Assembly: GCA_964585425.1 (NCBI GenBank)
Contig: CAZPDI010000001.1
Location: 4,804 to 68,803 of the forward strand
DNA: 64,000 nt
Source: an uncultured Candidatus Saccharibacteria bacterium
Lineage (GTDB): Bacteria; Patescibacteriota; Saccharimonadia; UBA4664; CAYXHD01
Reading direction: 5' to 3'
In this document: positions 1 through 64,000 of the stretch, in pieces
How the letters are laid out: each line of letters begins with the position of its first letter
How positions within the stretch are numbered: position 1 is the first letter of the stretch
The notes under the pieces: generated by a model
Database searches by the model: none
The model's input: only the letters and a program-made list of their open reading frames with translations
Told to the model about the DNA's origin: nothing
Program-made: the position numbers and the translations under genes

Positions 1-2
1 AG

Positions 3-113
3 TGGAGCTCCAACATTAGGGGTATGATCACCTTTGCCGACAGTAGTGAAGTTGAGTCTAAGCTACCGGCGGTTAAGCAAATTATTACACAATGGCTTAG
101 TATACCTGCATGA
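3..113 (+). CDS. 3' end of an unidentified CDS entering from the left window edge (partial)
   Basis: Frame is open from the window edge (..GMITFADSSEVESKLPAVKQIITQWLSIPA) and ends at TGA 111-113. No recognisable motif. Confidence 0.3.
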   Translation, partial: WSSNIRGMITFADSSEVESKLPAVKQIITQWLSIPA

Positions 114-200
114 TAAACTTGTAATAGATAACATAAGGAGGGTGCGTATGGCTAAATACGTAGATGGATTTGTGCTCGTAGTACCCAAGGGCAAACGAGC

Positions 201-647
201 ATGAGTGATGCAGATATGCGCAAAGACATGACGGTAGAACAATACCTCCAATCGCTTGAGGACGAGTCGCTTCAGGCTGATACCAAGCAGCTCATGGGGA
301 TCATGCAGAAAATCAGTGGCGAACAGCCAATATTTTACGGCTACGGTACTATTGGTTATGGCATATACAAATACGAGTATACTAGCGGCCGTAGGGGCGA
401 AGCTCATACTCTGGCCTTCTATCCGCGCAAGGGCAAGATAACCATTTACCTTATGGACGGCACTAAACGCTACTCAGAGCTACTAGCAAAACTAGGCACA
501 CACACTACCACTGGTTACTGCATTTATCTTAAGCGATTAAGCGATATTGACTTAGAGGTTTTAGAAAAAATTCTGCAGGAATCATACAACCATATACGCG
601 AGTTATCGGCGGCCGGGCCCATAGATCACATCTTGTGGCAAAAATAA
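201..647 (+). CDS. DUF1801/YdhG-like domain protein
   Basis: 148 aa. The pattern TVEQYLQSL..GYGTIGYGIYKYEYTSGRRGE..AFYPRKGKITIYL..KLGTHTTTGYCIYLKRLSDIDLEVLE resembles the DUF1801 family as I remember it. Confidence 0.55.
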   Translation: MSDADMRKDMTVEQYLQSLEDESLQADTKQLMGIMQKISGEQPIFYGYGTIGYGIYKYEYTSGRRGEAHTLAFYPRKGKITIYLMDGTKRYSELLAKLGTHTTTGYCIYLKRLSDIDLEVLEKILQESYNHIRELSAAGPIDHILWQK

Positions 648-709
648 GAATCTACATCTTGCACAACAATAGTACTTATGGTAATCTCAAGCTATCAGAC
701 AGGTAAAAA

Positions 710-1390
710 ATGCCATCAAAAAAGAAAAAGACTCAATTTAAGAACATCAAAAAGGGCTGGCTCCCCAGTAGCCGTAAGGCCAGATTTACACTTATCGGCT
801 TATTCGCCTTAATAATTGCCGCTGTCGGTTACGTCGCTATTCGACAAAGTTTTGCCTACTCTGGCTATTTTGTGTACTACAACCAAAAAGACTACCGCTG
901 GGCCAATAAGCCTTACCCTTATATTCCTGGCACTCGAGATCAATCGGACATTGCTATGTCACGCAGCGGCTGTGGGCCAACGGCCATGGCCATGGTAGCC
1001 AGTAGCCTTAGCCGGAGCGCTTCACCGCCCGACGTAGCCCTGTGGTATGGTAAGCGGTTTCACACCAGCGATGGAACCTTGACTAGCGTATATCCAACGT
1101 TCGCTCGAGACTATGGCCTAAAGCAGGCGTATCTGGGTAACTTTGCTAATGGGCAGGGTCGTCAAGCCGTTCAAAATAGACTCAAGATAAGCCGCTCACT
1201 AGTAATCGTTCATGCTGGTCCGGGCCTCTTTACCAGGGGCGGACACATCATCGTGCTGCGCGACTACAACCCCAGGACAAAGCAATACTTAATAGCTGAC
1301 CCTAATAACTCCAACAATAATCGCTGGTTTAGTGATCTTGATCTTATTCGTAACGGAAATCTGAACTACGCCTACGGATTTACCCGCTAA
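710..1390 (+). CDS. Membrane-anchored C39-like cysteine peptidase domain protein
   Basis: 226 aa with a basic N-terminus and one TM helix. SGCGPTAMAMV is the catalytic Cys motif typical of Peptidase_C39_2-like domains. Confidence 0.55.
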   Translation: MPSKKKKTQFKNIKKGWLPSSRKARFTLIGLFALIIAAVGYVAIRQSFAYSGYFVYYNQKDYRWANKPYPYIPGTRDQSDIAMSRSGCGPTAMAMVASSLSRSASPPDVALWYGKRFHTSDGTLTSVYPTFARDYGLKQAYLGNFANGQGRQAVQNRLKISRSLVIVHAGPGLFTRGGHIIVLRDYNPRTKQYLIADPNNSNNNRWFSDLDLIRNGNLNYAYGFTR

Positions 1391-1402
1391 CAAGTCGAGC
1401 TG

Positions 1403-3034
1403 CTAATTATGCGGCATGTGGTCGTAGAGATGCTCCATGCCGTAAGAATGGCGCAGTAGCTTCTTGGTCTGATCGGTGGTGACGCCAATCTTTTTACCGG
1501 GATTCATGATGTTGTGCGGATCAAAGAGCTTTTTAACTTCTACGAATACCTTATACACATCCTGTCCATACAGGTCTTTAAGATAGGGCGCGCGACTCAA
1601 GCCGTCGTTATGTTCACCGCAGGTACTACCGCCAAGACTGATGACCATTTTGTAATACTCATCAGCTAGCTTAAGAACCTTGGTGCGATCTGTGGCTTTA
1701 CTAACATCCATAAAGGGCTGTAAGTGCAGATTAGCGTCGCCGGCATGCCCCCAAACCGCAATATCCAACTTATACTTTTTAAGAAGTTTGTAGGTCCCCT
1801 CTAGGAGCTTCTTAATATTATGGAGCGGCACCACGCCGTCTTCAATGATTGGTAAGGCTTTTTGTTTGCCTTTGTTCATCCAGATTACGGCAGCAGCCGA
1901 GTGACGTATGCGCCAGAGTTGCTGTTGCTCATCTTTTTTAACCGACATGCGGTGACTACGTGCATAGTTTTCGAGTATCCTAATAGCCCGATGAGCTTTG
2001 GTTTGACGCACAACGCTCGAATGATTATCGAACTCACACAACAAGACAATCTTGGGTGTTGGCGAAGGAACTAAACCACGGATCATACTGGGATGGTTCT
2101 TTTGTAAGAACTCCAACAGATTCTTATCGACAAACTCTAGAGCACTAGGCTCGAGCTTAATGAGTTTACGGCACGCCGCGGCCATATGGTCAAGATCATC
2201 AAAAAAGCCAACGAGCAGCGTAGTGTGCGGGTTATAGATAGGCACACTTAATTGAGCCTCGGTAACGATACCAAGCGTACCTTGCGAACCAACGATCATC
2301 GGCGTCAGGTCAAAACTACCGTACTTACCGCGAACGCCCCATAGGTTGTAACCGGCAGCATTTTTGCTGGTATGAGGACGAGCTTTATTAAGTAATGATT
2401 GGTTCTTGGCAATGAGCTCATCGAGCTCTCGGTAGATTTTACCCTCAAGGTTCTGTTGCTGCTTTTTACGAGCCAGTCCAAGCGGTGTAAGGCGTTTCGT
2501 AGTAATGATTTCGCCATTACTGAGCACCACCTGTAGGCTGCGTACATACTCGCGGGTTGATCCGTACTTAATCGTTTTTTCGCCACAAGCATTATTGCCA
2601 ATGGCCCCGCCAATACTACTAAAGTTAATGCTCGATGGATATGGAGGCATAAAGCGATGATGGCTATGAAGCACCCGCTGCAATGATGCATAGTGGACGC
2701 CCGGCTGAACAATCACCAGGTTCTTATCGATTTCTTTAATATGATGCATGTGGGCCGGGAACACCAGGCTCACCCCTTCGCCCAGAGCACCACCAGATTG
2801 ATCGGTGCCGCGGCCACGAGCTGTAATGCCAATGGTTTTGCGCTTACTGCGGGCTTCTTCGTCTAAAATCTTGACCACTTCGCTCACATCCTTGGTACTT
2901 GTAGGGTATACTACCGCCTGAGGTGTTTGGGTAAAAATACTACCATCAACGGCAAAGTAATCACGAATGTTTTGATCGGTAAAAATATCGGCCTTGGTGG
3001 CTTTTTCGATTTTAGTAATAAGTTCTTTGCGCAT
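1403..3034 (-). CDS. FAD-linked oxidase (GlcD / D-lactate dehydrogenase family)
   Basis: 543 aa with an FAD_binding_4-like N-terminal region (VVYPTSTKDVSEVVKI..GRGTDQSGGAL) and an FAD-oxidase C-terminal region (GGSTCGEHNDGLSRAPYL). Confidence 0.8.
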   Translation of the reverse strand: MRKELITKIEKATKADIFTDQNIRDYFAVDGSIFTQTPQAVVYPTSTKDVSEVVKILDEEARSKRKTIGITARGRGTDQSGGALGEGVSLVFPAHMHHIKEIDKNLVIVQPGVHYASLQRVLHSHHRFMPPYPSSINFSSIGGAIGNNACGEKTIKYGSTREYVRSLQVVLSNGEIITTKRLTPLGLARKKQQQNLEGKIYRELDELIAKNQSLLNKARPHTSKNAAGYNLWGVRGKYGSFDLTPMIVGSQGTLGIVTEAQLSVPIYNPHTTLLVGFFDDLDHMAAACRKLIKLEPSALEFVDKNLLEFLQKNHPSMIRGLVPSPTPKIVLLCEFDNHSSVVRQTKAHRAIRILENYARSHRMSVKKDEQQQLWRIRHSAAAVIWMNKGKQKALPIIEDGVVPLHNIKKLLEGTYKLLKKYKLDIAVWGHAGDANLHLQPFMDVSKATDRTKVLKLADEYYKMVISLGGSTCGEHNDGLSRAPYLKDLYGQDVYKVFVEVKKLFDPHNIMNPGKKIGVTTDQTKKLLRHSYGMEHLYDHMPHN

Positions 3035-3123
3035 ATGCTTATTGTAGCAATTTGGCGACTGTTATGCGACAGTTCAGGGGAACATTTATACGAAAAATCC
3101 TTTGGGATGATCCTTGTTCAAAA

Positions 3124-3193
3124 AAACACTTTTTTGCTTATTGCAACTTTGTGGCATTAAGGGGGTCTTATCGCAACTAATTCGCAATAAGCA
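3124..3193. promoter_or_regulatory. Dual-box operator-like module upstream of the FAD-oxidase gene, homologous to the znuA/zur intergenic module
   Basis: Box 1 is TTATTGCAActTTGTGGCATTA (3137-3158) and box 2 is TTATCGCAActAATTCGCAATAA (3167-3189). An 11-bp perfect inverted repeat TTGCTTATTGC (3133-3143) / GCAATAAGCAA (3183-3193) is also present. About 80% identical by eye to 60241-60304. Confidence 0.5.
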
Positions 3194-3279
3194 AACAAGC
3201 CGTTTTTTAGATAGAACCCCGCCCCAGCCCCTGGCTTAAAGGCAAAAGATATGCTAGAATCTGCTAGTTACCCAACCAC

Positions 3280-3365
3280 GCGCGAGTGGTGGAATGGTAG
3301 ACACGCTGGCTTCAGGTGCCAGTGGGGGCAACCCCGTGGAGGTTCAAGTCCTCTCTCGCGCACCA
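3280..3365 (+). tRNA. tRNA-Leu (anticodon CAG), class II with long variable arm, CCA encoded
   Basis: Acceptor stem GCGCGAG/CTCGCGC. Anticodon stem CTGGC/GCCAG with loop TTCAGGT. Variable arm GGGGGCAACCCCGT. T arm GGAGG-TTCAAGT-CCTCT. Discriminator A followed by CCA. Confidence 0.9.
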
Positions 3366-3380
3366 TTTATGAATATTTAG

Positions 3381-5117
3381 TTACATACGCGGGACTAATG
3401 TACTGCGGACCGTCCAGTTTTGAACATTATAAAATCGATCGGCGGCAGTTATGATCTCGCCATCACTAATGCCCTGCACCGTTTCCTCGGTTACATACAG
3501 GTAGTTTGGCGTATAGAGCATAACTGCCGGATCATCGGCACTCCACGTGTCTAGGAAGCTTTTAAGGCGTACTTTGCGTACATTTGGGTCAGTGGTGGCG
3601 CGCGCCGAAACCAGGGCTTTATCGGCCACCGGGCTACTGTATTGTGCAACGTTTAAACCAGGAGCCTTAGCCTGCGAGGAATGCCAGTAGGGATACGGAT
3701 CTAAATCGGCACCGGCATTGAGCCCATACAACAACATGTCGTAATTACGGGGCGTAATATAACTACGCTGCAAGCTGGCGACGTCCAGAACCTCAACATC
3801 CAAAGCAATACCAACAGCAGACAACTGCTTAGTAAGACGCTCGGCGACTGCTTGATAATCATCATTCTGGGCAGTCACCATACTCAAGGTGAGCTGCTTT
3901 CCGTCCTTAGTTCGCACCGAATCGCCACTTTGTGTCCAGCCAGCCGAATCCAACAACTTTTTGGCTTCCTGGATATTCTGTTTAGGTATTTTGTAATCAC
4001 CGGCAGCTGGCAGCTGACTCGTCAAAGCTGGCACAACCAGCGGCTTAGCCTGATCCTGCAAAATAGATGAAATAATTTCTTGACGATCAACGGCCGCAGC
4101 GATGGCTGATCGAACGTTAACGTCGCTCAAAATTGGACTCTGATTCCTCAAGAATAAGGCGACTTCCTCGGGGATCGAAAGGGCATGTAACGTGGTGCCG
4201 CGACCATAGCTGGACCCCGAAGTATTTGCCGAGCGCGCCATACCCATAACTTGATGCTTGCGGAAAGCCGATTGCAGCTCCGCCTGGGTGGCATAGACGC
4301 GCAATACGATACTGTCCAACTTGGGCTTACCACGGAAGTAGTTAGCATTGGCCTGCAAGGTAACTGAGCCGTTTTCGGTATCAAAGTTAGTCACCGCAAA
4401 GGGCCCGCTCCCCACCGGTACCTGGTTAAAGTCGGAGACCCGCAAATCAGCGGCGGCCGTAGTCTTGAGTATGTGTTCCGGCAAAATGCCCACGGTGGTT
4501 GAGTTTAAAAACGCGTCGTAACGTACCGGCAGCGTAACTACCACGGTTGTCGCATTAGGCGTAGCAACCTCAACGCCCTTCCAGGCCGAGGCCATTGGCG
4601 ATCGCGTATCCGGATTTTGAATACGATTAATGGTAAACGCCACGTCGGCCGACGTGACCGGCTGATCATCCTGCCACTTAGCATTGGGCTGGAGCACAAA
4701 CGTATAGGTTCGCCCATCAGGACTTACCGTCCAGGATTTAGCTAGGTCACCCTCAATTTCGGCCTTATGGTTATAGCGAGTCAGGCCAGAGAACACTAGT
4801 CGCGCAGCATCGGCATTGGCGCCGCTATCTGCCAGAATTGGGTTGATGGTAGTAATGCTACCGGTTATACCCTCGGTATAGGTGCCGCCCGGCTGGCCAG
4901 CTAAACGTAAATAAAAACTGCGTAGGGACCTGAGCTGCAAAAAGCTCACGATGCTAATAAGGGCCACGACGCTCAGCCACAACACCGTCACGCGGCGCAC
5001 CGGCTTATTGTTCTTCCAAGGCGTTACGCCCTCATGTTGAACCCGCTCCCAAAAATGTCGAATAGTAAGCGACAAGCGCTCTCTGGTTCTATGTAGGGAT
5101 CGTGGCGTTAGCCCCAT
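3381..5117 (-). CDS. ABC transporter substrate-binding protein, family 5 (peptide/nickel type), membrane-anchored
   Basis: 578 aa with an N-terminal TM anchor. SBP_bac_5-like signature: LAKSWTVSPDGRTYTFVLQPNAKWQDDQPVTSADVAFT. Confidence 0.8.
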   Translation of the reverse strand: MGLTPRSLHRTRERLSLTIRHFWERVQHEGVTPWKNNKPVRRVTVLWLSVVALISIVSFLQLRSLRSFYLRLAGQPGGTYTEGITGSITTINPILADSGANADAARLVFSGLTRYNHKAEIEGDLAKSWTVSPDGRTYTFVLQPNAKWQDDQPVTSADVAFTINRIQNPDTRSPMASAWKGVEVATPNATTVVVTLPVRYDAFLNSTTVGILPEHILKTTAAADLRVSDFNQVPVGSGPFAVTNFDTENGSVTLQANANYFRGKPKLDSIVLRVYATQAELQSAFRKHQVMGMARSANTSGSSYGRGTTLHALSIPEEVALFLRNQSPILSDVNVRSAIAAAVDRQEIISSILQDQAKPLVVPALTSQLPAAGDYKIPKQNIQEAKKLLDSAGWTQSGDSVRTKDGKQLTLSMVTAQNDDYQAVAERLTKQLSAVGIALDVEVLDVASLQRSYITPRNYDMLLYGLNAGADLDPYPYWHSSQAKAPGLNVAQYSSPVADKALVSARATTDPNVRKVRLKSFLDTWSADDPAVMLYTPNYLYVTEETVQGISDGEIITAADRFYNVQNWTVRSTLVPRM

Positions 5118-5136
5118 AACATATCCTATCCGTTAC

Positions 5137-5358
5137 TTACTTCTTAGCCAGTAGACCGAGAATCAGCGACAGCACAAACACGACACCGCTAATGATAGTG
5201 AGGTTAAATACTACCTTTTCGGCTCCTCGTTTGTTTCTAAAATTTCCTGAGCTGCCACCAAAGGCATCACCCAAGCCGCTGCTTTGTTGCTGGAGTAAAA
5301 TCATAATCGTCATGATTATGGCCGATATTACGGTAATAGTGTAAAAGAATGTTTTCAT
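5137..5358 (-). CDS. secG: Preprotein translocase subunit SecG
   Basis: 73 aa with two TM segments and the central motif LLQQQSSGLGDAFGGSS typical of SecG. Confidence 0.7.
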   Translation of the reverse strand: MKTFFYTITVISAIIMTIMILLQQQSSGLGDAFGGSSGNFRNKRGAEKVVFNLTIISGVVFVLSLILGLLAKK

Positions 5359-5720
5359 GCTGTTGCCTTCTCCGATCTGTCATCTAATAAATAATTGACG
5401 CCCCAAATAATAATAACTGCCATTATGGCTGAGCGTACCGAGGTAATGGTGAACTTGGGATATAAAAAGGTTACCAGGTAGAGCATCAAGGCGTTAATCA
5501 CCAGCATAAACAGGCCGAGCGTCACGGCGATGAGCGGCAAGGTAAGCACGACGATCAAGGGGCGCAACAAGGCATTCACGATACTGAAGATGAGTGCCGC
5601 CCAGATGAGCACGCGTAATCGACCAGTATAATCAATACCGCTTAGCAGTGTAGCAGCAGCCCACAACCCTAAAAAGTTGACGATCCAGCGGAGTATAAAG
5701 CTTTTTGCGATGTAACTCAT
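5355..5720 (-). CDS. DUF360 / holin-family-4-like small membrane protein
   Basis: 121 aa with four hydrophobic segments. IVNALLRPLIVVLTLPLIAVTLGLFMLVINAL matches the DUF360 pattern. The 4-nt overlap with secG suggests an operon. Confidence 0.55.
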   Translation of the reverse strand: MSYIAKSFILRWIVNFLGLWAAATLLSGIDYTGRLRVLIWAALIFSIVNALLRPLIVVLTLPLIAVTLGLFMLVINALMLYLVTFLYPKFTITSVRSAIMAVIIIWGVNYLLDDRSEKATA

Positions 5721-5728
5721 TTTGCATT

Positions 5729-7228
5729 CTATTTTAGCATATTGGCGTCTAAATAGCCACGGAGAGCCTTGGCTTTGGCGGGGCCAATAACCTCTGCCAA
5801 TTGCTCACGAGTGGCCTCTTGAACACCTCGACCAGACCCAAAAGCCTTGACCAATTTTTTGCGCGTGGCCGGCCCAATGCCCGGCGCATCATCAAGAATT
5901 GATTTGGTCGCCCGCTTGCCACGCAACAGACTATGATACGTCACCGCAAAACGATGAGCTTCATCGCGTACGCGCTGTAGTAATTGTAAAACGTGCGAGC
6001 TTTCGGGTAGCAAAATGACTTCGAAATCAACATTAGCGTACACCCAGGCCTCATCTTCGTAATGTCCACGCCTATCAATAGCTACATCAGCTGTTCGGCG
6101 ACGAATAATTTCTTCTTCACGCTTAGCCAATCCAATGGCCGGGATGGTGATGCCGAGCTCGTCGAGTACGCCCAAGGCGGCACCAAGTTGCCCCTTACCG
6201 CCATCGATAAGTAGTAAATCGGGCTTCGGCCACGCAGTCAGGTTCTTGGCGCTAAAGCGTCGTCGCATAACTTCGCGCATGTGCCCAAAATCATCATTAC
6301 CCTTAAGTTGCATTTTAAAGCGCCGATACTCATCTTTATGCGGCACGCCATCGGTAAACACCACCATACTAGCAACATTGTCGCTACCCTGCATATGCGA
6401 GATATCATAGGCCTCGATACGCCGCGGTGCGCCCTTGAGTTGCAACCTGTCGGCTAACCCCACGAGAGCTTGATCGTTACGCAGATCAAACGCTTCATTT
6501 TCGCCAAAGATCATCTGCTTTTTAAAGCTCAGGAGCAACTGGAGCTTGTCGCGCAGCTGACCGGCCGCTTCGAACTCCTTCTTTTTTGCGGCTCGATCCA
6601 TATCCTTTTTTACCTGATCAATCAGCTTGGTGTGTTCGCCACGAAGATATAACTTGAGCTGACGGACCGTGCGCGCATATTCCGCTGGTGTAATGGCGTT
6701 TTCTTCGGGCCCCGGGCATAAGCCAAGGTGGAACTGCAAACAACCGCGAGCCGGCATGGTGCTATGAGTAACATACGGAAAGGCTTTACGTAGTATTTTA
6801 AGTGCTTGCCGTACACTGTAGCCATCACTAAACGGTCCATAATAGCTAGCACCGTCATCCAGCGGACGACGAACGTAGCTCAATACTGGATATACATCCT
6901 TACTAAGCCGCACATATTGCCAATGTTTGTCATCGCGCAAATCGATATTAAACTTCGGCATGTAGCGTTTTATAAACTCACTCTCTAAAAAGAGTGCTTC
7001 GACTTCACTATCAACCGTTATCCAGTCTGTCATCGCAATGTTCTGCAGCAGAACCAACGTCTTAGGATCACGATCTTTGCGAGTCTGGAAGTATGAGCTG
7101 ACACGGTTCTTAAGATTGGCGGCCTTACCAATATAAATAATCTTGCCCTTGGCGTCTTTGTGGAAGTAGACACCTGGTTGTTGCGGCAAGGTTTTAAGCT
7201 TATCTTTAAGTTTTTGACTAATTTCCAT
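5729..7228 (-). CDS. uvrC: Excinuclease ABC subunit C (short form)
   Basis: 499 aa with a GIY-YIG N-terminus (GVYFHKDAKGKIIYIGKAANLKNRV), a UVR motif (EFEAAGQLRDKLQLL), an endonuclease domain and a C-terminal HhH. Confidence 0.9.
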   Translation of the reverse strand: MEISQKLKDKLKTLPQQPGVYFHKDAKGKIIYIGKAANLKNRVSSYFQTRKDRDPKTLVLLQNIAMTDWITVDSEVEALFLESEFIKRYMPKFNIDLRDDKHWQYVRLSKDVYPVLSYVRRPLDDGASYYGPFSDGYSVRQALKILRKAFPYVTHSTMPARGCLQFHLGLCPGPEENAITPAEYARTVRQLKLYLRGEHTKLIDQVKKDMDRAAKKKEFEAAGQLRDKLQLLLSFKKQMIFGENEAFDLRNDQALVGLADRLQLKGAPRRIEAYDISHMQGSDNVASMVVFTDGVPHKDEYRRFKMQLKGNDDFGHMREVMRRRFSAKNLTAWPKPDLLLIDGGKGQLGAALGVLDELGITIPAIGLAKREEEIIRRRTADVAIDRRGHYEDEAWVYANVDFEVILLPESSHVLQLLQRVRDEAHRFAVTYHSLLRGKRATKSILDDAPGIGPATRKKLVKAFGSGRGVQEATREQLAEVIGPAKAKALRGYLDANMLK

Positions 7229-7229
7229 A

Positions 7230-7258
7230 TTGCCTATTATAGCTCATTATGATGTAAT
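7230..7258 (+). promoter_or_regulatory. Candidate sigma70-type promoter for the tandem small-protein pair
   Basis: TTGCCT (7230-7235), a 17-nt spacer, then TGTAAT (7253-7258). Confidence 0.35.
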
Positions 7259-7320
7259 CTATGCATCCGTCGAAACAGGGTGCGACGCGAAGCACTTTCT
7301 TACATAATCATCCAGGGGGA

Positions 7321-7596
7321 ATGATGAGTATCTCTACGAGTCGAGAAAACGTCATTCGCAGCGTGGCGCAACATTCGGCCGCCGAGCTCGAGCTCAAGGT
7401 ACTCGATGGCGGCGTAGATCAGTCGGGTGTCACCACATATGTACTGAAAAAAGTCACACTCGTCACGCCAAGTCTAGAAGAAGAGGAGCTTCTACTGCTG
7501 CTTATTAATCAGCAGCTTCGATGCGGTCTGTTCGTTACTGAACTCAGAATCTGTTACCCCATGACCTCGATGGTCAAGTTCATCAGCCTCAACTAG
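7321..7596 (+). CDS. Small hypothetical protein, paralog A of a tandem pair
   Basis: The start was moved to ATG 7321, which follows the SD AGGGGGA; the track ORF starts at 7261. It shares RENVI..AAELE..DQSGVT..LLL..NQQLRCGLFVT..YP..MV with the next ORF. Confidence 0.5.
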   Translation: MMSISTSRENVIRSVAQHSAAELELKVLDGGVDQSGVTTYVLKKVTLVTPSLEEEELLLLLINQQLRCGLFVTELRICYPMTSMVKFISLN

Positions 7597-7615
7597 TATC
7601 CAGGAGGTATGACAT

Positions 7616-7885
7616 ATGCCCGTTCCTGAAAAACGCGAAAACCTGATCCATACAATGGCTATGAATCTGGCTGCCGAGCTAGAGGAGGCTGCCGAAAGCA
7701 AGGCGGACCGATCAGGCCTAACCAGGCACTTGCTTAAAGGTCCAATGCATCAACCGGCCAATAATGATGAACTCGTGCTATTGAGAGATTCACTCAATCG
7801 ACAACTCCAATATGGTCTTTACATCACCTGTATGTACACCCTCTATCCAAATGGCTACATGGTAGATGTGATTTGCGTAAATTAA
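7616..7885 (+). CDS. Small hypothetical protein, paralog B of a tandem pair
   Basis: 89 aa behind the SD AGGAGG. It shares RENLI..AAELE..DRSGLT..LVLL..NRQLQYGLYIT..YP..MV with the previous ORF. A T6 run at 7928-7933 follows a GC-rich segment. Confidence 0.55.
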   Translation: MPVPEKRENLIHTMAMNLAAELEEAAESKADRSGLTRHLLKGPMHQPANNDELVLLRDSLNRQLQYGLYITCMYTLYPNGYMVDVICVN

Positions 7886-8003
7886 CGCCCTACTGCGCGA
7901 GCCTCCGCCGCCTGGTGGGGCGCTCGTCTTTTTTACAACAGATTATTGGATTTCGTGCGTAGGATTTAAGATAATTTTAAGATTTATTCCTTATTCTTGA
8001 TAT

Positions 8004-8204
8004 GTGAATACACAATTACTAGACGCAATGAGAATCATTATCAGAGAAGAGCTTAAACCGTTTTACTTGAGACTGGATGAACACGACTACAAACTCGATG
8101 CCATACTTGAGGCTTGGCAAATTCAAAAACGACACCAAAGCAAACTCGAAGATCATGAACATCGTATACGGCATATTGAGCATCGACTACCCGCTATCAG
8201 GTAA
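8004..8204 (+). CDS. Small charged helical hypothetical protein
   Basis: 66 aa with a GTG start in the track; ATG at 8028 is an alternative. The sequence is His/Glu/Lys-rich and coiled-coil-like, and lies directly upstream of nadD. Confidence 0.3.
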   Translation: MNTQLLDAMRIIIREELKPFYLRLDEHDYKLDAILEAWQIQKRHQSKLEDHEHRIRHIEHRLPAIR

Positions 8205-8222
8205 TCTGCTAAACTAATAGAT

Positions 8223-8693
8223 GTGAAACGCATCGGACTACTCTTTGGCTCGTTTAACCCATTGCATAATGGACATCTATTATTATCTGACTCTGCGCAA
8301 AAAAGTACCGAGCTCGATGAGGTCTGGTTTATAGTACAGCCTCAGAACAGCTACAAGCCCATTACGGAGTTATTAGATTATGACACACGTAAAAATCTGA
8401 TTATTACATCCGGTTTATATCTTTTTGAGCCCAAGACGAAAAATTATGCTCATTATATTCTTGAGACACTTAAAGAGATTAAAGGCGCTGACCTGACGCT
8501 CATTCTTGGCGAAGACCTATCGGCAAGCTTCCCCTATTGGGAGGATTACCACGAGATCAAAGAGTTGGCACAAGTGTATGAATCACCGCGCCTGGACGAT
8601 ATCTCATCCGGACTGGTTCGTGATCGCTTACAGGCCGGCCAGCCTATTGACCATCTGGTTCCACGCTCAGTAGCCGATTACCTTCGGCCGTAA
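8223..8693 (+). CDS. nadD: Nicotinate/nicotinamide-nucleotide adenylyltransferase-like (cytidylyltransferase fold)
   Basis: 156 aa with a GTG start. [17 protein letters not shown] is the (H/T)xGH nucleotidyltransferase motif in NadD context. Confidence 0.65.
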
Positions 8694-9879
8694 TGAGCAC
8701 GTCGTCTTCGATGCGGACACCTATCCCCTCTTCGGCGATATAAATACCCGGCTCACATGTCAGCACCATACCGGCTTCGAAGACTGCTTCACGACTGCCC
8801 ACGTCATGAGCGTCAAGACCTAAAAAGTGTTAGGTAATATGTTTAAAATAACGACGATAAGCTGGCCAACCTAGCTCACCTTCTAACTCATCGGCCTTTT
8901 CTAAAGTTTCAAATAATCCAATCTCAACCAACGTATTAGCCATGATCTGAGCCGCTTGGCGTTCAAATTCGTTGAATTTGACTCCTGGTTTCATCAAAGC
9001 TAATGCCTCTTGCTGGACCAATCGGACTGTATCTATAATCTGCTGTTGGCGTTCACTCAACTCATCAATCGAAAACGTTCGCGAGATATCCGCCGCATAA
9101 CCTTCGACTTCGACGCCGACATCAAACAAGACCAGATCACCCTTATTCATTTTAGTCGCATCTGGCTGATGATGAATAATACAGGTATTTTTGCCAAATG
9201 AGATAATAGGCGGGAAGGCTTGCTCATAGCCTCGCGCGCTACAAAATTTAATAAATTCGGCAGCTATTTCTCGCTCAGTAACCCCCACTTTCAACAATGA
9301 TTTGGCGTGAGCTATGGCTAGATGCGTCTCAGATATAGCCTGGGATATCACATCAACTTCTTCATCAGATTTAATCACGCGCAAATTTTCTATTTCGGGA
9401 TTGATCGCCGCCAACTCTACATCTGGATGAGATTCTTTGATCAGGTTCCATAACTGCCAAGCTGCTATCTGACTCACTGCAGTATCTGGCATGTCTATAT
9501 ACACAATTTGTGGCGAATCCTTCAGGAGCTTTGCTATCAGCTCATCTCGCTCTTTATACTCCTGGATCGAATCTATACCGCTCTGAGTCCTCAGTTCAGC
9601 AATCTGATTGCTACGCCCCTCCCAGACTGCCATAAAGGGATGGAGCTGTGTAATGTACAGCTCTTCAATAATACGCTCATCCTGGGTCTTTTTAAGCACC
9701 AAAATCGCATCTGGCTGACTGATACCGGTCAGATACAAAAAATTATTACTCTGCCGGAACGGATAGGTGGCGTCGGCAGTACGCTCAATCTCTGAATTAC
9801 CCGCCAGTATAAGCATACTATCTGGAGCCATAGTGGCCGCTATCTGTTGACGCCGATGTAGATAAGTCGCGCTATTCAT
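8644..9879 (-). pseudogene. pepP: Xaa-Pro aminopeptidase (M24B, PepP-like) interrupted by one in-frame TAA at 8830-8832
   Basis: The track ORF 8830..9879 ends ..YFKHIT*. The same frame continues [61 protein letters not shown] to TAG 8644-8646. That stretch carries the conserved M24 metal-ligand blocks (GLDxHD, EPG, RIED). Confidence 0.75.
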
Positions 9880-9906
9880 ACCTCTATACTACCATGTCAA
9901 AACCTA

Positions 9907-9936
9907 TTGACATTACTATCACTTGGGAAGATAATA
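9907..9936 (+). promoter_or_regulatory. Candidate promoter of GC-rich cassette 1a
   Basis: TTGACA (9907-9912), an 18-nt spacer, then ATAATA (9931-9936). A 5' stem-loop TGAGCGT/ACGCTCA at 9948-9966 follows. Confidence 0.5.
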
Positions 9937-9977
9937 TCACACATGTTTGAGCGTCTCTGACGCTCAGATAGAAACCC

Positions 9978-10318
9978 GACAAAGCCAACCTACTACCCCG
10001 AAAGAGGTCCCGTGACCAAAATCACGAACCGCAGCATCGCTCCTGCTGGCAGCATCTCCCAGATCGCTCAGCTCCACCAGGACGGAGAGATCGACCGCGA
10101 CCAGACCACTCAGGTGATCGAAGTGGTTGCGGAACATGCCGCAGAGGCGCCAAACACCTGTCCGCGCTGTCAGCGCGCCAACTGCCCAGTGACGAGGGGC
10201 GGCAACTGCCAGTTGCCAGACATGAAGGTGGTGGATCACCTGGTTCGTCAGCTGCAGACCTCCAACTGATCTCGAGTCGGTCCTATGGGATCGAGGGGCG
10301 ACGAGGCTTGGCTTTGTC
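9978..10318 (+). repeat. 11-bp perfect inverted repeat bracketing cassette 1a (leader versus 3' hairpin loop)
   Basis: GACAAAGCCAA at 9978-9988 and TTGGCTTTGTC at 10308-10318. The 3' copy lies in the loop and 3' arm of the hairpin GGGGCGAC(10295-10302)/GTCACCCC(10316-10323). Confidence 0.7.
10012..10269 (+). CDS. GC-rich ORFan, 85 aa, with a C-terminal Cys cluster (CPRCQRANCPVTRGGNC)
   Basis: GTG start 5 nt after the SD AAGAGG. GC3-rich codons. No recognisable family. Confidence 0.55.
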   Translation: MTKITNRSIAPAGSISQIAQLHQDGEIDRDQTTQVIEVVAEHAAEAPNTCPRCQRANCPVTRGGNCQLPDMKVVDHLVRQLQTSN

Positions 10319-10335
10319 ACCCCCTTATAAAATAG

Positions 10336-10364
10336 TTGACTTTACATGATTATTAAAGTATAGT
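10336..10364 (+). promoter_or_regulatory. Candidate promoter of GC-rich cassette 1b
   Basis: TTGACT (10336-10341), a 17-nt spacer, then TATAGT (10359-10364), inside an AT-rich 80-nt spacer between two GC-rich ORFs. Confidence 0.6.
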
Positions 10365-10403
10365 TATTGTCATGCTTGCATACGAAGTATGCGCGCACCT
10401 TAC

Positions 10404-11207
10404 GACAAAGCCAACAACTACACCGAAAGGGGTCCCGATGGGATCTTCTGGAATTCTGGGGTTTCCCAAGGCTGCACACCGCGCCCCCACCATCAGCGAG
10501 GGGTACCAGGAGTACGTCGAGGAGATGACCGGCCTGGCCGTGTGCATGATCTGCGATAGCGGAACATGCCCCGGCGCCAGTGGACGCGCTTGCCCCTATG
10601 AACTCGACGTCTGCACCGTCTGCTGGCAGCTCGACTGCATTAGCGTCTTCGGTCACGACTGCCCTTCGGAGGAACGCTGCAACAACTGCGGTCACCTCCG
10701 GAACGAATTCGGCCATTACAGCAACTGCTCAATGCCCACAATGAAGCTGTGCGACGAGTGCGGGAGCGCAACCTGTCGCGTCAACCCGCCAAAGGAAATG
10801 CGAGAGGAGTACCCGTCGGACTACAATCCGTACTGGGATGACCACCACAGCATCTTCGATACGCTGGGCTGCCTCTTGGGTAGCCCGATCAGCGAGGAAG
10901 AACGGATCGCGGAAGAGATCGCATCGTGTTGGGCTCCGCGCACCGACCAGATGTCCCGAGATCGAGTACGGCAACAGATGCTGAGAACATGGATTGATCG
11001 TGATCTGGACAAAGCAGCTGAGGAAGCTCAGCAGCGCGCCGACCAGATGTCCCAGTCCATGCATCAGCTCACCGAGCTTGCGGACGACTACGACGACGGA
11101 CTGATCTCCGAGAACGTGGTTCTGATGCTCCTCCGGGCTGATCATCGCGGTGTACGGCTCTCCGGGTGACCTTTGAGGGTCGGTGAGCGTCAAGGCTTGG
11201 CTTTGTC
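10404..11207 (+). repeat. Second copy of the same 11-bp inverted repeat pair, bracketing cassette 1b
   Basis: GACAAAGCCAA at 10404-10414 and TTGGCTTTGTC at 11197-11207. The 3' copy lies in the hairpin GGTGAGCGTC(11182-11191)/GTCACTCACC(11205-11214), whose 13-nt loop aAGGCTTGGCTTT is conserved. Confidence 0.7.
10438..11169 (+). CDS. GC-rich ORFan, 243 aa, Cys-rich N-terminal half (14 Cys, four CxxC pairs) and acidic helical C-terminal half
   Basis: The start was moved to ATG 10438, behind the SD GAAAGGGG; the track start 10372 lies in the promoter. CxxC pairs are CMIC, CTVC, CNNC and CDEC. No family recognised. Confidence 0.55.
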   Translation: MGSSGILGFPKAAHRAPTISEGYQEYVEEMTGLAVCMICDSGTCPGASGRACPYELDVCTVCWQLDCISVFGHDCPSEERCNNCGHLRNEFGHYSNCSMPTMKLCDECGSATCRVNPPKEMREEYPSDYNPYWDDHHSIFDTLGCLLGSPISEEERIAEEIASCWAPRTDQMSRDRVRQQMLRTWIDRDLDKAAEEAQQRADQMSQSMHQLTELADDYDDGLISENVVLMLLRADHRGVRLSG

Positions 11208-11275
11208 ACTCACCTAAGTGTATATACACGATAAATACATTTAGGTGAGTATTATTAAGATAAACACAACTTCTA

Positions 11276-11304
11276 TTGACAAATAGGGTTTAGTTTGCTA
11301 TACT
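11276..11304 (+). promoter_or_regulatory. Candidate promoter of GC-rich cassette 1c
   Basis: TTGACA (11276-11281), a 17-nt spacer, then TATACT (11299-11304). Confidence 0.65.
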
Positions 11305-11365
11305 TATGCGCAATCTGGTGGAACACCCATCCGATAGAACACAGACCACAACCCAAGGAAAGCCC

Positions 11366-12103
11366 ATGTCTCAGCTCGTCATCGTCCAGGGCCCCAAGCC
11401 CCGCACGTCCGCGGTGTCCGACAAGGATGCCCACAACCTCCGCCTCCAGGCGGACAAGGTGCTGGCCAGGCACCGCGGTGATCTCCCCCAGGAGATCGTC
11501 ACGCAGCTGACCAGCCCGATGCCCGGCATCGTGGGCATGGGACTGCACGACGCGGCCTCCTGGATCAAGCAGCGCACCGCCAACCTCAAGCTGCAGTACG
11601 TGCAGCAGCACCCCGACTGCGAGGCGGCCATGGCCCTCAAGACCCGAGTCGACAACGTCCTCAACGGCGAGTTCGGCGACAAGGTCAAAAAGAGCCTCGA
11701 CATGCGTGGTCAGCGCATCCTCGAGCTGGACCTGTACCAGATCTTGAGCACCGACCAGCTGAAGAGCTTCGCCCACTTCGTCAAGAAGGCCGAGGCAGTC
11801 GAGGGTCGCTTGCAGACCGAGAAGGCACGCAAGGCGGTGCCGGCCCAATCGCTCCAGATGCTGTTCCCGTCCAAGGAGAAGCGCGAGCGCAAGCCGAAGA
11901 AGGTCAAGCCGGCCTACGCCGGTCTCCCCGCACCGTCCACCGGGATCGTCACCGACTGGAAGAGCGACGTCGGCAGCGTCGGTGCCCCGAACCCCCAGGG
12001 TCCGGCGCCGGCACGCGGCGTCACCCTCCGCAAGTCCGACAAGGCTCGCGCCAAGGGAGTGAAGGGTGGTGGCGTCAAGACCCGTCCGGGGCGACGCAAC
12101 TGA
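11366..12103 (+). CDS. GC-rich ORFan, 245 aa, with a Lys/Arg/Pro/Gly-rich basic C-terminal tail
   Basis: The start was moved to ATG 11366, behind the SD AAGGAAAG; the track start is 11306. The tail reads KEKRERKPKKVKP..KARAKGVKGGGVKTRPGRRN. No family recognised. Confidence 0.55.
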   Translation: MSQLVIVQGPKPRTSAVSDKDAHNLRLQADKVLARHRGDLPQEIVTQLTSPMPGIVGMGLHDAASWIKQRTANLKLQYVQQHPDCEAAMALKTRVDNVLNGEFGDKVKKSLDMRGQRILELDLYQILSTDQLKSFAHFVKKAEAVEGRLQTEKARKAVPAQSLQMLFPSKEKRERKPKKVKPAYAGLPAPSTGIVTDWKSDVGSVGAPNPQGPAPARGVTLRKSDKARAKGVKGGGVKTRPGRRN

Positions 12104-12119
12104 CCAGTTGATCTGCGTT

Positions 12120-12153
12120 CCCCGAGTCATGACATCGTCGTCATGGCTCGGGG
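12120..12153 (+). terminator. GC-rich hairpin closing cassette 1c, convergent with the uvrA 3' end
   Basis: CCCCGAGTCATGAC-atcgtc-GTCATGGCTCGGGG forms a 14-bp stem with one G-U pair. No clear U tract follows. Confidence 0.5.
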
Positions 12154-12163
12154 GATCAACACT

Positions 12164-15016
12164 TTATGACTTATTAGAAAATATACGATTCAAGTAAATA
12201 CCGGTATGGCTGCCTTTTACTTTGGCGACTTTTTCGGGGGTACCTTCGGCTATAACGGTACCGCCACCAGCACCACCTTCGGGGCCCATGTCGACGAGCC
12301 AGTCGCTGGATTTGATGATGTCCAGATTATGTTCGATAATCAGCACTGAGTTACCAGTATCGACGAGACGGTTGAGAACCTGCAGGAGACGTCGGACGTC
12401 TTCGAAGTGCAGACCGGTAGTCGGTTCGTCGAGGATGTAGAGAGTTTTACCGGTGCTACGGCGGCTTAGCTCGGAGGCGAGTTTAATACGCTGAGCTTCG
12501 CCACCACTAAAGGTTGTGGCTGATTGACCGAGGTGAATATAGCCCAGGCCGACATCATTAAGGGTTTCGAACTTGCGGCGAATGGCTGGAATGTTTTCGA
12601 AGAACGCCACCGCTTCTTCGACAGTCATGTCCAAGACTTCGCTAATGTTTTTACCTTTATAACGAATTTCTAAGGCTTCACGGTTATAACGTTTGCCCTT
12701 ACATTCGTCGCAGGTTACATAAACGTCTGGCAAGAAGTGCATTTCGATCTTGATAATACCGTCACCACGGCAGACTTCGCAGCGCCCACCCTTGACGTTA
12801 AAACTAAAGCGCCCGGCTTTATACCCACGAATCTTGGCTTCGGGCGTGGATGCAAATAATTCACGAATGTTGCTAAAGACGCCAGTGTAGGTAGCCGGAT
12901 TAGATCGCGGTGTGCGACCGATTGGCGATTGATCAATACTGATGACTTTGTCCAGATTCTTGAGGCCTTCAATGTCATCGTGTTTGCCAGGAACATCGCC
13001 GGCTCGATGATATACTTGCGCGAGTTTCTTGGAAAGAATGTCGTTAATCAGGCTTGACTTACCAGAGCCCGACACACCGGTAACCGTCGTCATCATGCCC
13101 AGAGGCAATGATACATCGATGCCTTTAAGATTATGCTCGCGGGCATTTTTAATAACTAAGTGCTTGCCATTGCCTGGTCGGCGCTTTTTAGGTATCTCAA
13201 TTTTACGAGCACCACTAATGTACTGGCCGGTTAAACTTTCTTTAACTTTGGCAACTTCGTCTGGCGTACCGGCAGCCACCACGTTACCGCCGTGTTTACC
13301 AGCAGCTGGGCCGATATCGATCACGTAATCGGCCGTGCGGATAGTGTCTTCGTCGTGTTCGACGATAATGACGGTATTACCAAGATTGCGTAGACGCTCC
13401 ATGGTGACGATCAACCGATCATTGTCGCGTTGGTGCAGACCAATGCTTGGTTCGTCCAGGATGTAGAGTACGCCCATCAGACTGGAGCCAATTTGCGTAG
13501 CCAAACGAATACGCTGAGCCTCGCCACCAGCTAGGGTGTTAGCACTGCGATCAAGCGTAAGGTATTGCAGGCCAACATCCTGCAAAAAGCTCAGACGCGC
13601 GCAAATCTCTTTCATGATTTGTTTGGCAATCACTTGATCTTTTTCGCTAAGTTCCAAGCCATCGAAGAACTCTACAGCGTCGCCAATACTATAGGTTGTC
13701 ACATCCGCGATGTTTTTACCGTTGACGGTAACGGCCAACACTTCGGGCTTGAGGCGCTTGCCTTCACACACCGGACAAGGACGTTCGGCCATGTACTTTT
13801 CGATTTCCTTGCGCACAAAGTCACTATCGGTGTCATGATATCGTCGCTCCATATTGGGAATGACGCCCTCAAATGTTGACTGATAGGTACGGCCGCCTGG
13901 ACCGCGTACTGGAATCTTCTCGTCCCCTGTTCCGTACAAAATCGTCTTGAGGTCGTTGGGTTTCATGGCGTTTACGGGCGTATCAATACTAAATCTAAAC
14001 TTATTAGCCACACCATTGAGTAGTTTGGTATACCACGTCATCCGACTCGTAGTACGACTCCATGGGCGAATAGCTCCTTCGTTAATGCTGAGGCGACGAT
14101 TTGGGATGACAAGCTCAGGGTCAACTTCTAAGCGTATACCAAGTCCCGTACAGTGCGGGCAGGCACCATGCGGTGAGTTAAAACTAAAGTTACGGGGAGC
14201 AATTTCTGGAAAACTGATCTCGCGGTGCACCGGACAGGCAAAGTGCTCGCTAAAGTCTTTTTCTTCATCAGTATCCACAAAGTGAACCTTAACGATGCCG
14301 TCACCCAGGCCCAACGCTTGTTCCACCGATTCGCTCAATCGCTTAACGACATCTTCGGCAATAACCAATCGATCGACGATGGCCTCTACGGTGTGCTTTT
14401 TTTGTTTATCGAGATCCGGGAATTCATCAATATCATATAGAGTGCCGTTAACCCGCAAGCGCGAATACCCAGCTTTTTTAAGTTCTTGCACGACACCGCG
14501 ATGCTCGCCCTTTTTGTCGCTAACTACTGGCGCAATAATCATGATTTTAGAATCTTGCGGGGATTTCATGATTTGGCTCACAATTTGATCGGCCGATTGT
14601 TTGGTGACTTCGCGACCGCAGACGGGACAATGTGGCACGCCAACGCGCGCGTACAAAAGACGCAAATAATCATAAATTTCCGTAACGGTACCAACCGTAC
14701 TGCGCGGATTACGGCTCGACGATTTTTGATCAATAGAAATCGCTGGGCTCAGACCGTCAATTTGATCGACGTCTGGTTTTTCCATAAGACCCAAAAACTG
14801 CCGGGCGTAGGCACTTAGGCTCTCGACGTAACGGCGCTGACCTTCGGCATAAATGGTATCGAATGCCAAGCTAGACTTGCCTGATCCAGAAAGGCCAGTA
14901 ATAACGACCAGCTTATCGCGTGGAATCTCCACGTTAATATTTTTGAGATTATGCTCCCGGGCACCACGAACTACGATTTTGTCATGCATAACAGACGGTT
15001 CTCCACGGTGACTCAC
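12164..15016 (-). CDS. uvrA: Excinuclease ABC subunit A
   Basis: 950 aa with two ABC ATPase modules ([18 protein letters not shown]) and zinc-finger Cys clusters. The true start may be the internal Met at 14989. Confidence 0.95.
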
Positions 15017-15131
15017 ATGTCACGTTAGGCTCAAATTATACACAGTTTAGACGAACTTTACAAGTCTCTACAAGCGCTTTCAACAGATATAACTATGTCA
15101 AAAGTGTTCATTATGAATGACAATTTAGTTA

Positions 15132-15938
15132 TTACTTATTTGTAGCAAACTTTTCGTTATAGATGGCGCTGGCTCTATTCCCCATACGGTCTTGGATAGT
15201 TCGTAATTCTGTCCGAACGTCATCATTAACCTGTCGAATTTGTCGACGCACACCCTCGACCACATTCTGTCGTAGGTCCTGAGCAGATATGTCAAAACTG
15301 CTCCTATTACCAGCGTCAGTAATATCCAATGACCCCTGTTGAATTGCGGACAGTTGACTTGCGATAGCATCAATATCTTGTTCATACGAGTCAGCCGCAG
15401 AAGAAACTACAAATCGTAAATTATCTAATGCGCCGAACAATTGCGAATCATTATTACGATACGCTTGAGTATCGGTAGCTCGCAATAACGTGTCTGCACT
15501 GTCGCTGCCAAGTGTTTCGGTGACAAACAATTGTTTACGGACTTCTACGCTACCTGCCCTGGTATCCTTTGAAGGCTGATCTTTGTCAGGCTCCTCCATG
15601 TCTTTGACGGCGGTCTGAATTCGAGTAATTAAGCCTTTAATACTCGTTTCCAGTGAGGTACCATCTGCTAATTCTTGTAGTCGTGGCAATTCTTCGGCAG
15701 CTAACTTATGCAATGTGACGGCTTGCGCGGCGATCACCTCAGTAAACTGATTTACGTCATCTATTACTTGATTAAAATCATTTTGATACTCTCTGAGTAA
15801 GTCTTGGATCTTTTCTTCACTAAACTGGGTTACTTCTTCTGGGGCGGATTCAACAATAAGTTCGCTAGCGTCTACCGCTGGCGTTATTGCTTCGGAATGA
15901 TCTTCGTTTTCTGGTCCATTTGCTCCTTGTTCTGGCAT
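15132..15938 (-). CDS. Acidic helical hypothetical protein
   Basis: 268 aa, the longest ORF in the gap between uvrA and uvrB. No motif recognised. Confidence 0.45.
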   Translation of the reverse strand: MPEQGANGPENEDHSEAITPAVDASELIVESAPEEVTQFSEEKIQDLLREYQNDFNQVIDDVNQFTEVIAAQAVTLHKLAAEELPRLQELADGTSLETSIKGLITRIQTAVKDMEEPDKDQPSKDTRAGSVEVRKQLFVTETLGSDSADTLLRATDTQAYRNNDSQLFGALDNLRFVVSSAADSYEQDIDAIASQLSAIQQGSLDITDAGNRSSFDISAQDLRQNVVEGVRRQIRQVNDDVRTELRTIQDRMGNRASAIYNEKFATNK

Positions 15939-15941
15939 CTT

Positions 15942-17921
15942 CTATCTCCTTTTGGCTTTCTTTAATTCTTTTAAATCGGCAATTTGATCGCGCAACGCAG
16001 CAGCTTTTTCGAACTGTAAATTTTCTGCCGCAAGATCCATTTGAGCGGTCAGTTCTTTAATAAGGCGACCACGCTCTTCCTGAGGTATTTCTTTAGTGTT
16101 GAGCTTTTGAATATCTTCGACCTCAGCTTCTTTTTCGGCCTGCATACGTTCGGCCAATGCCTTCTTGATTCCAGCTGGCGTGATGCCATGCTCTTTATTA
16201 TAAGCCTCTTGTCGCTCACGACGTTCACGAGTAGTGGTGATGGCTCGGTCCATAGATCCGGTAATGTTATCGGCATACATAATTACGCGACCTTCGACGT
16301 GACGTGCCGCACGCCCCATGGTCTGGATCAAGGCTGATTCACTACGCAGGAAACCTTCTTTATCGGCATCCATAATAGCGACGAGTGACACTTCGGGCAG
16401 ATCAAGCCCTTCTCGGAGAAGGTTAATACCGACTAGGACGTCGTATACGCCTAGTCGCAGATCATGAAGAATATCAGTTCGATCCAAGGTATGTACTTCG
16501 CTGTGGAGGTACTGAACTTTAATACCTGCTTCTTTGAGGTACTCGGTTAAATCCTCGGCCATGCGCTTAGTAAGGGTAGTCACTAATACGCGCTCGTGTT
16601 TGGCGATTGTGTCGCGGATCTCGCCCATAAGGTCATCAATCTGGCCTTTGATTGGGCGGACATCGATTATCGGATCAAGAAGGCCGGTGGGGCGAATTTC
16701 TTGCTTGGCGATTTGTTTACTGACGCTCAGTTCGTAATCACTAGGCGTGGCCGATACATAGATAGCCTTGTTGATATGACGATCGAATTCGGCAAAGTTC
16801 AGTGGGCGGTTATCCAGGGCACTGGGCAGGCGGAAGCCATAATCAACCAAGGTAGTTTTACGAGCCCGATCACCATTAAACATACCGCGGACCTGCGGAA
16901 TCGTGATGTGACTTTCATCCACAAACATTAAAAAGTCGTCCGGGAAATAATCGAGCAAAGTTGCTGGCTGCTCACCGGCTTCGCGATCGCTTAAGTAACG
17001 CGAGTAGTTTTCGATACCACTCACAAAGCCAGTTTGCTCCAGCATCTCCACATCAAAATTAGTGCGCTGTTCAATGCGCTGGGCTTCGATCAGTTTACCT
17101 TCTTGTTTGAACTTAGCAACTTGAATCTCGAGATCAGCCTTAATATTGGTAATGGCATTACGCAGCTTTTCCTGGGGCGTTACAAAGTGTTTACCCGGAA
17201 AGACCTTGAGGTTATCGAGCTTCTTAACTACTTCGCCGGTGAGGGGGTCAACTTGTTTGATGTCGTCAACTTCATCGCCGAAGAACTCGACGCGATAAGC
17301 TGTTTCCTCGCCAATCGGAAAAATGTCGACATTGTCGCCACGTACGCGGAAGGTACCACGATGAAAGTCGGTATCGTTGCGCGTATATTGAATATCCGTC
17401 AGTTGGCGGAGCATTTTGTCACGCTTACGGGCAGTCCCTTTTTGGATATCCATGGTTAGAGCGGTATAGTCGGCTACATTTCCTAGACCATAAATACAAC
17501 TCACACTGGCGATAATAATGACATCCTTACGAGTCAACAAGCTCATGGTTGCGGCGTGACGCAGTCGATCAATTTCTTCGTTAATCGACGAATCTTTTTC
17601 GATAAAGGTATCACTACGAGCAATGTACGCTTCCGGCTGGTAGTAATCGTAGTAGCTCACAAAGTACTGTACAGCGTTATCTGGGAAGAATTGCTTAAAT
17701 TCGCTATACAGTTGGGCTGCCAATGTTTTATTGTGACACAGGACCAACGTGGGCTTTTGTTGATCTTGAATAATATTAGCCATCGTAAACGTCTTACCCG
17801 AGCCAGTTACACCGAGTAAGGTTTGGTCGCGATAATTCTTTTGCAAACCATCTACCAGCTCGCCGATCGCTCGGGGCTGATCACCAGTCGGTTTGTAATC
17901 ACTTTTAAGGGTAAACTTCAT
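15942..17921 (-). CDS. uvrB: Excinuclease ABC subunit B
   Basis: 659 aa with helicase motifs ([14 protein letters not shown]) and a C-terminal UVR motif ([15 protein letters not shown]). Confidence 0.95.
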
Positions 17922-17944
17922 ACCCTAAGTATAGCACTGTCCAG

Positions 17945-19036
17945 TTAGTCTTTACCTATACCCTTGAGCACTACAGCGGTTTTGATTCCATCCGGTAATG
18001 GTTCTCCCTCGTGTCCCATTTCTGCCCAACGCAGTTGCATTCTTTCCTCAATATGACTAAGTCTTTCAGTTTTATCTTGATATATATTTCTAAACGATTC
18101 AGGGTCAGGATCCATTTTTGAACGCAAAAAAGGTGATACCACCTCTACTGCCAGCACGACTTTTATATAGGATTTTTCAGTAACGAGCTGTAATAGCTTC
18201 TTTAAGTAAACAGTTTCAGTTGCATCGACGCGCAATGTATATGTTAAATCAGGATATTGAAGATGAAGCTGATCAATTTGCTGCAAAGTTTCGTCATAGG
18301 TTAAAGAGTTAACGTCATCATAAACAATCGTCTCTGCATCGCGTAGCCCGACCTCGTCTAGTATTAAAGCCTCAGCATAACCTCGGTAACTGTCGTTTTC
18401 ACCGGTTTGTCTACGTTGACTCTGTAATTCCCTGCTGCGTAAGGCACTCATCATGTCAACCGGAGGTTCGCCAGTTTGCAAGCTATCCCCAGTAGTATAA
18501 ACTGATCTGTTACTCACATCTTCTTTAAAAACAATTTCAACTGGCCCATAACTTTGTGCCAGATCCTGCTCCCCCAGTAGATCTACATCTTCTAAAAAAC
18601 CATGGATGATTTCTGATCCGTCCTCCTGTCGTAATCCATATTTTTCCTCATAATCTCGACGAACTTTTTGATATGAGTCCATATTGGTACGCGCTCCGCC
18701 CTGGGTTATACCGGTATCGAAGAAAGATTTGAGATCACCACCTGAGTCAATTAATTTGTTAAAATTTTCTCTCGAGATACGGTGTGCCACACGCACAAAC
18801 GGCTCACGCTCTTGAGCTCTTTCGATGATCGTTTTAGCTACTTCAGAATCTTTTATTCCCCACTGTCGAGAAAACCCTGCAACATCATCAGGATATGGCC
18901 GTTGGATTTCTTGAGCCCGCTTTTCGGCACGCTCATGTCGGCCAACAATGAGCATGCCGTGTAGCTCTTGATTAAAATCCGGATTAGCAGAATCTTGATC
19001 ACCAAGCAGATTGTTATCTTGAAGTGTCTCAACCAT
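17945..19036 (-). CDS. Hypothetical protein
   Basis: 363-aa ORF with backbone composition. No motif recognised. Confidence 0.45.
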   Translation of the reverse strand: MVETLQDNNLLGDQDSANPDFNQELHGMLIVGRHERAEKRAQEIQRPYPDDVAGFSRQWGIKDSEVAKTIIERAQEREPFVRVAHRISRENFNKLIDSGGDLKSFFDTGITQGGARTNMDSYQKVRRDYEEKYGLRQEDGSEIIHGFLEDVDLLGEQDLAQSYGPVEIVFKEDVSNRSVYTTGDSLQTGEPPVDMMSALRSRELQSQRRQTGENDSYRGYAEALILDEVGLRDAETIVYDDVNSLTYDETLQQIDQLHLQYPDLTYTLRVDATETVYLKKLLQLVTEKSYIKVVLAVEVVSPFLRSKMDPDPESFRNIYQDKTERLSHIEERMQLRWAEMGHEGEPLPDGIKTAVVLKGIGKD

Positions 19037-19048
19037 ACGTCAAGTATA

Positions 19049-19615
19049 TCACTTCAGTTTTCGGTAGCGGTGATCGACCATTTGTGTGAGGCGGGAAACG
19101 AGGGTAGCCGGGTCATCGTCAAAGATGATTCCGGAGCGATTCCGTTTAGCTGCCTTGAGTACGGTTTCGACGGCGTCAGTCATGCCGCCAGACCCGACAA
19201 GCACACCCACTGGTGTTTTTTCTTCCAACGCGATCATGAGTTCGTTGAGGGTTCCAAGCCGTCCGCCGACCATTATTAAGGCGTCGCTAGATCGGACCAG
19301 CAATACATCGCGCCCCATGTAGCCAAAGCCCGTGTAAATGATGCTGCCATAAGCATCGGTTGGTAACTTATATTTATTGCGATGATCAATGCGGCTGGTA
19401 GCCGGCGAAAAGCCCAGACTGGTGACATAGTTGCTATCCTGATCATGGGCGGCTTTGGCGGCATAGTACGGTAAGCCGGTGGTAGCACCAGTTACAACTA
19501 CATGGCCCTGCTGAACAATTTGTACGCCCACAGCCTTGGCCAAGCCTTTGGCCAAATTAACACCATCACCCTTGGCTGCGCCTGACACGCAAATATTGTA
19601 TTTAAGTTTGGCCAT
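19049..19615 (-). CDS. LOG / TIGR00725-family Rossmann-fold protein
   Basis: 188 aa. The VGGRLGTLNELMIALE motif (GGxGTxxE) is typical of the LOG/TIGR00725 superfamily. Confidence 0.6.
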   Translation of the reverse strand: MAKLKYNICVSGAAKGDGVNLAKGLAKAVGVQIVQQGHVVVTGATTGLPYYAAKAAHDQDSNYVTSLGFSPATSRIDHRNKYKLPTDAYGSIIYTGFGYMGRDVLLVRSSDALIMVGGRLGTLNELMIALEEKTPVGVLVGSGGMTDAVETVLKAAKRNRSGIIFDDDPATLVSRLTQMVDHRYRKLK

Positions 19616-20841
19616 TATAGTTCCTCCGGTTTAATAATTTCGTTATCTAGGCGCTCCAGAATCTGTTGCCGTAATACATCTGAGCCCATGTAGCGCGCAA
19701 AGACCTCGTTCCACAGACTTTCGCGAAAATGATAGCTATAGCGATCCTCAAAACTAACGCCGTTAGAGTAACCAAAGGCATTGTCTATAAGGTTAAAGCT
19801 AATGATACCGCCCTCCAGCTGCGTACCAATAAAATCCAGTCCTTGCCAAAATTTGAGCTGTGGATCGATATCAAACAATGCCTCATCTGCGGCCCGCCAA
19901 TGTAAGTCCTCGGGCTGAACATGCGGTTCAAAAATCTCGGGGTGCTGTTCGTCGCCGAGCTTGGCGAAGTAGCGCTGGATTACGCGCCAATGGACATGAT
20001 GATTGGCATGGATGGAGACCTTTGGCGTACCAGCGATCAAGGTCTTACTGAGTACCTCGCCAAAATTTTTCTTAGCCGAAATGAGCTTAAAGTAGGCGCT
20101 ATAGAGGCGAATCTCGTTATGATAATGCAGCAACATCGACAGTATCTTGAGTGGTGCGCCGGGCATGCGCTCCACCGTCATTGGCACCACACCAACTACC
20201 CCCATTTCTTTACTATGCGTTAAGTTATGAAGTTTTTTAGTTACAAAATGCTCGGCGACATCACCCCACTTGTGCGGATCAAAGACAATTACCTTAATCT
20301 GGCGCTCTTCAAAGTCGTCCGGCGTCATATGGTTATATATTTCGTTAAATTTATTAAGCCAGTCGGGAGTTTCGGCAAAGCGTAAGGCTACGAACAGCTC
20401 GGCAACATCCTCGTGTCGCAACAGGGTCTCGATGGAGTCGTACCCGAGTCGTCGCATGATTGTTGTGGGCGTAAACTCCGTAAGCAGCGTTTGAGCCACA
20501 GACTCCTTAAGCGCAAAACAAGTCCGCTCAATATTAGCCTGTTGCACCGTCTCGATGAGCTTTGGAATTAAGGTGGCCAACGTCTCGTCGTCTGGAGCCC
20601 CAACCACCTGCGCCAGTCGACGGTTATCATCTTTGGACCGCTGCATTAACGCCGCAAAGGCTTCTTGTGCAGTCGCTTGGGTAGTAAGGCCAAGTTCGGT
20701 CAAAACAGCGGCCGAGCGCGTGGCCAACTCCGCCAACAATTGTACGTCGGCACCAATGTGACCGCTGCGCTGCTCAAGCTCTTTGATGCTTTCGGTAAAT
20801 AACGGTTCTTTAGCTAGTAATAAATCTGCAAGCTTACTCAA
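19615..20841 (-). CDS. Hypothetical protein
   Basis: 408-aa ORF that overlaps the downstream gene by 1 nt, suggesting an operon. No motif recognised. Confidence 0.45.
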   Translation of the reverse strand: MSKLADLLLAKEPLFTESIKELEQRSGHIGADVQLLAELATRSAAVLTELGLTTQATAQEAFAALMQRSKDDNRRLAQVVGAPDDETLATLIPKLIETVQQANIERTCFALKESVAQTLLTEFTPTTIMRRLGYDSIETLLRHEDVAELFVALRFAETPDWLNKFNEIYNHMTPDDFEERQIKVIVFDPHKWGDVAEHFVTKKLHNLTHSKEMGVVGVVPMTVERMPGAPLKILSMLLHYHNEIRLYSAYFKLISAKKNFGEVLSKTLIAGTPKVSIHANHHVHWRVIQRYFAKLGDEQHPEIFEPHVQPEDLHWRAADEALFDIDPQLKFWQGLDFIGTQLEGGIISFNLIDNAFGYSNGVSFEDRYSYHFRESLWNEVFARYMGSDVLRQQILERLDNEIIKPEEL

Positions 20842-20848
20842 CGCAACC

Positions 20849-21817
20849 TCACAAACGAATGGTAGTTAGCTCAATGGGCTTGAGTTTTTGGGGCTTTAAA
20901 ATTCCCGCCTTAGCGCCATAGTGCTGCACCACCGACGTGGCGTTGGCGCTTGCAAAGGTTACCGCCTCGGCCAGACTACCGCCAGCTGCCAGAACCGCAA
21001 CGAATCCAGACCCAAAGGCATCGCCGGCGCCGGTTCTATCAATAACGTTAACTTTTTTATAGGCGCCAGCCTTATAAATTTTGTCGCTGTCGCTTACGTA
21101 CACGCCGCGAGGACCATCGGTAACCACTACGTAATGACAGGCGCCTATAGTGTTCAGCATCAATTCTTTCGTATCACGTATACCAAACAGTTCCTGTATC
21201 TCTTGGGCGTTACCAAGCAATACATCAATATCTGGCAATACGGCCCTAAGCTTTTTGGGCTTAGCTAGCTCCGCGCTACCCGGCGCCAAGGCAATCTTGA
21301 TGCTGCGGGTTTTGGCTTGCTTAATAAGTTGCTTTAGTACATCAAAGTTTCCGGCCAAGGAGGTGATGTACACCCAATCACCCTTAAAGCGATCCCATTT
21401 TATTTCTTTAGCCGACAGGTTGTGCGACGCCCCGCGGTAATTTAACACAACTCGTTCGCCGCTAGGAGCCACCAGTATTGTGGAGTACGACGTACCGTAC
21501 TTTTGATCCTGCATAGCCAGATCAACATTCACCCCTTCGCGCCGCAATACACGCACTATCTCGGCTCCAGCCGCATCGCTACCAATCTTGCCTAAAAAAC
21601 TCACATTAAATCCCTGGCGAGCAAAGGTTACCGCGGCATTGGTAGCACCACCCCCGGTGCTATGATACACATTATCAACCTCGACCTTAGCGCCTAGAGG
21701 GAACTGCTCAACCGTGGCTTTAGTGCGAACATCGCGCTTGGCGGTCAAAGACTTACCCGTTAAATAAACGTCCTGAACCGCCGCACCAACACAAATAATT
21801 TTAGATGCTGGCTTCAT
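20849..21817 (-). CDS. PfkB-family carbohydrate kinase (ribokinase-like)
   Basis: 322 aa with the N-terminal GGGATNAA motif and the C-terminal DRTGAGDAFGSGFV PfkB signature. Confidence 0.8.
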   Translation of the reverse strand: MKPASKIICVGAAVQDVYLTGKSLTAKRDVRTKATVEQFPLGAKVEVDNVYHSTGGGATNAAVTFARQGFNVSFLGKIGSDAAGAEIVRVLRREGVNVDLAMQDQKYGTSYSTILVAPSGERVVLNYRGASHNLSAKEIKWDRFKGDWVYITSLAGNFDVLKQLIKQAKTRSIKIALAPGSAELAKPKKLRAVLPDIDVLLGNAQEIQELFGIRDTKELMLNTIGACHYVVVTDGPRGVYVSDSDKIYKAGAYKKVNVIDRTGAGDAFGSGFVAVLAAGGSLAEAVTFASANATSVVQHYGAKAGILKPQKLKPIELTTIRL

Positions 21818-22833
21818 GAGCTGCTCTTTTCGGTATTAATTAACCACCGCCCCGATGATGATACATACACCACGGTATAGGTAAAGCTGGTGGTGTACTG
21901 ATCGGTGGTATTGGTTTCGCTGTTTTTATACTTATTAAGTACATTGACCTGCACCACGTATCCGGCATCACCAGACTTAGTGTTACTTACTACGCGATAA
22001 CTGGCTGGATAGGTATATTTTCGGCTATCGGCACTGATCTGGGAAAAGTTGTACTCACTGGCAAAGGCCGGCGTCATATAACGCTTCATTTTCGTTGCAT
22101 CACCCGAGATATAGCCGTCCATAAAGCCAGTGATACTTGACTCAACAAGCTGCTTGTCTAAAACGTCTTGTTCGGCCTGCTGCTTCTTAGTCTTTATTTC
22201 GGCAGCCGCTTTAGCCTTGGCTTCATCACTTAGTTTCTTAAGTGATTCCAAATACTCATCAACGTTAAACAGTGCCTGATTTACATCTTCGGTAAGGTAG
22301 GTTAAGTCTTTTTTAGTCTTGGCGGTTTGATCAGCAGCTTCATTCGATAACTTCTGGGCCTTTGCCAGATCATCTTCGGTAATAGCGGTGATGTCATCGC
22401 TCATACCAGCTATTTGTGAGGAATATGAACCCATTTTAGTAACGAAGGCGCCGTAGGAGTCGATGGCTCGTTTATCGTTAAGGAGTAATGGGATGAGGGA
22501 CAAACTAATTTTCTGATCCTTCATCGTGCTATCGAGTTTTCGCAGACTTGTGGCCAATACGCTAGTTTTTTCGAGGCTAGCATCGCCCTTAGTTATGCCG
22601 GCAATTTCATCAGATTGCACGGTTACGTCGTGCCAACCCTCGATAGTAAATTGCTTAGTGTAGCTCATGCGACGATTACGCCAGAATAAAAGACCCCCGA
22701 TGATAAGCAGTAAAATCAATCCGCCAGCAATCCAGGCATTGCGTTTATTAATATGCCGTTTAAGACCCGGCTTGGACGCTTGAGGCTCGACGGTACTTTC
22801 GACTTCTACCGCAGGATTTTCAGATTGTTCCAT
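21814..22833 (-). CDS. Membrane-anchored hypothetical protein
   Basis: 339 aa with one N-terminal TM helix (WIAGGLILLLIIGGLLFW), a coiled-coil middle section and a beta-rich C-terminus. Confidence 0.45.
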   Translation of the reverse strand: MEQSENPAVEVESTVEPQASKPGLKRHINKRNAWIAGGLILLLIIGGLLFWRNRRMSYTKQFTIEGWHDVTVQSDEIAGITKGDASLEKTSVLATSLRKLDSTMKDQKISLSLIPLLLNDKRAIDSYGAFVTKMGSYSSQIAGMSDDITAITEDDLAKAQKLSNEAADQTAKTKKDLTYLTEDVNQALFNVDEYLESLKKLSDEAKAKAAAEIKTKKQQAEQDVLDKQLVESSITGFMDGYISGDATKMKRYMTPAFASEYNFSQISADSRKYTYPASYRVVSNTKSGDAGYVVQVNVLNKYKNSETNTTDQYTTSFTYTVVYVSSSGRWLINTEKSSS

Positions 22834-22857
22834 GGTGTTCCTTATTTGTTATGCTTA

Positions 22858-23745
22858 TCATACCTTAGCTTGGCCAGTACTGCCAAATACGTCCATATGG
22901 GACTCTACGATATGCTGTATCGAGTCCTCAACGGGACCCATGAGCTTCATAACAGCGTACTCGTCGGGATTGGCCTTTAGCTGCTCTTCCAGTGTCGCCC
23001 GGAAGGCTCGACGCATCTCGGAGTTTATATTTATTTTGGTGACACCGATCTTGGCCGCATCCCGGAAGAAATGCGGTGGCGTGCCAGAACCACCGTGCAG
23101 TGAAATGTAGCAATCAATGCTATCGCGAATGGCTTGAAGCAATTGCAAATCAAGCTTTTTTGGCACGGGGTACAGGCCATGGAGATTACCAATACTGGCT
23201 GCTAACGTATCAATACCTGTAGCACGAACAAAAGCGGCTGCCTCCTCTGGTTTTGTAAATGTCTGCTTGACCTCATCATAGTTAATGGCTTCGGTGTGCA
23301 CATTAGAGCTGCCAGCAAAATAATGCATCTCGCTCTCCACCAGCGCACCAGTCTTGGTGGCATAATTAACGACTTGTTTTGTTTCTTTAACAATCTCATC
23401 ATACGTCGCATTGTGTCGCTCTTGAGAAATATCAATATGAATAAATTCAAAGCCGGCATCCACCGCCGCCATGGACGCTTCGACACTGGGCGAATGGTCC
23501 AAGTTAAGATACATTTCTATCTTGTATTCCTGCTTGTAGTTATCGACCATGTCACAAATATTTTGCAAGCCTATGGCCTGTACTTCGCCATGACTGACCT
23601 CAACTAAACAAGGAGCATTTTTGGCTTTGGCAGCTCGAGCAATCGCGACCAAAGTTTCTTGATTATCAATGTTAAACGCACCAAGAGCGTAATGATTAGC
23701 GCGTGCCCGTTTAAATGCCGCTCGAGCCTTATGTTGATTGGTCAT
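22858..23745 (-). CDS. fba: Class II fructose/tagatose-bisphosphate aldolase
   Basis: 295 aa with the motifs NLDHS, HIDIS and SLHGGSGTP typical of class II aldolases. Confidence 0.8.
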   Translation of the reverse strand: MTNQHKARAAFKRARANHYALGAFNIDNQETLVAIARAAKAKNAPCLVEVSHGEVQAIGLQNICDMVDNYKQEYKIEMYLNLDHSPSVEASMAAVDAGFEFIHIDISQERHNATYDEIVKETKQVVNYATKTGALVESEMHYFAGSSNVHTEAINYDEVKQTFTKPEEAAAFVRATGIDTLAASIGNLHGLYPVPKKLDLQLLQAIRDSIDCYISLHGGSGTPPHFFRDAAKIGVTKININSEMRRAFRATLEEQLKANPDEYAVMKLMGPVEDSIQHIVESHMDVFGSTGQAKV

Positions 23746-24725
23746 GAATTCTTCCTCTTGATTACTTCTTTGGCTGCCTGGGCAATATCAGCACTAGTTA
23801 ACTTATAATGTTTAAGGAGTTCTGTCGGTGCACCCGATTGTCCGAATTCGTCCTGCACACCAATACGGGTCAGTGGTGTTGGACGCTGCTCACCTAACAC
23901 CTCGGCCACGGCCCCGCCCAAACCCCCAGTTATCTGCGCTTCTTCGGCCGTAACCACCGCACCTGTTTTTCGAGCACTAGCAATAACCGTATGGCCATCT
24001 AACGGTTTGATGACGGCTGCATTTATTACCTCGGCTTCAATACCATCTTTGCTTAACTTGTCTGCTGCAACTAGTGCCTGATACACCATGGTTCCAGTAG
24101 CCACGATGGTCACATCTGTTCCTTGGCGATATACTTCGGCCTTACCAAACGTAAAAGGCGTGTCGGCAGTAGTTACGATAGGTGTAGCTTCGCGTGCCAA
24201 GCGGAGATAGGCCGGCTTAGCTGATTTGGCCAGTAGTTCTGTAGCCTTTTGAGCCTGAACCGAATCACAAGGAATAATCACCTGCATATTTGGTAAGGAT
24301 CGCATCAGCGCGATATCCTCGAGCATTTGATGCGTAGCGCCATCCGGACCAACACTAACACCAGCGTGAGAACCGACGATCTTAACGTTTACGTCATTCA
24401 ATGCAACGGTGGTACGAATCTGCTCCCAATTACGCCCCGGGCTAAAAGCAGCATAACTTGAAGTAAAGGGAATTTTACCCATAGCTGCCATACCGGCCGC
24501 CACGGTGACTAAGTTCTGCTCGGCAACTCCGACCTCAATAAAACGCTCAGGAAATTCTTTCGCGAAAGCATCCATTTTGGTACTTTCCGTTAAGTCTGCG
24601 CATAAGGCTACAACCTGCTTATTGTGCCTGGCGGCTTCGACTAAACCACGACCGAAACCCGCACGAATCGGTTCATACTTGAGTTCTGGCTGGAACAATT
24701 GAGGATTGAGATACATAGTACTCAT
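23742..24725 (-). CDS. Transketolase, C-terminal (pyrimidine-binding) subunit
   Basis: 327 aa, part of a split transketolase. FIEVGVAEQNLVTVAAGMA and GSHAGVSVGPDGATHQ are present. Confidence 0.85.
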   Translation of the reverse strand: MSTMYLNPQLFQPELKYEPIRAGFGRGLVEAARHNKQVVALCADLTESTKMDAFAKEFPERFIEVGVAEQNLVTVAAGMAAMGKIPFTSSYAAFSPGRNWEQIRTTVALNDVNVKIVGSHAGVSVGPDGATHQMLEDIALMRSLPNMQVIIPCDSVQAQKATELLAKSAKPAYLRLAREATPIVTTADTPFTFGKAEVYRQGTDVTIVATGTMVYQALVAADKLSKDGIEAEVINAAVIKPLDGHTVIASARKTGAVVTAEEAQITGGLGGAVAEVLGEQRPTPLTRIGVQDEFGQSGAPTELLKHYKLTSADIAQAAKEVIKRKNS

Positions 24726-25567
24726 TACTGGTGCTCCGATCTGATTTTACCGCCCAGGGTGCGCAGTTCATGAAGGGCTTTTTTGGCTTCATCAGCTACT
24801 GGCGGCTTACCATGCCAATGGAAATCATTTTCCATAAAGTCCACGCCTTTGCCCGGTACGGTATGTGCGATGATGACAGTCGGTCGAAGCGAGATACGCG
24901 CTGCAGTACAAGCATCGATGACAGATTGAACGTCATTGCCATCAATCTCTTGCACCGCCCAACCATTGGCCTTCCATTTATCAGCTAAGTTTTCGAGTGG
25001 CATGACTTGCTCGGTCGGGCCATCAATTTGGATATTATTACGATCGATTATGACCGTTACATTTTTAAGCTGGTATTTGCCGACGAACATAGCGGCTTCC
25101 CATACGTTGCCTTCGTCAAGCTCACCGTCGCCCATAATACAAAATACATGCCGCTTCGTGTTACAGTCGATGCGCAAGGCGGTTGCCATGCCGGCCGCCT
25201 GACTGAGGCCAGAACCCAGCGGGCCGCTGGTCGTCTCCAGGCCTGGCAGCTTCGTACGTTCCGGATGACCTTGCAAGCGACTGCCAAATTTACGCAATGT
25301 TTTTAACTCTTTTCGATCAAAATAGCCCGCTCGAGCCATAGCCGCATAACGCACTGGAGCCGTATGGCCATTACTTGTAATCAATAAATCGCGCTCTTCC
25401 CAGTCTGGCTTTTTTGGGTCATGATGGAGTACCTTAAAGTACAATGCAGCATAGATATCGGCCAATCCCAATGGTCCAGCGGAGTGGCCACTGCCAGCCT
25501 CGAGCAGCATAGTAATAATATCTTCCCGGATCCCATTGGCAGCTAGTTCGAGTTCCTGAATGCTCAT
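24725..25567 (-). CDS. Transketolase, N-terminal (TPP-binding) subunit
   Basis: 280 aa with SGHSAGPLGLADIYAALYF and GDGELDEGNVWEAAMF, the TPP-binding motifs. Confidence 0.85.
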   Translation of the reverse strand: MSIQELELAANGIREDIITMLLEAGSGHSAGPLGLADIYAALYFKVLHHDPKKPDWEERDLLITSNGHTAPVRYAAMARAGYFDRKELKTLRKFGSRLQGHPERTKLPGLETTSGPLGSGLSQAAGMATALRIDCNTKRHVFCIMGDGELDEGNVWEAAMFVGKYQLKNVTVIIDRNNIQIDGPTEQVMPLENLADKWKANGWAVQEIDGNDVQSVIDACTAARISLRPTVIIAHTVPGKGVDFMENDFHWHGKPPVADEAKKALHELRTLGGKIRSEHQ

Positions 25568-26139
25568 TCGCCCACCATCGATAAATACGCCGATCCAACG
25601 TACAGGACATCGGCATTCAACTCACCGACATTTTCGGGTGCTACGCCGCCATCGATCGAAACTTCGAGATCCGGATTAATAGCCCGAGCAGCCTCAATCT
25701 TAGGTAACTGAGCTTTATCCATCACCCCGCCGTAATGACCGAGTTTGCCAGTAAAGATCAGGGCGTGATCAGCTTGCTGTAATAAATTATCAGGCTGGCT
25801 TTCGGGCAAATAGGCCACGCCGGCATCAACGCCAAAAGACTGAATTTCCTCAATACATTTTGCGTGATCACCATCGGCTTCGGCATGAACAATCACGAGA
25901 TTAGGTTTTAAAGCTAATGCAGATTCGAGATGACTCAAAGGATCTTTAACCATTAAATGAAGATCTAACGCTACATCCTCGGGGACGTAGACTTGTGCAA
26001 GATTGATAGTTTTGGTCGGCGCAAAAACTCCATCACAGATGTCAACATGAATGCGTTTTGTATGAGGGATGAGCTTTTCCAGCCGATCATGGTACTCGCC
26101 CGGAGTCGTAGCCAGAATAGTTGGTACGATCTCAGCCAT
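25564..26139 (-). CDS. rpe: Ribulose-phosphate 3-epimerase-like protein (short)
   Basis: 191 aa. IVPTILA..IHVDICDGVFAP resembles the Rpe HvDvMDGhFVP motif, and the gene sits in pentose-phosphate context. Confidence 0.6.
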   Translation of the reverse strand: MAEIVPTILATTPGEYHDRLEKLIPHTKRIHVDICDGVFAPTKTINLAQVYVPEDVALDLHLMVKDPLSHLESALALKPNLVIVHAEADGDHAKCIEEIQSFGVDAGVAYLPESQPDNLLQQADHALIFTGKLGHYGGVMDKAQLPKIEAARAINPDLEVSIDGGVAPENVGELNADVLYVGSAYLSMVGE

Positions 26140-26587
26140 ATATGTCCTCGATCTCCTTGAGTCGTCGTTCGTATTTTGGATTGGTGCTGAATTCTTCTTC
26201 TAGCCACGCTTCGGCCACATCAAAGGCTTCTTGCCGCGTTAAAAAACGGGCCGGGATACACAGCACATTGCTATTGTTGTCCTGGCGAGTCTCGCGAGCT
26301 ACGGCAACATTCCAACATACTGCGGCGCGAATACCACGAACCCGATTTGCAGCTATGGCCATACCCTCGCCTGATCCACAGAGCAAGATGGCCCGTGCAT
26401 CATCGTCATCGCCAATTACTTGAGTAGCTGCGGCAAAAGCATATTGGGGGTAATCGTCTTGATCATCAAAGGTATCGGCGCCCAAATCTTTTACCTGGTA
26501 TCCGTTATGATGCAGGTGTTCGAGCAAAGCGTTCTTGTACTCAAAACCACCGTGATCGGCTGCTAAATAAATTGTTGATACTCCCAT
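26132..26587 (-). CDS. rpiB: Ribose-5-phosphate isomerase B
   Basis: The start was moved to Met14 (26587), giving MGVSTIYLAADHGGFEYKN..LLCGSGEGMAIAANR, typical of RpiB/LacA. Confidence 0.8.
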   Translation of the reverse strand: MGVSTIYLAADHGGFEYKNALLEHLHHNGYQVKDLGADTFDDQDDYPQYAFAAATQVIGDDDDARAILLCGSGEGMAIAANRVRGIRAAVCWNVAVARETRQDNNSNVLCIPARFLTRQEAFDVAEAWLEEEFSTNPKYERRLKEIEDIYG

Positions 26588-26594
26588 ATACCCC

Positions 26595-27611
26595 CTACGA
26601 TTTAAGACTTTGACCAGCCAGCGCAACCATCTCGACTAAGCGGTTAGAATATCCCCATTCATTGTCGTACCAAGCCACAACCTTTACGAGATTTCCACCG
26701 ACCACTTTGGTAAGTCCAAGGTCGACAATCGAAGAATGACTGTCACCAATAAGATCACTGGAGACCAATGGCTCGTTAGTCACGGCCAGGATGCCTTTAT
26801 AGCGATGTTCTTTGCTGGCAGCAATCAAGATTTCATTAACTTGCTCAACAGTAGTGTTCTTTTTTGACACCAAAGTAATGTCGCTCAAGCTCACTACTGG
26901 GGTTGGCACGCGAATACTTAACCCGTCAAATAAATCTTGGAGCTCGGGCACGGTCAGCGCGGCAGCCTTAGCGGCACCCGTAGTGGTTGGTACGATGTTT
27001 TCGGCAGCATTGCGACCCTCGCGCAGATCTTTGCTTGGACCGTCCTGCAGCGACTGGCTGGCAGTATAACTATGTACGGTGGTCATCATGGATTTTTCAA
27101 TACCGAGTTTCTCGCTTAATACCGCCATAACTGGCGCGATACAGTTAGTGGTACACGAGGCATTCGAAATGATTGCCTGATCATGACCAAGCTTGTCTTC
27201 GTTGGCGCCAAACACGAAGGTATCGTGGCTATGCTCGGTCTTTTCGGGCGCGCTCAATACCACCTTTTTAGCACCAGCATCAAGATGTAACTGCAAGTCC
27301 TCAGGCGTAGTAAAGCGACCGGAGCTCTCGATGACGACATCGATGCCAAGATCGGCCCACGGTAACTTGTTCGGCTCCTTCTCAGCTAAGACCTTAACGG
27401 GATGCTTATCGACGATCAGATGATCCTCGTCAAAGCTGACGTCATGACCATACGTTCCATAGTTTGAATCGTGCTTAAGTAGGTAAGCAAGAGTTTTAGT
27501 TTCACCTAAGTCGTTGATGGCAATAACTTGCATATCATCACGCGCGGCGGCGATTTTAAAGGCGTTGCGCCCAATGCGACCAAACCCATTTATAGCAATT
27601 TTTAGTTTCAT
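26595..27611 (-). CDS. gap: Type I glyceraldehyde-3-phosphate dehydrogenase
   Basis: 338 aa with INGFGRIGR, the SNASCTTNC active-site motif and WYDNEWGYS. Confidence 0.95.
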   Translation of the reverse strand: MKLKIAINGFGRIGRNAFKIAAARDDMQVIAINDLGETKTLAYLLKHDSNYGTYGHDVSFDEDHLIVDKHPVKVLAEKEPNKLPWADLGIDVVIESSGRFTTPEDLQLHLDAGAKKVVLSAPEKTEHSHDTFVFGANEDKLGHDQAIISNASCTTNCIAPVMAVLSEKLGIEKSMMTTVHSYTASQSLQDGPSKDLREGRNAAENIVPTTTGAAKAAALTVPELQDLFDGLSIRVPTPVVSLSDITLVSKKNTTVEQVNEILIAASKEHRYKGILAVTNEPLVSSDLIGDSHSSIVDLGLTKVVGGNLVKVVAWYDNEWGYSNRLVEMVALAGQSLKS

Positions 27612-27704
27612 AGAAGCGTCTTTCTTATGCTTCTATTGTACCCCGCTTATGGTTATTTTCTCAAGAGATACCAAAGCATGTTATACGGATTCGAGATGCG
27701 GTAT

Positions 27705-28223
27705 TTATCTAAGATTATCTACTGATTGAGACTGAACCCATATCGGTCCACCAGGGTACTTGTTGAATATATTCCCGTACACTAAATAACTAGCCTTAGT
27801 TGCGGTGAATTCTGCACTGCAATGTAGCTCAGTAGAAGTTCCGTATGTTTTAGTCGAAACGGCCCTCTTGCCAACATACTTGTAATTTAAATCGTACATT
27901 CGCATACTCAATTCTACCGTGGCCCGTCTGCCGCCCGACGCATAAGCACGCACACAGTATCTATATGTGCCACCCTTAGCTATTTTGACAAGCTTTGGCT
28001 CAAAGTCACTACTCTGCACTTCCTTACCCTCTGATATAGACATTTGCCGCTGCGTGCGCCAAAGGGAAACCCATGAGCTAGCGCTACTAAAGCGCACCAC
28101 CAGGGCACCAATGATTGCGACAGCCGCAATGCCGCCAACAATAAGCCATTTATTAACTTTCTTTTTTTGACCGGCTTTAAGTTTTGACTTAGTTACTGGT
28201 TTCTTTGTTGCCTTCGCAGCCAT
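27705..28223 (-). CDS. Membrane-anchored hypothetical protein
   Basis: 172 aa with a Lys-rich N-terminus, one TM helix and a beta-rich ectodomain. Confidence 0.45.
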   Translation of the reverse strand: MAAKATKKPVTKSKLKAGQKKKVNKWLIVGGIAAVAIIGALVVRFSSASSWVSLWRTQRQMSISEGKEVQSSDFEPKLVKIAKGGTYRYCVRAYASGGRRATVELSMRMYDLNYKYVGKRAVSTKTYGTSTELHCSAEFTATKASYLVYGNIFNKYPGGPIWVQSQSVDNLR

Positions 28224-28315
28224 AAGTGTTCCTTTGTTTTTATTTGATAAACCTTATGGTTACTTTATAGCGCGTTAACAGCACAGCGTCAAGTTTTTTA
28301 TTATCATTACGAAAG

Positions 28316-28915
28316 CTATTTGCGGACTAAATACTCAGGAATAACATCGGCTGCAAACTCTGGCAGTAAGTTTTTTCCGTAAAATAATCGACTAAAAGCT
28401 TCGGCCTCCCACTTGGCGCCGGTCAGAGCGTTGTGTGGATCAACTTCGTTGGGCAAACCTACATATTGGCAAATATAATGAGAATTAACCGCGCTCATAT
28501 TATTGTTTACCGGAATTCCTATGCCGCGTGCCATCATGTGTGCATAGACCACGCTATGCAGATCCAAGATGCGGTGACCAAGGTCCCAATCGATCTGGTT
28601 GCGACTAAAGGCGGCGTTAAGCATGGCCCAGTCGTTCCAAACGTTCTGACCAGCTAGCGTACGATCTTTGGCTTGATTGGCCCATTCTATAAATTGTTTA
28701 GCAAGCTCACCGAGTGTCGGTTTATTGGAATCTTTGATTTCTTCTTGGCTGAAGCCGTTGATCTGCATCGCGATCGGATCGGTGGTGGCCCAATCGGGCA
28801 ACTGACATTCACCATAAAACTCACGACTCGGATCATTCATATCTATTGCACCCAAGCTCAAAATGGCGTGCTTATTTGGATCTAAACCGCTAAATTCTCC
28901 ATCAACAACTATCAT
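28316..28915 (-). CDS. DEDD-type 3'-5' exonuclease-like protein
   Basis: 199 aa. VVDGEFSGLD matches the ExoI DxE motif, and later H/D motifs (DLHSVVYAH) are present. Confidence 0.55.
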   Translation of the reverse strand: MIVVDGEFSGLDPNKHAILSLGAIDMNDPSREFYGECQLPDWATTDPIAMQINGFSQEEIKDSNKPTLGELAKQFIEWANQAKDRTLAGQNVWNDWAMLNAAFSRNQIDWDLGHRILDLHSVVYAHMMARGIGIPVNNNMSAVNSHYICQYVGLPNEVDPHNALTGAKWEAEAFSRLFYGKNLLPEFAADVIPEYLVRK

Positions 28916-29496
28916 ACTTCTAGTTCCTTTCCTCTGAACTCGGGCAGCTGCATAAGTTCTTCGATCGAGTTTGCATTTTTAAATATGTCTGAATAATAAC
29001 GTAAACGCTGCTTAGCTCCAAGTGATTTGAACTCATCAAGGGTCATATATTCTACAACTATCTTCTCACCATTATCCATATTTTGATCAATTTGCTCATC
29101 AAAATCAGTTGCGACAAACGTATATACAAGCCAATCCACCTTATGAACCGGCGCCGATACGGTAACAAGTTTCCAGCTCTTAAATCGTAAGCCAGTCTCT
29201 TCGGCGAGCTCACGTTGCGCGGCCTGAAGTTCAGTTTCGGCCTCAACGTCGTGACGACCCGCCGGAATATCATAGAACTCTTTTGTGCCGGGCTGCTGCT
29301 CATGCACTACTACCAACTTATCGTCCTTAATAGCTATTACTTCAACGGTGTCAGGGCGCTTAAGCATCTCAAAGGTTTCGACGCTGCCATCAAACATGGT
29401 TTGTTGCCAGTGATATACATCAAAAATAACTCCATCAAAAACTTTCTGCGCCTTGTCCGGCAGGAGCTGTGCGTTCTCAGGAACAACCGTTCGCAT
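28912..29496 (-). CDS. NUDIX hydrolase
   Basis: 194 aa with a Nudix-box-like sequence: GRHDVEAETELQAAQRELAEETGL. Confidence 0.7.
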   Translation of the reverse strand: MRTVVPENAQLLPDKAQKVFDGVIFDVYHWQQTMFDGSVETFEMLKRPDTVEVIAIKDDKLVVVHEQQPGTKEFYDIPAGRHDVEAETELQAAQRELAEETGLRFKSWKLVTVSAPVHKVDWLVYTFVATDFDEQIDQNMDNGEKIVVEYMTLDEFKSLGAKQRLRYYSDIFKNANSIEELMQLPEFRGKELEV

Positions 29497-29500
29497 AGGT

Positions 29501-30028
29501 CTACTGTGCGGCTTCGATTGATTTCTTAATTACTTCGCGAGCTTCGGCGGCGTTGCCCCAGCCGTTAAAGCTAACTGGCGTACCTGCCCAATCCTTCTTC
29601 CAATCCTTGTAGTGAGTATAGAAATGCTCCACAACTTTTTTAAATTCTGGGCCAAGATCTTCTACTTCTTGTATGTGGCTCTTGCTAACATCATCTGCGG
29701 CTACACAAATGAGTTTTTCGTCACCTTCGCCATCATCAATCATATTAAGCACGCCAATGGCGCGAGCCGGAACAACGATACCGGCTGGAACAGATTCGTC
29801 AATTATCACTAAGGCGTCGAGTGGATCGCCGTCATCACAAAGCGTTTCTGGCACATACCCATAATCGGCCGGATAGCCAAGAACTGTTCCGTTTACACGA
29901 TCAAGCGTGATCATGCCCGTTTCTTTATCCATTTCGTATTTGTTGCGACTACCTTTTTGAATTTCGATAATAACGTTGATTTCGTCTGGGGCGTTTTTGC
30001 CCGGACCAATGTGGGTGTGATGACTCAT
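29501..30028 (-). CDS. ppa: Inorganic pyrophosphatase (family I)
   Basis: 175 aa with NVIIEIQKGSRNKYE, YGYVPETLCDDGDPLDALV and the DDGEGDEK motifs. Confidence 0.9.
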   Translation of the reverse strand: MSHHTHIGPGKNAPDEINVIIEIQKGSRNKYEMDKETGMITLDRVNGTVLGYPADYGYVPETLCDDGDPLDALVIIDESVPAGIVVPARAIGVLNMIDDGEGDEKLICVAADDVSKSHIQEVEDLGPEFKKVVEHFYTHYKDWKKDWAGTPVSFNGWGNAAEAREVIKKSIEAAQ

Positions 30029-30088
30029 ATAAGCTTCCTTTTATCTGGTTAGATTATAGCAAAGCCGGCACATTTGCACCACAATTAC

Positions 30089-30117
30089 TTGATTAAATAT
30101 TACTTTTATAGTAGAGT
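30089..30117 (+). promoter_or_regulatory. Candidate promoter of GC-rich cassette 2
   Basis: TTGATT (30089-30094), a 17-nt spacer, then TAGAGT (30112-30117). Confidence 0.45.
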
Positions 30118-30181
30118 TTGCTTATTCTTTTACAATCTAGCTAATCAGCCCACCACAACCAAACAAACAAAGGAGCGAGCG

Positions 30182-30556
30182 ATGATCACATGTGAAGTGC
30201 AGGACCAGGCTGGCGGGAAGTCCACGAGCGTCATCACCCTCGGTGATGCCCTGGCTGCCGTTGCCTACCTGATCGGCATCAGCGGGAACTCCCAGCTTGA
30301 GTACCACGAGCTGATCGAGGGCCAGTCGTTGACCATCATCTCGGAAGGACATGCCCTCGTTGGGCAGATCGAGATGCCGGACTTCGAGGAGGAGGAGCCC
30401 TACTTCGGCCTGATGTACACCTTCTCCAGCAACGGCGATCGCGACTTCGAGCTGTTCAGCCTGCTGGTTCTGCCGGCAATGTTGCTGAACCTGCAGCAAT
30501 GCGAACCGCAGGTGATCATCGAGCTCGAGCGGATGCGCCAACCGGTGACCGCCTGA
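30182..30556 (+). CDS. GC-rich ORFan, 124 aa, acidic
   Basis: The start was moved to ATG 30182, behind the SD AAAGGAG and a CA-rich leader; the track start 30074 lies in the AT-rich promoter. No family recognised. Confidence 0.55.
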   Translation: MITCEVQDQAGGKSTSVITLGDALAAVAYLIGISGNSQLEYHELIEGQSLTIISEGHALVGQIEMPDFEEEEPYFGLMYTFSSNGDRDFELFSLLVLPAMLLNLQQCEPQVIIELERMRQPVTA

Positions 30557-30573
30557 GGTTGCGGTGAGTAGGC

Positions 30574-30595
30574 CAGGTTCCCTCCGGGGAATCTG
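30574..30595 (+). terminator. Hairpin with C(UCCG)G tetraloop closing cassette 2
   Basis: CAGGTTCCC-tccg-GGGAATCTG forms a 9-bp stem with one G-U pair. No U tract. It is convergent with the HAD gene. Confidence 0.45.
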
Positions 30596-30630
30596 TGCCG
30601 ACCACCGGCTGATTGGCTAGATAAAAAGAT

Positions 30631-31191
30631 TTATGATAAAAGTTTTTGAACTTGCGAGATCGAGGTATACAGCTCGGCTTGTAAGCCGGCTCGCAGGGCG
30701 CCGTCGACGTTGGCTTGGCGATCATCAAAGAATATAACATCTTGAGCCTCAAAACCTAATTGCTGTACAGCATACTGGTAAATACGAGCATCGGGCTTCA
30801 TCATATTTAATTCACCCGAAATAAAGATTTGATCAAAATGCCGAGTAATACCATGACCTTCCATATACGGCCGTAAGCTTGAGCCATCATTAGAAAGCAC
30901 GGCGGTTTTTATTCCCTTTTGTCGCAACTGATCAATGACTGCCAGCAAGGGGTGGTTGATAGCTACTTCGTTTTTAAGCTCCTGCTTAACAACCGAAACG
31001 GGACGTCCCACCCCGGCGGCTAATGCTTCGAAATACTGGTCTAGGCTAATCTCGTCCAGATCAATTTTGCGAGATGCCTCTTTTACCACATCATGGATGT
31101 CAGGATGTTGCGCTACTTGGTTTTCGGCCCAAATAATAACTTCGTCCGTTTGGATAACGCCATAAAAATCAAAGATGGCCGCTTTAATCAT
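30631..31191 (-). CDS. HAD-superfamily hydrolase (subfamily IA-like)
   Basis: 186 aa with AAIFDFYGVI (motif I), LSND (motif II) and FFDD (motif IV). Confidence 0.7.
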   Translation of the reverse strand: MIKAAIFDFYGVIQTDEVIIWAENQVAQHPDIHDVVKEASRKIDLDEISLDQYFEALAAGVGRPVSVVKQELKNEVAINHPLLAVIDQLRQKGIKTAVLSNDGSSLRPYMEGHGITRHFDQIFISGELNMMKPDARIYQYAVQQLGFEAQDVIFFDDRQANVDGALRAGLQAELYTSISQVQKLLS

Positions 31192-32144
31192 GAGATATGA
31201 TGCGAGGCCAACCAGCGCTCGGCGTCAATGGCCGCCATGCAACCCGAACCGGCCGAAGTAACTGCCTGACGATATTCGTGGTCTTGCACGTCGCCAGCAG
31301 CAAATACACCCTCGACGTTCGTCATGGTGCCGTGATGCGTTTTGATATAGCCATTTTCCAGCAGATGAATCTGATCGGCAAAGAGCTCGGTATTTGGTCG
31401 ATGGCCAATAGAATAAAAGAGTCCTTGGAGCGGCATCTCCGTGTATTCATTGGTGTGATTATTGTGGAGCTTGGCCGCGGTGAGCTCAGGCTTACCAATA
31501 AGTTCTTTGACTTCGGTATTCCAATGGAATTCTATCTTTTCATTGGCTTTGGCGCGATCCTGCATAATCTGGCTGGCGCGCAAGTGGTTGCCGCGCACGA
31601 AAACATTTACCTTAGTGGCAAATTTGGTAAGGAATACTGCCTCCTCCATGGCGGCGTCACCACCACCAACAATACCAACTTCTTTACCAGTAAAGAAGAA
31701 CCCGTCGCAGGTGGCACAAGTACTCAAGCCGTGACCAATCATCTCGTCTTCGCGGTCCAGACCAAGCATAATAGACTTGGCACCAGTCGAGATGATAATA
31801 GCTTCGGATTGAAACTCTTTATCGCCCACCCATACCCTAAACGGACGCTTGCTAAAGTCGACCTTGGTAACATCTTCGGTTAAGAAGTCGACATCAAAGC
31901 GTTGAGCTTGCTTACGCATAGTACTCATAAGCTCGGGGCCAAGAATACCATTTTCGAAACCCGGATAATTTTCTACTTCCGTCGTCCACATTAACTGACC
32001 GCCCGGCAAATTGCCTTGTGGGCCAGCGCCACCACCCTCGATAACCAAGGGCTTGAGCGCTGCTCGACCGGTATAAATGGCAGCTGTCAGACCGGCAGGG
32101 CCGGAACCTATGATTATTACTTTGCGGGTGGTGTTGCCTGTCAC
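31188..32144 (-). CDS. trxB: Thioredoxin-disulfide reductase
   Basis: 318 aa with IIGSGPAGLTAAIY, the CATCDG redox-active motif and GGGDAAMEEA. Confidence 0.9.
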   Translation of the reverse strand: MTGNTTRKVIIIGSGPAGLTAAIYTGRAALKPLVIEGGGAGPQGNLPGGQLMWTTEVENYPGFENGILGPELMSTMRKQAQRFDVDFLTEDVTKVDFSKRPFRVWVGDKEFQSEAIIISTGAKSIMLGLDREDEMIGHGLSTCATCDGFFFTGKEVGIVGGGDAAMEEAVFLTKFATKVNVFVRGNHLRASQIMQDRAKANEKIEFHWNTEVKELIGKPELTAAKLHNNHTNEYTEMPLQGLFYSIGHRPNTELFADQIHLLENGYIKTHHGTMTNVEGVFAAGDVQDHEYRQAVTSAGSGCMAAIDAERWLASHHIS

Positions 32145-32401
32145 TACGCCAGACCTAGTGCTGCATCAATTTTAGGCTTATCGAAGCCAAGGATGTGAAC
32201 ATCGTCTTTACCATCCTGGGCAATAACAGTAAAGGGTACACCCATTTGGCCACTGAGTTCAATCATCTCTTTGGCTTTGTCCTGATCAAGGTCGACCATG
32301 ACGTCCTCAAAAGCAATGCCCTTCTCGGCCAAATACTCTTTTTCCTTCTTGCAGAAACCGCACCAAGTTGTGCTGTAAATTGTGATTTTTGGCTTACTCA
32401 T
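32144..32401 (-). CDS. Glutaredoxin-like (NrdH/Grx family) protein
   Basis: 85 aa. ITIYSTTWCGFCKKEKEYL carries the CxxC motif. The gene is adjacent to trxB. Confidence 0.75.
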   Translation of the reverse strand: MSKPKITIYSTTWCGFCKKEKEYLAEKGIAFEDVMVDLDQDKAKEMIELSGQMGVPFTVIAQDGKDDVHILGFDKPKIDAALGLA

Positions 32402-32638
32402 AATTGTTTTCCTCCTATTCCCATTGTAGCAAACATGTCAAATAATGTAAGTGGCTAACATATTGCTTTGTGGTTATTTTGAGCGGCGAACAACCAGCCA
32501 TGTATGACTACCTACCCCCGCGGGTAACCATCTACGGCTGGCAGCTCGCACCTCAAACACTCACCTGTTTCTAGAATAACAAATTTAGTGACGCGGGGCT
32601 AGGAGTGGTATACAATACATGCATAACGAGGATGGAAG

Positions 32639-33031
32639 ATGCTCAAAGATTTTAAAAAGTTTTTACTCCGTGGCAATGTAGTTGATCTAGCTGTTGGTAT
32701 TGTCGTTGGTGCCGCCTTTACGGCCGTAGTTAACAGTTTTGTAACCGCCTTTATTAACCCACTGCTTGGTATATTCTTGGGTAAAACTGATTTCTCTAAG
32801 GTCGTGTTTACCCTTGGGAAAACCACCTTCCCCATCGGCGTGTTTATTAGTTCGCTGATTTCGTTTGTAATTATCGCCAGCGTCATCTTCTTCTTTGTCA
32901 TTACCCCAATTAATAAACTGATGATGGCAGCGCAGCGCAAAGAAGACAAAAAAGAAGCCGAGGAAATCAAGACTGATGCCGCAATACTAGAAGAGTTAAA
33001 ACAGATCAACAAAACGCTAGCTAAAAAGTAG
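32639..33031 (+). CDS. mscL: Large-conductance mechanosensitive channel
   Basis: 130 aa. MLKDFKKFLLRGNVVDLAVGIVVGAAFTAVVNSFV is the canonical MscL N-terminus. Confidence 0.9.
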   Translation: MLKDFKKFLLRGNVVDLAVGIVVGAAFTAVVNSFVTAFINPLLGIFLGKTDFSKVVFTLGKTTFPIGVFISSLISFVIIASVIFFFVITPINKLMMAAQRKEDKKEAEEIKTDAAILEELKQINKTLAKK

Positions 33032-33034
33032 CTG

Positions 33035-34966
33035 TTATTTAATTAGATTCAGCGCGTCGCCGCGAACAACCAGATCAGAGACCTTGGCCAAGGCTGATTG
33101 CTCATCATACACAATCTTGCAGGCCGATAGCGCAGTTACCCTGTGGTCATCTGCCTTATAGCAGGTGCCGCTTTCGAACTTACCGTCGCCAGGGTTAGTA
33201 TAGAGTACATCGTTAGTCTCGATTATTTCTATAGACCCAGCGGTATTGCGTCGTATTGCTACTGGCTTACGTGGACTTAAGAGGTCCTGACCAAGCATGG
33301 TCCGTGGCGTTTTGATGCCTAATAACCCCAGGATTGTTGGGGCGTAATCCAAATGACTGGCCGGTGCATCATCCTGAACAATAATGCTACTACCTGGAAC
33401 ATGCACGATCAGCGGAACATTTTCGCCATTGGTAAAGAACGTTTTTTGATCAAAGGCGTCGAGACCGCGGAACTTAGCAAAACCCTTGTCGTTTTCGCTA
33501 CTCATAAAAGCACGGTGATCGCCGTAGAGTGCAAAGATGCTGCTGTCGTACAGGCCGTTGGCTTTGAGTTTATCGATCAACAGACCCACCTGCTTATCGA
33601 CGTAGGCCAGACTTTGAATGTAGTTGATCTGGAACTGACTTAAACCTTCGGTACCCTTAATGCCGAGCACTTGCTCATCTTTAGGTATATCAAACGGCGT
33701 ATGCGAGGTAAGCATGGTTAGCTGGGCGTAGAATGGCTGCGGTAACTTGGTAAGGTACGGCACGCTCTGTTCCACGAACTCTTTGTCGCTCAAGCCCCAA
33801 CCAATAGGCTTGGTGACTTTATAAGAATTTATATCGTAATACTTTTGCCATCCAAGATAAGGATAGGCTACATTGCGATTCCAAAACGTAGCAGCGTCGC
33901 CATGGAAGACATTCGTGCTATAACCGGCATCACGCAGGAGCTCAGGCAAGCCAGCATAATCGTGCGTAGGATACTCAAAGAAGGCGACTCGATCCATGGT
34001 AGGTAAGAGTGAGTTCTGCGTCTCAAACTCACCATCAGCGGTGCGGCCGGTGCTCACTTGATCATGATATTTAGAATAATAGGCACTTTCTTTAACCAGC
34101 TTATTGAGGTTTGGCGTGATCTCTTGACCCTGGATGCTTCGACCAATCGCAAAGGCCTCGTATGATTCGAGCTGGACGGCGATCACGTTTTTACCCTTGG
34201 CGATACCAAAATTTGGACCAGGCTGCTGCTCGGGCGATCGACCCTTAGCCCACTGGGTAATATAGGTTTTATCGGCCTCGCTAATGCCGCGGGAGCTGGT
34301 GAAGTAGCGATAGGTATCGAGCACCGAGTACATATGCACGCCGACTTTAGCTACCATAGTACTGTTGTCGTATGGCACCTCCAGCAACTCGCGCAAACCG
34401 CCGTGCTTGCGCCGCTCTAGGCTCAGCATGCCGCCAAAGGCTATTACAAAAACAAGACCCACGCCCACCAAGGCGATGAGTCGGGTGCGCAAACGATAGC
34501 GCGGCTGTGGCTTTTTGCGATCAATGAACCAATACCACAGCGCAATTATTGGAAGCATGGCCACAAACACTAGTAGAATGGGTGATATTTTTACCTTAAT
34601 CGAATCGCCAACCGAACCAACATACATTACGTACCGGAGTGCCGAACCACGAATAAAGGTGTTAAACGAAAGGAAGTAAATAAATTGGGCAACAAATAAT
34701 AACTCAGCCAGAAATGCGGCAACACTCAGCCAAACATAGCGCCCGCGTCGATACAAGACGACGGCCGGACCAAATAAAAAGATACCAATGGCCAAGGCAG
34801 CAATAGTTCGTTGCCGCGATACCAAACCAGATATGTCCAGCCAACTATTAAATAAATGAGTCTGAACCACAAACACAAATATAAGAATAACCGGCAGCGA
34901 CCATTGCTGACGGGCAGCCCAAACTTTAATGGCGAGCCTTTTTGCCCCCCGAACGATATTTGTCAT
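33035..34966 (-). CDS. LTA synthase family protein (membrane sulfatase-fold, LtaS-like)
   Basis: 643 aa with five N-terminal TM helices and an extracellular sulfatase-like domain (LESYEAF..TADGEF..LTSHTPF). Confidence 0.7.
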   Translation of the reverse strand: MTNIVRGAKRLAIKVWAARQQWSLPVILIFVFVVQTHLFNSWLDISGLVSRQRTIAALAIGIFLFGPAVVLYRRGRYVWLSVAAFLAELLFVAQFIYFLSFNTFIRGSALRYVMYVGSVGDSIKVKISPILLVFVAMLPIIALWYWFIDRKKPQPRYRLRTRLIALVGVGLVFVIAFGGMLSLERRKHGGLRELLEVPYDNSTMVAKVGVHMYSVLDTYRYFTSSRGISEADKTYITQWAKGRSPEQQPGPNFGIAKGKNVIAVQLESYEAFAIGRSIQGQEITPNLNKLVKESAYYSKYHDQVSTGRTADGEFETQNSLLPTMDRVAFFEYPTHDYAGLPELLRDAGYSTNVFHGDAATFWNRNVAYPYLGWQKYYDINSYKVTKPIGWGLSDKEFVEQSVPYLTKLPQPFYAQLTMLTSHTPFDIPKDEQVLGIKGTEGLSQFQINYIQSLAYVDKQVGLLIDKLKANGLYDSSIFALYGDHRAFMSSENDKGFAKFRGLDAFDQKTFFTNGENVPLIVHVPGSSIIVQDDAPASHLDYAPTILGLLGIKTPRTMLGQDLLSPRKPVAIRRNTAGSIEIIETNDVLYTNPGDGKFESGTCYKADDHRVTALSACKIVYDEQSALAKVSDLVVRGDALNLIK

Positions 34967-34968
34967 GC

Positions 34969-36009
34969 TTATAGCTTATCCTGTTCGGGTGGGTTAGTAA
35001 ATATTGTGGCAGCCTGCTCTTGTATCGCTCGGTAGCTACGACCCACTGGCACGAGGTTACCGTTGGCGCCGCTGGTAAGCAATCCACCGGGTGCCGTGGA
35101 TAATACCCATCGTATAGGTTCGCCAGTTTTTTGCGACCACATCCAGGCCAAACGCACCATATTAGGGCCGCTAATATCAGTATCCATGCCAGTGCGCAGA
35201 GCATTGCTGACGGCCGCCGCACTTACCGGATTGAGCCAAACACGCGGCTGAACGAGCTTGGCCATTAATAAGGAAATCACTTCTTGCTGACGCGCCGCTC
35301 GACCAAAATCATTACCACACGTCCCCTTACGGCAGCGGGTGTACTCCAGGGCGCGGGCGCCATCCATGTGTTGCAAACCGGGCTGAATATTTATGCCGCA
35401 CGAACGATATTCATTATCGGCACACGGATATTCGTTATCGATCAAGGCCTCTTTAACATCGACGTCTATGCCACCGACAGCATCAACCAGTTTACTCAAT
35501 CCACTAAAGTTAGTTACTACCGTGTAATCAATCGGTAGATCTAAAAATTCACTAACGGTTTGTGTTGCCAACTTACTCCCGCCCAGCGCGTTAGCATTGT
35601 TAATCTTACGATAACCATAACCCGGGATATTCGCCTCGGTGTCGCGTGGGATACTAATAGTCGCCACTTGTTTAGTAGCCTTATTAAAACTCACAACCAT
35701 AATGCTGTCGCTTAATTCTTGGCCGGCATGGCCAGGATCACCTTTACCGAGAATAAGTACATTAGTGCGTCCGTTGTTATCGGCTGATAATCCGGCCGGA
35801 TCAAACGGCTTACTACTGACGCCCCGCAGAGTATGGATACCAAACCAACCCAGGGCAACGGCCGAAAGTATAATAATAGCCAAGAGCGCCAGGAAAAATC
35901 GTTTTACCCAGCGCCACGGCGAACTGCCTGCCGACTGCAATTTGCGTCGGTTTTCCTCTTCTTCTATCTGTCGTAAGTAATCATCGGGGCTCTGCATATG
36001 TGCTGCCAT
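34969..36009 (-). CDS. LytR-CpsA-Psr (LCP) family protein
   Basis: 346 aa with one TM helix. NVLILGKGD..SDSIMVVSFN..SIPRDT..INNANALGG is the LCP signature. Confidence 0.8.
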   Translation of the reverse strand: MAAHMQSPDDYLRQIEEEENRRKLQSAGSSPWRWVKRFFLALLAIIILSAVALGWFGIHTLRGVSSKPFDPAGLSADNNGRTNVLILGKGDPGHAGQELSDSIMVVSFNKATKQVATISIPRDTEANIPGYGYRKINNANALGGSKLATQTVSEFLDLPIDYTVVTNFSGLSKLVDAVGGIDVDVKEALIDNEYPCADNEYRSCGINIQPGLQHMDGARALEYTRCRKGTCGNDFGRAARQQEVISLLMAKLVQPRVWLNPVSAAAVSNALRTGMDTDISGPNMVRLAWMWSQKTGEPIRWVLSTAPGGLLTSGANGNLVPVGRSYRAIQEQAATIFTNPPEQDKL

Positions 36010-36034
36010 ACCCCCATTATACTCCTATTAACGG

Positions 36035-36457
36035 TTATTTGTGGCTATGCTTCTCCCAGCGCTGCTCACGGCGATCTTGGAACTTATCGAGCTTAGCGAG
36101 TCGAGCGGCGATCTCTTTTTCGCCAACACCATCGGCCTTCCAGGTGGCAATTAATTCATCTTTAACCTTCTGGCTAAACTGAATGGGCGTTAAACCGGCA
36201 TCTTTGACCAGCTGATCAAGCTTCTTGGTACCACGCGCCTCTTTAAACTGCTCGATGGTCATCCCCAGAGCCTTAGCCTCGGCAGCTTTAAGCCCCACTC
36301 GCCAGGCCGGAGCCTTACGTTGGATGCTGGCATGACGATGCGTGGGCGCGCCATCAGCCGCACTGGCCATAGCTGGCGTCATTACCATACCTACGGCGAC
36401 AGCCGAGGTAACGATTCCGGTGGCTATTCGTTTGTAACGCTTGCGTTGTTTCTTCAT
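36035..36457 (-). CDS. Secreted small hypothetical protein
   Basis: 140 aa with a signal-peptide-like N-terminus (..AVAVGMVMTPAMASAADG) and a Lys/Glu-rich helical body. Confidence 0.45.
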   Translation of the reverse strand: MKKQRKRYKRIATGIVTSAVAVGMVMTPAMASAADGAPTHRHASIQRKAPAWRVGLKAAEAKALGMTIEQFKEARGTKKLDQLVKDAGLTPIQFSQKVKDELIATWKADGVGEKEIAARLAKLDKFQDRREQRWEKHSHK

Positions 36458-36483
36458 TGGGCAACCTCCTTGTTACCTCTGTA

Positions 36484-36996
36484 CTACAACGCTGGCGGTA
36501 AGTTTCTTTCGTTTTGAATCGACCTTGGTATAGGTTGCTCGTAAAAAGGACGGAACGGTCCTTGGCGCTGCAAATCGCGATTAATTGAGCTACGCGACAG
36601 ACCGGATCCTAGGCAAATCACAAAGACGATTACCCCTAAGACAATGCTCCACTCTGGCAAATTTCTGGCATAATGCGAGCGATGGCGGAGCAGGTAAATC
36701 ACCCCGGCGATAGATAAAGCAGCGATAAGCAAGAAGCCCAGCGGCAAATGATGCACATCAAAATAATAGCGGCCAAGCAGCCACGGCTTAAGTCCGCTGC
36801 GCGCAATCTCAAAACGTAGTACAGCCAAGTTAACTGCATAAATGCCAACTACCAGCGTAAAGGCTAATGCCGCCGCAAAGCCGGTACTAAGCAAGGCAAA
36901 ATACCAGTCGGCATGCATGCGCACCTGTCCGTCCTTGATCTGGTCGAGAACCTGATTGCTAATGGTTGGTTGTTTACTTGTTCTTTTATTACTCAT
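36484..36996 (-). CDS. Membrane protein, putative anti-sigma factor partner of the ECF sigma
   Basis: 170 aa with about four TM segments. It overlaps the 3' end of the ECF sigma gene by 4 nt. The function is inferred from position only. Confidence 0.4.
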   Translation of the reverse strand: MSNKRTSKQPTISNQVLDQIKDGQVRMHADWYFALLSTGFAAALAFTLVVGIYAVNLAVLRFEIARSGLKPWLLGRYYFDVHHLPLGFLLIAALSIAGVIYLLRHRSHYARNLPEWSIVLGVIVFVICLGSGLSRSSINRDLQRQGPFRPFYEQPIPRSIQNERNLPPAL

Positions 36997-37580
36997 GGCG
37001 ACACTCCCTGCGATGACAATAATGTTCTCATCTGCTCCTTAGCTCGACGGATGCGAGTAGCAACGGTATTGATTGGTAATTCTAGAATATCAGCAATTTC
37101 TTGGTAGCCATAGCCTTCTACCAGATTCAATAATAATGGCTCACGATACTTCGGCTGCAGTTCTTTAAACGATAATCGCAAGTTTTCGCCGAGTAGCTTC
37201 TGATCAGCCTCATCGGCCAGCGTATCGGGTACCGAAAACTCTGGCAGCGAATCAATCACCTGATCATCGGGTATGGCCACATAGCGCTTATTCTTTTTGG
37301 CGACGTTAATGGCCGTGTTATGAGCAATACGGTATATCCAGGCACTAAAGCTGTACTTGGGTTTATAGCTACGCAAGTTGGTGTAGGCCTTAATAAACGT
37401 CTCTTGTACCACGTCGGCACTGGCGTAATCCCCGCCCAATACGTAGGTCACATAGCGCAATAACTTGGCCTCATAGCGCTGCATAAGCTCTCCGTACACC
37501 TCAAGATCCCCGGCGATAACCTGGGCTACAAGATCGGCATCGCTGGCGGTCTGATGTTTGCTCATACGCCTATTATACAA
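36993..37580 (-). CDS. ECF-type RNA polymerase sigma-70 factor
   Basis: 195 aa with region 2 (DVVQETFIKAY) and region 4 (GYGYQEIADILELPINTVATRIRRAKEQM). Confidence 0.85.
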   Translation of the reverse strand: MYNRRMSKHQTASDADLVAQVIAGDLEVYGELMQRYEAKLLRYVTYVLGGDYASADVVQETFIKAYTNLRSYKPKYSFSAWIYRIAHNTAINVAKKNKRYVAIPDDQVIDSLPEFSVPDTLADEADQKLLGENLRLSFKELQPKYREPLLLNLVEGYGYQEIADILELPINTVATRIRRAKEQMRTLLSSQGVSP

Positions 37581-37606
37581 CCGTGGACGACAAAAACTTT
37601 CAGAAA

Positions 37607-38416
37607 TTAGGCGCTGGCAATATTGCGGCGAGCAAAGACTATGCCACCAATAATGAGCAGAACAATTGATGCAGCCACCATTATTGCGACGTGACTGTAA
37701 TTTAACCCTTTGATCAGTACGTTCTCGGAACCATAGTAATAATAGACCGAAAGTTTATCATACGGTTTGAGGGCTTCGACGCCAGCGGCCATAGCGTTTA
37801 AGAAATATCCGGAAACCGCCAATATGCTGCTGACGGCAATGGCGATGCTACGCTTACCGAATATCGCGGCCACGGCATAGGTTAAGGAGAGGAAGAAGAC
37901 GAGGAAGAGCCAGACGTTAGCGGTGGCGGCAATAACCTTAAATACATCGAGGCTTAGGCCTTGTTGCCAGAGGCTGATACCTAAACCAATACACAAGCCC
38001 ACCATCAGTAAGGCAAAGATAATAACGGGGGCGATCCACTTACTAAGATACACTCGGGTGCGACTAACTGGTGCAGCCAGGAGGGTTTGCAGGGTGCCAT
38101 CTTCTTCTTCGGTAGCCAAACCAATACCCAGCATAATGCCCAGCACGGCGGCAATCATTGGCATGGTTTTACCAAAGATTTGTGAGCCAAAATACCCGGG
38201 CACGGTATTAAAGTCGCCACTCAAGCCGGCAATACTCTTGAGTGCCGGTGGCAGCGTCTGGAACTGCTGGTTGATAACGTCGCTACTGCCAAAGGTGCTG
38301 TAAAACACGCCGACAAACCAGGCGAGGAAGGCGAAGCCCAGGAACCAGCCGAGCAAGAACCAGCGTCGATCATATAGGGTTTTAGTAATTACACCGTGTG
38401 GCTTATACTTACTCAT
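37607..38416 (-). CDS. ABC-2 type transporter permease
   Basis: 269 aa with about six TM segments. It overlaps the upstream ABC ATPase gene by 4 nt. Confidence 0.6.
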   Translation of the reverse strand: MSKYKPHGVITKTLYDRRWFLLGWFLGFAFLAWFVGVFYSTFGSSDVINQQFQTLPPALKSIAGLSGDFNTVPGYFGSQIFGKTMPMIAAVLGIMLGIGLATEEEDGTLQTLLAAPVSRTRVYLSKWIAPVIIFALLMVGLCIGLGISLWQQGLSLDVFKVIAATANVWLFLVFFLSLTYAVAAIFGKRSIAIAVSSILAVSGYFLNAMAAGVEALKPYDKLSVYYYYGSENVLIKGLNYSHVAIMVAASIVLLIIGGIVFARRNIASA

Positions 38417-39303
38417 TTGATTTCTCCGTACAGCTTCATAAATACTTCTTCGAGCTCCAGCTCACGGTTGGATATGCTAACAACTTCATACTTACTGAGT
38501 GCTTTTAAGAATTCGCTAACATTGCCAGTAACGGTGCACGTCATGACATTGTCTTCAAAATGTATATCCTTCATACTCTTAAACGATTTAAAGGCGTCAT
38601 GGGCTGGCTCTTTGGCAAAACGCACTTCGAATTCCTGTAATGAAGATTGGCGAAGCTTATTAACGGTGCTGACTTCGGCCAATTCGCCGCCCCGGATAAA
38701 GCCGACGCGATCACAAACCTTTTGGACCTCACTTAAGTTATGACTACTCATAAAGGTGGTGCCGCCATTAGCTTGATGATCGGCCAGTAACTCATAAAAT
38801 GCCTCTTGCATCAATGGGTCTAGCCCAGTAGTTGGCTCATCCATAATAAGCAGCTGCGGTTTGTGCATCATGGCAGCAATCAAACCAATCTTTTGTTTGT
38901 TGCCGCGCGAGAGGTGCTTGATGCGCGGTCGCAAATCGGCCTGTAGCTTACTGGCCAAGATGGCAATCTGACCACTCTCCACATCGCCATGGAGGTTTGC
39001 CATGTAGCCGATGTATTGCTCAGCCCGCAAATTATCGTACATACTCATATCCCCGGCCAAGTAGCCGATGTGCTTGTGGAGCTCTTTATAATCTTGTACC
39101 GAATCATATCCCAAGATTTTAATCGAGCCGGAAGTAGGATGTATCAAATTCAACATGGCGCGTATAGCAGTAGTTTTACCAGCACCGTTTGGCCCTAAAA
39201 ACCCGAAAATCTCTTTTTCTTTAAAGGTCAGGTTTATGTCTTTAAGCGCAGTCAGGTTACCGAATTGCTTGCATAAATCCTTAATTTCTACCGCATACTT
39301 CAT
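38413..39303 (-). CDS. ABC transporter ATP-binding protein
   Basis: 296 aa with Walker A GPNGAGKTT, signature LSRGNKQK and Walker B LLIMDEPTTGLD. Confidence 0.9.
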   Translation of the reverse strand: MKYAVEIKDLCKQFGNLTALKDINLTFKEKEIFGFLGPNGAGKTTAIRAMLNLIHPTSGSIKILGYDSVQDYKELHKHIGYLAGDMSMYDNLRAEQYIGYMANLHGDVESGQIAILASKLQADLRPRIKHLSRGNKQKIGLIAAMMHKPQLLIMDEPTTGLDPLMQEAFYELLADHQANGGTTFMSSHNLSEVQKVCDRVGFIRGGELAEVSTVNKLRQSSLQEFEVRFAKEPAHDAFKSFKSMKDIHFEDNVMTCTVTGNVSEFLKALSKYEVVSISNRELELEEVFMKLYGEIK

Positions 39304-39315
39304 ATGCTTATTGTA

Positions 39316-39942
39316 CTACCAGTCGAAGTATTTCTCAATTTCGGCATGCAGTACGGCTAACGGATCTTGATCATCCGTATGCTTAGCATCTTCCGGGGCA
39401 GCAGCATCGGCTTTATTCTTTGGCTTAGCCTTGGGTCGCTTCTTTTTATAGGCCAAGGTGCTTTTGAGGTTGTTCATAAAATGGAGGTAAGGCTCAAACA
39501 TTTCTTCTTTATACAGGGCCGAGTATTTATTTCGATTCGGTATGATGAGCGTTTCAAGCTTGTCTTGTTCTATAAAGTACTTCACCAAGCACTGGAAGTC
39601 GCCGTCACCGCTTATCACAATTGCTTTATCGTATTTGTCATAATCTATCATGGCCTGCAGCACCAGCTCGGCGTCACAGTTACCCTTGGTGGTGCCGTCT
39701 TTATGCTCGATAGTCGGTTTATAAATACATACAAAACCGGCCGCCTCCAAGGTGTTATAGAGGTCTTCGTGCCCCTCAATAAAACCCACAAAAATATAGG
39801 CCTTCACCACGTTGTAATTTTCGGCTAGATAGGCTCGGAAACGCTTATGATCAAGCGGCCAGCCCATTTCGCGAATGGAGAGGTTGAGGTTTTGACTATC
39901 GATAAATGCATAATTGCCGAGCTGGTCGGTCTTGGGTTCCAT
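39316..39942 (-). CDS. NYN-domain (LabA/DUF88-like) protein with a Lys-rich C-terminal tail
   Basis: 208 aa. FIDSQNL..GNCDAELV..ISGDGDFQCLV matches the LabA-like NYN pattern. The tail reads KKKRPKAKPKNK. Confidence 0.65.
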   Translation of the reverse strand: MEPKTDQLGNYAFIDSQNLNLSIREMGWPLDHKRFRAYLAENYNVVKAYIFVGFIEGHEDLYNTLEAAGFVCIYKPTIEHKDGTTKGNCDAELVLQAMIDYDKYDKAIVISGDGDFQCLVKYFIEQDKLETLIIPNRNKYSALYKEEMFEPYLHFMNNLKSTLAYKKKRPKAKPKNKADAAAPEDAKHTDDQDPLAVLHAEIEKYFDW

Positions 39943-39977
39943 GCAAAGATTGTATCACATACAGCCCCTCATTGCTA

Positions 39978-40006
39978 TTGCATTATGTCGCAAAATATGA
40001 TTAAAT
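39978..40006 (+). promoter_or_regulatory. Candidate promoter of GC-rich unit 3a
   Basis: TTGCAT (39978-39983), a 17-nt spacer, then TTAAAT (40001-40006) with TG two nt upstream. The aaatNtgaTTAAAT block is shared with the unit 3b promoter. Confidence 0.5.
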
Positions 40007-40040
40007 AGTATGGTTCTGCTACCTATCCCTAAGGATTCCA

Positions 40041-40415
40041 ATGAATGCACCTGCCCGTCCCATGCCCGACATCACCGATGTGGAGCTGACCAAGAAGATC
40101 ATCGATGAACGTGTGAAGCACCACAACCTGCGCCATGAAGATGGTGAAGCGATCTGGATGGTAGTCACGGCCATCGGTCATGCCATCAAGATCGGTGATC
40201 CTCAGTACAGCCCGATGATCGACCGCAACGTCACGGGGCTGCGCAACGAGGCGAGGCCAGGCGAAGTTCCGGTCATCTTGCTGTCCGACCTGAACCGCAT
40301 CTTCTGTGACGACACGTTGATACGCGAGCTGCAGCGGGTGTTCCCGAGCATCGTCAATGATGCGGCGCGCGTTGCCTGCTGGAAGTTCCGCAACTGCATG
40401 TACGGATGCGACTGA
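40041..40415 (+). CDS. GC-rich ORFan, 124 aa (variable partner of module copy 1)
   Basis: ATG follows the SD TAAGGA. GC3-rich codons. It ends in the junction GAC TGA TC ATG. Confidence 0.55.
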   Translation: MNAPARPMPDITDVELTKKIIDERVKHHNLRHEDGEAIWMVVTAIGHAIKIGDPQYSPMIDRNVTGLRNEARPGEVPVILLSDLNRIFCDDTLIRELQRVFPSIVNDAARVACWKFRNCMYGCD

Positions 40416-40417
40416 TC

Positions 40418-40627
40418 ATGCGCCTTCGGATCCCCTGGCGCAAGCAAACCGTGCCGCCGCCACCCGCGACTGTCGCGATGAAGGCTGCGCCCCTGGTGCC
40501 GCCACCTCATCGCCGGATGACGGCCGAAGAACGCGCTGCGTGCTGCCAAGATCAGAGGAAGATCAAGCTGCGTGCTGCCAAGCGTTGTCGGCGCAAGGCC
40601 CGAAAGCGCCGACTGCGCAACAAGTAA
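40418..40627 (+). CDS. Pro-rich / strongly basic mini-protein, 69 aa (conserved partner, copy 1)
   Basis: The start was set at ATG 40418, matching the paralog junction TGATCATG; the track start is 40406. It shares the core VAMKxAPLxPPPxRRMTAEERAA and a K/R tail with ORF 42234..42467. Confidence 0.55.
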   Translation: MRLRIPWRKQTVPPPPATVAMKAAPLVPPPHRRMTAEERAACCQDQRKIKLRAAKRCRRKARKRRLRNK

Positions 40628-40647
40628 CCCCCGTGAGGCGGATCGCC

Positions 40648-40680
40648 GAAAGGTCCCTCTTGCGGGGGATCTTTCGTTAT
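40648..40680 (+). terminator. Terminator hairpin, divergent copy of the conserved island-3 terminator
   Basis: GAAAGGTCCC-tcttgcg-GGGATCTTTC followed by GTTAT. Confidence 0.55.
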
Positions 40681-40687
40681 GGTGATA

Positions 40688-40716
40688 TTGATTTATACCT
40701 GTAAATGTGATTAAAT
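40688..40716 (+). promoter_or_regulatory. Candidate promoter of GC-rich unit 3b
   Basis: TTGATT (40688-40693), a 17-nt spacer, then TTAAAT (40711-40716) with upstream TG. Confidence 0.5.
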
Positions 40717-40750
40717 TTCCCTATTCCGTTTCGAGTCCAAAGGAGAGACC

Positions 40751-40984
40751 ATGACGGACGCACATGCCACGGCCGTCTCCACGGTCTATTTTTGGCTCGA
40801 GTACGAGTTGGGTATCGATAATCCTGATCACGTTGAACTGACCATGATTATCGAGAATGGCTGGCTGCGCTATCGGTGCCCGGCCCACGACATCACCCCG
40901 CTTGAAATCGCCCGCCTCGAAGCTGCCTGCCGGCACCACGCCCATTCTCTTGAAGTGCACCTGAACCTGGAGGTTCAATCATGA
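40751..40984 (+). CDS. GC-rich ORFan, 77 aa
   Basis: ATG follows the SD AAAGGAGAG. ATGA overlap at 40981-40984 couples it to the next ORF. Confidence 0.5.
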   Translation: MTDAHATAVSTVYFWLEYELGIDNPDHVELTMIIENGWLRYRCPAHDITPLEIARLEAACRHHAHSLEVHLNLEVQS

Positions 40985-41733
40985 TTGTCCACAAGCACGA
41001 CATCGATACCGCAGCTCGTCTGGCCGCCAAAGAGCGGTTCATGAACGAGTCATGGCTGGATGATCGCAAGGTGCGATCATGGTTCGCTTGGCTCGGTATC
41101 CGTCCTGACGGTCATCAAGCATTGCGCATCTTGCGCGCTGTGCATGCCACGGCTGCCACCGTGCGTGAGTACAAGATCCACCATCGCCACACGCGCTTCG
41201 GTCGAACGATGCGCCTGCAGCGCCGGCTCCCACCGTGGCCCGCCAAGTACGCGGATACCCCGGTCATCAATGCCGCGCAGATGCTGCTGGTGACTCAGCG
41301 CACGGACTACATCCACCTCACGGAGCTGACGCGACCAATTACGGGTACCAGTTATCGGCACGGCGACAATCGACGCGTCGATATGGAAACGTGCAAGATG
41401 TTCCTGGAGAACGTGCAGAGCAAGTTCATGCGCGAAGCCGTTTGGTCAGATGAGTTGGTATGTATCGAGAGCTTTGCGCGGCTCGGCCTGACGCCCGATG
41501 AGCTGCTGGTGGCCGAGATGGCTCTGATCCGTCTGATGAGTAGGTATCGGCACGAAAAGGGGCTTACCTGGTATCTGATGCCGACCTATGGCAGCCGGAG
41601 CCGCCGCTTGCACACCCTCACCATGGGTGATTTCTTGAACATCACCCGATTTCTCCAACCCAACTATGGCGACACCGACATGGAGTTTCTCATGACGCTG
41701 GCCGATCGTCTGCGTTCGCGACTTGCGACCTGA
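40981..41733 (+). CDS. GC-rich ORFan, 250 aa, Arg/His-rich
   Basis: Translationally coupled to the 77-aa ORF. No motif recognised. Confidence 0.55.
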   Translation: MIVHKHDIDTAARLAAKERFMNESWLDDRKVRSWFAWLGIRPDGHQALRILRAVHATAATVREYKIHHRHTRFGRTMRLQRRLPPWPAKYADTPVINAAQMLLVTQRTDYIHLTELTRPITGTSYRHGDNRRVDMETCKMFLENVQSKFMREAVWSDELVCIESFARLGLTPDELLVAEMALIRLMSRYRHEKGLTWYLMPTYGSRSRRLHTLTMGDFLNITRFLQPNYGDTDMEFLMTLADRLRSRLAT

Positions 41734-41753
41734 TCTCGACACATACCCTCGCG

Positions 41754-41796
41754 GGGGCTTTTCTACGGAAAGGTCCCTGCGGGGGATCTTTCGTTT
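41754..41796 (+). terminator. Conserved 43-nt terminator element, copy A
   Basis: The element reads GGGGCTTTTCTACGGAAAGGTCCCTGCGGGGGATCTTTCGTTT. It contains the mini-hairpin CTTTTC-tacg-GAAAGG plus a 10-bp stem GAAAGGTCCC/GGGATCTTTC and a T-rich tail. Confidence 0.65.
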
Positions 41797-41801
41797 ATAG
41801 C

Positions 41802-41830
41802 TTGCAATATCAATACTTTAAATGTATAAT
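41802..41830 (+). promoter_or_regulatory. Candidate promoter of GC-rich unit 3c
   Basis: TTGCAA (41802-41807), a 17-nt spacer, then TATAAT (41825-41830) preceded by TG. Confidence 0.65.
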
Positions 41831-41859
41831 TTGTAAATCCGTACGACCAAGGAGTACCC

Positions 41860-42231
41860 TTGACCGAAGCCAATACCCTACCCAAGGCCGATGCCAGCGT
41901 CAAGCTGTCCGACGACATCATCGCAAGCTGCTACGAGGGCTGCGATCCCCGTGAGTCCGATCGAGCTCGCGGCTGCATCGCCGCCCTCAAGGACCTGCTA
42001 CGGCTCGCCGAGAAGACGCCGAACGACGCGCGCTACCAGGAGATCCGGGAGTTCGACGCCGACACCCTGACCGTTGGCCAGTTCATCACCCTGATGTACC
42101 TGCCGGCGATGTCGCCGAATCAGCCCCGCCAGCTGATGCGCAACGTGCGTAGCAACTGGGGGCGACTCAACCAGCGAGTTCTCATCGAGCTGCGAGACAA
42201 GCTGGATGAGCGCTACGAGCCCCAGGACTGA
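41860..42231 (+). CDS. GC-rich ORFan, 123 aa (variable partner of module copy 2)
   Basis: TTG start 5 nt after the SD AAGGAG. It ends in the same GAC TGA TC ATG junction as 40041..40415, but the two proteins show no visible similarity. Confidence 0.5.
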   Translation: MTEANTLPKADASVKLSDDIIASCYEGCDPRESDRARGCIAALKDLLRLAEKTPNDARYQEIREFDADTLTVGQFITLMYLPAMSPNQPRQLMRNVRSNWGRLNQRVLIELRDKLDERYEPQD

Positions 42232-42233
42232 TC

Positions 42234-42467
42234 ATGGGCATCTGGAACTCTCGGCGCAAGAAGACGACACCACCGCCACCTCCTCCTGCACCTCCTCCGC
42301 CGCCCGCGGCTGTCGCGATGAAGACTGCACCACTGGCGCCGCCACCGCGTCGCCGAATGACGGCCGAAGAACGCGCCGCTCTCAAGCTGCCCAAAGTGAA
42401 GGCCCGGCAGCGCCTGGCCAAGAACCGACGCGCCAAGGTCAGGAAGCGCAAGCACAAGAAGTCCTGA
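42234..42467 (+). CDS. Pro-rich / strongly basic mini-protein, 77 aa (conserved partner, copy 2)
   Basis: Paralog of 40418..40627. It contains PPPPPPAPPPPPAAVAMKTAPLAPPPRRRMTAEERAA and the tail KARQRLAKNRRAKVRKRKHKKS. Confidence 0.6.
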   Translation: MGIWNSRRKKTTPPPPPPAPPPPPAAVAMKTAPLAPPPRRRMTAEERAALKLPKVKARQRLAKNRRAKVRKRKHKKS

Positions 42468-42479
42468 TCGCGCCCCTGT

Positions 42480-42523
42480 GGGGACTTTTCTACGGAAAGG
42501 TCCCTGCGGGGGATCTTTCGTTT
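42480..42523 (+). terminator. Conserved 44-nt terminator element, copy B
   Basis: The element reads GGGGACTTTTCTACGGAAAGGTCCCTGCGGGGGATCTTTCGTTT. It is identical to copy A except for one inserted base. Confidence 0.65.
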
Positions 42524-42534
42524 TTAAATGAGAA

Positions 42535-42558
42535 AGACCCAGGATTTCTCCTAGGTCT
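42535..42558 (-). terminator. Hairpin with GAAA tetraloop terminating the minus-strand 143-aa cassette
   Basis: On the minus strand: AGACCTAGGA-gaaa-TCCTGGGTCT, a 10-bp stem with one G-U pair, followed by TTCTCATTT. Confidence 0.55.
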
Positions 42559-42603
42559 AGGGGCCAGGGATTCGACTACCCTGCACCCCCATCCACAACC
42601 TGT

Positions 42604-43035
42604 TCACGCCTGCATATCAGGCGGCAAGGTGAAGGCGTCAGGGTACGAGATGACCAGATCATTATCGTTCAACGGATAGATCGCGCCCCAGTCCGTAAGC
42701 ACGAACCGTTCGCAGAACGTCTGATCCACAGCACGAGCATACGCTGGTATATCACGCAGATCGTCTTTCGTCAGCTCTTGCCCCCAGTAAAAGGTCCCTT
42801 TGTCATGAGAGTTGTGAGTAACGACCTTGTCATCAGGACATATGAATGTGTAGATCTCTGTGAAATCAAAGCCGATAGCCCCTTGCTGGTGCTTAACCCC
42901 GAGAGGGTCACGGCCTGCCGTGACGATGGCATCAACTCGAGACAACACGCCAGTCGGGTATATGTAGCGAGCCACCAACAACTTGGTGGCGACCACGTCG
43001 ATGTGCTTGGTCTGGCTTTCACCCTCGGTATCCAT
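42604..43035 (-). CDS. ORFan, 143 aa, intermediate GC, own promoter and terminator
   Basis: ATG follows the leader ..CCAACCAACGAAGGGG, which carries the SD. No motif recognised. Confidence 0.5.
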   Translation of the reverse strand: MDTEGESQTKHIDVVATKLLVARYIYPTGVLSRVDAIVTAGRDPLGVKHQQGAIGFDFTEIYTFICPDDKVVTHNSHDKGTFYWGQELTKDDLRDIPAYARAVDQTFCERFVLTDWGAIYPLNDNDLVISYPDAFTLPPDMQA

Positions 43036-43076
43036 GATGCGCCCCTTCGTTGGTTGGACTTGAAAAGGATAGTTGC

Positions 43077-43105
43077 ATAATACTCCCGGCAGTTCACTGC
43101 CGCAA
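43077..43105 (-). promoter_or_regulatory. Candidate promoter of the 143-aa cassette
   Basis: On the minus strand: TTGCGG (43105-43100), a 17-nt spacer, then TATTAT (43082-43077). Confidence 0.45.
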
Positions 43106-43119
43106 GAGTAAGCGGTTTA

Positions 43120-43545
43120 CTAGAGCCCCTCTATAAATGTCTCGATAAAGCTATTCAGCTTGCTGCCAACTCGAGTAATGATCGAGTCTCGCTCCAAAAT
43201 CTTGGGCTTAGCTATTAATGTAGCGGCAATCTCATTGCGGCGTGGCTTGCGGCCAGTGAATAAGTAATCGTTAATCAGTTTTTGCAATTCATCGGTCATT
43301 AGACCTTCTTCAACACACATGGCCTCAAAAGCTTTAGCGCGCTCGACATTCCAGAACGAATCAAACTCACCAGCTACATCTTCAGGATTCTCGATCTTGG
43401 GTAGCGATCGGGCAATAAATTTCTCAATCAGCTCGCGCTTGCTACGCAGCACGGCATTGCCCATAAGCGTGTTATTAAGATTATCGATTATCTGAGCTTT
43501 TTTTGATCTTCCGACATAACCCCTCGCTTTGTGTCTATTGTACAC
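43120..43545 (-). pseudogene. hsdR: Fragment resembling the C-terminal domain of a type I restriction enzyme R subunit (EcoR124-type HsdR)
   Basis: 141 aa. LRSKRELIEKFIARSLPKI..FDSFWNVERAKAFEAMCVEEGL..LINDYLFTGRKP..KLNSFIETFIEGL matches my memory of the HsdR C-terminal domain. The helicase and nuclease body is absent. Confidence 0.55.
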
Positions 43546-43577
43546 GTTTTCTTCTAATGTTTATATCTGTCGCCATC

Positions 43578-43606
43578 TTGACATATCGCTTGTGCTAGCA
43601 TATTAT
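43578..43606 (+). promoter_or_regulatory. Strong orphan promoter in the hsdR-fragment / NYN intergenic gap
   Basis: TTGACA (43578-43583), a 17-nt spacer, then TATTAT (43601-43606). Confidence 0.6.
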
Positions 43607-43612
43607 ACGTAT

Positions 43613-43690
43613 ATCCAATGGTTGTACCATTCAACTGTCGGGGAATTACATCCGAGAGCGACCTTCTTTAAAGAGGGTCGTTATTTTTTT
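43613..43690 (+). ncRNA. Candidate small RNA of about 78 nt (promoter to intrinsic terminator, no convincing ORF)
   Basis: Downstream of the promoter above lie an internal hairpin AATGGT-tgt-ACCATT and a terminator CGACCTTCT-ttaa-AGAGGGTCG (43659-43680). The run TTATTTTTTT follows. Confidence 0.4.
43659..43690 (+). terminator. Intrinsic terminator (plus-strand orientation)
   Basis: A 9-bp stem with one G-U pair, loop TTAA, then TTATTTTTTT. It overlaps the stop codon of the minus-strand NYN gene. Confidence 0.6.
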
Positions 43691-44229
43691 GCGCGGTACA
43701 CCAGCGGCTTGCCCCAAATATCCTCACTTATTCTCAAAATATCAATGTAGCCATCGCCCCCTGTAAGAAGTTCACTAGATACATTATTTTTAGATGATAC
43801 AATATATACTTTTTTATCACGATTGCGGATAAAACTCACAAGTTCGAGGAAGTCTGAGTCGCCACTAAACAGGACGGCCACATCGTACGAATTGACTAGG
43901 GCTACAGCATCAATGGTAAGCTCAACATCCATATTACCCTTTTCAATAATTAATCCACTACCAGTTTTTATCTGCTTGAGTGGTTTTTTGCGGACTATAT
44001 ATCCCATTCTTTTTTGCAGTGCAGTGTAGAAAGAATGCTTATTCGAAACACTATACTCTCGAGTACCAACCTCGGGATAGGCATCATAATAGTAAATCTC
44101 TAATACACTTGCATGGTATTTTACTTTCAGATAGTTTTTGAGTTTTTTCATATCTAAAAGAACCCCTTTGGTCTTTTGGGCCTGCCAGAGATTAGAGGCA
44201 TCAATAAAAACGTGAACTCTTTTATTCAT
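43681..44229 (-). CDS. NYN-domain (LabA/DUF88-like) protein
   Basis: The start was moved to Met19 (44229). VHVFIDASNL..GNMDVELT..FSGDSDFLELV matches the LabA-like NYN pattern. Confidence 0.65.
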   Translation of the reverse strand: MNKRVHVFIDASNLWQAQKTKGVLLDMKKLKNYLKVKYHASVLEIYYYDAYPEVGTREYSVSNKHSFYTALQKRMGYIVRKKPLKQIKTGSGLIIEKGNMDVELTIDAVALVNSYDVAVLFSGDSDFLELVSFIRNRDKKVYIVSSKNNVSSELLTGGDGYIDILRISEDIWGKPLVYRAKK

Positions 44230-44393
44230 ATCATTAATTATACGGTATTTGTTCGGTATTAGTCGAGGCCGTAATGTCCCCACCGTGTCCGTTCTTCAAA
44301 GTGGGGTTTTTGAGCTCGAGAAAGTCGATGATGGGTTGGATACCTACCTTGGCCGAAGTAGTAACTTCTAGGCCTTTATCATTTATGTAGTGC

Positions 44394-44422
44394 TTGCTTT
44401 TTTATAAGTTTTATGCTAGTAT
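44394..44422 (+). promoter_or_regulatory. Candidate promoter of GC-rich cassette 4
   Basis: TTGCTT (44394-44399), a 17-nt spacer, then TAGTAT (44417-44422). Confidence 0.45.
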
Positions 44423-44457
44423 ATACGCATCTTGGCCGTCTAGCAAAAGGAAACATC

Positions 44458-44868
44458 ATGCCAAGCGCACAGACCATCCTCCCTCTGACCGCCGAACAGG
44501 TGGCCATGCCCGTGACCGCTGCCATCCTCACCACGGAGGACATCATCGGCGACCACGGGAGGTACCCGAAGGACATCGCTCACAGCTTGTCCACCATCTG
44601 CGAGTTCCTGCAGGAGGTCAAGCGGGAGGTCAAGCAGAGTCCAAGGGCCTACCTCGGCTGGTTGGAGTTGGCGGATGAGAACGGGGTGCGCTTCAGCGAG
44701 CGCGATTACCCCAGCATCACCGCAGGGTTCCTCCTGGCCGTGATGGAATCCAGCGCCGCCTGGGGCACCGTGATGAAGCACGGTCCGGAGGACTACTGCT
44801 TCGAGCAGCTGAACATGCTGAGGACGGCGGTCTACGCCCTCCTCTTCAAGCGGTCGCTGGCTGGCTGA
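44458..44868 (+). CDS. GC-rich ORFan, 136 aa
   Basis: The start was moved to ATG 44458, behind the SD AAAAGGAAA; the track start 44413 lies in the promoter. No motif recognised. Confidence 0.55.
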   Translation: MPSAQTILPLTAEQVAMPVTAAILTTEDIIGDHGRYPKDIAHSLSTICEFLQEVKREVKQSPRAYLGWLELADENGVRFSERDYPSITAGFLLAVMESSAAWGTVMKHGPEDYCFEQLNMLRTAVYALLFKRSLAG

Positions 44869-44893
44869 GGTTCTTCCTCCGCCAGCACCACGC

Positions 44894-44940
44894 CCCACTC
44901 GGGGTCTTCTACGGAAGACTCCGAGTGGGTTTTTCGTTTA
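44894..44940 (+). terminator. Intrinsic terminator with C(UACG)G tetraloop closing cassette 4
   Basis: CCCACTCGGGGTCTTC-tacg-GAAGACTCCGAGTGGG forms a 16-bp stem with one G-U pair, followed by TTTTTCGTTTA. It is convergent with typA. Confidence 0.75.
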
Positions 44941-44944
44941 TGCC

Positions 44945-46777
44945 TTACTTTTTGTTATTAGCGGCGCGCTTGCGCATGGAGGGGTTGAGTTCGCGTTTGC
45001 GGAGGCGGAGACTCTTGGGTGTGACTTCCAATAGCTCGTCGTTTTCCAGGAAGTCGATGCATTGTTCGAGGCTAAAAATAGTGTGTGGCGTGAGGCGGAC
45101 AGTGCCGTCACTGGATGAGCTACGCATGTTAGTGAGGTGTTTTTCTTTACAGACATTCATTTCCATATCGTCACCGCGGCTGTTGAGACCGACGATCTGA
45201 CCAGCGTAGACTTTGACGCCAGGACCAACGTACATGGTGCCGCGTTCTTCGGCCATTTGCAGGGCGTACGGCGTGGTCGTGCCAGTTTCGAAGGCAATCA
45301 GGGCACCGTTACGAAGTTGCTGCAGGGCGGGACCTTGCGGTTCGTAACCAACCATCAAGCTGTTCATGATAATTGTGCCCTTAGTGGCAGTTACTAAGAC
45401 GTTTCGAAGACCAAGTAAGGCTCGGGTTGGGAGTTCGTACACCAGTTTAGTGACGCCAGCGGCGTTGGCGAACTGCTCTTTAACGGTGGCGCGGCGTTGG
45501 CCAAGCTCCATTTGGACGGCACCGACGTATTCGGCCGGAACTTCGATGATGAGCTCTTCGATTGGCTCCATGGTCTTGCCGTTTTCTTGCTTGGTAACAA
45601 CTTGCGGGCGGCCAACTTCTAGCTCGTATCCTTCGCGGCGCATAGTTTCGATGAGCACCGACAGGTGTAGTTCGCCACGACCACTAACTAAATTGCCAAT
45701 TCCGCTGGGCTCGACACGCAGGCCAATATTGGTCTCCAGTTCTTTTTCGAGCCGTTCACCGATTTGACGGCTGGTAGTAAACTCACCTTCTAGACCCTTG
45801 AATGGACTAGTGTTTGGTCCTAGGTAAATCTGCAATGTTGGAGCTTCGATTTCCAGCACTGGTAGAGCTTCGGGCTGTTCGGCATCAGCAATGGTTTCAC
45901 CAATCTTGGCGTTAGCAATACCAGTAAGCTGGATAATCTCACCAGCAATGGCGCTGTCCACCGGATACTTGCTCACGCCTTGGCTGGCAAACACGCCATC
46001 AACTTTGGCTTTAGATTGCTTACCGTCTTTATCGATAAGGGTAACAGCATCACCAGTTTTAACACTACCGCGGGTAATGCGACCAACAGCGTATTTACCC
46101 TTAAATGAATCATACGAGAGAGCAGTGACAAGCATCTGGAAAGGCTTATCGAGCTCTACGTCTGGCGCAGGAATATCGTTCTTAATGGCAGTAAAGATTA
46201 CCTCCAGGTTAGCATCTTCTTCGGGATTAGCTGGCACCCCGGCCCAAGCTTTACCGGCGCGACCAATGGCGTAATAAATTGGGTAAAAGAGTTGATCTTC
46301 GTGCACGGCCAGCTCGAGGAAGAGGTCAGCTAATTCTTCTTCGACTTCGGCAATACGACTACCTGGCTTATCAATTTTGTTAATAACAACGATAGGCTTG
46401 AGACCCATGGCAAGTGCCTTAGAAAGCACAAACTTAGTTTGTGGCATCGGACCTTCTTGGGCGTCGACTATCAGTAAACAGCCGTCTGCCATATTAAGGG
46501 TTCGCTCTACCTCACCACCAAAGTCGGCGTGTCCAGGCGTATCGATAATATTAATGCGGATATCATCGTGCTGCACGGCCGTAACTTTAGCGGTAATAGT
46601 AATACCGCGCTCGCGCTCTTGGTCGCCACTATCCATGATCAGTTCTTGACCCATCTCGGCCTGGTTATCACGAAAGATTTTTGACTGCTTTAACAGGCCA
46701 TCTACCAGGGTAGTTTTACCGTGATCGACGTGAGCAATAATAGCAATATTACGAATGTTTTTTGGATCTTGTTGCAT
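44945..46777 (-). CDS. typA: Translational GTPase TypA/BipA
   Basis: 610 aa with [33 protein letters not shown] and NKID, plus the TypA-specific C-terminal domain. Confidence 0.95.
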
Positions 46778-46883
46778 TAAAAAACGCCTCCCCGGCGTGC
46801 TAGGTATTATTAGAGTAATTATAGCATAAATATCCTAAATATCATACAATTAGACAGTTCGCCCATCTACTAAAGGGGAAGTA

Positions 46884-47258
46884 GTGCACCTCACTAATCC
46901 AAGTCGCCGCCGAACTGATTCTGACGTGGTCATGCTGGTTCGTACGCCAGGTGGCCACCTGGCTGTGCTGGTCTTTACTGCTACAGCCCGTGGACAACGC
47001 CTTCGTCTGGATAGTCAAACATGGAATGGTGTGACGTTTGACGATATGGATGACGCCATCAAAGCGCTCCAGGAAACGGCCGACGCTCACTTGATTACCG
47101 AGAACAACCGTGTGACGGACACGTTGCTTCATGCCAATCCATTGGATTCGCACTTCTTCTTGATGGAGCCCTGGGATCACAAACGCTTCATCGAAGCGAT
47201 CAAACGGGATGGTCTGTTCGATTGTCAGCGTCCGGTGTTCACACCCGTCACCCGCTGA
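46884..47258 (+). CDS. ORFan, 124 aa, moderately GC-enriched
   Basis: GTG start follows the SD AAAGGGGAAG. No motif recognised. Confidence 0.45.
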   Translation: MHLTNPSRRRTDSDVVMLVRTPGGHLAVLVFTATARGQRLRLDSQTWNGVTFDDMDDAIKALQETADAHLITENNRVTDTLLHANPLDSHFFLMEPWDHKRFIEAIKRDGLFDCQRPVFTPVTR

Positions 47259-47269
47259 TTTCAGTAGCA

Positions 47270-47320
47270 CCCACCTACGACAAGCCCACCGCTGGTTGTA
47301 GGTGGGCTTCGTCGTTTATA
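47270..47320 (+). terminator. Hairpin region with two alternative pairings after the 124-aa ORFan
   Basis: CCCACCTAC (47270-47278) can pair with GTAGGTGGG (47298-47306). Alternatively ACGACAAGCCCACC (47277-47290) pairs with GGTGGGCTTCGTCGT (47301-47315). TTTATA follows. Confidence 0.45.
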
Positions 47321-47326
47321 AGGTTA

Positions 47327-48412
47327 TTAGATGTTGTAGACAGGTTTGCCGAGAGCACGACCAACGGCTTGCGTAAGAGCACCCATGCCCATAATGTACA
47401 CCGCCATACCGGCAAAGATATTTAGCACCGGTACGAGATAAACCAGCAAGACTACGAGTGAACCGACGGCCATGATTACTAGCGGCTGATGCGAGTCTTG
47501 CAGTAATTTTCGACCGACAACGTAGGCTACCACCGGCCCAGACAAAATGCCAGCTCCTGCCCATACTATTCCAAGCAACAGAGCTAATGGAATGCCGACT
47601 ATTGTTACCAGGAGCAAGACCAAGACAAAAGGAAGTAAAAAGGTGGTTATGAGGCCAATGGCCAAGGTTTTGCTAGGTTTGGTTAGCACCAACTCCGCTA
47701 ACCCATTAAAGCGACGAGGAGCTACTATCACCAGCAGCATAGCAGTAATGAACATCATTAAATTAATGAAGAACAAGAAGCCCAGCCCAGCTTTAGGCGC
47801 GCTCTCTTTTGCTGATTCCTTGGCTTTGTTGTCTGGCGATTTGACCTGATTTACGGTTCCGTCCACCGAACCGGCGGAGACTGTTAAGTCATCGGTGCGG
47901 GCATCGAAATTACGAGCAACGTTGCCGGTAACTGTAACGGTAGCCCCGGCAGCATAAGCATCACGCGCTAGATTACCGGCTACCAAAACACTGGATCCGG
48001 CCAGTGTGGCGTCACCGCCAATTTTGGCATCTGGTTCAACGCTAACACTCTGGCCGGCTAGACTAATGGCACGCTGCACAGTGCCCGCTATACTCACGCT
48101 TTGGCCCGCAGCTCTGACACTGCCGTTAACCGTACCGCCGATTCTCACCTCTTGACCGGCGCACATCACATCGCCGTTAACCGTGCCGGTAACAAATACC
48201 GTTTTACCTGCACAAAATACATCGCCGTTAACTGTGCCCGCAATAGTAACGGTACTACCGGTAACAAATAAACTATGATCCACCACTTCCGTCGGTGATA
48301 CGACTGTATTGGTTCCAGATCGATATGGTTGATTGGCTGCTACAGCTACGCCGCCAAAGACAAAAATAGCCAACACCGCTGTAAGTGTCGACGTGAATGC
48401 TAATCGCTTCAT
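47327..48412 (-). CDS. Bactofilin-like (polymer-forming, DUF583-type repeats) protein fused to a polytopic membrane domain
   Basis: 361 aa with a signal/TM N-terminus, repeated GTVNGDV / G.V.G.V beta-helix units and about four C-terminal TM helices. Confidence 0.6.
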   Translation of the reverse strand: MKRLAFTSTLTAVLAIFVFGGVAVAANQPYRSGTNTVVSPTEVVDHSLFVTGSTVTIAGTVNGDVFCAGKTVFVTGTVNGDVMCAGQEVRIGGTVNGSVRAAGQSVSIAGTVQRAISLAGQSVSVEPDAKIGGDATLAGSSVLVAGNLARDAYAAGATVTVTGNVARNFDARTDDLTVSAGSVDGTVNQVKSPDNKAKESAKESAPKAGLGFLFFINLMMFITAMLLVIVAPRRFNGLAELVLTKPSKTLAIGLITTFLLPFVLVLLLVTIVGIPLALLLGIVWAGAGILSGPVVAYVVGRKLLQDSHQPLVIMAVGSLVVLLVYLVPVLNIFAGMAVYIMGMGALTQAVGRALGKPVYNI

Positions 48413-48436
48413 AATGCTCCTGCCCTTATAGTTGTA

Positions 48437-49159
48437 TCATACGCCCGCATTACGGCGCTTGGCAAGCCACATTTTTCGCTCTTGGGAGTTAAAATGTTCA
48501 ATGGCATAACGCAAGGTTGTTCGTGGCATAGTCGCAGCATGTTTTTGTAAAAAATCACGTAACAAATTGGGGTCGACTCGCTTACCCATTTCGCGTAACA
48601 TCCAACCGACGGCTTTATGCATTAAGTCTTGTTTATCATTGATGAGCAGTTCGGCAATTTCGAGGGTTGGACCAGGCTCACCCTTAGTGAGGTAATAATG
48701 GGTGGCGATCATGGCGATGCGCCGCTCCCACATATTTGAAGAGGCGGCGAGGTCCGGCAGTACTTTCGAGTTGGGATACGCAAAGAGATATCCCCCAACG
48801 ATTTGCCGGGCGCTACTATCGACGATATCCCAGTTATTTATATGCGCGGTATTTGCCAAATAGAAATCATATATAATTTTTTGTTGCTGGGTGGCGCCGC
48901 GTTCAAATTGCTTAACGAGTATGATGACGGCTAATAATCGATCTTCGTGCCAAGTACTTTGCAGCAATTTCTTTATCTCAGACAATGACAAATCTTTTCC
49001 AGTTTTGGCCACCTTACGAATATTCGGTACCGTCACGCCAATAAATTCATCGCCTTCGCCATACTCACCCGGTCCAGTCTTAAAAAAATGTGGAAAAAAG
49101 GCGGCCTTTTCTGGGTTAACATAGTCGAGCAATAATTGATGTAAAGACTCGGCGCTCAT
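48437..49159 (-). CDS. DNA alkylation repair protein (AlkD/AlkC-like HEAT-repeat glycosylase family)
   Basis: 240 aa. PEKAAFFPHFFKTGPGEYGEGDEFIGVTVPNIRKVAK..WHEDRLLAV is typical of this family as I remember it. Confidence 0.65.
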   Translation of the reverse strand: MSAESLHQLLLDYVNPEKAAFFPHFFKTGPGEYGEGDEFIGVTVPNIRKVAKTGKDLSLSEIKKLLQSTWHEDRLLAVIILVKQFERGATQQQKIIYDFYLANTAHINNWDIVDSSARQIVGGYLFAYPNSKVLPDLAASSNMWERRIAMIATHYYLTKGEPGPTLEIAELLINDKQDLMHKAVGWMLREMGKRVDPNLLRDFLQKHAATMPRTTLRYAIEHFNSQERKMWLAKRRNAGV

Positions 49160-49188
49160 ACTACACTCTTAATACGTTAAAAATCATT

Positions 49189-50709
49189 TTAGCTAAACAA
49201 ACTCGGTTGCGTGCCGGCAGTTCCCCTGGTTATTTCATCGAGCACTTCGTAAATGCGCACCATGGCCAAGGTATCGAGCGCACAATAGACCAGCAAATCA
49301 TCGAAAACCTTTTGCGCCTCATCGGCCGGCATGTCGCCAAACACCGCACGCATGTATGAACCTTGGGCATCACCACCATTTTGAATACCAAGTTCTTTAT
49401 AGCTTAAATCAGGTGCCAACACTGGTAGGACATTTTTAATACTGGCACTGCCCATAAAACGGGAGTCAACATAGAGCTGTTGCTGGAAGGGATCGATGAG
49501 ATCAACCACACGAGCATTTAGATCAAGCAAGAAGTCGGCGTGCTCCGGGAACATCTCGGCCATTTCGCTGTGGCGCCCGCATTCGAACGCTTTATACCAT
49601 ACGGCGATACTACCAGTAGGGCCAATATCGCGCTTGAGCTGCTCAATGAGTGGCGGCATGGGATTACTCTGCTCCGTCCATAAAAATTCGGTGTGACGCA
49701 ACTCTTGGCCCGGCGCATCAAGAATATGCAAACTGTACTGCATAGGAATTTGCTGATACGGCTTGGTGCCGTCGTATAGTGGCACCGCATCGGCCGCCGT
49801 TTCGTAATCTAAAAAGTAAATTGGGAATTGGATGGTTTGCATAAATTTAGCGATGGCTGGGGCGTCGATGCGCACCTCTCCACTCTTGGTGGTAGCGATT
49901 TGCATTTGCTGAGCCGGCGCCAGCGTACTAATAATCTCCGCGGGTACGTCTTGGATTTTAGTAACTCCGGCGGCCTCCAGCTGCTCAATAAGTTTTGGAT
50001 TCAACCGAGCGAGATTAAGGATGCTGTCAGTCGGCACTTCGCCTTTGAGTTTCTTGTAAATAGGCATCCAATCAAAATAGCCACCATAACTTGCCAGTCG
50101 CGGTGACAAGCTTGGACAATCCGGACTTAGAATCACGTCAAAGGCTTCTTGGACTTTAGCGTCCATGGCCAACATTGTATTATGTACGTCATCAGTCACA
50201 TCGGTGATGCTAGTGAGAGCCATAACATCGATATCACCATTCCGCACATACTGACCATTAACATGGACCACGGCAGTTTTGCGCACCCGATAGCCGCAAG
50301 CCTCTATGGTACGCTTTTGGAATGCCAGATCCCAGGTGTGATCCGGCTTGGCTTTGGTACTAACTTTAATTTCATAAATATCAAACTCATCACCGCCGAC
50401 GCGAACCATGACATCGGTTAAGCAAGCCGTGTTATCAGGCGCCGTGAATTTGGCCTGAAATAATGTTTGAGCGCCAGTCGCCAATAAACGCGCCGTGACT
50501 CGATCCTTTTCGAAGTAATCACCAGTGATGCGTTGACCATCACTAAACAGTTGCTCGGCAAGAGCTTCGAAGCGAAAGCCCATATCAAAAAGAGCTTGGG
50601 TATTAGCATCAATCGGCGGCAGCTTATTGGGCTCAAACTTTTTAAGCCACAACCAAGCCGGGTGTTTTAAAAATACCATAAAGTCAGATTTAGAAAGTTG
50701 ACGTGCCAT
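49189..50709 (-). CDS. DUF2779-like protein (putative PD-(D/E)xK nuclease N-terminus plus exonuclease-like C-terminus)
   Basis: 506 aa. The N-terminus LSKSDFMVFLKHPAWLWLKK resembles the DUF2779 family start. The assignment is from memory only. Confidence 0.45.
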   Translation of the reverse strand: MARQLSKSDFMVFLKHPAWLWLKKFEPNKLPPIDANTQALFDMGFRFEALAEQLFSDGQRITGDYFEKDRVTARLLATGAQTLFQAKFTAPDNTACLTDVMVRVGGDEFDIYEIKVSTKAKPDHTWDLAFQKRTIEACGYRVRKTAVVHVNGQYVRNGDIDVMALTSITDVTDDVHNTMLAMDAKVQEAFDVILSPDCPSLSPRLASYGGYFDWMPIYKKLKGEVPTDSILNLARLNPKLIEQLEAAGVTKIQDVPAEIISTLAPAQQMQIATTKSGEVRIDAPAIAKFMQTIQFPIYFLDYETAADAVPLYDGTKPYQQIPMQYSLHILDAPGQELRHTEFLWTEQSNPMPPLIEQLKRDIGPTGSIAVWYKAFECGRHSEMAEMFPEHADFLLDLNARVVDLIDPFQQQLYVDSRFMGSASIKNVLPVLAPDLSYKELGIQNGGDAQGSYMRAVFGDMPADEAQKVFDDLLVYCALDTLAMVRIYEVLDEITRGTAGTQPSLFS

Positions 50710-50789
50710 GTTATTAGTATAGCAGTGGGAGCACCTAGGTTAAAAACAACTTTTCTGGTTATTGCGACTAATTCGCAGTAAGTAAAAAT

Positions 50790-51470
50790 CTACTTTTTTA
50801 GAGTCCTCTGGAACAAACGATGCCAGCGCCAAAACGCACCAATACCCTTAATGGTGGTAGCCGTATGATTACCAACATTGTAGCGATGCACCTTCATGCC
50901 AGGTAAAGCCGTAATAAGTAACTCGGTATTAGTAGGCGGAATAACAGTGTCTTTTTGTGAATAGATCAGATACACCGGACGCCCATCAAGCAACCCCATA
51001 TCTTTGAGCGGTTCGACCGGACTTAGCTCTTGTGAAAGCTGCGTGAAATCATAACCATTCTTTGTATATGCTGGTTTAAAAGATTTGCCGGCCGGGCTCT
51101 TCCAGATAAATCGCGCAATTGAACCACGAGCTGTCACTAAGGCGGCGGCTCGCAATTGTGGCGTATGCTTGAGCGCGTACAGTGCACTCTCGGAGCCTAA
51201 CGAGTTCCCCATCGTGTAGGACGGAATATCTTTTGGCAAGGTTGCAAGCGTAGCGGCGATATCGCGCTGAACAGCCTCAATCTGCCCAACGTAGGCCATA
51301 ATGTTAGAGGATACTACCGTTTGCGAATCCAGCACATAGGCATAGACTCGGTAGCCGAGCAGTCGCATCATCCAGTAGGCTGGCAGATAGGTGCCAATCC
51401 TCGTACGGTAGCCACCGATAAAAAAGATGACGCGACGCCTGGACAAACCAAACTGGCGCCGCTCAAACAT
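50790..51470 (-). CDS. Alpha/beta hydrolase fold protein
   Basis: 226 aa with the nucleophile elbow GNSLGS and a length and pattern consistent with a small alpha/beta hydrolase. Confidence 0.5.
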   Translation of the reverse strand: MFERRQFGLSRRRVIFFIGGYRTRIGTYLPAYWMMRLLGYRVYAYVLDSQTVVSSNIMAYVGQIEAVQRDIAATLATLPKDIPSYTMGNSLGSESALYALKHTPQLRAAALVTARGSIARFIWKSPAGKSFKPAYTKNGYDFTQLSQELSPVEPLKDMGLLDGRPVYLIYSQKDTVIPPTNTELLITALPGMKVHRYNVGNHTATTIKGIGAFWRWHRLFQRTLKK

Positions 51471-53113
51471 TAGTGACCGGCCATGGCTTTCTCATCTTTT
51501 TCGAGGTTCTGGACGTTGGGCAATTGTGTCGAGAGACCAAGGGCAATCAGCACAAATACCGACATCAAAGCAAGGGCCGTCTTGTTGGCATCAACAGTTG
51601 CCTGATGAGCAATAGTAACCATTTCTTTAGCAATTATCGGGTTGGTTTTACTGCTCTGCTTTTCGGTCCCAAACTGAATTTCGCCAGCATGACCAGCGAC
51701 AGCCTGAACTACAGCAGCTTTGGCTGGATCGGGAATGACCTTACTATCCTTAATACCGGTGGTGAGATTGGTAGCGATGCTGCTTAAAACTACAGCGCCA
51801 ATAATAGCCGAGCCCAGCGTTGAGCCGACATTACGCAGAGTATTATTAACACCCGAAGCTTCACCAGATTGCTGGACGCTCACGGCAGACAACGTGAGGT
51901 TAGAAATCATACCCATCACAAAGCCCATACCAATGCCATAGACGAAGAGCATGGGGGCCATGTCCATAACACCAACCGAAGGTGTCAAAGTAGCCCGCAA
52001 CCACAAGGTACTAGCGATACTAATCGCCAAACCAATCTGAATAATGCGCTTTGGCGTAAGTTTTTTACGTAATGCGATTGAACCAGGCGCGCCTAAGAAA
52101 ATACCCAGTGGTAAGGGCAAGAGAGCCAAGCCAGTATGGAAGGCATCCAAACCGAGAACACCCTGCAAGAAGACCGGCAGCGCAAAGAACAACCCGACTT
52201 GACCAAGCGAAAGTACCGAAACTACTACGCTACCACTCACAAACTGCTTGTTTTTAAACAAACTCATGCTCACTAACGGCGTCTTACCAATTTTTTCCTG
52301 ATGGAACTGCCAACGCACGAACAAGAACAGGACGAATAAACCAAAGGCAATAGCGAGCGGAACTGGCGATAATCCAAACGGTGTGGCGCTGTTACCAAAG
52401 ATCGCAAAGTTCTGCGTTGCCCTCCACCAGCCATAGGTACTGGTTTCGATAAAGCCATAGACCAACCAGAATAAACCGACGGCCGAAAGCAATACGCCAA
52501 GTATATCTAACTCGGCTTTTTCCTCGGTGTCGCGTGATTCTTTAACAAAGAGAACGGTACCCACAACTAATACGGCGGCGACAAAAATATTAATCAGGAA
52601 CGCCCAGCGCCAGGTGTAATTGGTGCCGAGCCAGCCCCCAAGGATTGGCCCAATGGCGGCACTGGCAGCAGCCATGCTCCCCCACACACCAAACGCAATG
52701 GCGCGATCTTTGCCTTTATAGGTAGCTACTAATAGCGAGGCGGTGGCTGGCATCATTAGGGCTGCACCAATACCCTCGATGATCGACTCGCCGGCTAGCA
52801 ACATCGGGAATCCATTGGCGGCTGCTGCCATGCCAGAACCAATGGCAAACAAAATTGCGCCCAGCATAAACATCTTTTTACGGCCGTAGAGATCGCCCAA
52901 ACGGCCACCAGTAATGGTAAAGGCTGCCAAGGTTAAAGAATATGCAGCGATTACCCACTGCAAGTTTTGAACCGTTGTATTAAGATCACTAATAATAGCC
53001 TTAATCGATACGTTCAAAATAGTGGTATCAATAATAATAATGGACAGCGCCAGCGCTAAGACGACAAGTGGTATCCACTTGCGCACGCCGGACATAATTC
53101 TACTTTTTGTCAT
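51470..53113 (-). CDS. MFS transporter, DHA2 (14-TMS, EmrB/QacA-like) family
   Basis: 547 aa with about 14 TM segments and the motif GGRLGDLYGRKKMF. Confidence 0.8.
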   Translation of the reverse strand: MTKSRIMSGVRKWIPLVVLALALSIIIIDTTILNVSIKAIISDLNTTVQNLQWVIAAYSLTLAAFTITGGRLGDLYGRKKMFMLGAILFAIGSGMAAAANGFPMLLAGESIIEGIGAALMMPATASLLVATYKGKDRAIAFGVWGSMAAASAAIGPILGGWLGTNYTWRWAFLINIFVAAVLVVGTVLFVKESRDTEEKAELDILGVLLSAVGLFWLVYGFIETSTYGWWRATQNFAIFGNSATPFGLSPVPLAIAFGLFVLFLFVRWQFHQEKIGKTPLVSMSLFKNKQFVSGSVVVSVLSLGQVGLFFALPVFLQGVLGLDAFHTGLALLPLPLGIFLGAPGSIALRKKLTPKRIIQIGLAISIASTLWLRATLTPSVGVMDMAPMLFVYGIGMGFVMGMISNLTLSAVSVQQSGEASGVNNTLRNVGSTLGSAIIGAVVLSSIATNLTTGIKDSKVIPDPAKAAVVQAVAGHAGEIQFGTEKQSSKTNPIIAKEMVTIAHQATVDANKTALALMSVFVLIALGLSTQLPNVQNLEKDEKAMAGH

Positions 53114-53136
53114 AAAACTACCTCGTTTTATTTACG

Positions 53137-53586
53137 TTATTTACAGTCTTTGTCGGCGCCACAACTGTGAGCCAACTTTTTGAGCAGCACCAAGAGCTCG
53201 GTAATGTCTTGGTCACTTAAACCGGCCAGTAACTCTACAATGTGACCGTGTGCAGCCAATCGCAAACCCTCGACCTTCTTTTTACCGGCTACCGTTAAAC
53301 GCACATCGACGACTCGACGGTCCTCGGTTGAAGCCTCACGACTCACAAGCTCCATTTGTACCAAACCTTCGGTTAGCTGGGTAGCGGCACTGCTGCTAAT
53401 ACCCAACAGCTCGGCCATCAGCTTAATGGTAGCTGACTCGCGGCAACTCAAAAGATGCAGGGCTTCGGCTTGAGGGCGGCTCAAGCCTTGCGACGCTGCC
53501 GAGCTAGCCTTAATCGGCAGCACCTGGCGTTGCACCATGGCCATGACTTGCATGTATTCTTTTACGAGTTCTTCGCGCTTGGTCAT
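53137..53586 (-). CDS. MarR-family transcriptional regulator
   Basis: 149 aa with a winged-helix pattern (LSRPQAEALHLLS..TIKLMAELLGISSSAATQLTEGLVQMELVSR..DRRVV). It lies upstream of the MFS gene. Confidence 0.8.
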   Translation of the reverse strand: MTKREELVKEYMQVMAMVQRQVLPIKASSAASQGLSRPQAEALHLLSCRESATIKLMAELLGISSSAATQLTEGLVQMELVSREASTEDRRVVDVRLTVAGKKKVEGLRLAAHGHIVELLAGLSDQDITELLVLLKKLAHSCGADKDCK

Positions 53587-53646
53587 GTAATTATGTTAGT
53601 TTCTTAATTAATTACTGTCAAGCGCATGAGGGTGCAAAACGCCCTA

Positions 53647-54582
53647 TTATTTAGTAAAGTAGGTGGTCTTTACCAGGGTATAGACTTTTGATCCCAGCGG
53701 GATAAGCAACAATACGATGCCGAGCCCAAGCAAGTAATAGGTTTGGCTGTTAAAGGTGGCAATGAAGGCGTTGTAGACATTTTCTACGACGATACGCAAG
53801 TTCTGCTGGTTGACCTGAGCCAATACTGGCGGCTTAAACAATGGACCGACCAAGAGTGCCAGCAAGCCTGCGGTTGAGACAGCGATACCCTGCCCGACCA
53901 GTAACTTGTTAGTTGGATAGCGTTTTTTCACATGTGGCCAGACCAGCAAGAAGAGCGCCAACAGGAAGGCTAATGGTGCTACAAAGGTCAGCACTACACC
54001 AGCCTGATAGAATGATGGGATCTTATCGATATTTTTAAAGATAGTAATAGTGTCAGGTACTTGATCAACCTTAACTACCGCTTCATCCTTATTAGCCAAG
54101 GTCAGCAACTTGGTAATGGTGGTTTTGATACCGCTTAGATCATAGGTGATTGGCTCTGGTCGCTTAGAGGTAAACAAGATCTGCACTTTACCCACTACGG
54201 CATTCAGAGCATTCTGCGCTTGCTGAGTATTAAGCAATCCAGCAATAAAGTTGGTGGCTGGCTCGGCCACTACGGCACGAGCGGCTGGCTGGCTTTGCAA
54301 AGCGGTATCGACAATTTCGCCAGCTAGCGCATTACGGCTGCTTTGCGAGAGTAGTGCTTGACTGGTTACCGTAGTAAACTCCTTGGTATCAAACATCGTA
54401 CGGTTCACCCAAATAGCTGAGTTCGCCACTACTAAAAGCAGCGCAGCCAAGATGGTACTTAGAATAAAATTACGCTTCTTATGTGATTTCTTAGTTGGCG
54501 CAGCAACCGTCTGGCTGGCAACGGACTGAGTTTTTTTCTTTACAGGTGTTTTTGTTGTCTTCTTAGGTGCGGTCCTTGCCAT
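53647..54582 (-). CDS. Membrane hypothetical protein
   Basis: 311 aa with a Lys-rich N-terminus and TM helices at the N- and C-terminal parts. Confidence 0.45.
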   Translation of the reverse strand: MARTAPKKTTKTPVKKKTQSVASQTVAAPTKKSHKKRNFILSTILAALLLVVANSAIWVNRTMFDTKEFTTVTSQALLSQSSRNALAGEIVDTALQSQPAARAVVAEPATNFIAGLLNTQQAQNALNAVVGKVQILFTSKRPEPITYDLSGIKTTITKLLTLANKDEAVVKVDQVPDTITIFKNIDKIPSFYQAGVVLTFVAPLAFLLALFLLVWPHVKKRYPTNKLLVGQGIAVSTAGLLALLVGPLFKPPVLAQVNQQNLRIVVENVYNAFIATFNSQTYYLLGLGIVLLLIPLGSKVYTLVKTTYFTK

Positions 54583-54611
54583 AACAAATCCTTTTCTTGC
54601 TTTATAGCGCT

Positions 54612-54639
54612 ATTATACATCTATTTTCATAAATTGCGA
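54612..54639 (-). promoter_or_regulatory. Candidate promoter of the backbone gene 53647..54582; its sequence is repeated upstream of pyrC
   Basis: On the minus strand: TCGCAA-tttatgaaaatagatg-TATAAT, with a 16-nt spacer. Confidence 0.45.
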
Positions 54640-54642
54640 GCT

Positions 54643-54672
54643 GGCGCCGAGCGAGTCTTCCCGCCCGGCGCC
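54643..54672 (-). terminator. GC hairpin after pyrC
   Basis: GGCGCCG (54643-54649) pairs with CGGCGCC (54666-54672), a 7-bp GC stem 17 nt after the pyrC stop. No U tract. Confidence 0.45.
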
Positions 54673-54688
54673 AATCTCATGCTGCTGG

Positions 54689-55771
54689 CTACCCTGTCCA
54701 GCGCTGACGCTGCAGATCCTCTACCTGCCAACGCAACGTTTGTCCCGCCCGGAATGGCACCACCCCGCCGATCTCTTCAGGCACAGCCCAGGGGATCCTC
54801 GACAACAACACATAATTGTCGTCTTGTGGGGGCTCGACGCCGTAGAACTTGCAACCAGCAATGGAGACAAACTGCTCCAGCCTCTCCGGCCAGTCCTCCA
54901 GACCACTGTCCTCGAACAGTTCCGCCAGCACCGGCAGAGCAACTGGTCCGGAATACACGCCGTTGTTAGGCTTTGCCTTCAGCTTGTCCTCGATTCGATG
55001 AGGCGCCGAGTCGCTACCGAAGAAGATCTTGGGCGGATCACCCGGCTTGACACTGAGCATCGCAGCCAAGATGGCTTGACGATCTTCCTCGGTCTTGGCT
55101 CGCGGCAAACAGGCATGATGCGGCTGATCGATGACACCATCGTGCTCAACGTCATTAATGGTCAAGCATGGATGATGAGCCGTGATGGTGGCAGCGACGT
55201 TGGCCGGCAGCTCCATGATGAGGTTGATGGCATCGGCAGAAGAGACGTGCTCGAAGACGATTCGCAGACCCGGGAATGCCTCATGCACCTCCATGAACAG
55301 CTCGAGGAACATCTGCTCAGCATGAGCGAGATCGTCGGTTGAGACTTCGCCGTGCACGTTAAGCACGACATCAAGCTCCTGCATCACTTCAAATACTGGC
55401 CACCCGTCGTGGATATCCCGCAAACCAAAACCCGAATGAGTCGTGGTGTTGTACGGATAATACTTGACCGAACAGAATCCGTTGCGACGTTCGTACATCA
55501 GACGGATGATCGCTTCATCAGTGTCTGGCGTGAGGTACAAGGTCGGCCACAAGTTCACCATGTTCAGGCCTTTCAGCCCTGCCTGCACCTCTTGCAGATA
55601 GTGGAACGCATGCATAGCGTCACTTACTGGCACCGGGTTGAGGTTTGGCATGAGCAAGGCGTAATGGAGATGACCAATGCTGGGACGAACAACATCTTTC
55701 AGCAGACGTCCTTGACGAACATGAACGTGCCAATCGCTCGGACGACGCATCTTGAGTGCCAAGTAGGGCAT
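54689..55771 (-). CDS. pyrC: Dihydroorotase, short homodimeric (E. coli-like class II) type, GC-rich
   Basis: 360 aa. Motifs line up with E. coli PyrC as I remember it: KMRRPSDWHVHVRQG, MPNL, VKYYPYNTTT (carboxylated Lys position), HGEV, VFEHVSS, ATITAHH, FFGSDSAPH, FYG, VPFRAGQTLRW. Confidence 0.85.
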   Translation of the reverse strand: MPYLALKMRRPSDWHVHVRQGRLLKDVVRPSIGHLHYALLMPNLNPVPVSDAMHAFHYLQEVQAGLKGLNMVNLWPTLYLTPDTDEAIIRLMYERRNGFCSVKYYPYNTTTHSGFGLRDIHDGWPVFEVMQELDVVLNVHGEVSTDDLAHAEQMFLELFMEVHEAFPGLRIVFEHVSSADAINLIMELPANVAATITAHHPCLTINDVEHDGVIDQPHHACLPRAKTEEDRQAILAAMLSVKPGDPPKIFFGSDSAPHRIEDKLKAKPNNGVYSGPVALPVLAELFEDSGLEDWPERLEQFVSIAGCKFYGVEPPQDDNYVLLSRIPWAVPEEIGGVVPFRAGQTLRWQVEDLQRQRWTG

Positions 55772-55839
55772 GGTGAGTCCTTTCGGGACGTTGTGAGTGA
55801 ACGAACAAAGGTGTGCCTAAGCACACCTCCATAACCATT

Positions 55840-55867
55840 ACTATACACTATTATTCATAAATTGCGA
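55840..55867 (-). promoter_or_regulatory. Candidate pyrC promoter, near-duplicate of the 54612-54639 promoter
   Basis: On the minus strand: TCGCAA-tttatgaataatagtg-TATAGT. The shared string is GCTCGCAATTTATGAAnAATAGnTGTATA. A leader hairpin AGGTGTGC-ttag-GCACACCT follows. Confidence 0.45.
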
Positions 55868-55871
55868 GCGT

Positions 55872-55901
55872 CTGGGCCAGGGGAACTCTCCCCCGGCCCA
55901 G
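55872..55901 (-). terminator. GC hairpin after the pyrE-like gene
   Basis: CTGGGCCAGGGGA-actc-TCCCCCGGCCCAG forms a 13-bp stem with one mismatch. No U tract. Confidence 0.45.
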
Positions 55902-55923
55902 CGCGAACCGTTGAATACGGGGC

Positions 55924-56583
55924 TCAGGCTGCGAGTAACTGGACCCAGCCACCCTCGTACTGCGGGTTGACCTCATCGCGGTAGTGGGCACCGTGACCCA
56001 GCGCACCATCGACAACAATGGGCTTGCCAGCTTCACAGAGCGGACAAGCTTCGGCGTCGTAGGACGCGAAGTCCACGTGCGTCAGCTGCTCCAACCGGGG
56101 AACTCCGATGGCGTCAGCCTCCACACCGCCTCGGTTGCAGACGGCACTGATGCCGATCACCTCACCACCACAGGCTTCGATGGCCGCGCAGGTGCCCTGA
56201 ACCGAACTGCCAGTGGTCAGCAGATCCTCGATCACGAGAACGCGTTTGTTCTGCAGGTGCTGCGGGAAGCTCAGGCGATCGACCACGAAGTTGTTGCCCT
56301 CCTTGTCGGCCCACAGGCCAGGCACACGAAGACCCTTCTTGTGCAGTAGCCAGTTCGAGGCAGTGCTGGTGAGCGCCACGCCACCGGTTGCCGGTGATGC
56401 GACAACATCGAAACCGCCGTCGAATGGTCTGAGGAGATCCGAGACGATCTGGCTGAGCATCACTGGATCAGCGAAGATCGGGTCCATGCAGATGTAGCCC
56501 TCACCGTGTCCACCCTTCTTGTACACGAAGTGGTTGTCGAGAAAGACGGCTCCGACCTTCTGGAGGTACTCGAGAATGTCCAT
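55924..56583 (-). CDS. pyrE: Type I phosphoribosyltransferase, probable orotate phosphoribosyltransferase, GC-rich
   Basis: The start was moved to Met14 (56583), behind the SD AGGAA. The PRPP-binding motif is RVLVIEDLLTTGSS. The position between pyrC and pyrF supports the call. A C-terminal CPLCEAGKP motif is present. Confidence 0.6.
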   Translation of the reverse strand: MDILEYLQKVGAVFLDNHFVYKKGGHGEGYICMDPIFADPVMLSQIVSDLLRPFDGGFDVVASPATGGVALTSTASNWLLHKKGLRVPGLWADKEGNNFVVDRLSFPQHLQNKRVLVIEDLLTTGSSVQGTCAAIEACGGEVIGISAVCNRGGVEADAIGVPRLEQLTHVDFASYDAEACPLCEAGKPIVVDGALGHGAHYRDEVNPQYEGGWVQLLAA

Positions 56584-56631
56584 GTGCGTTCCTAACGTGA
56601 GACGAATGCGCCAACTGGTCACATCCGAATT

Positions 56632-56660
56632 ATTATCCTATTCATAAAAGTTATTTACAA
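56632..56660 (-). promoter_or_regulatory. Candidate promoter of the pyrE-like gene
   Basis: On the minus strand: TTGTAA-ataacttttatgaatag-GATAAT, with a 17-nt spacer. It shares TTTATGAATAG with the two promoters downstream. Confidence 0.45.
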
Positions 56661-56675
56661 GCATAAGTGTGTCGC

Positions 56676-56736
56676 CGGACGGGTGGGCAAAAAGTTTACA
56701 GTCCGAAGACCTTCTTCCTCCTCGCCCACCCGTCCG
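56676..56736 (-). terminator. Long hairpin after pyrF
   Basis: A perfect 13-bp stem joins CGGACGGGTGGGC (56676-56688) and GCCCACCCGTCCG (56724-56736), with a 35-nt loop that contains an inner mini-hairpin. Confidence 0.45.
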
Positions 56737-56742
56737 AGCATG

Positions 56743-57675
56743 TCAGGCCGCCAGGCGAACTCGCTCGATGGTCTCGTGCATGTTGGAGGCCTCAGCTTCC
56801 GACGCCTCAGCCGGAGCCAGACCCTCGTACTGCTGGTTGTCGTGAGCATGGGTGATGCCGCTCGAGGAGTTGATGGCGATGCCAGCCTGCTGGCTGTTGT
56901 GTCCGTTCTGGTAGGCGGCTGCAGCGTCACCGCCCTGCTTGTTTCCTACCCCAGGGATCAGGATCGGAACCTGCTCGCCAACACAACGACGAACGTTGGC
57001 AAGGTCGTCGATGGACTCGGGACTTGCGCCGGCCACCACACCGACGTTGCCTCGCTTGTTCCAGCCCTCCAGGCTGGCGACGTTCTGTGCGACTCGCTCG
57101 TACAGGAAGCCCTCCATAGTCACGCCCATGAGGGTTGACGAGCAGGTATCAAGCTTCTGGAACTCCTCGGCGCCAGGGTTGGATGTACGAGTCAGTACGA
57201 AGACCCCCTTGTCGCCACGGTCCAGCCACGGGGCCATGGCCTGTGCACCCATGTAGTTGTGGACGGTGACTGCATCAGCTCCGCAGACGTCGTAGGCGAA
57301 CGAGGCGTAGGTGTCATTGGTCGCTCCGATGTCGCCGGCCTTGAGGTCAAGGATCTTGACGACATCTGGCGCGTGGGTACGCATGTGCTTGAAGAGCAAC
57401 TCCAATGCCTGGATGCCTTCATGGCCATGCTTGAGGTAGAACCCCAAGTTGGGTTTCATCCAGCCGACTTTGCCGGCCAGGGCCTCGACGATCGGGAACA
57501 AGAAGGTGGTGAGCGTACCGCAGATGCTGGCCCGCTGGAAGCCCTCCGGGATGCGTGTGATCACCGGATCATCCTCGCGATAGGTGCTCTTGAGCGTTGG
57601 GTCGAGACCGGCGCAGACTGCACGGTGCTGCCCGGCGTTCAAGGCCACGAGCTCCGAAAAGCTGAGGTCGGACAT
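56743..57675 (-). CDS. pyrF: Orotidine 5'-phosphate decarboxylase, subfamily 2 (long form), GC-rich
   Basis: The start was moved to Met7 (57675), behind the SD GGAGAGGAG. Motifs are MKPNLGFY, the LDLKAGDIGATN signature (DxKxxDIxxT) and PGVGNKQGGD. Confidence 0.8.
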   Translation of the reverse strand: MSDLSFSELVALNAGQHRAVCAGLDPTLKSTYREDDPVITRIPEGFQRASICGTLTTFLFPIVEALAGKVGWMKPNLGFYLKHGHEGIQALELLFKHMRTHAPDVVKILDLKAGDIGATNDTYASFAYDVCGADAVTVHNYMGAQAMAPWLDRGDKGVFVLTRTSNPGAEEFQKLDTCSSTLMGVTMEGFLYERVAQNVASLEGWNKRGNVGVVAGASPESIDDLANVRRCVGEQVPILIPGVGNKQGGDAAAAYQNGHNSQQAGIAINSSSGITHAHDNQQYEGLAPAEASEAEASNMHETIERVRLAA

Positions 57676-57778
57676 GTCAGACTCCTCTCCCATCTGACGA
57701 TGAGATAGATTCGTGCGACCGAATTAGCCACATCCATATTAGTATGGTTTCTGGGACGCTTAAGAGCAAGCGTAAGAG

Positions 57779-58597
57779 TTATTTACTGCGCAACCGTGCG
57801 ATGACAAAGCGAGCGAGGAAGTAAATGAGGAAGCTAAGGAATGTTACAAAAACACTTGGCTTAATAGTTCCGCTGGCTAAGCTCAGGAGTACACCCCCAG
57901 CTCCGGCAACGAAGGCAAAGCCAACGGAAAGACTAGCGACCATGGCGGGTCTGGCCGATAAACGCATAGCGGCAGCGGCTGGTGTAATGGCTAAACTTAA
58001 GACGAGTAGGGTGCCGACGATTTGGGCCGCGGCAGTTACGGTCAGCGCCAAGAGGATCAAGAACGCTATACCAAGCGCACGAACTGGCACGCCACGAGCA
58101 GCGGCGACCTGCGGGTCAATCGAAGCAAACTGTAATGGTCGATACATAATAATGAGGCCCACGATGACGAGCACACAAATTCCTATTAAGAATCCGAGTT
58201 GCGTGGCACTTACGCCATATACATTACCAAAGAGGATGTTGGTCGCCGCGGTGGCGAAGCCACGATAATAACTCAGGAACAACACGCCAAGCCCAAGCCC
58301 AAAGGCCAAGATGACGCCAATGGATGAATCACGTTCTTTTTCACGCACGCCAAGTAAACCGATTGATACGGCGACGATAAGTGCGCCAATAATTGAGCCA
58401 AGCGGCGCATTATTGAGGAACAATAGTCCGGCGGCCGCACCAGTAAAGGCCAGTTCGCTAATGCCATGCACCGCAAACGCCATGCTGCGACGAATCACAA
58501 AAGGGCCCACCAGACCACAAATCATGGCAATGATGGTTGCCGCCAATAAAGCGTGTTGCGCAAAGGGCTGACCTAAATAGAATAGGAAGTTATTCAT
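57779..58597 (-). CDS. znuB: Metal (Zn/Mn) ABC transporter permease, ABC-3 family
   Basis: The start was moved to Met32 (58597), which overlaps the znuC stop. The protein has about eight TM segments in ZnuB/TroD-like context. Confidence 0.8.
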   Translation of the reverse strand: MNNFLFYLGQPFAQHALLAATIIAMICGLVGPFVIRRSMAFAVHGISELAFTGAAAGLLFLNNAPLGSIIGALIVAVSIGLLGVREKERDSSIGVILAFGLGLGVLFLSYYRGFATAATNILFGNVYGVSATQLGFLIGICVLVIVGLIIMYRPLQFASIDPQVAAARGVPVRALGIAFLILLALTVTAAAQIVGTLLVLSLAITPAAAAMRLSARPAMVASLSVGFAFVAGAGGVLLSLASGTIKPSVFVTFLSFLIYFLARFVIARLRSK

Positions 58598-59330
58598 GAT
58601 GCCCTCCCAGTGCCTCGGCGTGTAAACTATCTTCGGCGCCAAGCACCACCATGCGACCGTGGATATTGAGCACTTCGACGGGTGAGCCATACAGCTTACT
58701 CAGGGTCTTAGTTGTCAGGATTTCCTCAGGCGTGCCTAGCAACCACTTCTGCCCCACTAAATATAAAACCTTATCAACCATTGGCAGAATCGGATTAATG
58801 TCGTGCGTCACAAATACCACCGCCGTATTATGTTTGGTACGACGTTCATTAATGAGATTGCTGACGATTTGCTGTTGCGTTAAATCGAGCGAAAGCAGCG
58901 GCTCGTCACATAGCAAAATACTTGGATCTTCAACTAAGGCCTGGGCCACACGCAATCGCTGTTGCTGACCACCACTCAGGGTGCCGAGCGGTTTGTGCGC
59001 AAACTCTTCGGCACCGACGGCTTTAATTGCCTTATCGACGGCCGTCTTCTTGCCTAAGCCTACACCATACTTATGGCCATCTAAACCAAATCGCACTAAG
59101 TCGTAGCCGCGAATGGCGGTGTCATCATCAAAGCCACGGTGCTGCGGAATGTAGCCAATACACTGATCGGCGTGATTTTCTAACAGGCGTTTTAACAAGC
59201 TCGTCTTGCCCGACCCGTTTGGCCCCAGCACCACCAAAAACTCACCGGGCTCTATATTAAGATTAAGATTTTGCCAAAGCTTATGCTCGCCAAATTGCAA
59301 GCTAACGTTCTTTAAGGAAATGAGACTCAT
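58590..59330 (-). CDS. znuC: Metal ABC transporter ATP-binding protein
   Basis: 246 aa with Walker A GPNGSGKTS, signature LSGGQQQR and Walker B ILLCDEP. Confidence 0.85.
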   Translation of the reverse strand: MSLISLKNVSLQFGEHKLWQNLNLNIEPGEFLVVLGPNGSGKTSLLKRLLENHADQCIGYIPQHRGFDDDTAIRGYDLVRFGLDGHKYGVGLGKKTAVDKAIKAVGAEEFAHKPLGTLSGGQQQRLRVAQALVEDPSILLCDEPLLSLDLTQQQIVSNLINERRTKHNTAVVFVTHDINPILPMVDKVLYLVGQKWLLGTPEEILTTKTLSKLYGSPVEVLNIHGRMVVLGAEDSLHAEALGGHHE

Positions 59331-60226
59331 AATGCCCCTAGTATGGCACTAAGTTGTTGCATTTGCCAGGTCTGAAAGTTCTTAACCTTGGGAATCGTTT
59401 CGCTGACCCCTACTACCGCTACGCCGGCTTGCTGGGCAGTCTTTTGCAACTGCTCCGTGACATCATTTACCGCCTGATTGTTATAGAGGAGTACTTTTAC
59501 CTGCCCCGACTTTAATACTGCTTCGAATGCTTGTATTTGCTGTGGGGTTGGCTCACTGCCGTTTTCGACCGATTGCGAAAAGCCAGTCGGAGTTTTGTCG
59601 GTCAAACCAAGATCCTCGATCAAATAGCCGGCCACTCGTTCGGTATAGGCCACGCCGCCATTCACCTGAGTAATTTTGCTGGTTAATTTTTGCATATCGG
59701 CAATAAAGTTTTGAGTGTTTGCCTTATAGCTGATCTCGTGCTCTGGGTCAATTGCAATCAGGTCATTCTGGATGGCTAAGGCCACCTCCTGGATGCGCGG
59801 CAGATCATACCAGAGATGCGGGTTATCATCCTGGTTGGATTTAAGAACTTCGCTGACATTGAGTATTGTTTTATCATTTTGTGGAGCCGCCTCTAAGAGC
59901 TTGTCCATAAACTCGTCGTAGCCCAGACCATTAACTATGATGAGCTGGGCAGATCCTAGCTGCGAGGCAGTTTTAGCGTCGGACTCAAATAAGTGCGGAT
60001 CAGCTTCGGGGTCGCTTAATATAGAAGTAACTTCGACATGCTCGCCACCTACCTGGGCCGCAATATCACCCCAAACGTTGGTGCTCGCAACGATTTGAAC
60101 TTTATTACTATCGTGCGCAACTTGATTCTTTGACTGCAAATATACCACCCCCCATATAAAGAATAGGGCCGATATAAGCATGGCGGCGCCGAGAGCAAAT
60201 GTTCGTTTTTTCGATATATGTGACAT
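59327..60226 (-). CDS. znuA: Metal ABC transporter substrate-binding protein (ZnuA/TroA family)
   Basis: The start was moved to ATG 60226; the track GTG at 60244 lies inside the operator module. The protein has a TM/signal N-terminus and the motifs DPHLFE and NPHLWYD. Confidence 0.8.
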   Translation of the reverse strand: MSHISKKRTFALGAAMLISALFFIWGVVYLQSKNQVAHDSNKVQIVASTNVWGDIAAQVGGEHVEVTSILSDPEADPHLFESDAKTASQLGSAQLIIVNGLGYDEFMDKLLEAAPQNDKTILNVSEVLKSNQDDNPHLWYDLPRIQEVALAIQNDLIAIDPEHEISYKANTQNFIADMQKLTSKITQVNGGVAYTERVAGYLIEDLGLTDKTPTGFSQSVENGSEPTPQQIQAFEAVLKSGQVKVLLYNNQAVNDVTEQLQKTAQQAGVAVVGVSETIPKVKNFQTWQMQQLSAILGAL

Positions 60227-60240
60227 GTCTTTAAAATAAA

Positions 60241-60304
60241 ACACCTTTTTGCTTATTGCAAATTTGTCGCATTAGTGATATCTTATTGCAACAAAGTCGC
60301 ATTA
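60241..60304. promoter_or_regulatory. Dual-box operator-like module in the divergent znuA / zur promoter region (candidate Zur boxes)
   Basis: Box 1 is TTATTGCAAatTTGTCGCATTA (60253-60274) and box 2 is TTATTGCAAcaAAGTCGCATTA (60283-60304). Each is an imperfect palindrome, TATTGCAA..TCGCATTA. The boxes overlap TTGCAA -35-like hexamers on both strands. Confidence 0.55.
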
Positions 60305-60321
60305 ACGAAAGATTAATAAAA

Positions 60322-60765
60322 ATGAAGTCGGACCTACACGTCTACCTCTTAAATCATAAAAAACGCTTAACTCCCTCTAAGGAGCTCGTTTTTGAGCTAC
60401 TCAATAATCACCAGGCAATTACAATCAATGAGCTCTATTCCAAAGTTTCGAAGCAGATGGACAGGGCGACCATGTACCGTATCCTGCAACAATTTTATGA
60501 GCTTAAAGTTATTAAGGACGTAGTTATAAATGGCGTACGCAAGATTGAGTTAGCCGACTACTTTAACAGCCATCACCATCATTTAATTTGCGGCAGATGT
60601 GGCAACGTAGTAAACATTAACGACATGAAACTTGAGCAATACCTTAAGCGGCTTGCTCTCGTTAATAAATTTGTGCATGTATCACATAGTTTTGAAATTG
60701 TCGGTCTATGCCCCACTTGCCGACCACAACCTACCGCTGACTTGCCTTGGGCGGGCGTAGAATAA
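60322..60765 (+). CDS. zur: Fur-family metalloregulator, probably Zur
   Basis: The start was moved to ATG 60322. The protein has a winged helix (RATMYRILQQF), HHHH and two CxxC pairs (CGRC, CPTC). It is divergent from znuABC. Confidence 0.75.
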   Translation: MKSDLHVYLLNHKKRLTPSKELVFELLNNHQAITINELYSKVSKQMDRATMYRILQQFYELKVIKDVVINGVRKIELADYFNSHHHHLICGRCGNVVNINDMKLEQYLKRLALVNKFVHVSHSFEIVGLCPTCRPQPTADLPWAGVE

Positions 60766-61513
60766 GTATACTAGTACGCTTCTTGTATTCTTTATAAGCA
60801 GGGTTACTTCCCCACTTTTTATCGGCGGATTTCTCTAATATGGGTATCCCCGAAGCAAAGATAAGTGTGCCGGCAATGGCCAGGGGGCTGATTAAACCTA
60901 TGAGTCTTTCAAGATTTGTAAGCGATACGAAGAGCGTGATGTACATACCAACCCATACCGTGATTTCACCAAAATAGTTTGGATGACGTGACCAGCTCCA
61001 CAAGCCCTCTTGGATCCATTTGCCTTTATTCTTTGCGTTCTGGGTAAACCGAAACTTTTGTATGTCGGCTACCGCTTCTACAACAAAGCCAAAGGCCCAG
61101 ATTAAGAATCCGAGGACTGCCACGTAACCCAAGGTGACATTGGTTTTTTGGAGCGCAAACAATAATGGCAGCAAGACCACCCAGGCAACGATGGCCTGGA
61201 GCACCCAAAAGCGGCCGAGTAACCAAAAGCTATTGCGCCAGGCATCAAAGCGCTGATCACGGCCAGTTTTTTGGATGCGATACAGCAAGAAGCCACCCAG
61301 TCGGAATGCCCAAACAGCCACCATACCGGTCACCAATAAACGCTGCAAGGTTGCATCACCGCTCAAGTAACCAAACATAGCTAAGACAAAAAAGCTCAGA
61401 GCGTAAGCCGCGTCGGTCAATTTATCGGTCTTAAATGTATAGGCGATTAAAAATAAAACAATGTTGATTCCGAGCGAATAAAGCAGGGCATTGAGTAAAT
61501 AGTATGATGTCAT
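60731..61513 (-). CDS. DUF1295 / steroid-5-alpha-reductase-like membrane protein
   Basis: 260 aa, polytopic, with the WSWSRHPNYFGE motif typical of the DUF1295/ICMT-like superfamily. Confidence 0.6.
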   Translation of the reverse strand: MTSYYLLNALLYSLGINIVLFLIAYTFKTDKLTDAAYALSFFVLAMFGYLSGDATLQRLLVTGMVAVWAFRLGGFLLYRIQKTGRDQRFDAWRNSFWLLGRFWVLQAIVAWVVLLPLLFALQKTNVTLGYVAVLGFLIWAFGFVVEAVADIQKFRFTQNAKNKGKWIQEGLWSWSRHPNYFGEITVWVGMYITLFVSLTNLERLIGLISPLAIAGTLIFASGIPILEKSADKKWGSNPAYKEYKKRTSILILRPPKASQR

Positions 61514-61549
61514 AATTGCAGTTTACCATAAGTAGGTTACAATGAAGAT

Positions 61550-61948
61550 ATGGAATTTATAAAACTCTACGTACTAAGCTTTTTGTGCTTCTTGGGCCTC
61601 GACTCGTTATGGCTAACTAAGGTTTCGCCAAAACTCTATAAAGAACAAATTGGCCACCTGATGGCCGACAAGCCTAACCTAGGAGCGGCTGGACTTTTTT
61701 ATCTGATCTATATTACCGGGCTGGTTGTTTTTGTAGTGCAGCCAGCCGTACAAAAAGAATCAATTATGTATGCCGCCAGCCGCGGCGCATTGTTTGGGTT
61801 GGTCGCCTATGCCACCTTTGACCTTACAAGTTTAGCGGTTCTTAAAAACTGGCCGGTCAAGATAACGGTAATTGACCTCATTTGGGGATCGGTACTAACT
61901 GCCAGCGTCTGTGCCCTGGCCAGCTTCTTAGCCTTACGCGTTAAATAG
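61550..61948 (+). CDS. DUF2177-like small membrane protein
   Basis: 132 aa with four TM segments. The N-terminus MEFIKLYVLSFLCFLGLDSLWL resembles DUF2177 as I remember it. Confidence 0.45.
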   Translation: MEFIKLYVLSFLCFLGLDSLWLTKVSPKLYKEQIGHLMADKPNLGAAGLFYLIYITGLVVFVVQPAVQKESIMYAASRGALFGLVAYATFDLTSLAVLKNWPVKITVIDLIWGSVLTASVCALASFLALRVK

Positions 61949-61956
61949 GACCAACT

Positions 61957-62445
61957 ATGGAGATTGCCAAGAACCAATATATCCGCACCATCATCTTTGC
62001 GGTCGAAGACAGCTTGGTTTCGACCACCGGCCTGATTGCCGGTATTAGCGTCGGCGTCAACAACAAGGCCGTGGTCATCGTGAGCGGTATCGTGGCTATT
62101 GCCGTAGAGGCCATCAGTATGGGTGCCAGTCAGTATATTAGCGATGACGCCATCGAGCAAGCCATTAAAAAGCGTGGTGACAGCCAAGCGTTTAAGGATG
62201 GGCTTCTTATGCTGGCCTCGTACTTTGCAGCCGGCCTCATCCCGCTCCTGCCAGTGGTGTTCTTTACCTATCCAACATCCCTTTACTTTTCGGTGCTCTT
62301 CGCCCTGGTGGGCTTAATAATTCTGGGTTATGTAAAAAGCAGGGTGCTACGCACCAACCCCCTACGTGGTGCCGTAAAAGTCGTCGTAGTTGGTGGTTTA
62401 GCCACCATACTCGGCATCATCGTTGGGCTTATCTTTAAGATTTAA
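61957..62445 (+). CDS. VIT1/CCC1-family (iron/manganese) transporter-like protein
   Basis: 162 aa. IIFAVEDSLVSTTGLIAGIS and AVEAISMGASQYIS match the VIT-family pattern. Confidence 0.6.
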   Translation: MEIAKNQYIRTIIFAVEDSLVSTTGLIAGISVGVNNKAVVIVSGIVAIAVEAISMGASQYISDDAIEQAIKKRGDSQAFKDGLLMLASYFAAGLIPLLPVVFFTYPTSLYFSVLFALVGLIILGYVKSRVLRTNPLRGAVKVVVVGGLATILGIIVGLIFKI

Positions 62446-63458
62446 GCTTCTAGATTGCGGTGTTTAAGAAGAACATTAATGGTTTCTTTGCACGTGGCCG
62501 CCACCGGAATAGCCAGCAGCGTACCTAGCACACCAGCAATCGCCGCGCCAATTAAAACTGCAATTAGCACCGTTAGTGGCGAAATATCAACTTTTTTAGA
62601 GTAGACAAGTGGATTCAGTACGGCATTTTCGAGCTGGACGTAGACGATGGTGAAGGCCACAAAAATAGCAGCCACCCAGGCTTGCCCAGAAAGCAAGGCT
62701 ACGACGGCGATCAAGATGGCGGCCATAGTCGAGCCAACCAGCGGGATCAAATCCAGCAACGCAGCAATGAGGCCTAAAATCAAGAAATAAGGATTGCCCA
62801 ATATCCAGAGAAGCAAGCCACTAGCCACGCCGTACATCATGCTTAGTAAAAAGTTGCCGACGACATAGCCGTTAATAATGCCGTAGACTTTACTGCCAAG
62901 CTCACTCACATCCTTGCGCATAGCAAGGGGCGTCAGCCGAGCTACCGTTTGTTTGATGCTCTTGCCCTCAAGGGTCATAAAGAACATTAGGGCAATAATG
63001 GTCACAAAGGCTACCACAATTTGCACGGTGCTACTCACCAGCGAGACCACCACGCCGCTCAACTGACCAAAGGAGTTGGCAATTTGATTGGCATTAGTCT
63101 TAATGGTATCTGCCCACGGCAAACCAGCAATCACCTGCTCGGCTTTGGCGGTAAGCTCCGGAAGATTAGCGGCAAGATTAGCAGCCTGCTGCGCTACTGG
63201 CGTAAACAGCGCCCAAGCCAAAGCAAAACTAGCTCCACAAAAAACAACTAACAGTAAAAAGGTGGCCAGGCCAATACTCTTTTTGGGCATAAATCGCTGC
63301 AACCAATGAACAATTGGGTTAATGGCAACCGCTAAAAACGCCGCAATGCCAACCCATACCAGGGGCGTACGAGCCAGAAATGCTAAATACAATACGATGG
63401 CTAGCCCTAGCGTAACACCAACTTTTTTTACAAAGGGAGCAATTGATTGATCAGTCAT
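62442..63458 (-). CDS. AI-2E family transporter (PerM/UPF0118)
   Basis: 338 aa, polytopic. LIAALLDLIPLVGSTMAAI matches the family signature. Confidence 0.7.
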   Translation of the reverse strand: MTDQSIAPFVKKVGVTLGLAIVLYLAFLARTPLVWVGIAAFLAVAINPIVHWLQRFMPKKSIGLATFLLLVVFCGASFALAWALFTPVAQQAANLAANLPELTAKAEQVIAGLPWADTIKTNANQIANSFGQLSGVVVSLVSSTVQIVVAFVTIIALMFFMTLEGKSIKQTVARLTPLAMRKDVSELGSKVYGIINGYVVGNFLLSMMYGVASGLLLWILGNPYFLILGLIAALLDLIPLVGSTMAAILIAVVALLSGQAWVAAIFVAFTIVYVQLENAVLNPLVYSKKVDISPLTVLIAVLIGAAIAGVLGTLLAIPVAATCKETINVLLKHRNLEA

Positions 63459-63471
63459 GCCGAATCCTCAT

Positions 63472-64000
63472 TTAAAATAATATCTTAACTTTAGCATTTG
63501 CTACCAAAATACCAACCATAACGGCACTAAATCCGACCATAAAACTCAGGTTCGAGACCGCCAATTGCGCAAAGGCTACTGCCACGCTGGCCGCAAAGAC
63601 ACTCGGAAACACCAATCCACCACGATACCCAAGCGCCTTACTCCAGGCAATAGCTAAAATTTTGATGCCAAATATCCAGGCCAGACCAACATAGCCCAAT
63701 GATGCAGCTTGTTGAATCATGGGTGCTATGGCTTGATTTCCGGTAAACTGCACCAGCGGGCCGCCAAATAGGTAAAGTGCCGACAAACCAGTCCCAGCCA
63801 AAAGTGCCCTGCCCCACCAGGAGCCACTCGTCACAAACTCAAAGTCATTAACGAATACCCGATGAGCAATGGCTATAAGATGCGTTATCGCAAAACCTAC
63901 CGCCACCAACAAGACGCAAGCCAAGACAGCTGCCGAATCGGGACTTGCTACATGGCTGGGCAAGCTTACGTAGGCTGATCCATCGATCAGCTGCAGCGTA
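63472..64000 (-). CDS. C-terminal part of a ClC-type chloride channel-like membrane protein (partial; the frame stays open to the window edge)
   Basis: YRGGLVFPSVFAASVAVAF resembles the ClC GGxFxP motif. The reading frame upstream of the track TTG start (63963) remains open to position 64000. Confidence 0.45.
   Translation of the reverse strand, partial: TLQLIDGSAYVSLPSHVASPDSAAVLACVLLVAVGFAITHLIAIAHRVFVNDFEFVTSGSWWGRALLAGTGLSALYLFGGPLVQFTGNQAIAPMIQQAASLGYVGLAWIFGIKILAIAWSKALGYRGGLVFPSVFAASVAVAFAQLAVSNLSFMVGFSAVMVGILVANAKVKILF

Follow-up and report, generated by a model that had tools for sequence, protein, structure and literature searches.

Which factor acts on a dual-box module that occurs twice within the 64-kb stretch of Saccharibacteria DNA analysed here (the window), once beside a tRNA gene and upstream of a flavoenzyme gene and once between a metal importer and a regulator gene? 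The original prediction had placed the first copy (site A) upstream of a 543-aa FAD-linked oxidase and next to tRNA-Leu and the second copy (site B) between znuABC and a gene of the Fur family. Both locations were confirmed, whereby site B occupies the 95 nt that separate the ATG at 60226 (minus strand) of the ZnuA-family gene (PF01297, E = 6e-52) from the ATG at 60322 (plus strand) of the Fur-family gene. The genes and sequence elements concerned are:

1403-3034, minus strand: FAD-linked oxidase, 543 aa (PF01565 and PF02913; Pfam E = 9e-31 and 1.5e-49)
3120-3208: whole site A module, near-palindromic over 89 nt (inverted repeat I1; arms of 42 nt, 76% complementary) and flanked left by an A-run and right by a T-run
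3125-3146: shared end of site A, AACACTTTTTTGCTTATTGCAA
3138-3159: box A1, TTATTGCAACTTTGTGGCATTA, an imperfect palindrome with its centre ~115 nt 5' of the oxidase ATG
3160-3167: inter-box spacer of site A, AGGGGGTC, 8 nt
3168-3189: box A2, TTATCGCAACTAATTCGCAATA
3280-3365, plus strand: tRNA-Leu(CAG), divergent from the oxidase (ARAGORN, Rfam)
57779-60226, minus strand: metal ABC importer operon (Pfam ZnuA, ABC_tran and ABC-3)
57779-58690, minus strand: importer permease
58590-59330, minus strand: importer ATPase
59327-60226, minus strand: importer binding protein
60240-60261: shared end of site B, AACACCTTTTTGCTTATTGCAA
60253-60274: box B1, TTATTGCAAATTTGTCGCATTA
60275-60282: spacer of site B, GTGATATC
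60283-60304: box B2, TTATTGCAACAAAGTCGCATTA
60322-60765, plus strand: Fur-family regulator, 147 aa (PF01475, E = 4.7e-18)

All sequence details by which the common module had been described were recovered in both regions. Positions 3120-3195 and 60235-60310 form a 76-nt direct repeat of 80% identity (repeat search, family D2) and alignment of both sites with MAFFT yielded 79% column identity, which bears out the ~80% that had been estimated by eye. Each site consists of two imperfect palindromes of 21-22 nt separated by an 8-nt spacer, the paired boxes being 30 nt apart, and a 22-nt flank, AACACYTTTTTGCTTATTGCAA, is nearly the same at both. The palindromic character that had been ascribed to the boxes is reflected by 21-mers which are self-complementary at 12-20 of 21 positions, and near-perfect palindromes were identified in the comparison loci L003 and L008. 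The box consensus within the window is the 21-nt inverted repeat TAWTGCRAC-N-GTYGCAWTA, the broader form found across Saccharibacteria is WWTTGCAA-N5-TYGCAAWW, and box A2 also fits the strict pattern TYGCRA-N5-TYGCRA. The boxes possess the 7-1-7 architecture of the Fur type, being AT-rich inverted repeats around one unpaired central base. When up to three mismatches were allowed, the predicted box pattern gave 9 strand-matches as compared to 0.28 expected, a number reached by none of 100 shuffles, and the 22-nt shared end gave 2 matches versus 0.00 expected.

Two matrices were built for scanning, both with the window sequence excluded: matrix 1 is symmetrised and comprises only the znuA/fur intergenic boxes of L002, L003, L007 and L008, and matrix 2 derives from 34 fur loci that are distant (30-43% identity at the protein level). 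Within the 64-kb window, matrix 1 identified exactly five boxes (20.6-23.8; next best 11.9) and matrix 2 returned the same five (21.6-27.2; next best 8.4), with the following scores:

Box A1: 23.8 (matrix 1), 21.6 (matrix 2)
Box A2: 21.4 (matrix 1), 24.0 (matrix 2)
Box B1: 22.0 (matrix 1), 27.2 (matrix 2)
Box B2: 21.2 (matrix 1), 27.1 (matrix 2)
Box C: 20.6 (matrix 1), 26.0 (matrix 2)

Box C is a single box that the original prediction had missed, and it defines a third locus:

50759-50781: box C, TTATTGCGACTAATTCGCAGTAA, with its centre ~61 nt 5' of the DUF2779 ATG and located 8 nt 3' of the stop codon that ends the hydrolase gene before it
47327-50709, minus strand: putative target operon (Pfam), inter-gene gaps of 29 and 24 nt
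49189-50709, minus strand: DUF2779 nuclease
48437-49159, minus strand: AlkD-like DNA glycosylase
47327-48412, minus strand: bactofilin-domain protein

The DUF2779 protein has no sequence relative in the PDB at E <= 1. As a separate observation, motifs recognized by eye alone may be read as PD-(D/E)XK plus DEDD-like.

Quite probably, the Fur-family metalloregulator specified by 60322-60765 uses the boxes as its operators, with one regulator dimer predicted per box and two dimers on a pair of boxes at a 30-nt distance. How such binding could be translated into control depends on the position of the boxes relative to the promoters, for which the following elements were predicted:

60233-60238, minus strand: znuA -10 element TATTTT, separated by 17 nt from TTGCAA and by 6 nt from the ATG (60226)
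60276-60284, plus strand: fur extended -10 element TGATATCTT, extending over the spacer of site B into the first nucleotides of box B2
3041-3049, minus strand: oxidase core promoter, extended -10 element TGCTACAAT, 6 nt before the ATG
3252-3260: tRNA-Leu extended -10 element TGCTAGAAT, assigned from sequence

At the znuA/fur locus, which is kept in five genomes with two boxes 30 nt apart, the TTGCAA hexamer of box B1 (60256-60261) is self-complementary and represents the predicted -35 element of both divergent promoters, an arrangement also found in L002, L007 and L008. In these three loci the arrangement of the znuA -10 element is likewise kept, and as this element precedes the ATG by only 6 nt, a leaderless mRNA is predicted. 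The predicted fur promoter reads TTGCAA-17-TGATATCTT, with the -10 equivalents TGATATATT in L002, TGGTATCTT in L008 and TGGTACCTT in L003, and fur transcription is predicted to start within the region covered by box B2; a strict consensus promoter scan called neither the znuA nor the fur promoter. The znuA/fur boxes would thus lie over a pair of predicted divergent promoters with TTGCAA as common -35 hexamer, and the metal-loaded regulator most likely represses the importer and its own gene, which would correspond to the classical autoregulated repression of the Fur family. The same regulator is suggested to bind also the dual box upstream of the FAD oxidase and the single box C upstream of DUF2779/AlkD.

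At these two loci, the geometry is different. The extended -10 element of the oxidase is conserved at every orthologous locus, whether or not the module is present, and its position 6 nt from the ATG again implies a leaderless mRNA (predicted). Site A is located 90-160 nt upstream of this core promoter and 90 nt from the ATG, with box centres ~115 and ~145 nt before the ATG, and does not overlap the promoter. Hence, the assumption that the boxes overlap -35-like TTGCAA hexamers would hold for the predicted promoters at znuA/fur but probably not at the oxidase, as the hexamers of site A, with boxes 90-160 nt above the core promoter, are probably not its -35. A candidate for an extra degenerate box at the oxidase promoter, GTCGCATAAC near 3060-3069, was rejected; it is kept with or without the module and does not follow the box variant of L026, and it is hence probably a promoter element rather than an operator. 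The predicted DUF2779 promoter (TTAACC-16-TATACT with a TG extension, 50743-50716) likewise is not overlapped, box C being located upstream of it. Because conserved leaderless promoters of the extended -10 type are located downstream of both site A and box C, control must differ at these loci, and upstream activation, a block of read-through from the co-directional gene or repression via a weak promoter inside the module may be considered.

The read-through option can be taken further by assuming that the boxes serve as operators at znuA/fur only and that sites A and C act mainly as hairpin terminators or insulators, with or without a protein roadblock, which stop transcription coming from the SBP_bac_5 gene (3381-5117, through the antisense tRNA-Leu) and from the hydrolase gene (50790-51470), respectively. 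Both non-fur sites are indeed located 3' of a gene on the same strand. Site A, with its A-run on one side of the 89-nt near-palindrome and its T-run on the other, folds as RNA in the direction of the oxidase with -33 kcal/mol (z = -6.4), whereby the stem continues straight into UUUUUUU; the modules of L026 and L028 fold alike, and T-runs are found at the FAD site of four genomes despite unalignable intergenic DNA around them. However, a pair of similar palindromes always self-folds, so a hairpin is expected anyway, and a scan for intrinsic terminators, defined as short GC-rich hairpins directly followed by a U-tract, was negative in 2950-3400 and at boxes B and C, though the long AU-rich hairpin of site A, which abuts a U7 run, may form a weak one. 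Further, the stems are long, AU-rich and imperfect, the U-run is ~10 nt off the stem in L009 and L028, the fold of box C by itself does not surpass that of shuffled sequence (z = -1.1), the gene immediately upstream in L028 is on the opposite strand, and a pure terminator need not track a genome-specific box sequence. Termination as the main function of sites A and C is considered improbable. A known RNA element at site A was also rejected, as the tRNA was the sole Rfam match in the window and 2950-3300 gave none at E <= 1.

Assignment of the boxes to the Fur-family regulator is based on loci from beyond the window. In ~80 distant Saccharibacteria fur loci the motif was identified just upstream of the fur homologue, as it was in 5 close loci. 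The strict pattern occurs at 53 of 75 distant loci with a median distance of 45 nt to the fur ATG, and elsewhere in the 700 kb of distant loci a single match was found versus 0.7 expected. The divergent neighbour is variable, being ZnuABC-like, ZIP, nicotianamine-synthase-like, YkuD or unknown, and because this neighbour changes among the distant loci, fur itself is the constant partner of the motif. These data bear on the idea that a different factor binds the boxes, e.g., the MarR-family protein encoded at 53137-53586 near DUF2779, with fur merely being a target. MarR proteins bind palindromes of ~20 bp too, and a MarR-MFS-hydrolase-DUF2779 cluster is located a few kb from znuA/fur in the window, L003 and L007. 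Yet the motif follows the fur homologue in the ~80 distant loci whatever the neighbour, the box has the Fur-type 7-1-7 architecture, and upstream of the MarR gene there is no box, the best nearby match (9.5-10.8 at 53095) residing in the MarR/MFS junction, all of which makes a MarR-type factor very unlikely.

Comparison of closer genomes supports the regulator encoded next to site B as the common factor. The dual box upstream of the FAD oxidase is kept in four genomes (the window, L009, L026 and L028/L029) and the DUF2779 box site in three, namely the window, L003 (dual box at 761-811) and L007 (dual box at ~1226-1276); L003 and L026 are parts of one contig, on which all three loci are present as in the window. 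Boxes at different loci of one genome share 18.4 of 21 positions and boxes at the same locus of two genomes share 14.7 of 21. The sequence of the oxidase-upstream dual boxes in the other genomes tracks each genome's own box variant, and the spacer is locus-specific, as AGGGGGTC in the window resembles AGGGCCCT in L026. Covariation of the boxes within a genome, together with a locus-specific spacer, is the pattern predicted by co-evolution with one trans-acting factor. The proposal that the FAD oxidase is a putative regulon member thereby gained in silico support, with a dual box of the genome-matched variant upstream of it in three other genomes. The module is missing in five related genomes (L027, L030, L111, L112-114 and L115), the oxidases of which are 85-87% identical to that of the window, and 15 more distant oxidase orthologues (48-54% identity) have no box upstream. 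A recurrent weak match at -13/-31 of distant orthologues was rejected as N-terminal coding sequence. Where boxes are present, their distance to the oxidase ATG varies from -108 to -162 among genomes, which is atypical for simple repression or for activation with fixed geometry. Two further candidates were dismissed: Nramp (MntH) as target, for which the match (score 15.1, position 5057 of L112) falls within the codons of the conserved DDDPSGIATYSQAG stretch and was taken as chance, and the extra matches in L076, located between convergent gene ends (6537) and in coding sequence (8631), which are not regulon sites.

That a mobile or duplicated MITE-like palindrome inserted by chance at three intergenic positions, without taking part in regulation of the oxidase, is highly unlikely, for although the near-identical 22-nt flank of sites A and B, the presence or absence of the module among related genomes at exactly the same spot between tRNA-Leu and the oxidase promoter, and the fact that tRNA-adjacent sites are common insertion points would fit, the boxes covary with the genome and the spacer is particular to the locus, neither target-site duplications nor terminal repeats beyond the boxes were found, the three loci in 64 kb belong to the same three gene families as in a second genome (L003/L026), and contigs of the related clade carry boxes at the three locus types only. 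A dispersed repeat of many copies, which would have spoken against the operator reading, is thus not what was observed, given three loci in 64 kb, each of them upstream of a gene, and one stray strict match in 700 kb of distant loci.

Among the putative targets, the oxidase is a predicted metal-dependent D-2-hydroxyacid dehydrogenase. Its best PDB matches are LctD, glycolate oxidase and LDHD, and every score against the NCBIfam equivalogs was below cut-off, so that assignment is to the LDHD/D2HGDH/GlcD group. With the solved LDHD and D2HGDH homologues it shares the FAD_binding_4 and FAD-oxidase_C domains, but its middle part is extended by ~70 residues. When it was aligned to mouse LDHD (8jdc), the metal triad H430, H437 and E474 and the catalytic H475 became apparent, and the motifs GHxGDxNxH and GEH have the same spacing as H398, H405, E442 and H443, the ligands reported for the Mn2+-containing mouse enzyme (PMC10589216). 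For Zn-dependent D2HGDH enzymes an equivalent His-His-Glu set has been reported (PMC10025160), and D2HGDH enzymes with Zn2+ are those of Pseudomonas aeruginosa and human (PMC10025160, PMC7801405). Preservation of the His-His-Glu triad and catalytic His of Mn-dependent LDHD provides a rationale for metal-linked control of the oxidase. Going one step further, it may tentatively be speculated that the regulator and its operators co-evolve fast, given half-sites that differ in genomes with target enzymes of ~90% identity, that the regulator, beyond repression by promoter occlusion, was possibly recruited as upstream activator or as roadblock/insulator acting on a flavoenzyme that depends on metal and on an operon with a DNA-repair nuclease, and that the ~90-nt palindrome is portable, being gained and lost as a unit beside tRNA-Leu. 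To our knowledge, such an FAD enzyme has not been described within a Fur-family regulon.

The module had originally been read as the operator of Zur or another Fur-family protein. The Fur-family part of this reading is backed by the matrices, the association with fur and the covariation of the boxes, but the zinc part was not established, and zinc and manganese/iron are about equally likely as signal. The only cysteines of the regulator (C90, C93, C130 and C133) form two CxxC pairs, i.e., a structural zinc site. A sensing cysteine of the Zur type is absent, as Tyr aligns with Cys76 of Mycobacterium tuberculosis Zur, the sensing Cys of that protein. In the family alignment H84-H87 are present and H30, E76, E105, H122 and E125 are invariant, and the remaining His/Glu ligands resemble sites 1 and 2 of Fur, a pattern that is suggestive rather than decisive. 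Assigning the metal from PDB similarity failed, because the structures matched, M. tuberculosis Zur (2o03, top), Vibrio cholerae Fur and Bacillus subtilis PerR, all score near 1e-11. In PerR, the sensing site is composed of His37, Asp85, His91, His93 and Asp104 (B. subtilis numbering); comparison with 2fe3 places Asn98 at the position of Asp104 and His37 in a gap, hence the regulator was not identified as PerR. The importer binding protein possesses the ligands H78, H137, E196 and E276 (His-His-Glu-Glu), invariant in 5 orthologues and 7 distant loci, and shows neither the three His plus Asp/Glu nor the His-rich loop of a zinc-type binding protein, though His-His-His-Asp binding proteins are encoded at two distant loci (L033 and L034). 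Zinc-sparing paralogues adjoining a box were not found in the window. Genes for ZIP transporters and a nicotianamine-synthase-like gene, located divergently to distant relatives of the regulator, fit zinc, a fit that is non-specific. As the ligands of the binding protein are not of the zinc type, caution is advised against automatic 'ZnuA/Zur' labels.

Saccharibacteria (TM7) are ultrasmall epibionts with few regulators, and the papers searched contained almost nothing on their gene control and no relevant report on a Fur-family protein, a regulon or Zur. What emerges here may be taken as a first sketch of a small metal regulon for this group, with a minimal candidate set that comprises the metal importer, the regulator, the nuclease/AlkD operon and, in some lineages, the FAD-dependent hydroxy-acid dehydrogenase. 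The motif WWTTGCAA-N5-TYGCAAWW, together with its probable regulator, offers a means of annotating genes of metal homeostasis across hundreds of uncultured genomes.

Among known systems, the znuACB-zur loci resemble the arrangement described here in that an ABC importer of cluster A-I and a Fur-family gene are transcribed divergently, the operator being located between them; unlike in these systems, the binding protein is of the His-His-Glu-Glu type without a His-rich loop, and Tyr replaces the Cys76 of M. tuberculosis Zur. Activation by Fur-family proteins from upstream sites is known for Streptomyces coelicolor Zur at zitB and for Fur in Neisseria and Helicobacter, and box C (~-61) and site A (~-115 and ~-145) are likewise located upstream of the -35 region, but the box distances vary among genomes. 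Zur boxes of actinobacteria are of the TGAAAATnATTTTCA type, and in B. subtilis the 7-1-7 consensus sequences are TGATAATnATTATCA for Fur, TTATAATnATTATAA for PerR and TCGTAATnATTACGA for Zur. The L003 core TGACAAT-A-ATTGTCA agrees with the B. subtilis Fur consensus TGATAATnATTATCA at 12 of 14 positions, with one difference per half-site. As with the B. subtilis operators, the znuA/fur boxes would overlap the predicted promoters of a metal importer and of the regulator gene and are presumed to be bound by a Fur-family dimer. Unlike in B. subtilis, the half-site is TTGCAA or TYGCRA in most Saccharibacteria, the clade of the window uses two full boxes 30 nt apart, and the outer half-site doubles as a self-complementary -35 (predicted) of two divergent promoters. 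Also unlike in B. subtilis, the half-site drifts between closely related genomes, genome by genome and with all targets following, which would make these loci a clean natural example of regulator-operator co-evolution.

The two regions aligned by eye in the original prediction were recovered by a repeat search as a 76-nt direct repeat (3120-3195 vs 60235-60310, 80% identity; 79% between sites A and B by MAFFT), and both copies possess the layout claimed for them, i.e., the end AACACYTTTTTGCTTATTGCAA and two 22-nt boxes that are separated by an 8-nt spacer. The proposed box pattern gave nine strand-matches in the window versus 0.28 expected, and the 22-nt common end two matches versus 0.00 expected. 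Site B (boxes B1 and B2) does occupy the 95-nt gap between the ZnuA-family and Fur-family start codons, and site A (boxes A1 and A2) is likewise found between the FAD-linked oxidase gene and tRNA-Leu(CAG). The same searches identified a third locus absent from the earlier list, a single box C (TTATTGCGACTAATTCGCAGTAA, 50759-50781), which is a better palindrome than the boxes of sites A and B and locates 50 nt upstream of a DUF2779 gene; the genes after it encode an AlkD-like glycosylase and then a bactofilin-domain protein.

Genes flanking sites A and B
ATG at 3034, minus strand: FAD-linked oxidase, 543 aa
3280-3365: tRNA-Leu(CAG)
ATG at 60226, minus strand: ZnuA-family gene
ATG at 60322, plus strand: Fur-family gene

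Several direct repeats lie in a GC-rich stretch of the window (40410-42526, ~57% G+C), namely 86 nt at 87% identity and 1840 nt apart, 55 nt, and 54 nt at 91%, with TGCGGGGGATCTTTCGTT occurring three times; other GC peaks are at 10-12 kb and 56-58 kb.

A search of 5.8 billion proteins with the Fur-family protein encoded next to znuA (the regulator) yielded only 13 relatives at E <= 1e-10. Orthologous znuA/fur loci were obtained from four other genomes (loci L002, L003, L007 and L008; regulator 57-70% identical), and in each of the four the corresponding intergenic gap holds a pair of boxes spaced 30 nt apart. A symmetrised 21-nt matrix, built from these eight foreign boxes without any window sequence, identified exactly five positions in the 64-kb window at scores of 20.6-23.8, these being A1, A2, B1, B2 and C, while the next-best score was 11.9. 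A metagenome scan with the regulator alignment yielded 80 distant loci (30-43% identity, 700 kb in total), whereby almost all possess WWTTGCAA-N5-TYGCAAWW directly 5' of the fur homologue, usually in the order box, TGnTATAAT, ~6 nt, ATG. In 53 of 75 loci, the strict pattern TYGCRA-N5-TYGCRA was found at most 160 nt ahead of fur; it has one other occurrence in the 700 kb (chance expectation 0.7). A second matrix, derived from 34 distant-locus boxes and again without window sequence, recovered the same five boxes at 21.6-27.2 (next best 8.4). The divergent neighbour of fur differs among the distant loci (ZnuABC-like, ZIP, nicotianamine-synthase-like, YkuD or an unknown family), and therefore the fur homologue itself is the motif's only constant partner. 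Judged from sequence, a motif tied to the fur homologue alone is the pattern characteristic of an autoregulated Fur-family operator. From the suggested "Zur or other Fur-family operator", the Fur-family part hence gains support from the matrices and the constant fur partner, whereas zinc has about the same odds as manganese/iron. Four distant loci (L049 9131-9934, L101 9081-9899, L103 9036-9881, L109 9020-9898) encode, divergently to fur, proteins of ~270-290 aa, which have no Pfam match, share by eye a Gly-x-His-Gly-type stretch and are putative further members of the regulon. Directly 3' of fur, L003 carries genes for a heliorhodopsin and a short-chain dehydrogenase (11211-11975), which are not there in the window.

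At site B, the TTGCAA of box B1 (60256-60261) is self-complementary and would serve as -35 for two divergent promoters. Leftward, 17 nt separate it from TATTTT (60238-60233), and the znuA ATG follows 6 nt further, implying a leaderless mRNA; this layout is also present in L002, L007 and L008. Rightward, 17 nt are followed by the extended -10 TGATATCTT (60276-60284), whose position places the predicted fur transcription start within box B2. Neither predicted promoter was called by a strict consensus scan. Two regulator dimers bound to B1 and B2 would block both promoters, the outcome being ordinary metal-dependent repression and autoregulation. The claimed overlap of the boxes with TTGCAA -35-like hexamers is predicted for B1, but the hexamers of the oxidase boxes, which lie upstream of the core promoter, are probably not its -35.

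Boxes A1/A2 and C locate upstream of predicted strong, conserved, leaderless extended -10 promoters. TGCTACAAT (3049-3041) lies 6 nt ahead of the oxidase ATG, with the A1 and A2 centres ~115 and ~145 nt from the oxidase start; the predicted DUF2779 promoter is TTAACC-16-TATACT, with the box C centre ~61 nt from the start. Because the boxes are upstream of the core promoters, plain promoter occlusion cannot apply at these two genes. The regulator might activate from upstream, a mode already described for some Fur and Zur proteins; read-through from co-directional upstream genes might be stopped by a bound protein acting as roadblock or by a hairpin terminator; or a weak second promoter might reside within the dual-box module. 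A role of site A at the transcript level, as hairpin or terminator, would accord with its 89-nt near-palindrome, bordered by one A-run and one T-run, and with its RNA fold of -33 kcal/mol (z = -6.4); such folding is, however, expected of any two similar palindromes and a terminator scan was negative at site A, so that this role is considered improbable. Predicted promoters of the clade also have a common design, consisting of an extended -10 (TGnTACAAT or TATACT), ~6 nt and ATG (window 3041-3049 and 50716-50721; contig L112 about 5205-5215), which implies leaderless mRNAs; TACAATAAGCWTATG is near-identical at the FAD oxidase and at the L112 Nramp gene.

The reading of site A as a binding site of the regulator was assessed in related genomes, where the half-site varies and each genome's variant is common to all its loci.

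Half-sites by genome
Window: TAWTGCRACT
L003/L026: TAATGACAAT
L008: TAATGCCAGT
L002: TAWTGCCACT

Boxes from different loci of one genome agree at 18.4 of 21 positions, those from the same locus of two genomes (window vs L003/L026) at 14.7 of 21, and the spacer between the boxes depends on the locus, being AGGGGGTC or AGGGCCCT for the oxidase and GTGATATC or GTGGTACC for fur. Genome-specific boxes combined with a locus-specific spacer imply that the oxidase sites are mutually orthologous, with their boxes tracking each genome's regulator. This covariation is explained by a functional binding site under selection, as predicted from these alignments, whereas a passive repeat leaves the genome-tracking unexplained. 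Oxidase orthologues (82-92% identity) were found on nine further contig groups, whereby three retain the dual box between tRNA-Leu and oxidase, with box starts relative to the ATG at -140/-110 (L009), -137/-108 (L026) and -162/-132 (L028/L029). As these boxes follow each genome's variant, the oxidase stands as the predicted regulon member it was proposed to be. The dual box was not found at the oxidase of five relatives (L027, L030, L111, L112-114, L115), four of which have the tRNA promoter directly abutting the oxidase promoter; the exception, L111, has ~210 nt of unrelated sequence between the two. Nor was a box found at any of 15 oxidase orthologues with 48-54% identity. The module is present at the oxidase in four of nine related genomes, oxidase membership of the regulon being lineage-dependent. 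L026 and L003 belong to a single 130-kb contig; as in the window, boxes occur in this genome at all three of znuA/fur, DUF2779 and oxidase. Boxes ahead of DUF2779 are also conserved in L007. Where other genomes have the dual box, L111 (about 2180-2400) carries two unrelated palindromes, GTTAACCAAATGGTTAAG and AACCTAATGGTTAAC, possibly the operator of another regulator. A conserved GTCGCATAAC (window 3060-3069, minus strand), 18 nt upstream of the oxidase -10, is kept in the window, L009, L026, L027, L028 and L115, with or without the module; it resembles the box half-site without tracking the genome-specific variant.

Among solved structures, the oxidase is closest to LctD, glycolate oxidase and mitochondrial D-lactate dehydrogenase, and it retains the motifs GHAGDANLH and GEH. 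H430, H437, E474 and H475 possess exactly the spacing of H398, H405, E442 and H443 of mouse LDHD, in which the first three are Mn2+ ligands and H443 is catalytic (PMC10589216); related D2HGDH enzymes are reported to use Zn2+ (PMC10025160). These ligand residues and the related metal-using enzymes render the oxidase a predicted metallo-flavoenzyme, and coupling of its expression to metal supply is plausible. The DUF2779 protein (49189-50709) appears by eye fusion-like, with a PD-(D/E)XK nuclease motif (D...EIK) in its N-terminal part and DEDD/RNase H-like motifs (FLDYET ... YCALD) in its C-terminal part; no sequence relative was found in the PDB.

For the signal, zinc and manganese/iron appear roughly equally probable. 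Zinc-type binding proteins possess a third His where the manganese/iron type has Glu. Against zinc, His78, His137, Glu196 and Glu276 of the binding protein align with the MntC and AdcAII ligands (invariant in five orthologues and recurring in seven distant loci), this protein has no His-rich loop, and the regulator has no cysteine beyond two CxxC pairs and has His and Glu ligands similar to Fur sites 1 and 2. In favour of zinc, the regulator family has distant members that are paired with ZIP transporters, a nicotianamine-synthase-like gene and, in L033 and L034, His-His-His-Asp binding proteins. A PerR-type sensing site is incomplete, with Asn at the Asp104 position, and similarity to PDB entries gives no distinction, the Zur, Fur and PerR structures all being near 1e-11. 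The nicotianamine-synthase-like gene (L076 9145-9912; PF03059, E = 1.4e-41), oriented divergently to fur, is a hint that some Saccharibacteria may have a metallophore pathway.

In the literature searched, no earlier Fur-family operator or regulon was reported for this lineage. The predicted operator and regulon are of a known type and the mechanism is not new; in contrast to textbook Fur operators, however, they possess a distinct TTGCAA-type half-site, a dual-box layout, one predicted -35 hexamer common to two divergent promoters, and two unusual putative targets with boxes upstream of their core promoters.

Follow-up and report, generated by a model that had tools for sequence, protein, structure and literature searches.

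GC-rich units between housekeeping genes

The whole stretch of DNA analysed here, a 64,000-nt window from a Saccharimonadia (CPR) bacterium, contains 13 promoter-to-hairpin units with 16 ORFs, which occupy 15.8% of the window and lie between intact housekeeping genes; 10 of the 13 are antisense relative to their neighbours. A first-pass annotation had guessed a Saccharibacterium and had described autonomous transcription units composed of promoter, leader, ORF(s) and hairpin. Both points held, while its count of 15 cassette ORFs was too low.

The pepP-uvrA slot is occupied by island 1 on the plus strand. Unit 1a (9907-10323) has the promoter TTGACA-17-GATAAT (9907-9935), the leader motif GACAAAGCCAAC (9978-9989), an ORF encoding a Cys-rich protein of 85 a.a. 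(10012-10269, GC3 0.76) and a double hairpin with the loop GGCTTGGCTTTGTC (10277-10323, −28.4 kcal/mol). Unit 1b (10336-11250) has the promoter TTGACT-17-TATAGT (10336-10364), the leader motif (10404-10415), an ORF of 243 a.a. with 13 invariant Cys residues (10438-11169, GC3 0.73) and two overlapping hairpins (11171-11250). Unit 1c (11276-12160) consists of the promoter TTGACA-17-TATACT (11276-11304), an ORF of 245 a.a. (11366-12103, GC3 0.90) and a hairpin (12107-12160), and is directly adjoined by the uvrA stop codon at 12164; in its protein, a helical domain precedes a basic, disordered tail ending in GGGVKTRPGRRN. Unit 2 (30089-30607, plus strand) has a weak promoter-like site (8/12, near 30089-30117), an ORF of 124 a.a. 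(30182-30556, GC3 0.84) and a hairpin (30562-30607).

Island 3, in the bipA region, is also on the plus strand. Unit 3A (39972-40686) carries a promoter scoring 9/12 (39972-40001), ORF 3a (40041-40415, GC3 0.77), the small, Pro-rich and basic ORF 3b (40418-40627, GC3 0.71), joined to 3a by GACTGATCATG, and the first copy of a terminator module (40642-40686). Unit 3B (40688-41799) has a promoter-like site (8/12, 40688-40717), ORF 3c (40751-40984, GC3 0.67), ORF 3d (40981-41733, GC3 0.73), which overlaps 3c by ATGA, and the second terminator copy (41746-41799). In unit 3C (41802-42526), where the repeat families D1, D5, D6 and D11 were found, the promoter TTGCAA-17-TATAAT (41802-41830) precedes ORF 3e (41860-42231, GC3 0.84), ORF 3f (42234-42467, GC3 0.71), which is a 3b paralog likewise joined to its partner by GACTGATCATG, and the third terminator copy (42473-42526).

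Unit 4 (42535-43095) lies on the minus strand, with a weak promoter-like site (about 43060-43090), an ORF of 143 a.a. (42604-43035, GC3 0.64) and its own terminator (42535-42558). Unit 5 (44390-44941, plus strand) has a weak promoter, an ORF of 136 a.a. (44458-44868, GC3 0.89) and a terminator (44894-44941) of the island-3 family, sharing the TCTACGGAA loop and the TTTCGTTTAT tail; the stems differ, with compensating changes. Unit 6 (46884-47316, plus strand) comprises an ORF of 124 a.a. (46884-47258) and a hairpin (47270-47316). The ORF starts of units 1b, 1c, 2 and 5 are corrected ones (10438, 11366, 30182 and 44458, respectively).

The last units, on the minus strand, encode pyrimidine genes. 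The pyrF unit (56666-57760) has no convincing promoter, an ORF of 310 a.a. of the pyrF_sub2 type (56743-57675, GC3 0.78) and a hairpin of −46 kcal/mol (56674-56736). The pyrE-like unit (55871-56660) has the promoter TTGTAA-17-GATAAT (56660-56632), an ORF of 219 a.a. (55924-56583, GC3 0.73) and a hairpin (55871-55905). The pyrC unit (54611-55869), where repeat family D17 was found, begins with a first promoter copy (55839-55869) and an attenuator-like leader hairpin (55809-55828), followed by an ORF of 360 a.a. of the pyrC_dimer type (54689-55771, GC3 0.66), a hairpin (54640-54678) and a second promoter copy (54611-54641), which drives the next backbone gene.

Composition and integrity of the units

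The G+C counts of three 60-nt lines in the first-pass annotation (37/60, 34/60 and 26/60) were identical on recounting, and the composition step at the segment boundaries was confirmed: the mean GC of the window is 0.492, the units having 0.577 and the remainder 0.476. The GC3 of 56 backbone genes was 0.498±0.056 (maximum 0.62), and that of the unit ORFs except unit 6 ranged from 0.64 to 0.90. The unit 6 ORF has a GC3 of only 0.58, inside the backbone range, and hence unit 6 is not compositionally distinct. The steps are sharp, since stretches of 60-90 nt between units fall to GC 0.25-0.37. Amino-acid usage is shifted as well (GARP/FYMINK 1.36 vs 0.97 in the backbone).

Ordinary translational selection, in which very highly expressed units would use GC-ending optimal codons, could fit the strong promoters, Shine-Dalgarno sites and terminators of several units, as well as their third codon positions, which are richer in C than in G and depleted of A and T. 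We consider this unlikely, because the usually highly expressed GAPDH, FBP aldolase, transketolase and BipA genes have GC3 values of 0.44-0.51, the amino-acid composition is likewise shifted, and the GC3 excess of recombining genes consists mostly of non-optimal codons (Lassalle et al., PMC4450053).

The step itself, and nothing more, would also be expected if host-derived GC-rich reads had been joined to a Saccharibacteria backbone during assembly or binning. The probability of such a chimera is negligible. Logan contigs assembled per run, from two runs, cross the junctions: three of them (L081, L095 and L096) match the window at 100% identity over three backbone/unit junctions, with L081 crossing the backbone junction of unit 3A, and a fourth (L083) has, as judged from gene content, the gene pair of the unit 2 junction, a pyrophosphatase gene and an adjacent 124-a.a. 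gene on the opposite strand. Independent per-run assemblies thus reproduce the junctions, and congeners from at least eight other, unrelated samples show this architecture too.

Conserved modules around divergent ORFs

All 13 units end in a strong hairpin (−27 to −46 kcal/mol, z −2.7 to −7.6), and equally stable folds appeared in only 0-2 of 200 shuffles per unit. Promoter scores of at least 10/12 were found in 4/13 units, compared with 0.9% of random 130-nt windows, and scores of at least 9/12 in 6/13 units, compared with 6.7%. The layout first described as common to nearly all units therefore stands for the hairpins, whereas near-consensus promoters are present in only about half. Backbone operon starts gave similar values (4/30 at 10/12 or more, 9/30 at 9/12 or more), indicating that the unit promoters are native in style.

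The hairpin, promoter and leader modules can be aligned across units and species, with identity peaks of 0.75-0.88 in the modules versus 0.3-0.6 in the ORFs. In the pepP-uvrA gap, all five lineages carry GC-rich orphans (GC3 0.77-0.94 vs 0.46-0.56 in the backbone), the exception being one small first ORF in L097 with a GC3 of 0.56. Orthologs of 1c that are about 36-41% identical and have GC3 values of 0.88-0.94 occupy this slot in L084, L085-87 and L098-101, as compared with 56-94% identity for backbone proteins; L084 also has a 1b homolog (P0008, 39% identical) in this slot. L097 shares with 1c only the basic C-terminal tail. The gene order is the same in L085-87, L097 and L098, and their UvrA is 93.5-96% identical to that of the window. 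For 1c, the ω of about 1 should be taken as a maximum, because Nei-Gojobori dS is biased at a GC3 near 0.9.

Other slots differ in content between relatives, being filled with unrelated or extra cassettes or lacking one. The bipA-adjacent slot of unit 5 holds a non-homologous orphan (GC3 0.91) in L094, and at the position of 3e/3f L091 has an unrelated GC-rich ORF of 153 a.a. In a comparison set of few congeners, most of them short contigs, one relative was found for unit 5 and none for units 2 and 4. The L091 ortholog of unit 6 shares 65-66% identity; its dS is saturated and its ω is 0.09, which indicates vertical inheritance. Taken together, the regulatory modules and slots are kept across congeners, and the ORFs undergo extremely rapid divergence or give way to unrelated ones.

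Turnover of cassettes

A block of 1.2 kb (about 40590-41788, from the 3′ part of 3b to 3d) has an identity of 0.9-1.0 to L091, compared with 83-85% nucleotide identity for the flanking bipA. The dS values are 0.08 for 3c and 0.27 for 3d vs 0.95-1.14 for bipA and bactofilin, and the excess of identical codons is 0.42-0.46 in the cassette vs 0.18 in bipA. Identity collapses within the terminator module that is present three times in the window. These results demonstrate that at least one cassette block moved recently between species, with one breakpoint inside a repeated terminator module. In L094, a terminator and a promoter that are next to each other in the window are split apart by a cassette inserted exactly between them; this relative lacks pyrC and has a single copy of the promoter that flanks pyrC on both sides here. 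Units can accordingly be gained or lost precisely between terminator and promoter, or between duplicated promoter copies.

Origin of the GC-rich genes

Searches of 50,697 phage records and 72,556 plasmids gave no homolog of the orphan ORFs, which also had no match in Pfam, PHROGs or NCBIfam; AlphaFold models of their proteins had no structural neighbour, and four cassette families searched in IMG/VR had no relative. The six largest orphans gave only 20 matches among 1.84 billion protein representatives, and every match whose contig reached flanking backbone genes was a congeneric Saccharibacterium with a homologous family in the same slot. As described before, no mobility genes accompany the units: in Pfam scans that covered nearly all long ORFs of the window, no integrase, transposase or recombinase was detected, and the sole tRNA (3280-3365) adjoins no unit.

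The first-pass annotation had compared the layout with phage morons, here in a chromosome, and had proposed a high-GC donor such as an actinobacterial host or the phages of that host; these searches speak against a recent import of this kind. Prophage remnants or strict-sense morons would account for the promoter-ORF-terminator layout and the deviating composition, but are highly improbable given that the window has no phage structural, replication or integrase genes, that PHROGs, phage and IMG/VR searches were empty, and that syntenic housekeeping genes flank the units in every relative. Recent, un-ameliorated transfer from a high-GC donor through transformation is very unlikely. The atypical composition and amino-acid usage would fit, as would the absence of pyrC and some cassettes from a relative and the competence of Saccharibacteria, which live on Actinomycetota (PMC11665869). 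Against this transfer, besides the database results, same-locus orthologs are saturated at synonymous sites and still have GC3 values of 0.88-0.94 in five lineages, and the nearest relatives of pyrF (66% identical) and pyrC (61%) are followed by a plateau at ≤44%, which for pyrC includes other CPR phyla. The 66% relative of pyrF, in L094, occupies the same position after the ABC-3 gene (GC3 0.87), and the pyrE-like gene there is syntenic (GC3 0.83).

The excess of identical codons at conserved residues over the saturated expectation was −0.01 to 0.13 for 1c/1b, 0.09-0.10 for pyrF/pyrE and 0.07-0.18 for the backbone, indicating that these four cassettes are as old as the backbone and compositionally stationary. 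Since they nevertheless have a GC3 of about 0.8-0.9, GC-richness is the equilibrium of this gene class. The first-pass annotation had named such a pattern, if seen in all related genomes, as evidence against its own claim, and it is largely seen here: at the same loci, relatives have orthologous GC-rich genes of matching composition. The GC contrast is a maintained state, not un-ameliorated foreign DNA.

Repeated import from an unsampled GC-rich replicon of Saccharibacteria (plasmid, phage or integrative element), in which the families evolve, would explain why GC3 stays stable with no special force acting on the chromosome, the recent movement of the 3b-3d block and the promoters and terminators that the units bring along. 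This is rather unlikely, because homologs with flanking genes are all chromosomal with homologous families in the same slot, the divergence of 1c, 1b, pyrF and pyrE has kept pace with that of the backbone, the style of the backbone promoters recurs in the AT-rich regulatory modules, none of four families occurs in IMG/VR, and natural plasmids are not known in these organisms (PMC11665869).

Discussion

We slightly favour, with a probability of roughly 0.55, the reading that these GC-rich segments form an accessory compartment specific to one lineage, a single Saccharibacteria genus, with cassettes turned over by homologous recombination. In this reading each unit has its own sigma-70 promoter of native style, followed by a conserved leader that carries a Shine-Dalgarno site, by one or two ORFs and by a strong hairpin as terminator, and the units fill a limited set of intergenic slots among conserved housekeeping genes. 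DNA may be taken up by natural transformation, as cultivated Saccharibacteria are naturally competent (PMC11665869), and may recombine with the conserved neighbouring genes and the repeated promoter/terminator modules providing the homology, in which case no dedicated recombinase would be needed.

The orphan proteins, with Cys scaffolds, helical domains and basic C-terminal tails, might be host-interaction or arms-race factors; the relation between Saccharibacteria and their Actinomycetota hosts is antagonistic (PMC13622651). However, an arms race cannot explain the whole class: pyrF and pyrE share the GC-richness although they encode ordinary enzymes, evolve under purifying selection and run in the same direction as the backbone. 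Some force specific to this gene class would keep the GC high; GC-biased repair of recombination heteroduplexes (gBGC) is probably the best candidate and selection on mRNA an alternative. Recombining bacterial genes have a higher GC3 (PMC4450053). gBGC is the weakest step of our argument, considering the contrast between GC3 values of 0.5 and 0.9 and the sharp edges at ORF ends. Its effects in the bacterial study of recombining genes are reportedly smaller than the contrast seen here.

A tiny parasitic bacterium thus keeps fast-evolving, self-contained genes far GC-richer than its genome, in the same gaps across relatives. Phage morons have a similar layout of promoter, ORF and terminator with deviant composition, but the present cassettes are chromosomal and without phage homologs. 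The turnover that we infer would work in the same way as that of the minimal mobile elements of Neisseria (PMC3787668).

Composition and strand of the units

Recomputation returned exactly the three hand-counted GC values of the first-pass annotation, which had described GC-rich segments in an AT-richer backbone. The 13 promoter-to-hairpin units, holding 16 ORFs (13 orphans, pyrC, a pyrE-like gene and pyrF), cover 10.1 kb or 15.8% of the window, with a GC content of 0.577 versus 0.476 in the remainder (window mean 49.2%). The G+C content at third codon positions (GC3) was 0.498 ± 0.056 in the 56 backbone genes, with a maximum of 0.62. In island 1, the slot between pepP and uvrA (9907-12160), the GC3 values of ORFs 1a, 1b and 1c were 0.76, 0.73 and 0.90; ORFs 3a-3f of island 3 (39972-42526) ranged from 0.67 to 0.84; the single-ORF units 2, 4 and 5 had 0.84, 0.64 and 0.89; and pyrC, the pyrE-like gene and pyrF had 0.66, 0.73 and 0.78. 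The compositional contrast therefore stands at 0.64-0.90 versus 0.50 ± 0.06, except for unit 6 (0.58), which lies inside the backbone spread and is not distinct. The inter-unit stretches of 60-90 nt have a GC content of only 0.25-0.37. GARP/FYMINK values were 1.36 for the orphans, 1.38 for the pyr genes and 0.97 for the backbone, indicating that the GC pressure extends to amino-acid usage.

The GC skew of the plus strand is negative (-0.049 outside the units), and the backbone genes lie nearly all on the minus strand, to which 10 of the 13 units are antisense; these ten are thus probably head-on to replication. Head-on replication conflict was rejected as a general cause of the high GC, since the pyr genes, which are co-directional, are just as rich in GC.

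Per-run Logan contigs (SRR13208896, SRR13208893) reproduce three backbone/unit junctions. The junction from the NYN gene to island 3 was 100% identical over 2,298 nt (contig L081), the stretch from the ABC-3 gene through the pyr units was 100% identical in two contigs (L095, L096), and the pyrophosphatase-unit 2 junction was recovered by gene content rather than by alignment, as a pyrophosphatase gene with a 124-aa gene on the opposite strand (L083). We therefore rejected an assembly artefact, as the junctions were recovered in independent per-run contigs.

Architecture and gene content

All 13 units end in a strong hairpin (-27 to -46 kcal/mol, z -2.7 to -7.6). The promoters of 1a, 1b, 1c and 3e are near-consensus (10-11/12) and those of 3a and pyrE are good (9/12), while the others are mediocre; backbone operon starts score alike, so the unit promoters are native in style. 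Of the promoter-leader-ORF-hairpin layout previously ascribed to nearly all units, the hairpins thus hold throughout, but a near-consensus promoter is found only at 1a, 1b, 1c and 3e.

Pfam matched none of the 13 orphan ORFs, NCBIfam none of the six submitted and PHROGs none of the ten submitted, and fold searches with orphan proteins found nothing. The pyr genes encode a pyrC_dimer-type dihydroorotase and a Thermus-type, pyrE-like phosphoribosyltransferase, both scoring below the curated cut-offs, and a subfamily-2 PyrF. As the first-pass annotation had observed, mobility genes are missing: the scanned ORFs of the window contain no integrase, transposase or recombinase domain, and Pfam scans of nearly all the long ORFs detected no reverse-transcriptase domain either. 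The sole tRNA of the window (3280-3365) is distant from the units.

The leaders of the units matched no RNA family in Rfam. The pyrC leader (55809-55828, minus strand), also without an Rfam match, carries a short GC hairpin followed by UUUGUUCGUU, 5' of the Shine-Dalgarno site; this attenuator-like element might confer pyrimidine-responsive control.

Shared regulatory modules

The units are related to one another through their leaders, their terminators, the 3b/3f pair and the pyrC promoter, a feature that the first-pass annotation overlooked. Units 1a and 1b have a common leader (GACAAAGCCAAC...CCGAAAGRGGTCCC, with the start codon next) and a common 3' hairpin, the loop of which, GGCTTGGCTTTGTC, is reverse-complementary to the leader motif GACAAAGCCAAC; the leader-motif and loop sites are at 9978-9989, 10307-10318, 10404-10415 and 11196-11207. 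The pair is kept in two congener contigs (L084, 208-220 and 1131-1143; L097, 2415-2427), and could either let the 5' end of the mRNA pair with its 3' end or be a DNA-level signal. We did not favour an invertible 1b promoter bracketed by GGCTTGGCTTTGTC and GACAAAGCCAAC, because only one junction was found, without an invertase, and pairing of the 5' leader with the 3' loop fits equally. A DNA-uptake sequence was likewise not favoured: the motif is ~4-fold enriched at ≤2 mismatches, but its backbone matches resemble coding GCC-AAA-GCC-AAG repeats.

In island 3, one terminator module is present in three copies, and the terminator of unit 5 is a fourth one of this family, sharing the loop and the tail but with compensating changes in the stem. 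ORFs 3b and 3f are paralogous, encoding small, Pro-rich, basic proteins, and each is linked to the preceding ORF by an identical GACTGATCATG. The pyrC promoter has a duplicate before the next backbone gene (repeat family D17), and this promoter duplicated around pyrC is the only repeat that flanks a unit. The island-1 intergenic modules can be aligned between units and between species; between the window and L084, the modules reach identities of 0.75-0.88 and the ORFs drop to 0.3-0.6. By these alignments, conservation lies in the regulatory modules of the units and not in their ORFs.

Several other loci were recorded. A palindromic operator-like element (CTTATTGCAA...TCGCAAT) is repeated in AT-rich promoter regions at 3120-3211, 50759-50802 and 60228-60310; it is probably a Zur/Fur-type box, with one copy in a divergent znuA/Fur-family promoter. 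A related half-site, GCTCGCAATTTATGA, occurs in the promoters of pyrC and of the backbone gene at 53647-54582. An ECF-type sigma factor gene (Sigma70_r2, r4_2) is followed by two small genes without a known family, which may be an anti-sigma pair (36035-37580, 2.5 kb from island 3), and a tandem 51-nt repeat (71% identical) lies at 48147-48248 within the bactofilin-domain gene 47327-48412.

Cassette content at conserved slots

Cassette content varies among relatives at four sites: the pepP-uvrA slot, the bipA-adjacent slot, the site downstream of island 3 and the junction of pyrE with the gene at 53647-54582. In three congener contigs whose UvrA, UvrB and UvrC are 93.5%, 91% and 89% identical to those of the window (L085-L087), the first slot reads pepP, a 101-aa ORF, a 254-aa 1c ortholog and uvrA. 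Contig L084 has a 1a-like ORF, 1b, 1c and the 3' end of uvrA; L097 has pepP, a 94-aa ORF, a 339-aa protein with a new N-terminal domain and the same basic tail, and uvrA; and L098-L101 have a 134-aa ORF, a 263-aa 1c ortholog, a 242-aa ORF and uvrA. The GC3 of the slot genes was 0.77-0.94 in every lineage, except for the 94-aa first ORF of L097 (0.56), and that of the backbone neighbours was 0.46-0.56.

In the congener contig L094 (BipA 96% identical), the ABC-3 gene is followed by pyrF and then pyrE (GC3 0.87 and 0.83), 66% identical to those of the window. The pyrC of the window lies exactly between the two promoter copies, and L094 has that promoter once. L094 alone has a cassette (GC3 0.78) at the exact point where, in the window, a terminator adjoins a promoter. 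The bipA-adjacent slot holds non-homologous orphans in the two. pyrC and some individual cassettes are the only lineage-variable ones.

Low-GC defence genes make the stretch from island 3 to bipA a hot spot of that kind as well. The window has a NYN-domain gene there, along with the remnant of a type I restriction R subunit (141 aa, EcoR124_C only; 43120-44283), and the congener contig L091 has a Vsr/restriction enzyme/Dcm methylase system with GC3 0.34-0.39 (2079-4576). L094 also has a heliorhodopsin gene and a short-chain dehydrogenase gene between DUF1295 and znuA (5846-6562), where the window has a Fur-family regulator.

Age, divergence and exchange

We compared the fraction of identical codons at conserved amino-acid positions with that expected under fully randomised synonymous sites. 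The excess was -0.01 to +0.13 for 1c and 1b and +0.09 to +0.10 for pyrF and pyrE, versus +0.07 to +0.18 for backbone genes of the same genome pairs, so these cassettes are as old as the backbone. All five 1c orthologs have a GC3 of 0.88-0.94. Since the contrast would have decayed under the substitution regime of the backbone, the high GC3 of the resident cassettes is an equilibrium state. Moreover, a GC3 of ~0.8-0.9 in a ~0.5 genome, in several species and with saturated synonymous sites, implies a gene-class-specific force that holds the composition. Translational selection is unlikely to be that force, as the genes for GAPDH, aldolase, transketolase and BipA have GC3 values of only 0.44-0.51.

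The proteins have diverged fast: 1c orthologs are 36-41% identical, versus 56-94% for backbone proteins. Nei-Gojobori ω was ~1.1 for 1c and 0.55 for 1b, values that are upper bounds owing to the GC3 bias. The 1b protein keeps 13 invariant Cys residues, and 1c keeps a helical core and the basic tail.

A different history was seen for ORFs 3c and 3d compared with L091. Their identical-codon excess was +0.42 to +0.46 (bipA, +0.18), dS was 0.08 and 0.27 (backbone, 0.95-1.14), and ω was ~0.28 (backbone, 0.03-0.05), values that date the cassette long after the split of this genome from L091. The near-identical block extends from ~40590 to ~41788, where it stops within the repeated terminator module; past the 41788 breakpoint, L091 has an unrelated GC-rich cassette. 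Within this block of 93-100% identity, two patches of ORF 3d (41048-41110 and 41328-41390) are only ~70% identical to L091, a pattern suggestive of localised diversification or micro-mosaicism.

Search for an outside source

The organism is a Saccharimonadia bacterium whose closest species representative has a UvrA 80% identical. The orphans had no match in 50,697 phage genomes or in 72,556 plasmids, and the four orphan families searched had none in IMG/VR. An exhaustive HMMER search with the six largest orphans (1b, 1c, 3a, 3d, 3e and unit 5) against 1.84 billion representatives gave 20 hits, 2-7 per family. A word-index homolog search with a concatenated 1,835-aa query gave no match, probably an artefact, since the exhaustive search found relatives. 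The JGI metagenome contigs scanned for the 1c family yielded one short locus. Ten relatives were looked up, and all those with contigs reaching backbone flanks were congener chromosomes. PyrF relatives range from 66% to 50% identity, the next being ≤42%; PyrC relatives are at 61% and 49%, and below these the matches level off at 36-45%, other CPR phyla among them. No actinobacterial donor was seen for either protein. In a more distant Saccharibacterium contig with 36% GC (L004), a 2.6-kb segment of 52% GC lies near uvrA (12101-14750), possibly rRNA or a comparable GC-rich island.

These results argue against the hypothesised high-GC donor, an actinobacterial host or its phages, as a recent source: orthologs occupy the same loci in congeners, no donor homologs were found, and the relatives largely carry the same genes with the same composition. 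A GC-rich reservoir outside the chromosome that supplies the cassettes is likewise unlikely, given the chromosomal contexts of the relatives and the divergence of the cassettes together with the backbone.

Proposed reading: a maintained accessory compartment

Taken together, the best reading is that the units form an accessory compartment specific to this lineage and made up of autonomous cassettes at conserved slots, which would pass vertically, diverge fast and sometimes be exchanged or replaced between congeners. Cultivated Saccharibacteria are naturally competent (PMC11665869); in this organism, the competence genes are located outside the window. Given the missing mobility genes, the conserved flanks, the repeated modules and this competence of the class, natural transformation followed by homologous recombination would be the most economical route of turnover. 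The best available candidate for the stable GC-richness is GC-biased repair of recombination heteroduplexes (PMC4450053); further candidate forces are selection on mRNA and something linked to the epibiotic lifestyle. Identifying the force would bear on the evolution of bacterial base composition and on the use of HGT detectors on CPR genomes. Atypical composition is routinely taken as recent foreign origin, a conclusion that fails for these cassettes. The effects found in a gBGC study of bacteria were reportedly smaller than the ~0.4 GC3 contrast here.

Two further accounts, even taken jointly, seem to us very improbable. In the first, the cassettes would be tuned to, not derived from, a high-GC host. 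They would be transferred to the actinobacterial host, for example via the class-wide essential type IV secretion system, and be expressed there; the sigma-70/SigA-type promoter, strong Shine-Dalgarno site, terminator and Actinomycetota-like codon usage at equilibrium would serve this end. The cassettes would then be a bacterial analogue of T-DNA, and the pyr genes would resemble auxiliary metabolic genes, increasing the pyrimidine output of the host. The second, a weaker version, invokes a dedicated local GC-driving conversion or mutagenesis bounded by the promoter and terminator modules.

Returning to the accessory compartment, ~16% of the region consists of autonomous, fast-evolving orphans with conserved modules, in an obligate epibiont attacked by its hosts. 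Saccharibacteria and their Actinomycetota hosts are antagonistic (PMC13622651); together with the hypervariability on conserved scaffolds and the basic C-terminal tails (1c, 3b, 3f), this suggests that the orphan proteins may be host-interaction factors. The cassettes provide a short, testable list of such candidates, and natural transformation permits knock-outs in cultivated Saccharibacteria.

Comparison with known systems

Literature searches aimed at such a gene class found no description of one. The first-pass annotation likened the layout to that of phage morons, and the likeness holds for autonomous promoter-ORF-terminator units that lie between conserved backbone genes, differ from their neighbours in composition and vary in presence among relatives. 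Unlike morons, however, the units sit among the housekeeping genes of a cellular chromosome and not in a phage or prophage. The window yielded no phage genes, the unit flanks being pepP/uvrA, pyrophosphatase/HAD, NYN, bipA and ABC-3, and the units, without phage homologs, occupy syntenic loci and match the backbone in age. When assessed as genomic islands, they showed atypical composition, with neither an integrase, a tRNA/att site nor donor homologs.

Integrons and CALINs share the tandem arrays of small ORFs, orphans for the most part, with an imperfect inverted repeat behind each ORF, and the strain-variable content. However, the window has no IntI (no tyrosine recombinase), the units carry promoters, which integron cassettes usually lack, the hairpins are terminator-like, with near-perfect GC stems and T-rich tails, and the units are spread over many slots rather than one array. 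A diversity-generating retroelement does not apply, as the window ORFs have no RT domain and the repeat families do not fit a TR/VR pair. In recombination-associated GC enrichment (PMC4450053), genes with a recombination history are likewise richer in GC3 and optimal codons are not the explanation, but here the contrast is confined to promoter-to-terminator units and includes ordinary enzymes (pyrF, pyrE).

The minimal mobile elements (MMEs) of Neisseria turn over via transformation and homologous recombination (Saunders & Snyder 2002; Snyder et al. 2007; in PMC3787668). As in MMEs, close relatives have differing whole-gene cassettes at one site between conserved genes, the units lack associated mobility genes, natural transformability is known from members of the class, homologous recombination in the conserved flanks could explain how cassettes are gained, lost and replaced, and many cassettes have no known function. 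Such slot variation was found at pepP-uvrA (five lineages), next to bipA, downstream of island 3 and at the pyrE junction, and one clear mosaic block, with its breakpoint in the repeated terminator module, may be a trace of homologous recombination. Unlike in MMEs, every cassette here is a mono- or bicistronic unit equipped with a promoter and a terminator, the regulatory modules recur and are conserved as well, one containing a breakpoint, the cassettes form a GC-rich class that is stationary over long divergence, and many are orthologous but hyperdivergent, not merely present or absent. For a CPR epibiont, a gene class that is compositionally distinct, actively maintained and hypervariable, yet has conserved regulatory cassettes, is unusual; its cassette slots are MME-like.

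Follow-up and report, generated by a model that had tools for sequence, protein, structure and literature searches.

What are three GC-rich genes doing between pepP and uvrA, and what maintains in them a composition so unlike that of the core genes? The locus lies in a 64-kb stretch of DNA, the window, where it is flanked by a gene for Xaa-Pro aminopeptidase (pepP) and by uvrA, whose product shares 93.6% of its residues with a protein from a relative that has Pfam UvrA domains. The original prediction placed three plus-strand ORFs here, and their strand and lengths are as it claimed: ORF1 (10012-10269, 85 aa, GTG start), ORF2 (10438-11169, 243 aa, net charge -20) and ORF3 (11366-12103, 245 aa, net charge +21), the two longer products being identical in gene calls made independently on a Logan contig. 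The claimed compositional contrast is equally clear, with 58-74% GC in the ORFs and 31-44% in the spacers. The AT-rich part of each spacer does measure about 80-100 nt as proposed, but the full distances from one ORF to the next are 168 and 196 nt. In-frame GC3 is 0.76 for ORF1, 0.73 for ORF2 and 0.90 for ORF3, against 0.43-0.51 for core genes (pepP, uvrA, uvrB, nadD and typA), and the order GC3 > GC1 > GC2 appears only in the annotated frame. Judged from the sequence, the three ORFs are real protein-coding genes. Nor is this "island" a lone site: the window holds at least six, the same architecture recurring at five other positions and at other sites in relatives. The genes pyrF, pyrE and pyrC are among the window's other GC-rich units.

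The most conserved part of the locus is a non-coding scaffold, which the original prediction did not mention. A predicted sigma-70 site lies upstream of each ORF, giving three separate promoter-plus-ORF units as had been proposed, and a promoter scan of the region returned 8 sites where shuffled sequences gave 1.7 +/- 1.4. The unit-1 promoter (9907-9935, plus strand) is TTGACA-17-GATAAT, an 11/12 match conserved in three relatives (L005, L002 and L118); a site was rightly placed here, but the TTGACA-18-ATAATA originally given is the same element read one base later. The scan also recovered the other two promoters in the form proposed, TTGACT-17-TATAGT for unit 2 (10336-10364, plus strand, 10/12) and TTGACA-17-TATACT for unit 3 (11276-11304, plus strand, 11/12), the latter with an extended -10 TG and conserved in L005, L002, L117, L118 and L119.

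Downstream of its promoter, the unit-1 leader starts with a 12-bp stem-loop (9944-9970, plus strand) and folds at -25 kcal/mol (z = -4.7); every relative has a hairpin at this position, of different sequence. There follow a 5' box, CGACAAAGCCAAC (9977-9989, plus strand), a CA-rich spacer and the Shine-Dalgarno sequence GAAAGAGG. Of this box, 12 nt (CGACAAAGCCAA) do not vary among 6 scaffolds that represent 5 lineages. Beyond ORF1 stand two hairpins (10277-10323, plus strand; -28.4 kcal/mol, z = -2.8), the second of which contains a 3' box, GGCTTGGCTTTGTCAC (10305-10320, plus strand), complementary to the 5' box. Unit 2 repeats the plan on the same strand, with a leader stem-loop (10373-10397), the box CGACAAAGCCAAC (10403-10415) and the Shine-Dalgarno sequence GAAAGGGG. 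Its 3' end carries a small hairpin, a box hairpin and a long hairpin (11167-11250, plus strand; -35.6 kcal/mol, z = -4.1), conserved in L005, L002, L117 and L118. The box hairpin (11189-11207, plus strand) adjoins the long one (11208-11250, plus strand), which has some 16-19 paired positions and 19-nt arms that are 89% complementary; the series GGTGAG / CTCACC / GGTGAG would allow alternative pairings. In unit 3 no intact 5' box is present.

The block ends in a hairpin (12107-12160, assigned to neither strand) between the convergent ORF3 and uvrA, and the 14-bp stem claimed for it is perfect (12120-12153, arms 12120-12133 and 12140-12153). It folds at -35 kcal/mol (z = -5.3, the extreme of a range that starts at -2.8 for hairpins at this locus) and shows compensatory changes at 7 of 21 pairs across 6 loci; it is probably a bidirectional terminator. 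All told, the predicted scaffold runs from a near-consensus promoter through a stem-loop at the very start of the transcript, the CGACAAAGCCAA box, a CA-rich leader free of structure and a strong, correctly spaced Shine-Dalgarno site to GC-rich 3' hairpins, one of which contains the exact complement of the 5' box. It is kept at the syntenic loci of at least five related lineages, where the ORFs inside it are replaced, mosaic or absent.

The extent of this replacement can be followed in the 5-6 related lineages sampled, mostly from short contigs. In the closest relatives (L005 and L006), unit 1 keeps its promoter, leader and first 19 codons and continues into a different ORF body, the whole of unit 2 (889 nt), a strain-specific unit, is absent, and ORF3 has a different tail. 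Three further loci (L002-L004) have an unrelated 101-aa ORF in unit 1 and an ORF3 that is 40% identical. Elsewhere, a different protein of 339 aa shares its tail with ORF3 of the window (L117), a single unrelated 191-aa ORF occupies the locus (L110 and L111), an ORF3-like gene accompanies a new 242-aa ORF (L123), or two ORF3-like units stand in tandem (L119). Comparison of the window with L005 gives 99% identity in unit 3 and 76-96% in the flanks, and at least three recombination tracts fall within 2.2 kb between near relatives. The 889-nt indel maps to the repeated 3' box, and the ORF1 body and ORF3 tail have their breakpoints within coding sequence, away from the boxes. These alignments show that strains have exchanged alleles and modules through recombination, breaking both within ORFs and at their edges, and they mark the locus as a hot spot, mosaic in structure and variable among strains. 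On balance we favor the explanation that three autonomous expression cassettes form an array here that varies between strains, set in a recombination-prone hot spot of a small Saccharibacteria-like genome, and that their products would serve in accessory roles, probably in host interaction.

Any explanation must deal with the persistence of the GC-rich composition. Cassette GC3 among the relatives is mostly 0.73-0.995 (a small unit-1 ORF in L117, at 0.56, is the exception), whereas core genes range over 0.43-0.53 when the window and its relatives are compared. This richness persists between genomes whose core synonymous sites are saturated: four-fold sites of uvrA are 0.39 identical where the proteins agree at 93.6% of residues. 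Codon choice in the cassettes is correspondingly extreme (AAG 0.97, AAC 0.99, TTC 0.97 and ATC 0.96), a usage typical of high-GC Actinobacteria.

It is conceivable, if somewhat unlikely, that GC-biased gene conversion at the hot spot drove third positions to G or C, a proposal limited to composition that can hold alongside the cassette array. The clustered recombination tracts are in keeping with it, as are the GC3 of 0.995 in one relative, which lies above the level expected from a donor genome, and a GC-richness that outlasts saturating divergence. Against this, the spacers of the same hot spot have stayed at 31-44% GC, first and second codon positions are raised along with the third, and a like composition is seen in single, isolated units elsewhere.

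Plain recent horizontal transfer, by which passenger genes without any particular role would have come from a GC-rich actinobacterial host, phage or plasmid, we consider unlikely. Such an origin would suit GC and GC3 values far above those of the genome and the Actinobacteria-like codon usage, and the GC-rich pyr genes are themselves plausible acquisitions. Yet no donor homologue was found among some 15 billion proteins or in phage and plasmid collections, and no homologue of the ORFs was seen outside this locus despite their deviant composition. The ORF3 family holds the same locus in synonymously saturated lineages with GC3 still near 0.9, and there has therefore been no amelioration. Moreover, the spacers are AT-rich, native-looking and conserved, which is not expected of a transferred block, and the locus has no integrase, tRNA or direct-repeat boundary.

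What the proteins themselves might do is best approached through ORF3, which belongs to a small family, here called family B, whose members in four more 50%-identity clusters are 32-40% identical to it. Searches of 1.84 billion representative proteins returned this family as the only match set, in 6 clusters at 50% identity, and the genomic context is this locus in every readable case (5 of the 6 clusters). The alignment of 7 sequences has 20 invariant residues. ORF3 has a helical domain (residues 19-156, approximately), the conserved motif RERKPKxxKPxYAGLPPV and, as a module, a basic tail that is disordered; the proposed Lys/Arg/Gly/Pro character of that tail is borne out by 12 K/R and 18 G/P, with 3 D/E, among the last 60 residues. 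Across family B the tails are interchangeable and disordered, with a net charge of +6 to +10 in the last 30 residues; the tail of ORF3 is found also on the unrelated N-terminal domain of the 339-aa protein in L117. Basic C-termini are not general among the GC-rich units.

ORF1 and ORF2 form the putative family A, built around a C-x2-C-x4-C-x7-C motif that they share with the unit-1 ORFs of relatives. The N-terminal part of ORF1 is common to L005, and its C-terminal module, CPRCQRANCPVTRGGNCQLPDM, matches unit 1 of L118; the protein was thought to end in its Cys cluster but runs on for 19 more residues. ORF2 has 16 Cys in total, 14 of them, as described, in residues 36-113 (CMIC, CTVC, CNNC and CDEC included), and its N-terminal half contains two exact and two degenerate copies of the motif, while the C-terminal half is acidic and helical as suggested (21 D/E versus 12 K/R, with helices predicted). 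The likeness of ORF2 to the rest of the family is at the level of the motif only (E = 0.006 in one comparison). Neither ORF1 nor ORF2 had a homologue outside its own strain when 5.8 billion protein clusters were searched, and ORF1 had no match at E<=10. The picture of three independent ORFans thus gives way to one in which ORF3 has a small family and ORF1 and ORF2 share a Cys motif. That they fall into no recognized family does hold, since Pfam, NCBIfam, PHROG, PADLOC and PDB searches gave no family match to ORF1-3, and homology searches did not place them in the ordinary conserved CPR families. To judge from these alignments, family A comprises small or acidic, presumably metal-binding proteins around the Cys module, and both families are lineage-restricted, fast-evolving and modular.

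A role as internal regulators, with zinc-binding Cys proteins and an ORF3 that would bind the nucleoid or RNA through its basic tail, also appears unlikely; it was implied by the original prediction, which read the Cys region as a putative multi-zinc-ribbon and the tail as a candidate for nucleic-acid binding. The Cys spacing is regular and conserved between ORF1 and unit 1 of L118, ORF3 combines its charge of +21 with a disordered tail, and ORF1-3 have neither a secretion signal nor a transmembrane segment (maximum KD19 <1.0), all of which would suit intracellular regulators. Nevertheless, no DNA-binding model was matched, nor any zinc-ribbon or knuckle profile in Pfam or NCBIfam at E<=1; the AlphaFold2 model of the ORF2 Cys region is unusable (pLDDT about 30). 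Housekeeping regulators are not normally replaced, truncated or absent among strains at 92-94% identity, and the tail is exchangeable, being carried also by an unrelated N-terminal domain.

The repeated boxes raise the further question of whether units move by site-specific recombination. Exact inverted repeats of 10-11 nt, GACAAAGCCAA / TTGGCTTTGTC, flank ORF1 and ORF2 and could be taken for the recombination sites of integron-like or invertible cassettes; both boxes are invariant across lineages, the junction of unit-2 presence and absence falls in the 3' box, and the units form a tandem, co-oriented array of small ORFan genes. We regard this as very improbable. No recombinase or integrase gene was found in the 64-kb window, where ORFs of at least 100 aa were listed and about 20 scanned against profile libraries, no recombinase appeared among the Pfam-annotated gene calls of related loci, and no invertase was seen. 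All six loci have the same orientation, with no cassette inverted, each unit has its own promoter, and in unit 3 the 5' box is not intact. RYYYAAC / GTTRRRY cores are missing from the GGCTTGGCTTTGTCAC hairpins that make up the 3' elements, and no GTTRRRY-type core site was found; the breakpoints of the ORF1 body and ORF3 tail lie inside ORFs, and homologous recombination between two 40-nt repeats explains the indel equally well. The array does resemble integron cassettes in its tandem, co-oriented, small, strain-variable and mostly ORFan genes, in the hairpin-forming imperfect palindromes between them and in an indel junction within a repeated element; it differs in having no intI, attI or attC core, in its own promoters and in breakpoints that also fall within ORFs. 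A signature of diversity-generating retroelements (DGRs) was likewise missing, the substitutions among ORF1 variants being of all types and the window having no RT. A DGR is present elsewhere, in one relative only (L116).

That the ORFs are chance open frames in GC-rich non-coding filler or a structured RNA, as their lack of a family match and the long both-strand ORFs that GC-rich DNA yields (such as 11273-12130 on the minus strand) might suggest, is effectively refuted by three-base periodicity that fits the annotated frames only, by correct Shine-Dalgarno spacing and by conservation of family B at the protein level (40% amino-acid against 56% nucleotide identity, the frame held along the alignment), and no Rfam match was found at E<=1.

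The cassette array that we favor would then consist of a conserved native scaffold as frame and, as cargo, a GC-rich ORF with codon usage unlike that of the core genome. Each gene would be transcribed alone and strongly, its mRNA stabilized by the 5' and 3' hairpins. The products would be soluble accessory proteins under diversifying selection, their likeliest targets being the host bacterium or foreign nucleic acid, and may include translocated effectors in which family B tails serve as an export or binding module. Their GC-richness may stem from a GC-rich gene pool, in which the genes arose or with which they still exchange material, or from a local maintaining force. Several results weigh against this reading: no secretion signal of a familiar type was seen, no T4SS, recombinase or integrase gene was found in the 64-kb window, the structure models reach a pLDDT of just 41 and 57, ORF2 resembles family A in its motif only, and basic C-termini are not general among the GC-rich units.

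The closest parallel in organization is the phage moron of Hendrix and Juhala, an additional gene of deviant composition that sits between two prophage genes and brings along its own promoter and a factor-independent terminator. Like morons, the cassettes have one ORF per unit with its own predicted sigma-70 promoter and hairpin terminator, differ in composition from their neighbors, sit between conserved genes and are variably present in close relatives. Unlike morons, they are chromosomal, lying between the housekeeping genes pepP and uvrA with no prophage or phage genes nearby and no PHROG or other phage match; they stand in tandem arrays; and their promoter, leader and terminator form a conserved, reusable frame while the ORF changes. 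Substrates of type IV secretion systems (T4SS), such as VirE2 and VirF of Agrobacterium, have C-terminal, positively charged, disordered translocation signals. Family B tails may resemble these, being disordered, basic and modular and coming without a Sec signal, whereas ORF1 and ORF2 have no basic tails and the window no T4SS genes; a family B tail could equally bind nucleic acid. In a cultured Saccharibacterium a T4SS is essential to epibiotic growth, its substrates being unknown (PMC12857230; 10.1101/2025.01.22.634366). Hypervariation has been reported for a Gracilibacterium (PMC6851277). With such hypervariable regions of CPR/Patescibacteria, and with other loci under diversifying selection, the locus shares strain-variable content, proteins without families and the reduced genome of a probable epibiont; it departs from them in the persistent foreign composition of its genes within a conserved expression frame, a combination of which the literature searched gave no description.

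A bolder idea, to which we give little credence, is that the cassettes are epibiont genes tuned to the host cell and not to the epibiont that carries them. Actinobacteria-like codon usage sustained over saturating divergence, with GC3 up to 0.995, would fit, as would strong, generic promoters and Shine-Dalgarno sites and GC-rich bodies that would escape AT-targeted silencing. The genes might be expressed from DNA or mRNA passed to a GC-rich host, for example by the relaxase-less type IV system on which epibiosis depends, or family B tails might be the long-sought translocation signal of that system. It has been proposed that Patescibacteria codon usage is "complementary" to that of GC-rich hosts and so avoids translation of host mRNA (bioRxiv 10.64898/2026.06.21.733656); host-like genes kept in a parasite genome, if that is what these are, would be the opposite of that expectation.

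Whatever the products do, the locus presents a moron-like organization of accessory genes in a cellular chromosome, with the frame kept and the cargo exchanged. It also poses a puzzle, in that third positions are 73-99% G+C, compared with about 45-50% in the core, across saturated synonymous divergence, and this puzzle touches on how foreign genes ameliorate, on biased gene conversion in bacteria and on the way codon usage in Patescibacteria relates to that of GC-rich hosts. Should the favored cassette array be borne out, it would supply sequence-defined candidate host-interaction factors for an epibiotic lineage of reduced genome, comprising two new families of proteins along with a shared tail module and a linear motif that is conserved.

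Island 1 consists of three plus-strand units between pepP and uvrA, each made up of a promoter, a leader, a GC-rich ORF and one or more 3' hairpins. ORF1 (10012-10269) encodes 85 aa from a GTG start, ORF2 (10438-11169) encodes 243 aa and ORF3 (11366-12103) encodes 245 aa; the latter two lengths were also obtained when genes were called independently on a contig from a metagenome, and 265-aa versions of both were discarded, as they start within the promoter or leader and lack Shine-Dalgarno support. The block is flanked by a minus-strand gene for Xaa-Pro aminopeptidase (pepP) and by uvrA, also on the minus strand and convergent with it. The original observation, that each ORF stands behind its own promoter in an AT-rich spacer, was borne out: every spacer holds a near-perfect plus-strand sigma-70 site matching the consensus at 10-11 of 12 positions (9907-9935, 10336-10364 and 11276-11304), and a consensus scan of the region returned 8 promoter-like sites versus 1.7 +/- 1.4 in shuffled sequence. 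The sharp compositional contrast (spacers 31-44% GC, ORFs 58-74%), the convergence with uvrA and the closing 14-bp hairpin (12120-12153) were likewise found, as were the stated numbers of Cys residues, the half of ORF2 that is acidic and helical, and the Lys/Arg/Gly/Pro tail of ORF3. ORF1 had been said to end in its Cys cluster; 19 further residues follow it. All told, the observation was confirmed and its interpretation partly supported.

ORFs 1-3 are protein-coding genes. In the annotated frames GC3 is 0.76 for ORF1, 0.73 for ORF2 and 0.90 for ORF3, with GC3 > GC1 > GC2, a pattern that appears in no other frame; the core genes of the window have a GC3 of 0.43-0.51. Relatives of ORF3 are found at 32-40% amino-acid identity, and 20 residues are invariant in the family alignment. 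The frame-specific GC3 pattern and these conserved relatives led us to reject the alternative that the block is non-coding, GC-rich filler. An Rfam scan found no family match, whether the gathering threshold or E<=1 was applied.

The products fall outside every described family that was searched. Comparison of ORFs 1-3 with Pfam, NCBIfam, PHROG, PADLOC and PDB sequences gave nothing above noise, and tblastn of ORF2 and ORF3 against a phage collection, and of ORF3 against a plasmid collection, gave no match. Among 5.8 billion protein clusters, ORF2 found only itself, ORF1 had no match at E<=10 and ORF3 matched two clusters. An exhaustive search of 1.84 billion representatives with a profile built from the ORF3 alignment recovered six full-length clusters, along with a 339-aa protein that matches at its C-terminal tail only and a 1541-aa protein whose 8 matched stretches were taken as low-complexity. 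Thus the absence of a recognized family stood, while the idea of unrelated ORFans did not, since ORF3 belongs to a six-cluster family, here called family B. A family B profile scan of metagenome contigs added one short locus (L119; L numbers denote contigs or loci of related lineages), and no family B relative turned up among the viral contigs scanned. A 191-aa ORF of L110 was considered as a divergent ORF3 and was not supported (E = 0.047).

Family B proteins share a helical domain of six predicted helices (residues 19-156, pLDDT 55-88) and a conserved linear motif, RERKPKxxKPxYAGLPPV, and carry at least three unrelated basic tail types, one per protein. The tail of the window's ORF3 (...KGxKGGGVKTRPGRRN) also occurs on distant family B members and on the unrelated 339-aa protein, and the closest relative of ORF3, at 97% identity across residues 1-198, nevertheless has a different tail. 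ORF1 and ORF2 are grouped with Cys-motif unit-1 proteins of other lineages as a putative family A, a link drawn at the motif level only. The motif C-x2-C-x4-C-x7-C is present once in ORF1 and in two exact and two degenerate copies in ORF2, a unit-1 protein from another lineage has the ORF1 module CPRCQRANCPVTRGGNCQLPDM in the form CSNCERPSCPSLRGGLCPLPDM, and the ORF2 N-terminus MGSSGILGF resembles unit-1 proteins of two lineages. None of the three products has a hydrophobic segment; net charge is -20 for ORF2 and +21 for ORF3. Structure predictions were of low confidence and preceded the wider family B alignment, and the AlphaFold2 model of ORF2, made with no alignment, reached a pLDDT of 41.

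Syntenic pepP-uvrA intervals, recovered from several lineages by exact-protein look-ups, show how island 1 varies. The window holds units 1, 2 and 3. In L005/L006, whose flanks are mostly 83-96% identical to the window with a single 200-nt bin at 76%, unit 1 is the same through the promoter, the leader and codon 19, beyond which the body differs but is of equal length, unit 2 is missing, and unit 3 is 99% identical until about codon 190, after which another tail follows. The presence or absence of unit 2 amounts to 889 nt, with its junction at a repeated 3' box. In L002-L004, with core genes at about 78% nucleotide identity, the unit-1 scaffold is kept around an unrelated 101-aa ORF, and an ORF3 40% identical to that of the window bears a tail of the window type. 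Other arrangements include a 94-aa unit-1 ORF with the 339-aa protein bearing the shared tail (L117), a 152-aa ORF with the Cys motif next to a family B gene (L118), a single unrelated ORF of 191 aa (L110/L111), a family B gene with a new 242-aa ORF (L123-L125), and a tandem pair of family-B-like units (L119). The ORFs are modular and are swapped between strains; some of this exchange is recent, given that unit 3 is 99% identical where its flanks reach only 76-96%.

Many short-read contigs of relatives terminate at cassette spacers or within uvrA, the pattern expected if strains within one sample differ in cassette content. Such recurrent starts and stops, at cassette spacers or the 3' part of uvrA, were seen in the Logan contigs L001, L114, L115 and L123-L125; L001 begins at window position 10385, and L123 begins 67 nt ahead of its family B gene. 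Two features of the neighboring DNA may be recorded here. At a codon that encodes Ser in the close relative L005, the pepP gene (8644-9879, minus strand) has an in-frame stop, which leaves the catalytic C-terminal part as a separate ORF at 8644-8802; the gene could be a pseudogene or be read through, or the stop could be a sequencing error. Upstream of nadD, two tandem paralogous small ORFs of 111 and 89 aa (7261-7885, plus strand) both end ...QL(R/Q)(C/Y)GL(F/Y)(V/I)T...YP and have no NCBIfam match; the pair is present in L005 and L006, and other ORFs occupy that position in L002.

What stays constant across lineages is the non-coding frame, namely the promoters, a 5' stem-loop, a box, a CA-rich leader, a Shine-Dalgarno sequence (GAAAG(G/A)GG) and the 3' hairpins. 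The stem-loop that opens the leader has a lineage-specific sequence, yet the hairpin is always present, and in the terminal hairpin 7 of the 21 pairs carry compensatory changes. The 12-nt 5' box, CGACAAAGCCAA, is invariant in six scaffolds, and the 3' hairpins carry TGGCTTTGTCAC, the first ten bases of which are exactly complementary to the core of the 5' box. Within the island the 11-mer GACAAAGCCAA has four copies, two on each strand (9978-9988, 10308-10318, 10404-10414 and 11197-11207), and the rest of the window has a single further copy, within a gene at 32271; allowing up to 1 mismatch gives 11 matches against 1.5 expected. Promoter 2 is bracketed by two boxes, 85 nt apart. The complementary boxes could serve in RNA pairing, as protein-binding sites or as a recombination joint; as regards pairing, both boxes are invariant, so that no covariation signal is possible, and flanking positions do not lengthen the duplex. 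Between unit 2 and promoter 3 (11181-11250), GGTGAG (11181), CTCACC (11209) and GGTGAG (11244) can form two mutually exclusive pairings, a layout resembling an attenuator that is kept with altered sequence in L005, L002, L117 and L118. Wider scans for these elements gave chance matches or none. The 5' box plus Shine-Dalgarno pattern proved too unspecific, returning 103 unrelated matches among genome contigs and none in relatives; the 3' box had 0 matches among metagenome contigs, a collection evidently without these genomes, since L002 has the pattern; and an 18-nt box gave three matches in viral contigs, all inside unrelated AT-rich phage genes.

The GC-rich composition of both families is persistent and unexplained. 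Across lineages, cassette ORFs have a GC3 of mostly 0.73-0.96, the lone exception being unit 1 of L117 (0.56), and adjoining core genes in relatives have 0.43-0.53. The single cassette ORF of L110 (14982-15557, minus strand) reaches 0.995 over 191 codons beside core genes of about 0.51, a value beyond what any donor genome would be expected to give. The UvrA proteins of the window and L002 are 93.6% identical, yet at 4-fold degenerate sites their genes agree at only 39%, so synonymous sites are near saturation and a foreign composition should not persist through so much neutral change. This leaves three explanations: active maintenance, through codon selection or GC-biased gene conversion in a recombination hot spot; repeated re-import of alleles from a GC-rich pool absent from databases; or circulation of alleles among strains. 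Cassette codon usage (AAG 0.97, CAG 0.94, AAC 0.99, TAC 0.97, TTC 0.97, ATC 0.96, with CTC/CTG and CGC favored) matches that of high-GC Actinobacteria, on which Saccharibacteria usually live. According to a 2026 preprint, codon usage in Patescibacteria is kept complementary to that of their GC-rich hosts (10.64898/2026.06.21.733656), and against that proposal host-like cassette genes stand out.

Among known systems, phage morons are closest in architecture, since in both a unit with its own promoter, its own terminator and a deviant base composition sits between conserved genes, although the prophage context that defines them is absent from island 1. Integron cassette arrays offer a similar tandem ORFan layout with hairpin separators; island 1, however, lacks an attC core, no integrase is evident among the window's listed ORFs of at least 100 aa, and the array has a promoter in every unit and shows breakpoints also within ORFs. 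Classical genomic islands differ in that island 1 has neither mobility genes nor boundaries, and no donor can be named. Mutagenesis of ORF1 by a diversity-generating retroelement was tested and rejected, invertible segments were tested and not supported, and pilS-like gene conversion finds no silent donor copies in the 64-kb window.

Each unit has its own promoter-like and terminator-like signals, which are conserved in relatives. Transcription would be strong and monocistronic, with the 5' and 3' hairpins perhaps stabilizing the mRNA, and the products, whose function we infer rather than demonstrate, may be soluble accessory proteins under diversifying selection that, given the lifestyle of such bacteria, would most likely act at the host interface. 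As modules found on unrelated domains, the disordered, positively charged family B tails resemble known type IV secretion signals. A cultured Saccharibacterium requires its type IV secretion system, which has no known substrate, in order to grow epibiotically (PMC12857230; 10.1101/2025.01.22.634366). By this analogy the tails might be secretion signals, a lead rather than a result; no type IV secretion genes lie in the window, and ORF1 and ORF2 lack basic disordered tails of this kind. The ORF3 tail could instead bind nucleic acid, as originally proposed.

The same architecture, in which an AT-rich consensus promoter and a C-rich leader precede an ORF and a hairpin that are both GC-rich, recurs elsewhere in the window. 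Two plus-strand single-gene units lie between core genes (30182-30556, 124 aa; 44458-44868, 136 aa), each with a GC3 in the range 0.75-0.84, and both combine a consensus promoter and CA-rich leader with a hairpin at the end; the 124-aa product has no NCBIfam or PADLOC match, and the 136-aa unit none in PHROG, NCBIfam or PADLOC. A second GC-rich island (40041-42540, plus strand) holds three promoter-led bicistronic units (124+73, 77+250 and 123+77 aa) with no match in Pfam, NCBIfam or PHROG, one terminator family common to all three (...GGGGGATCTTTCGTT, three copies), and two paralogous small ORFs that are Pro-rich and extremely basic (40406-40627 and 42234-42467). On the minus strand (54689-57693), the GC-rich genes pyrF (subfamily 2), pyrE (Thermus type) and pyrC (dimer type), with a GC3 of 0.66-0.78, each have a separate copy of a recurring promoter module (TCGCAATTTATGAA-AATAG-TGTATA) together with a hairpin; the three make up a patchwork pyrimidine pathway of single-gene units. 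Among relatives, L113 has a strain-specific 154-aa cassette (4967-5431, minus strand; GC3 0.96, own TTGACA promoter, GTG start, 12-bp hairpin) between two core genes where the window has no insert. L116 has, at 5276-6663, a diversity-generating retroelement (a bAvd accessory gene and reverse transcriptase) and a GC-rich 304-aa ORF (GC3 0.80) inserted beside uvrB, all absent from the window. The gene content (a split transketolase, LytR-CpsA-Psr, an LTA-synthase-type sulfatase and the retroelement of the relative) fits a Saccharibacteria-like bacterium, though it is not proof.

Literature searches found no prior description of GC-rich cassettes in Saccharibacteria. Island 1 is a real, strain-variable, moron-like cassette array, and its products make up two new lineage-restricted, modular protein families set in a conserved expression frame. 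The recurrence of such units in the window and its relatives implies that island 1 is one instance of a lineage-wide mode of carrying accessory genes.
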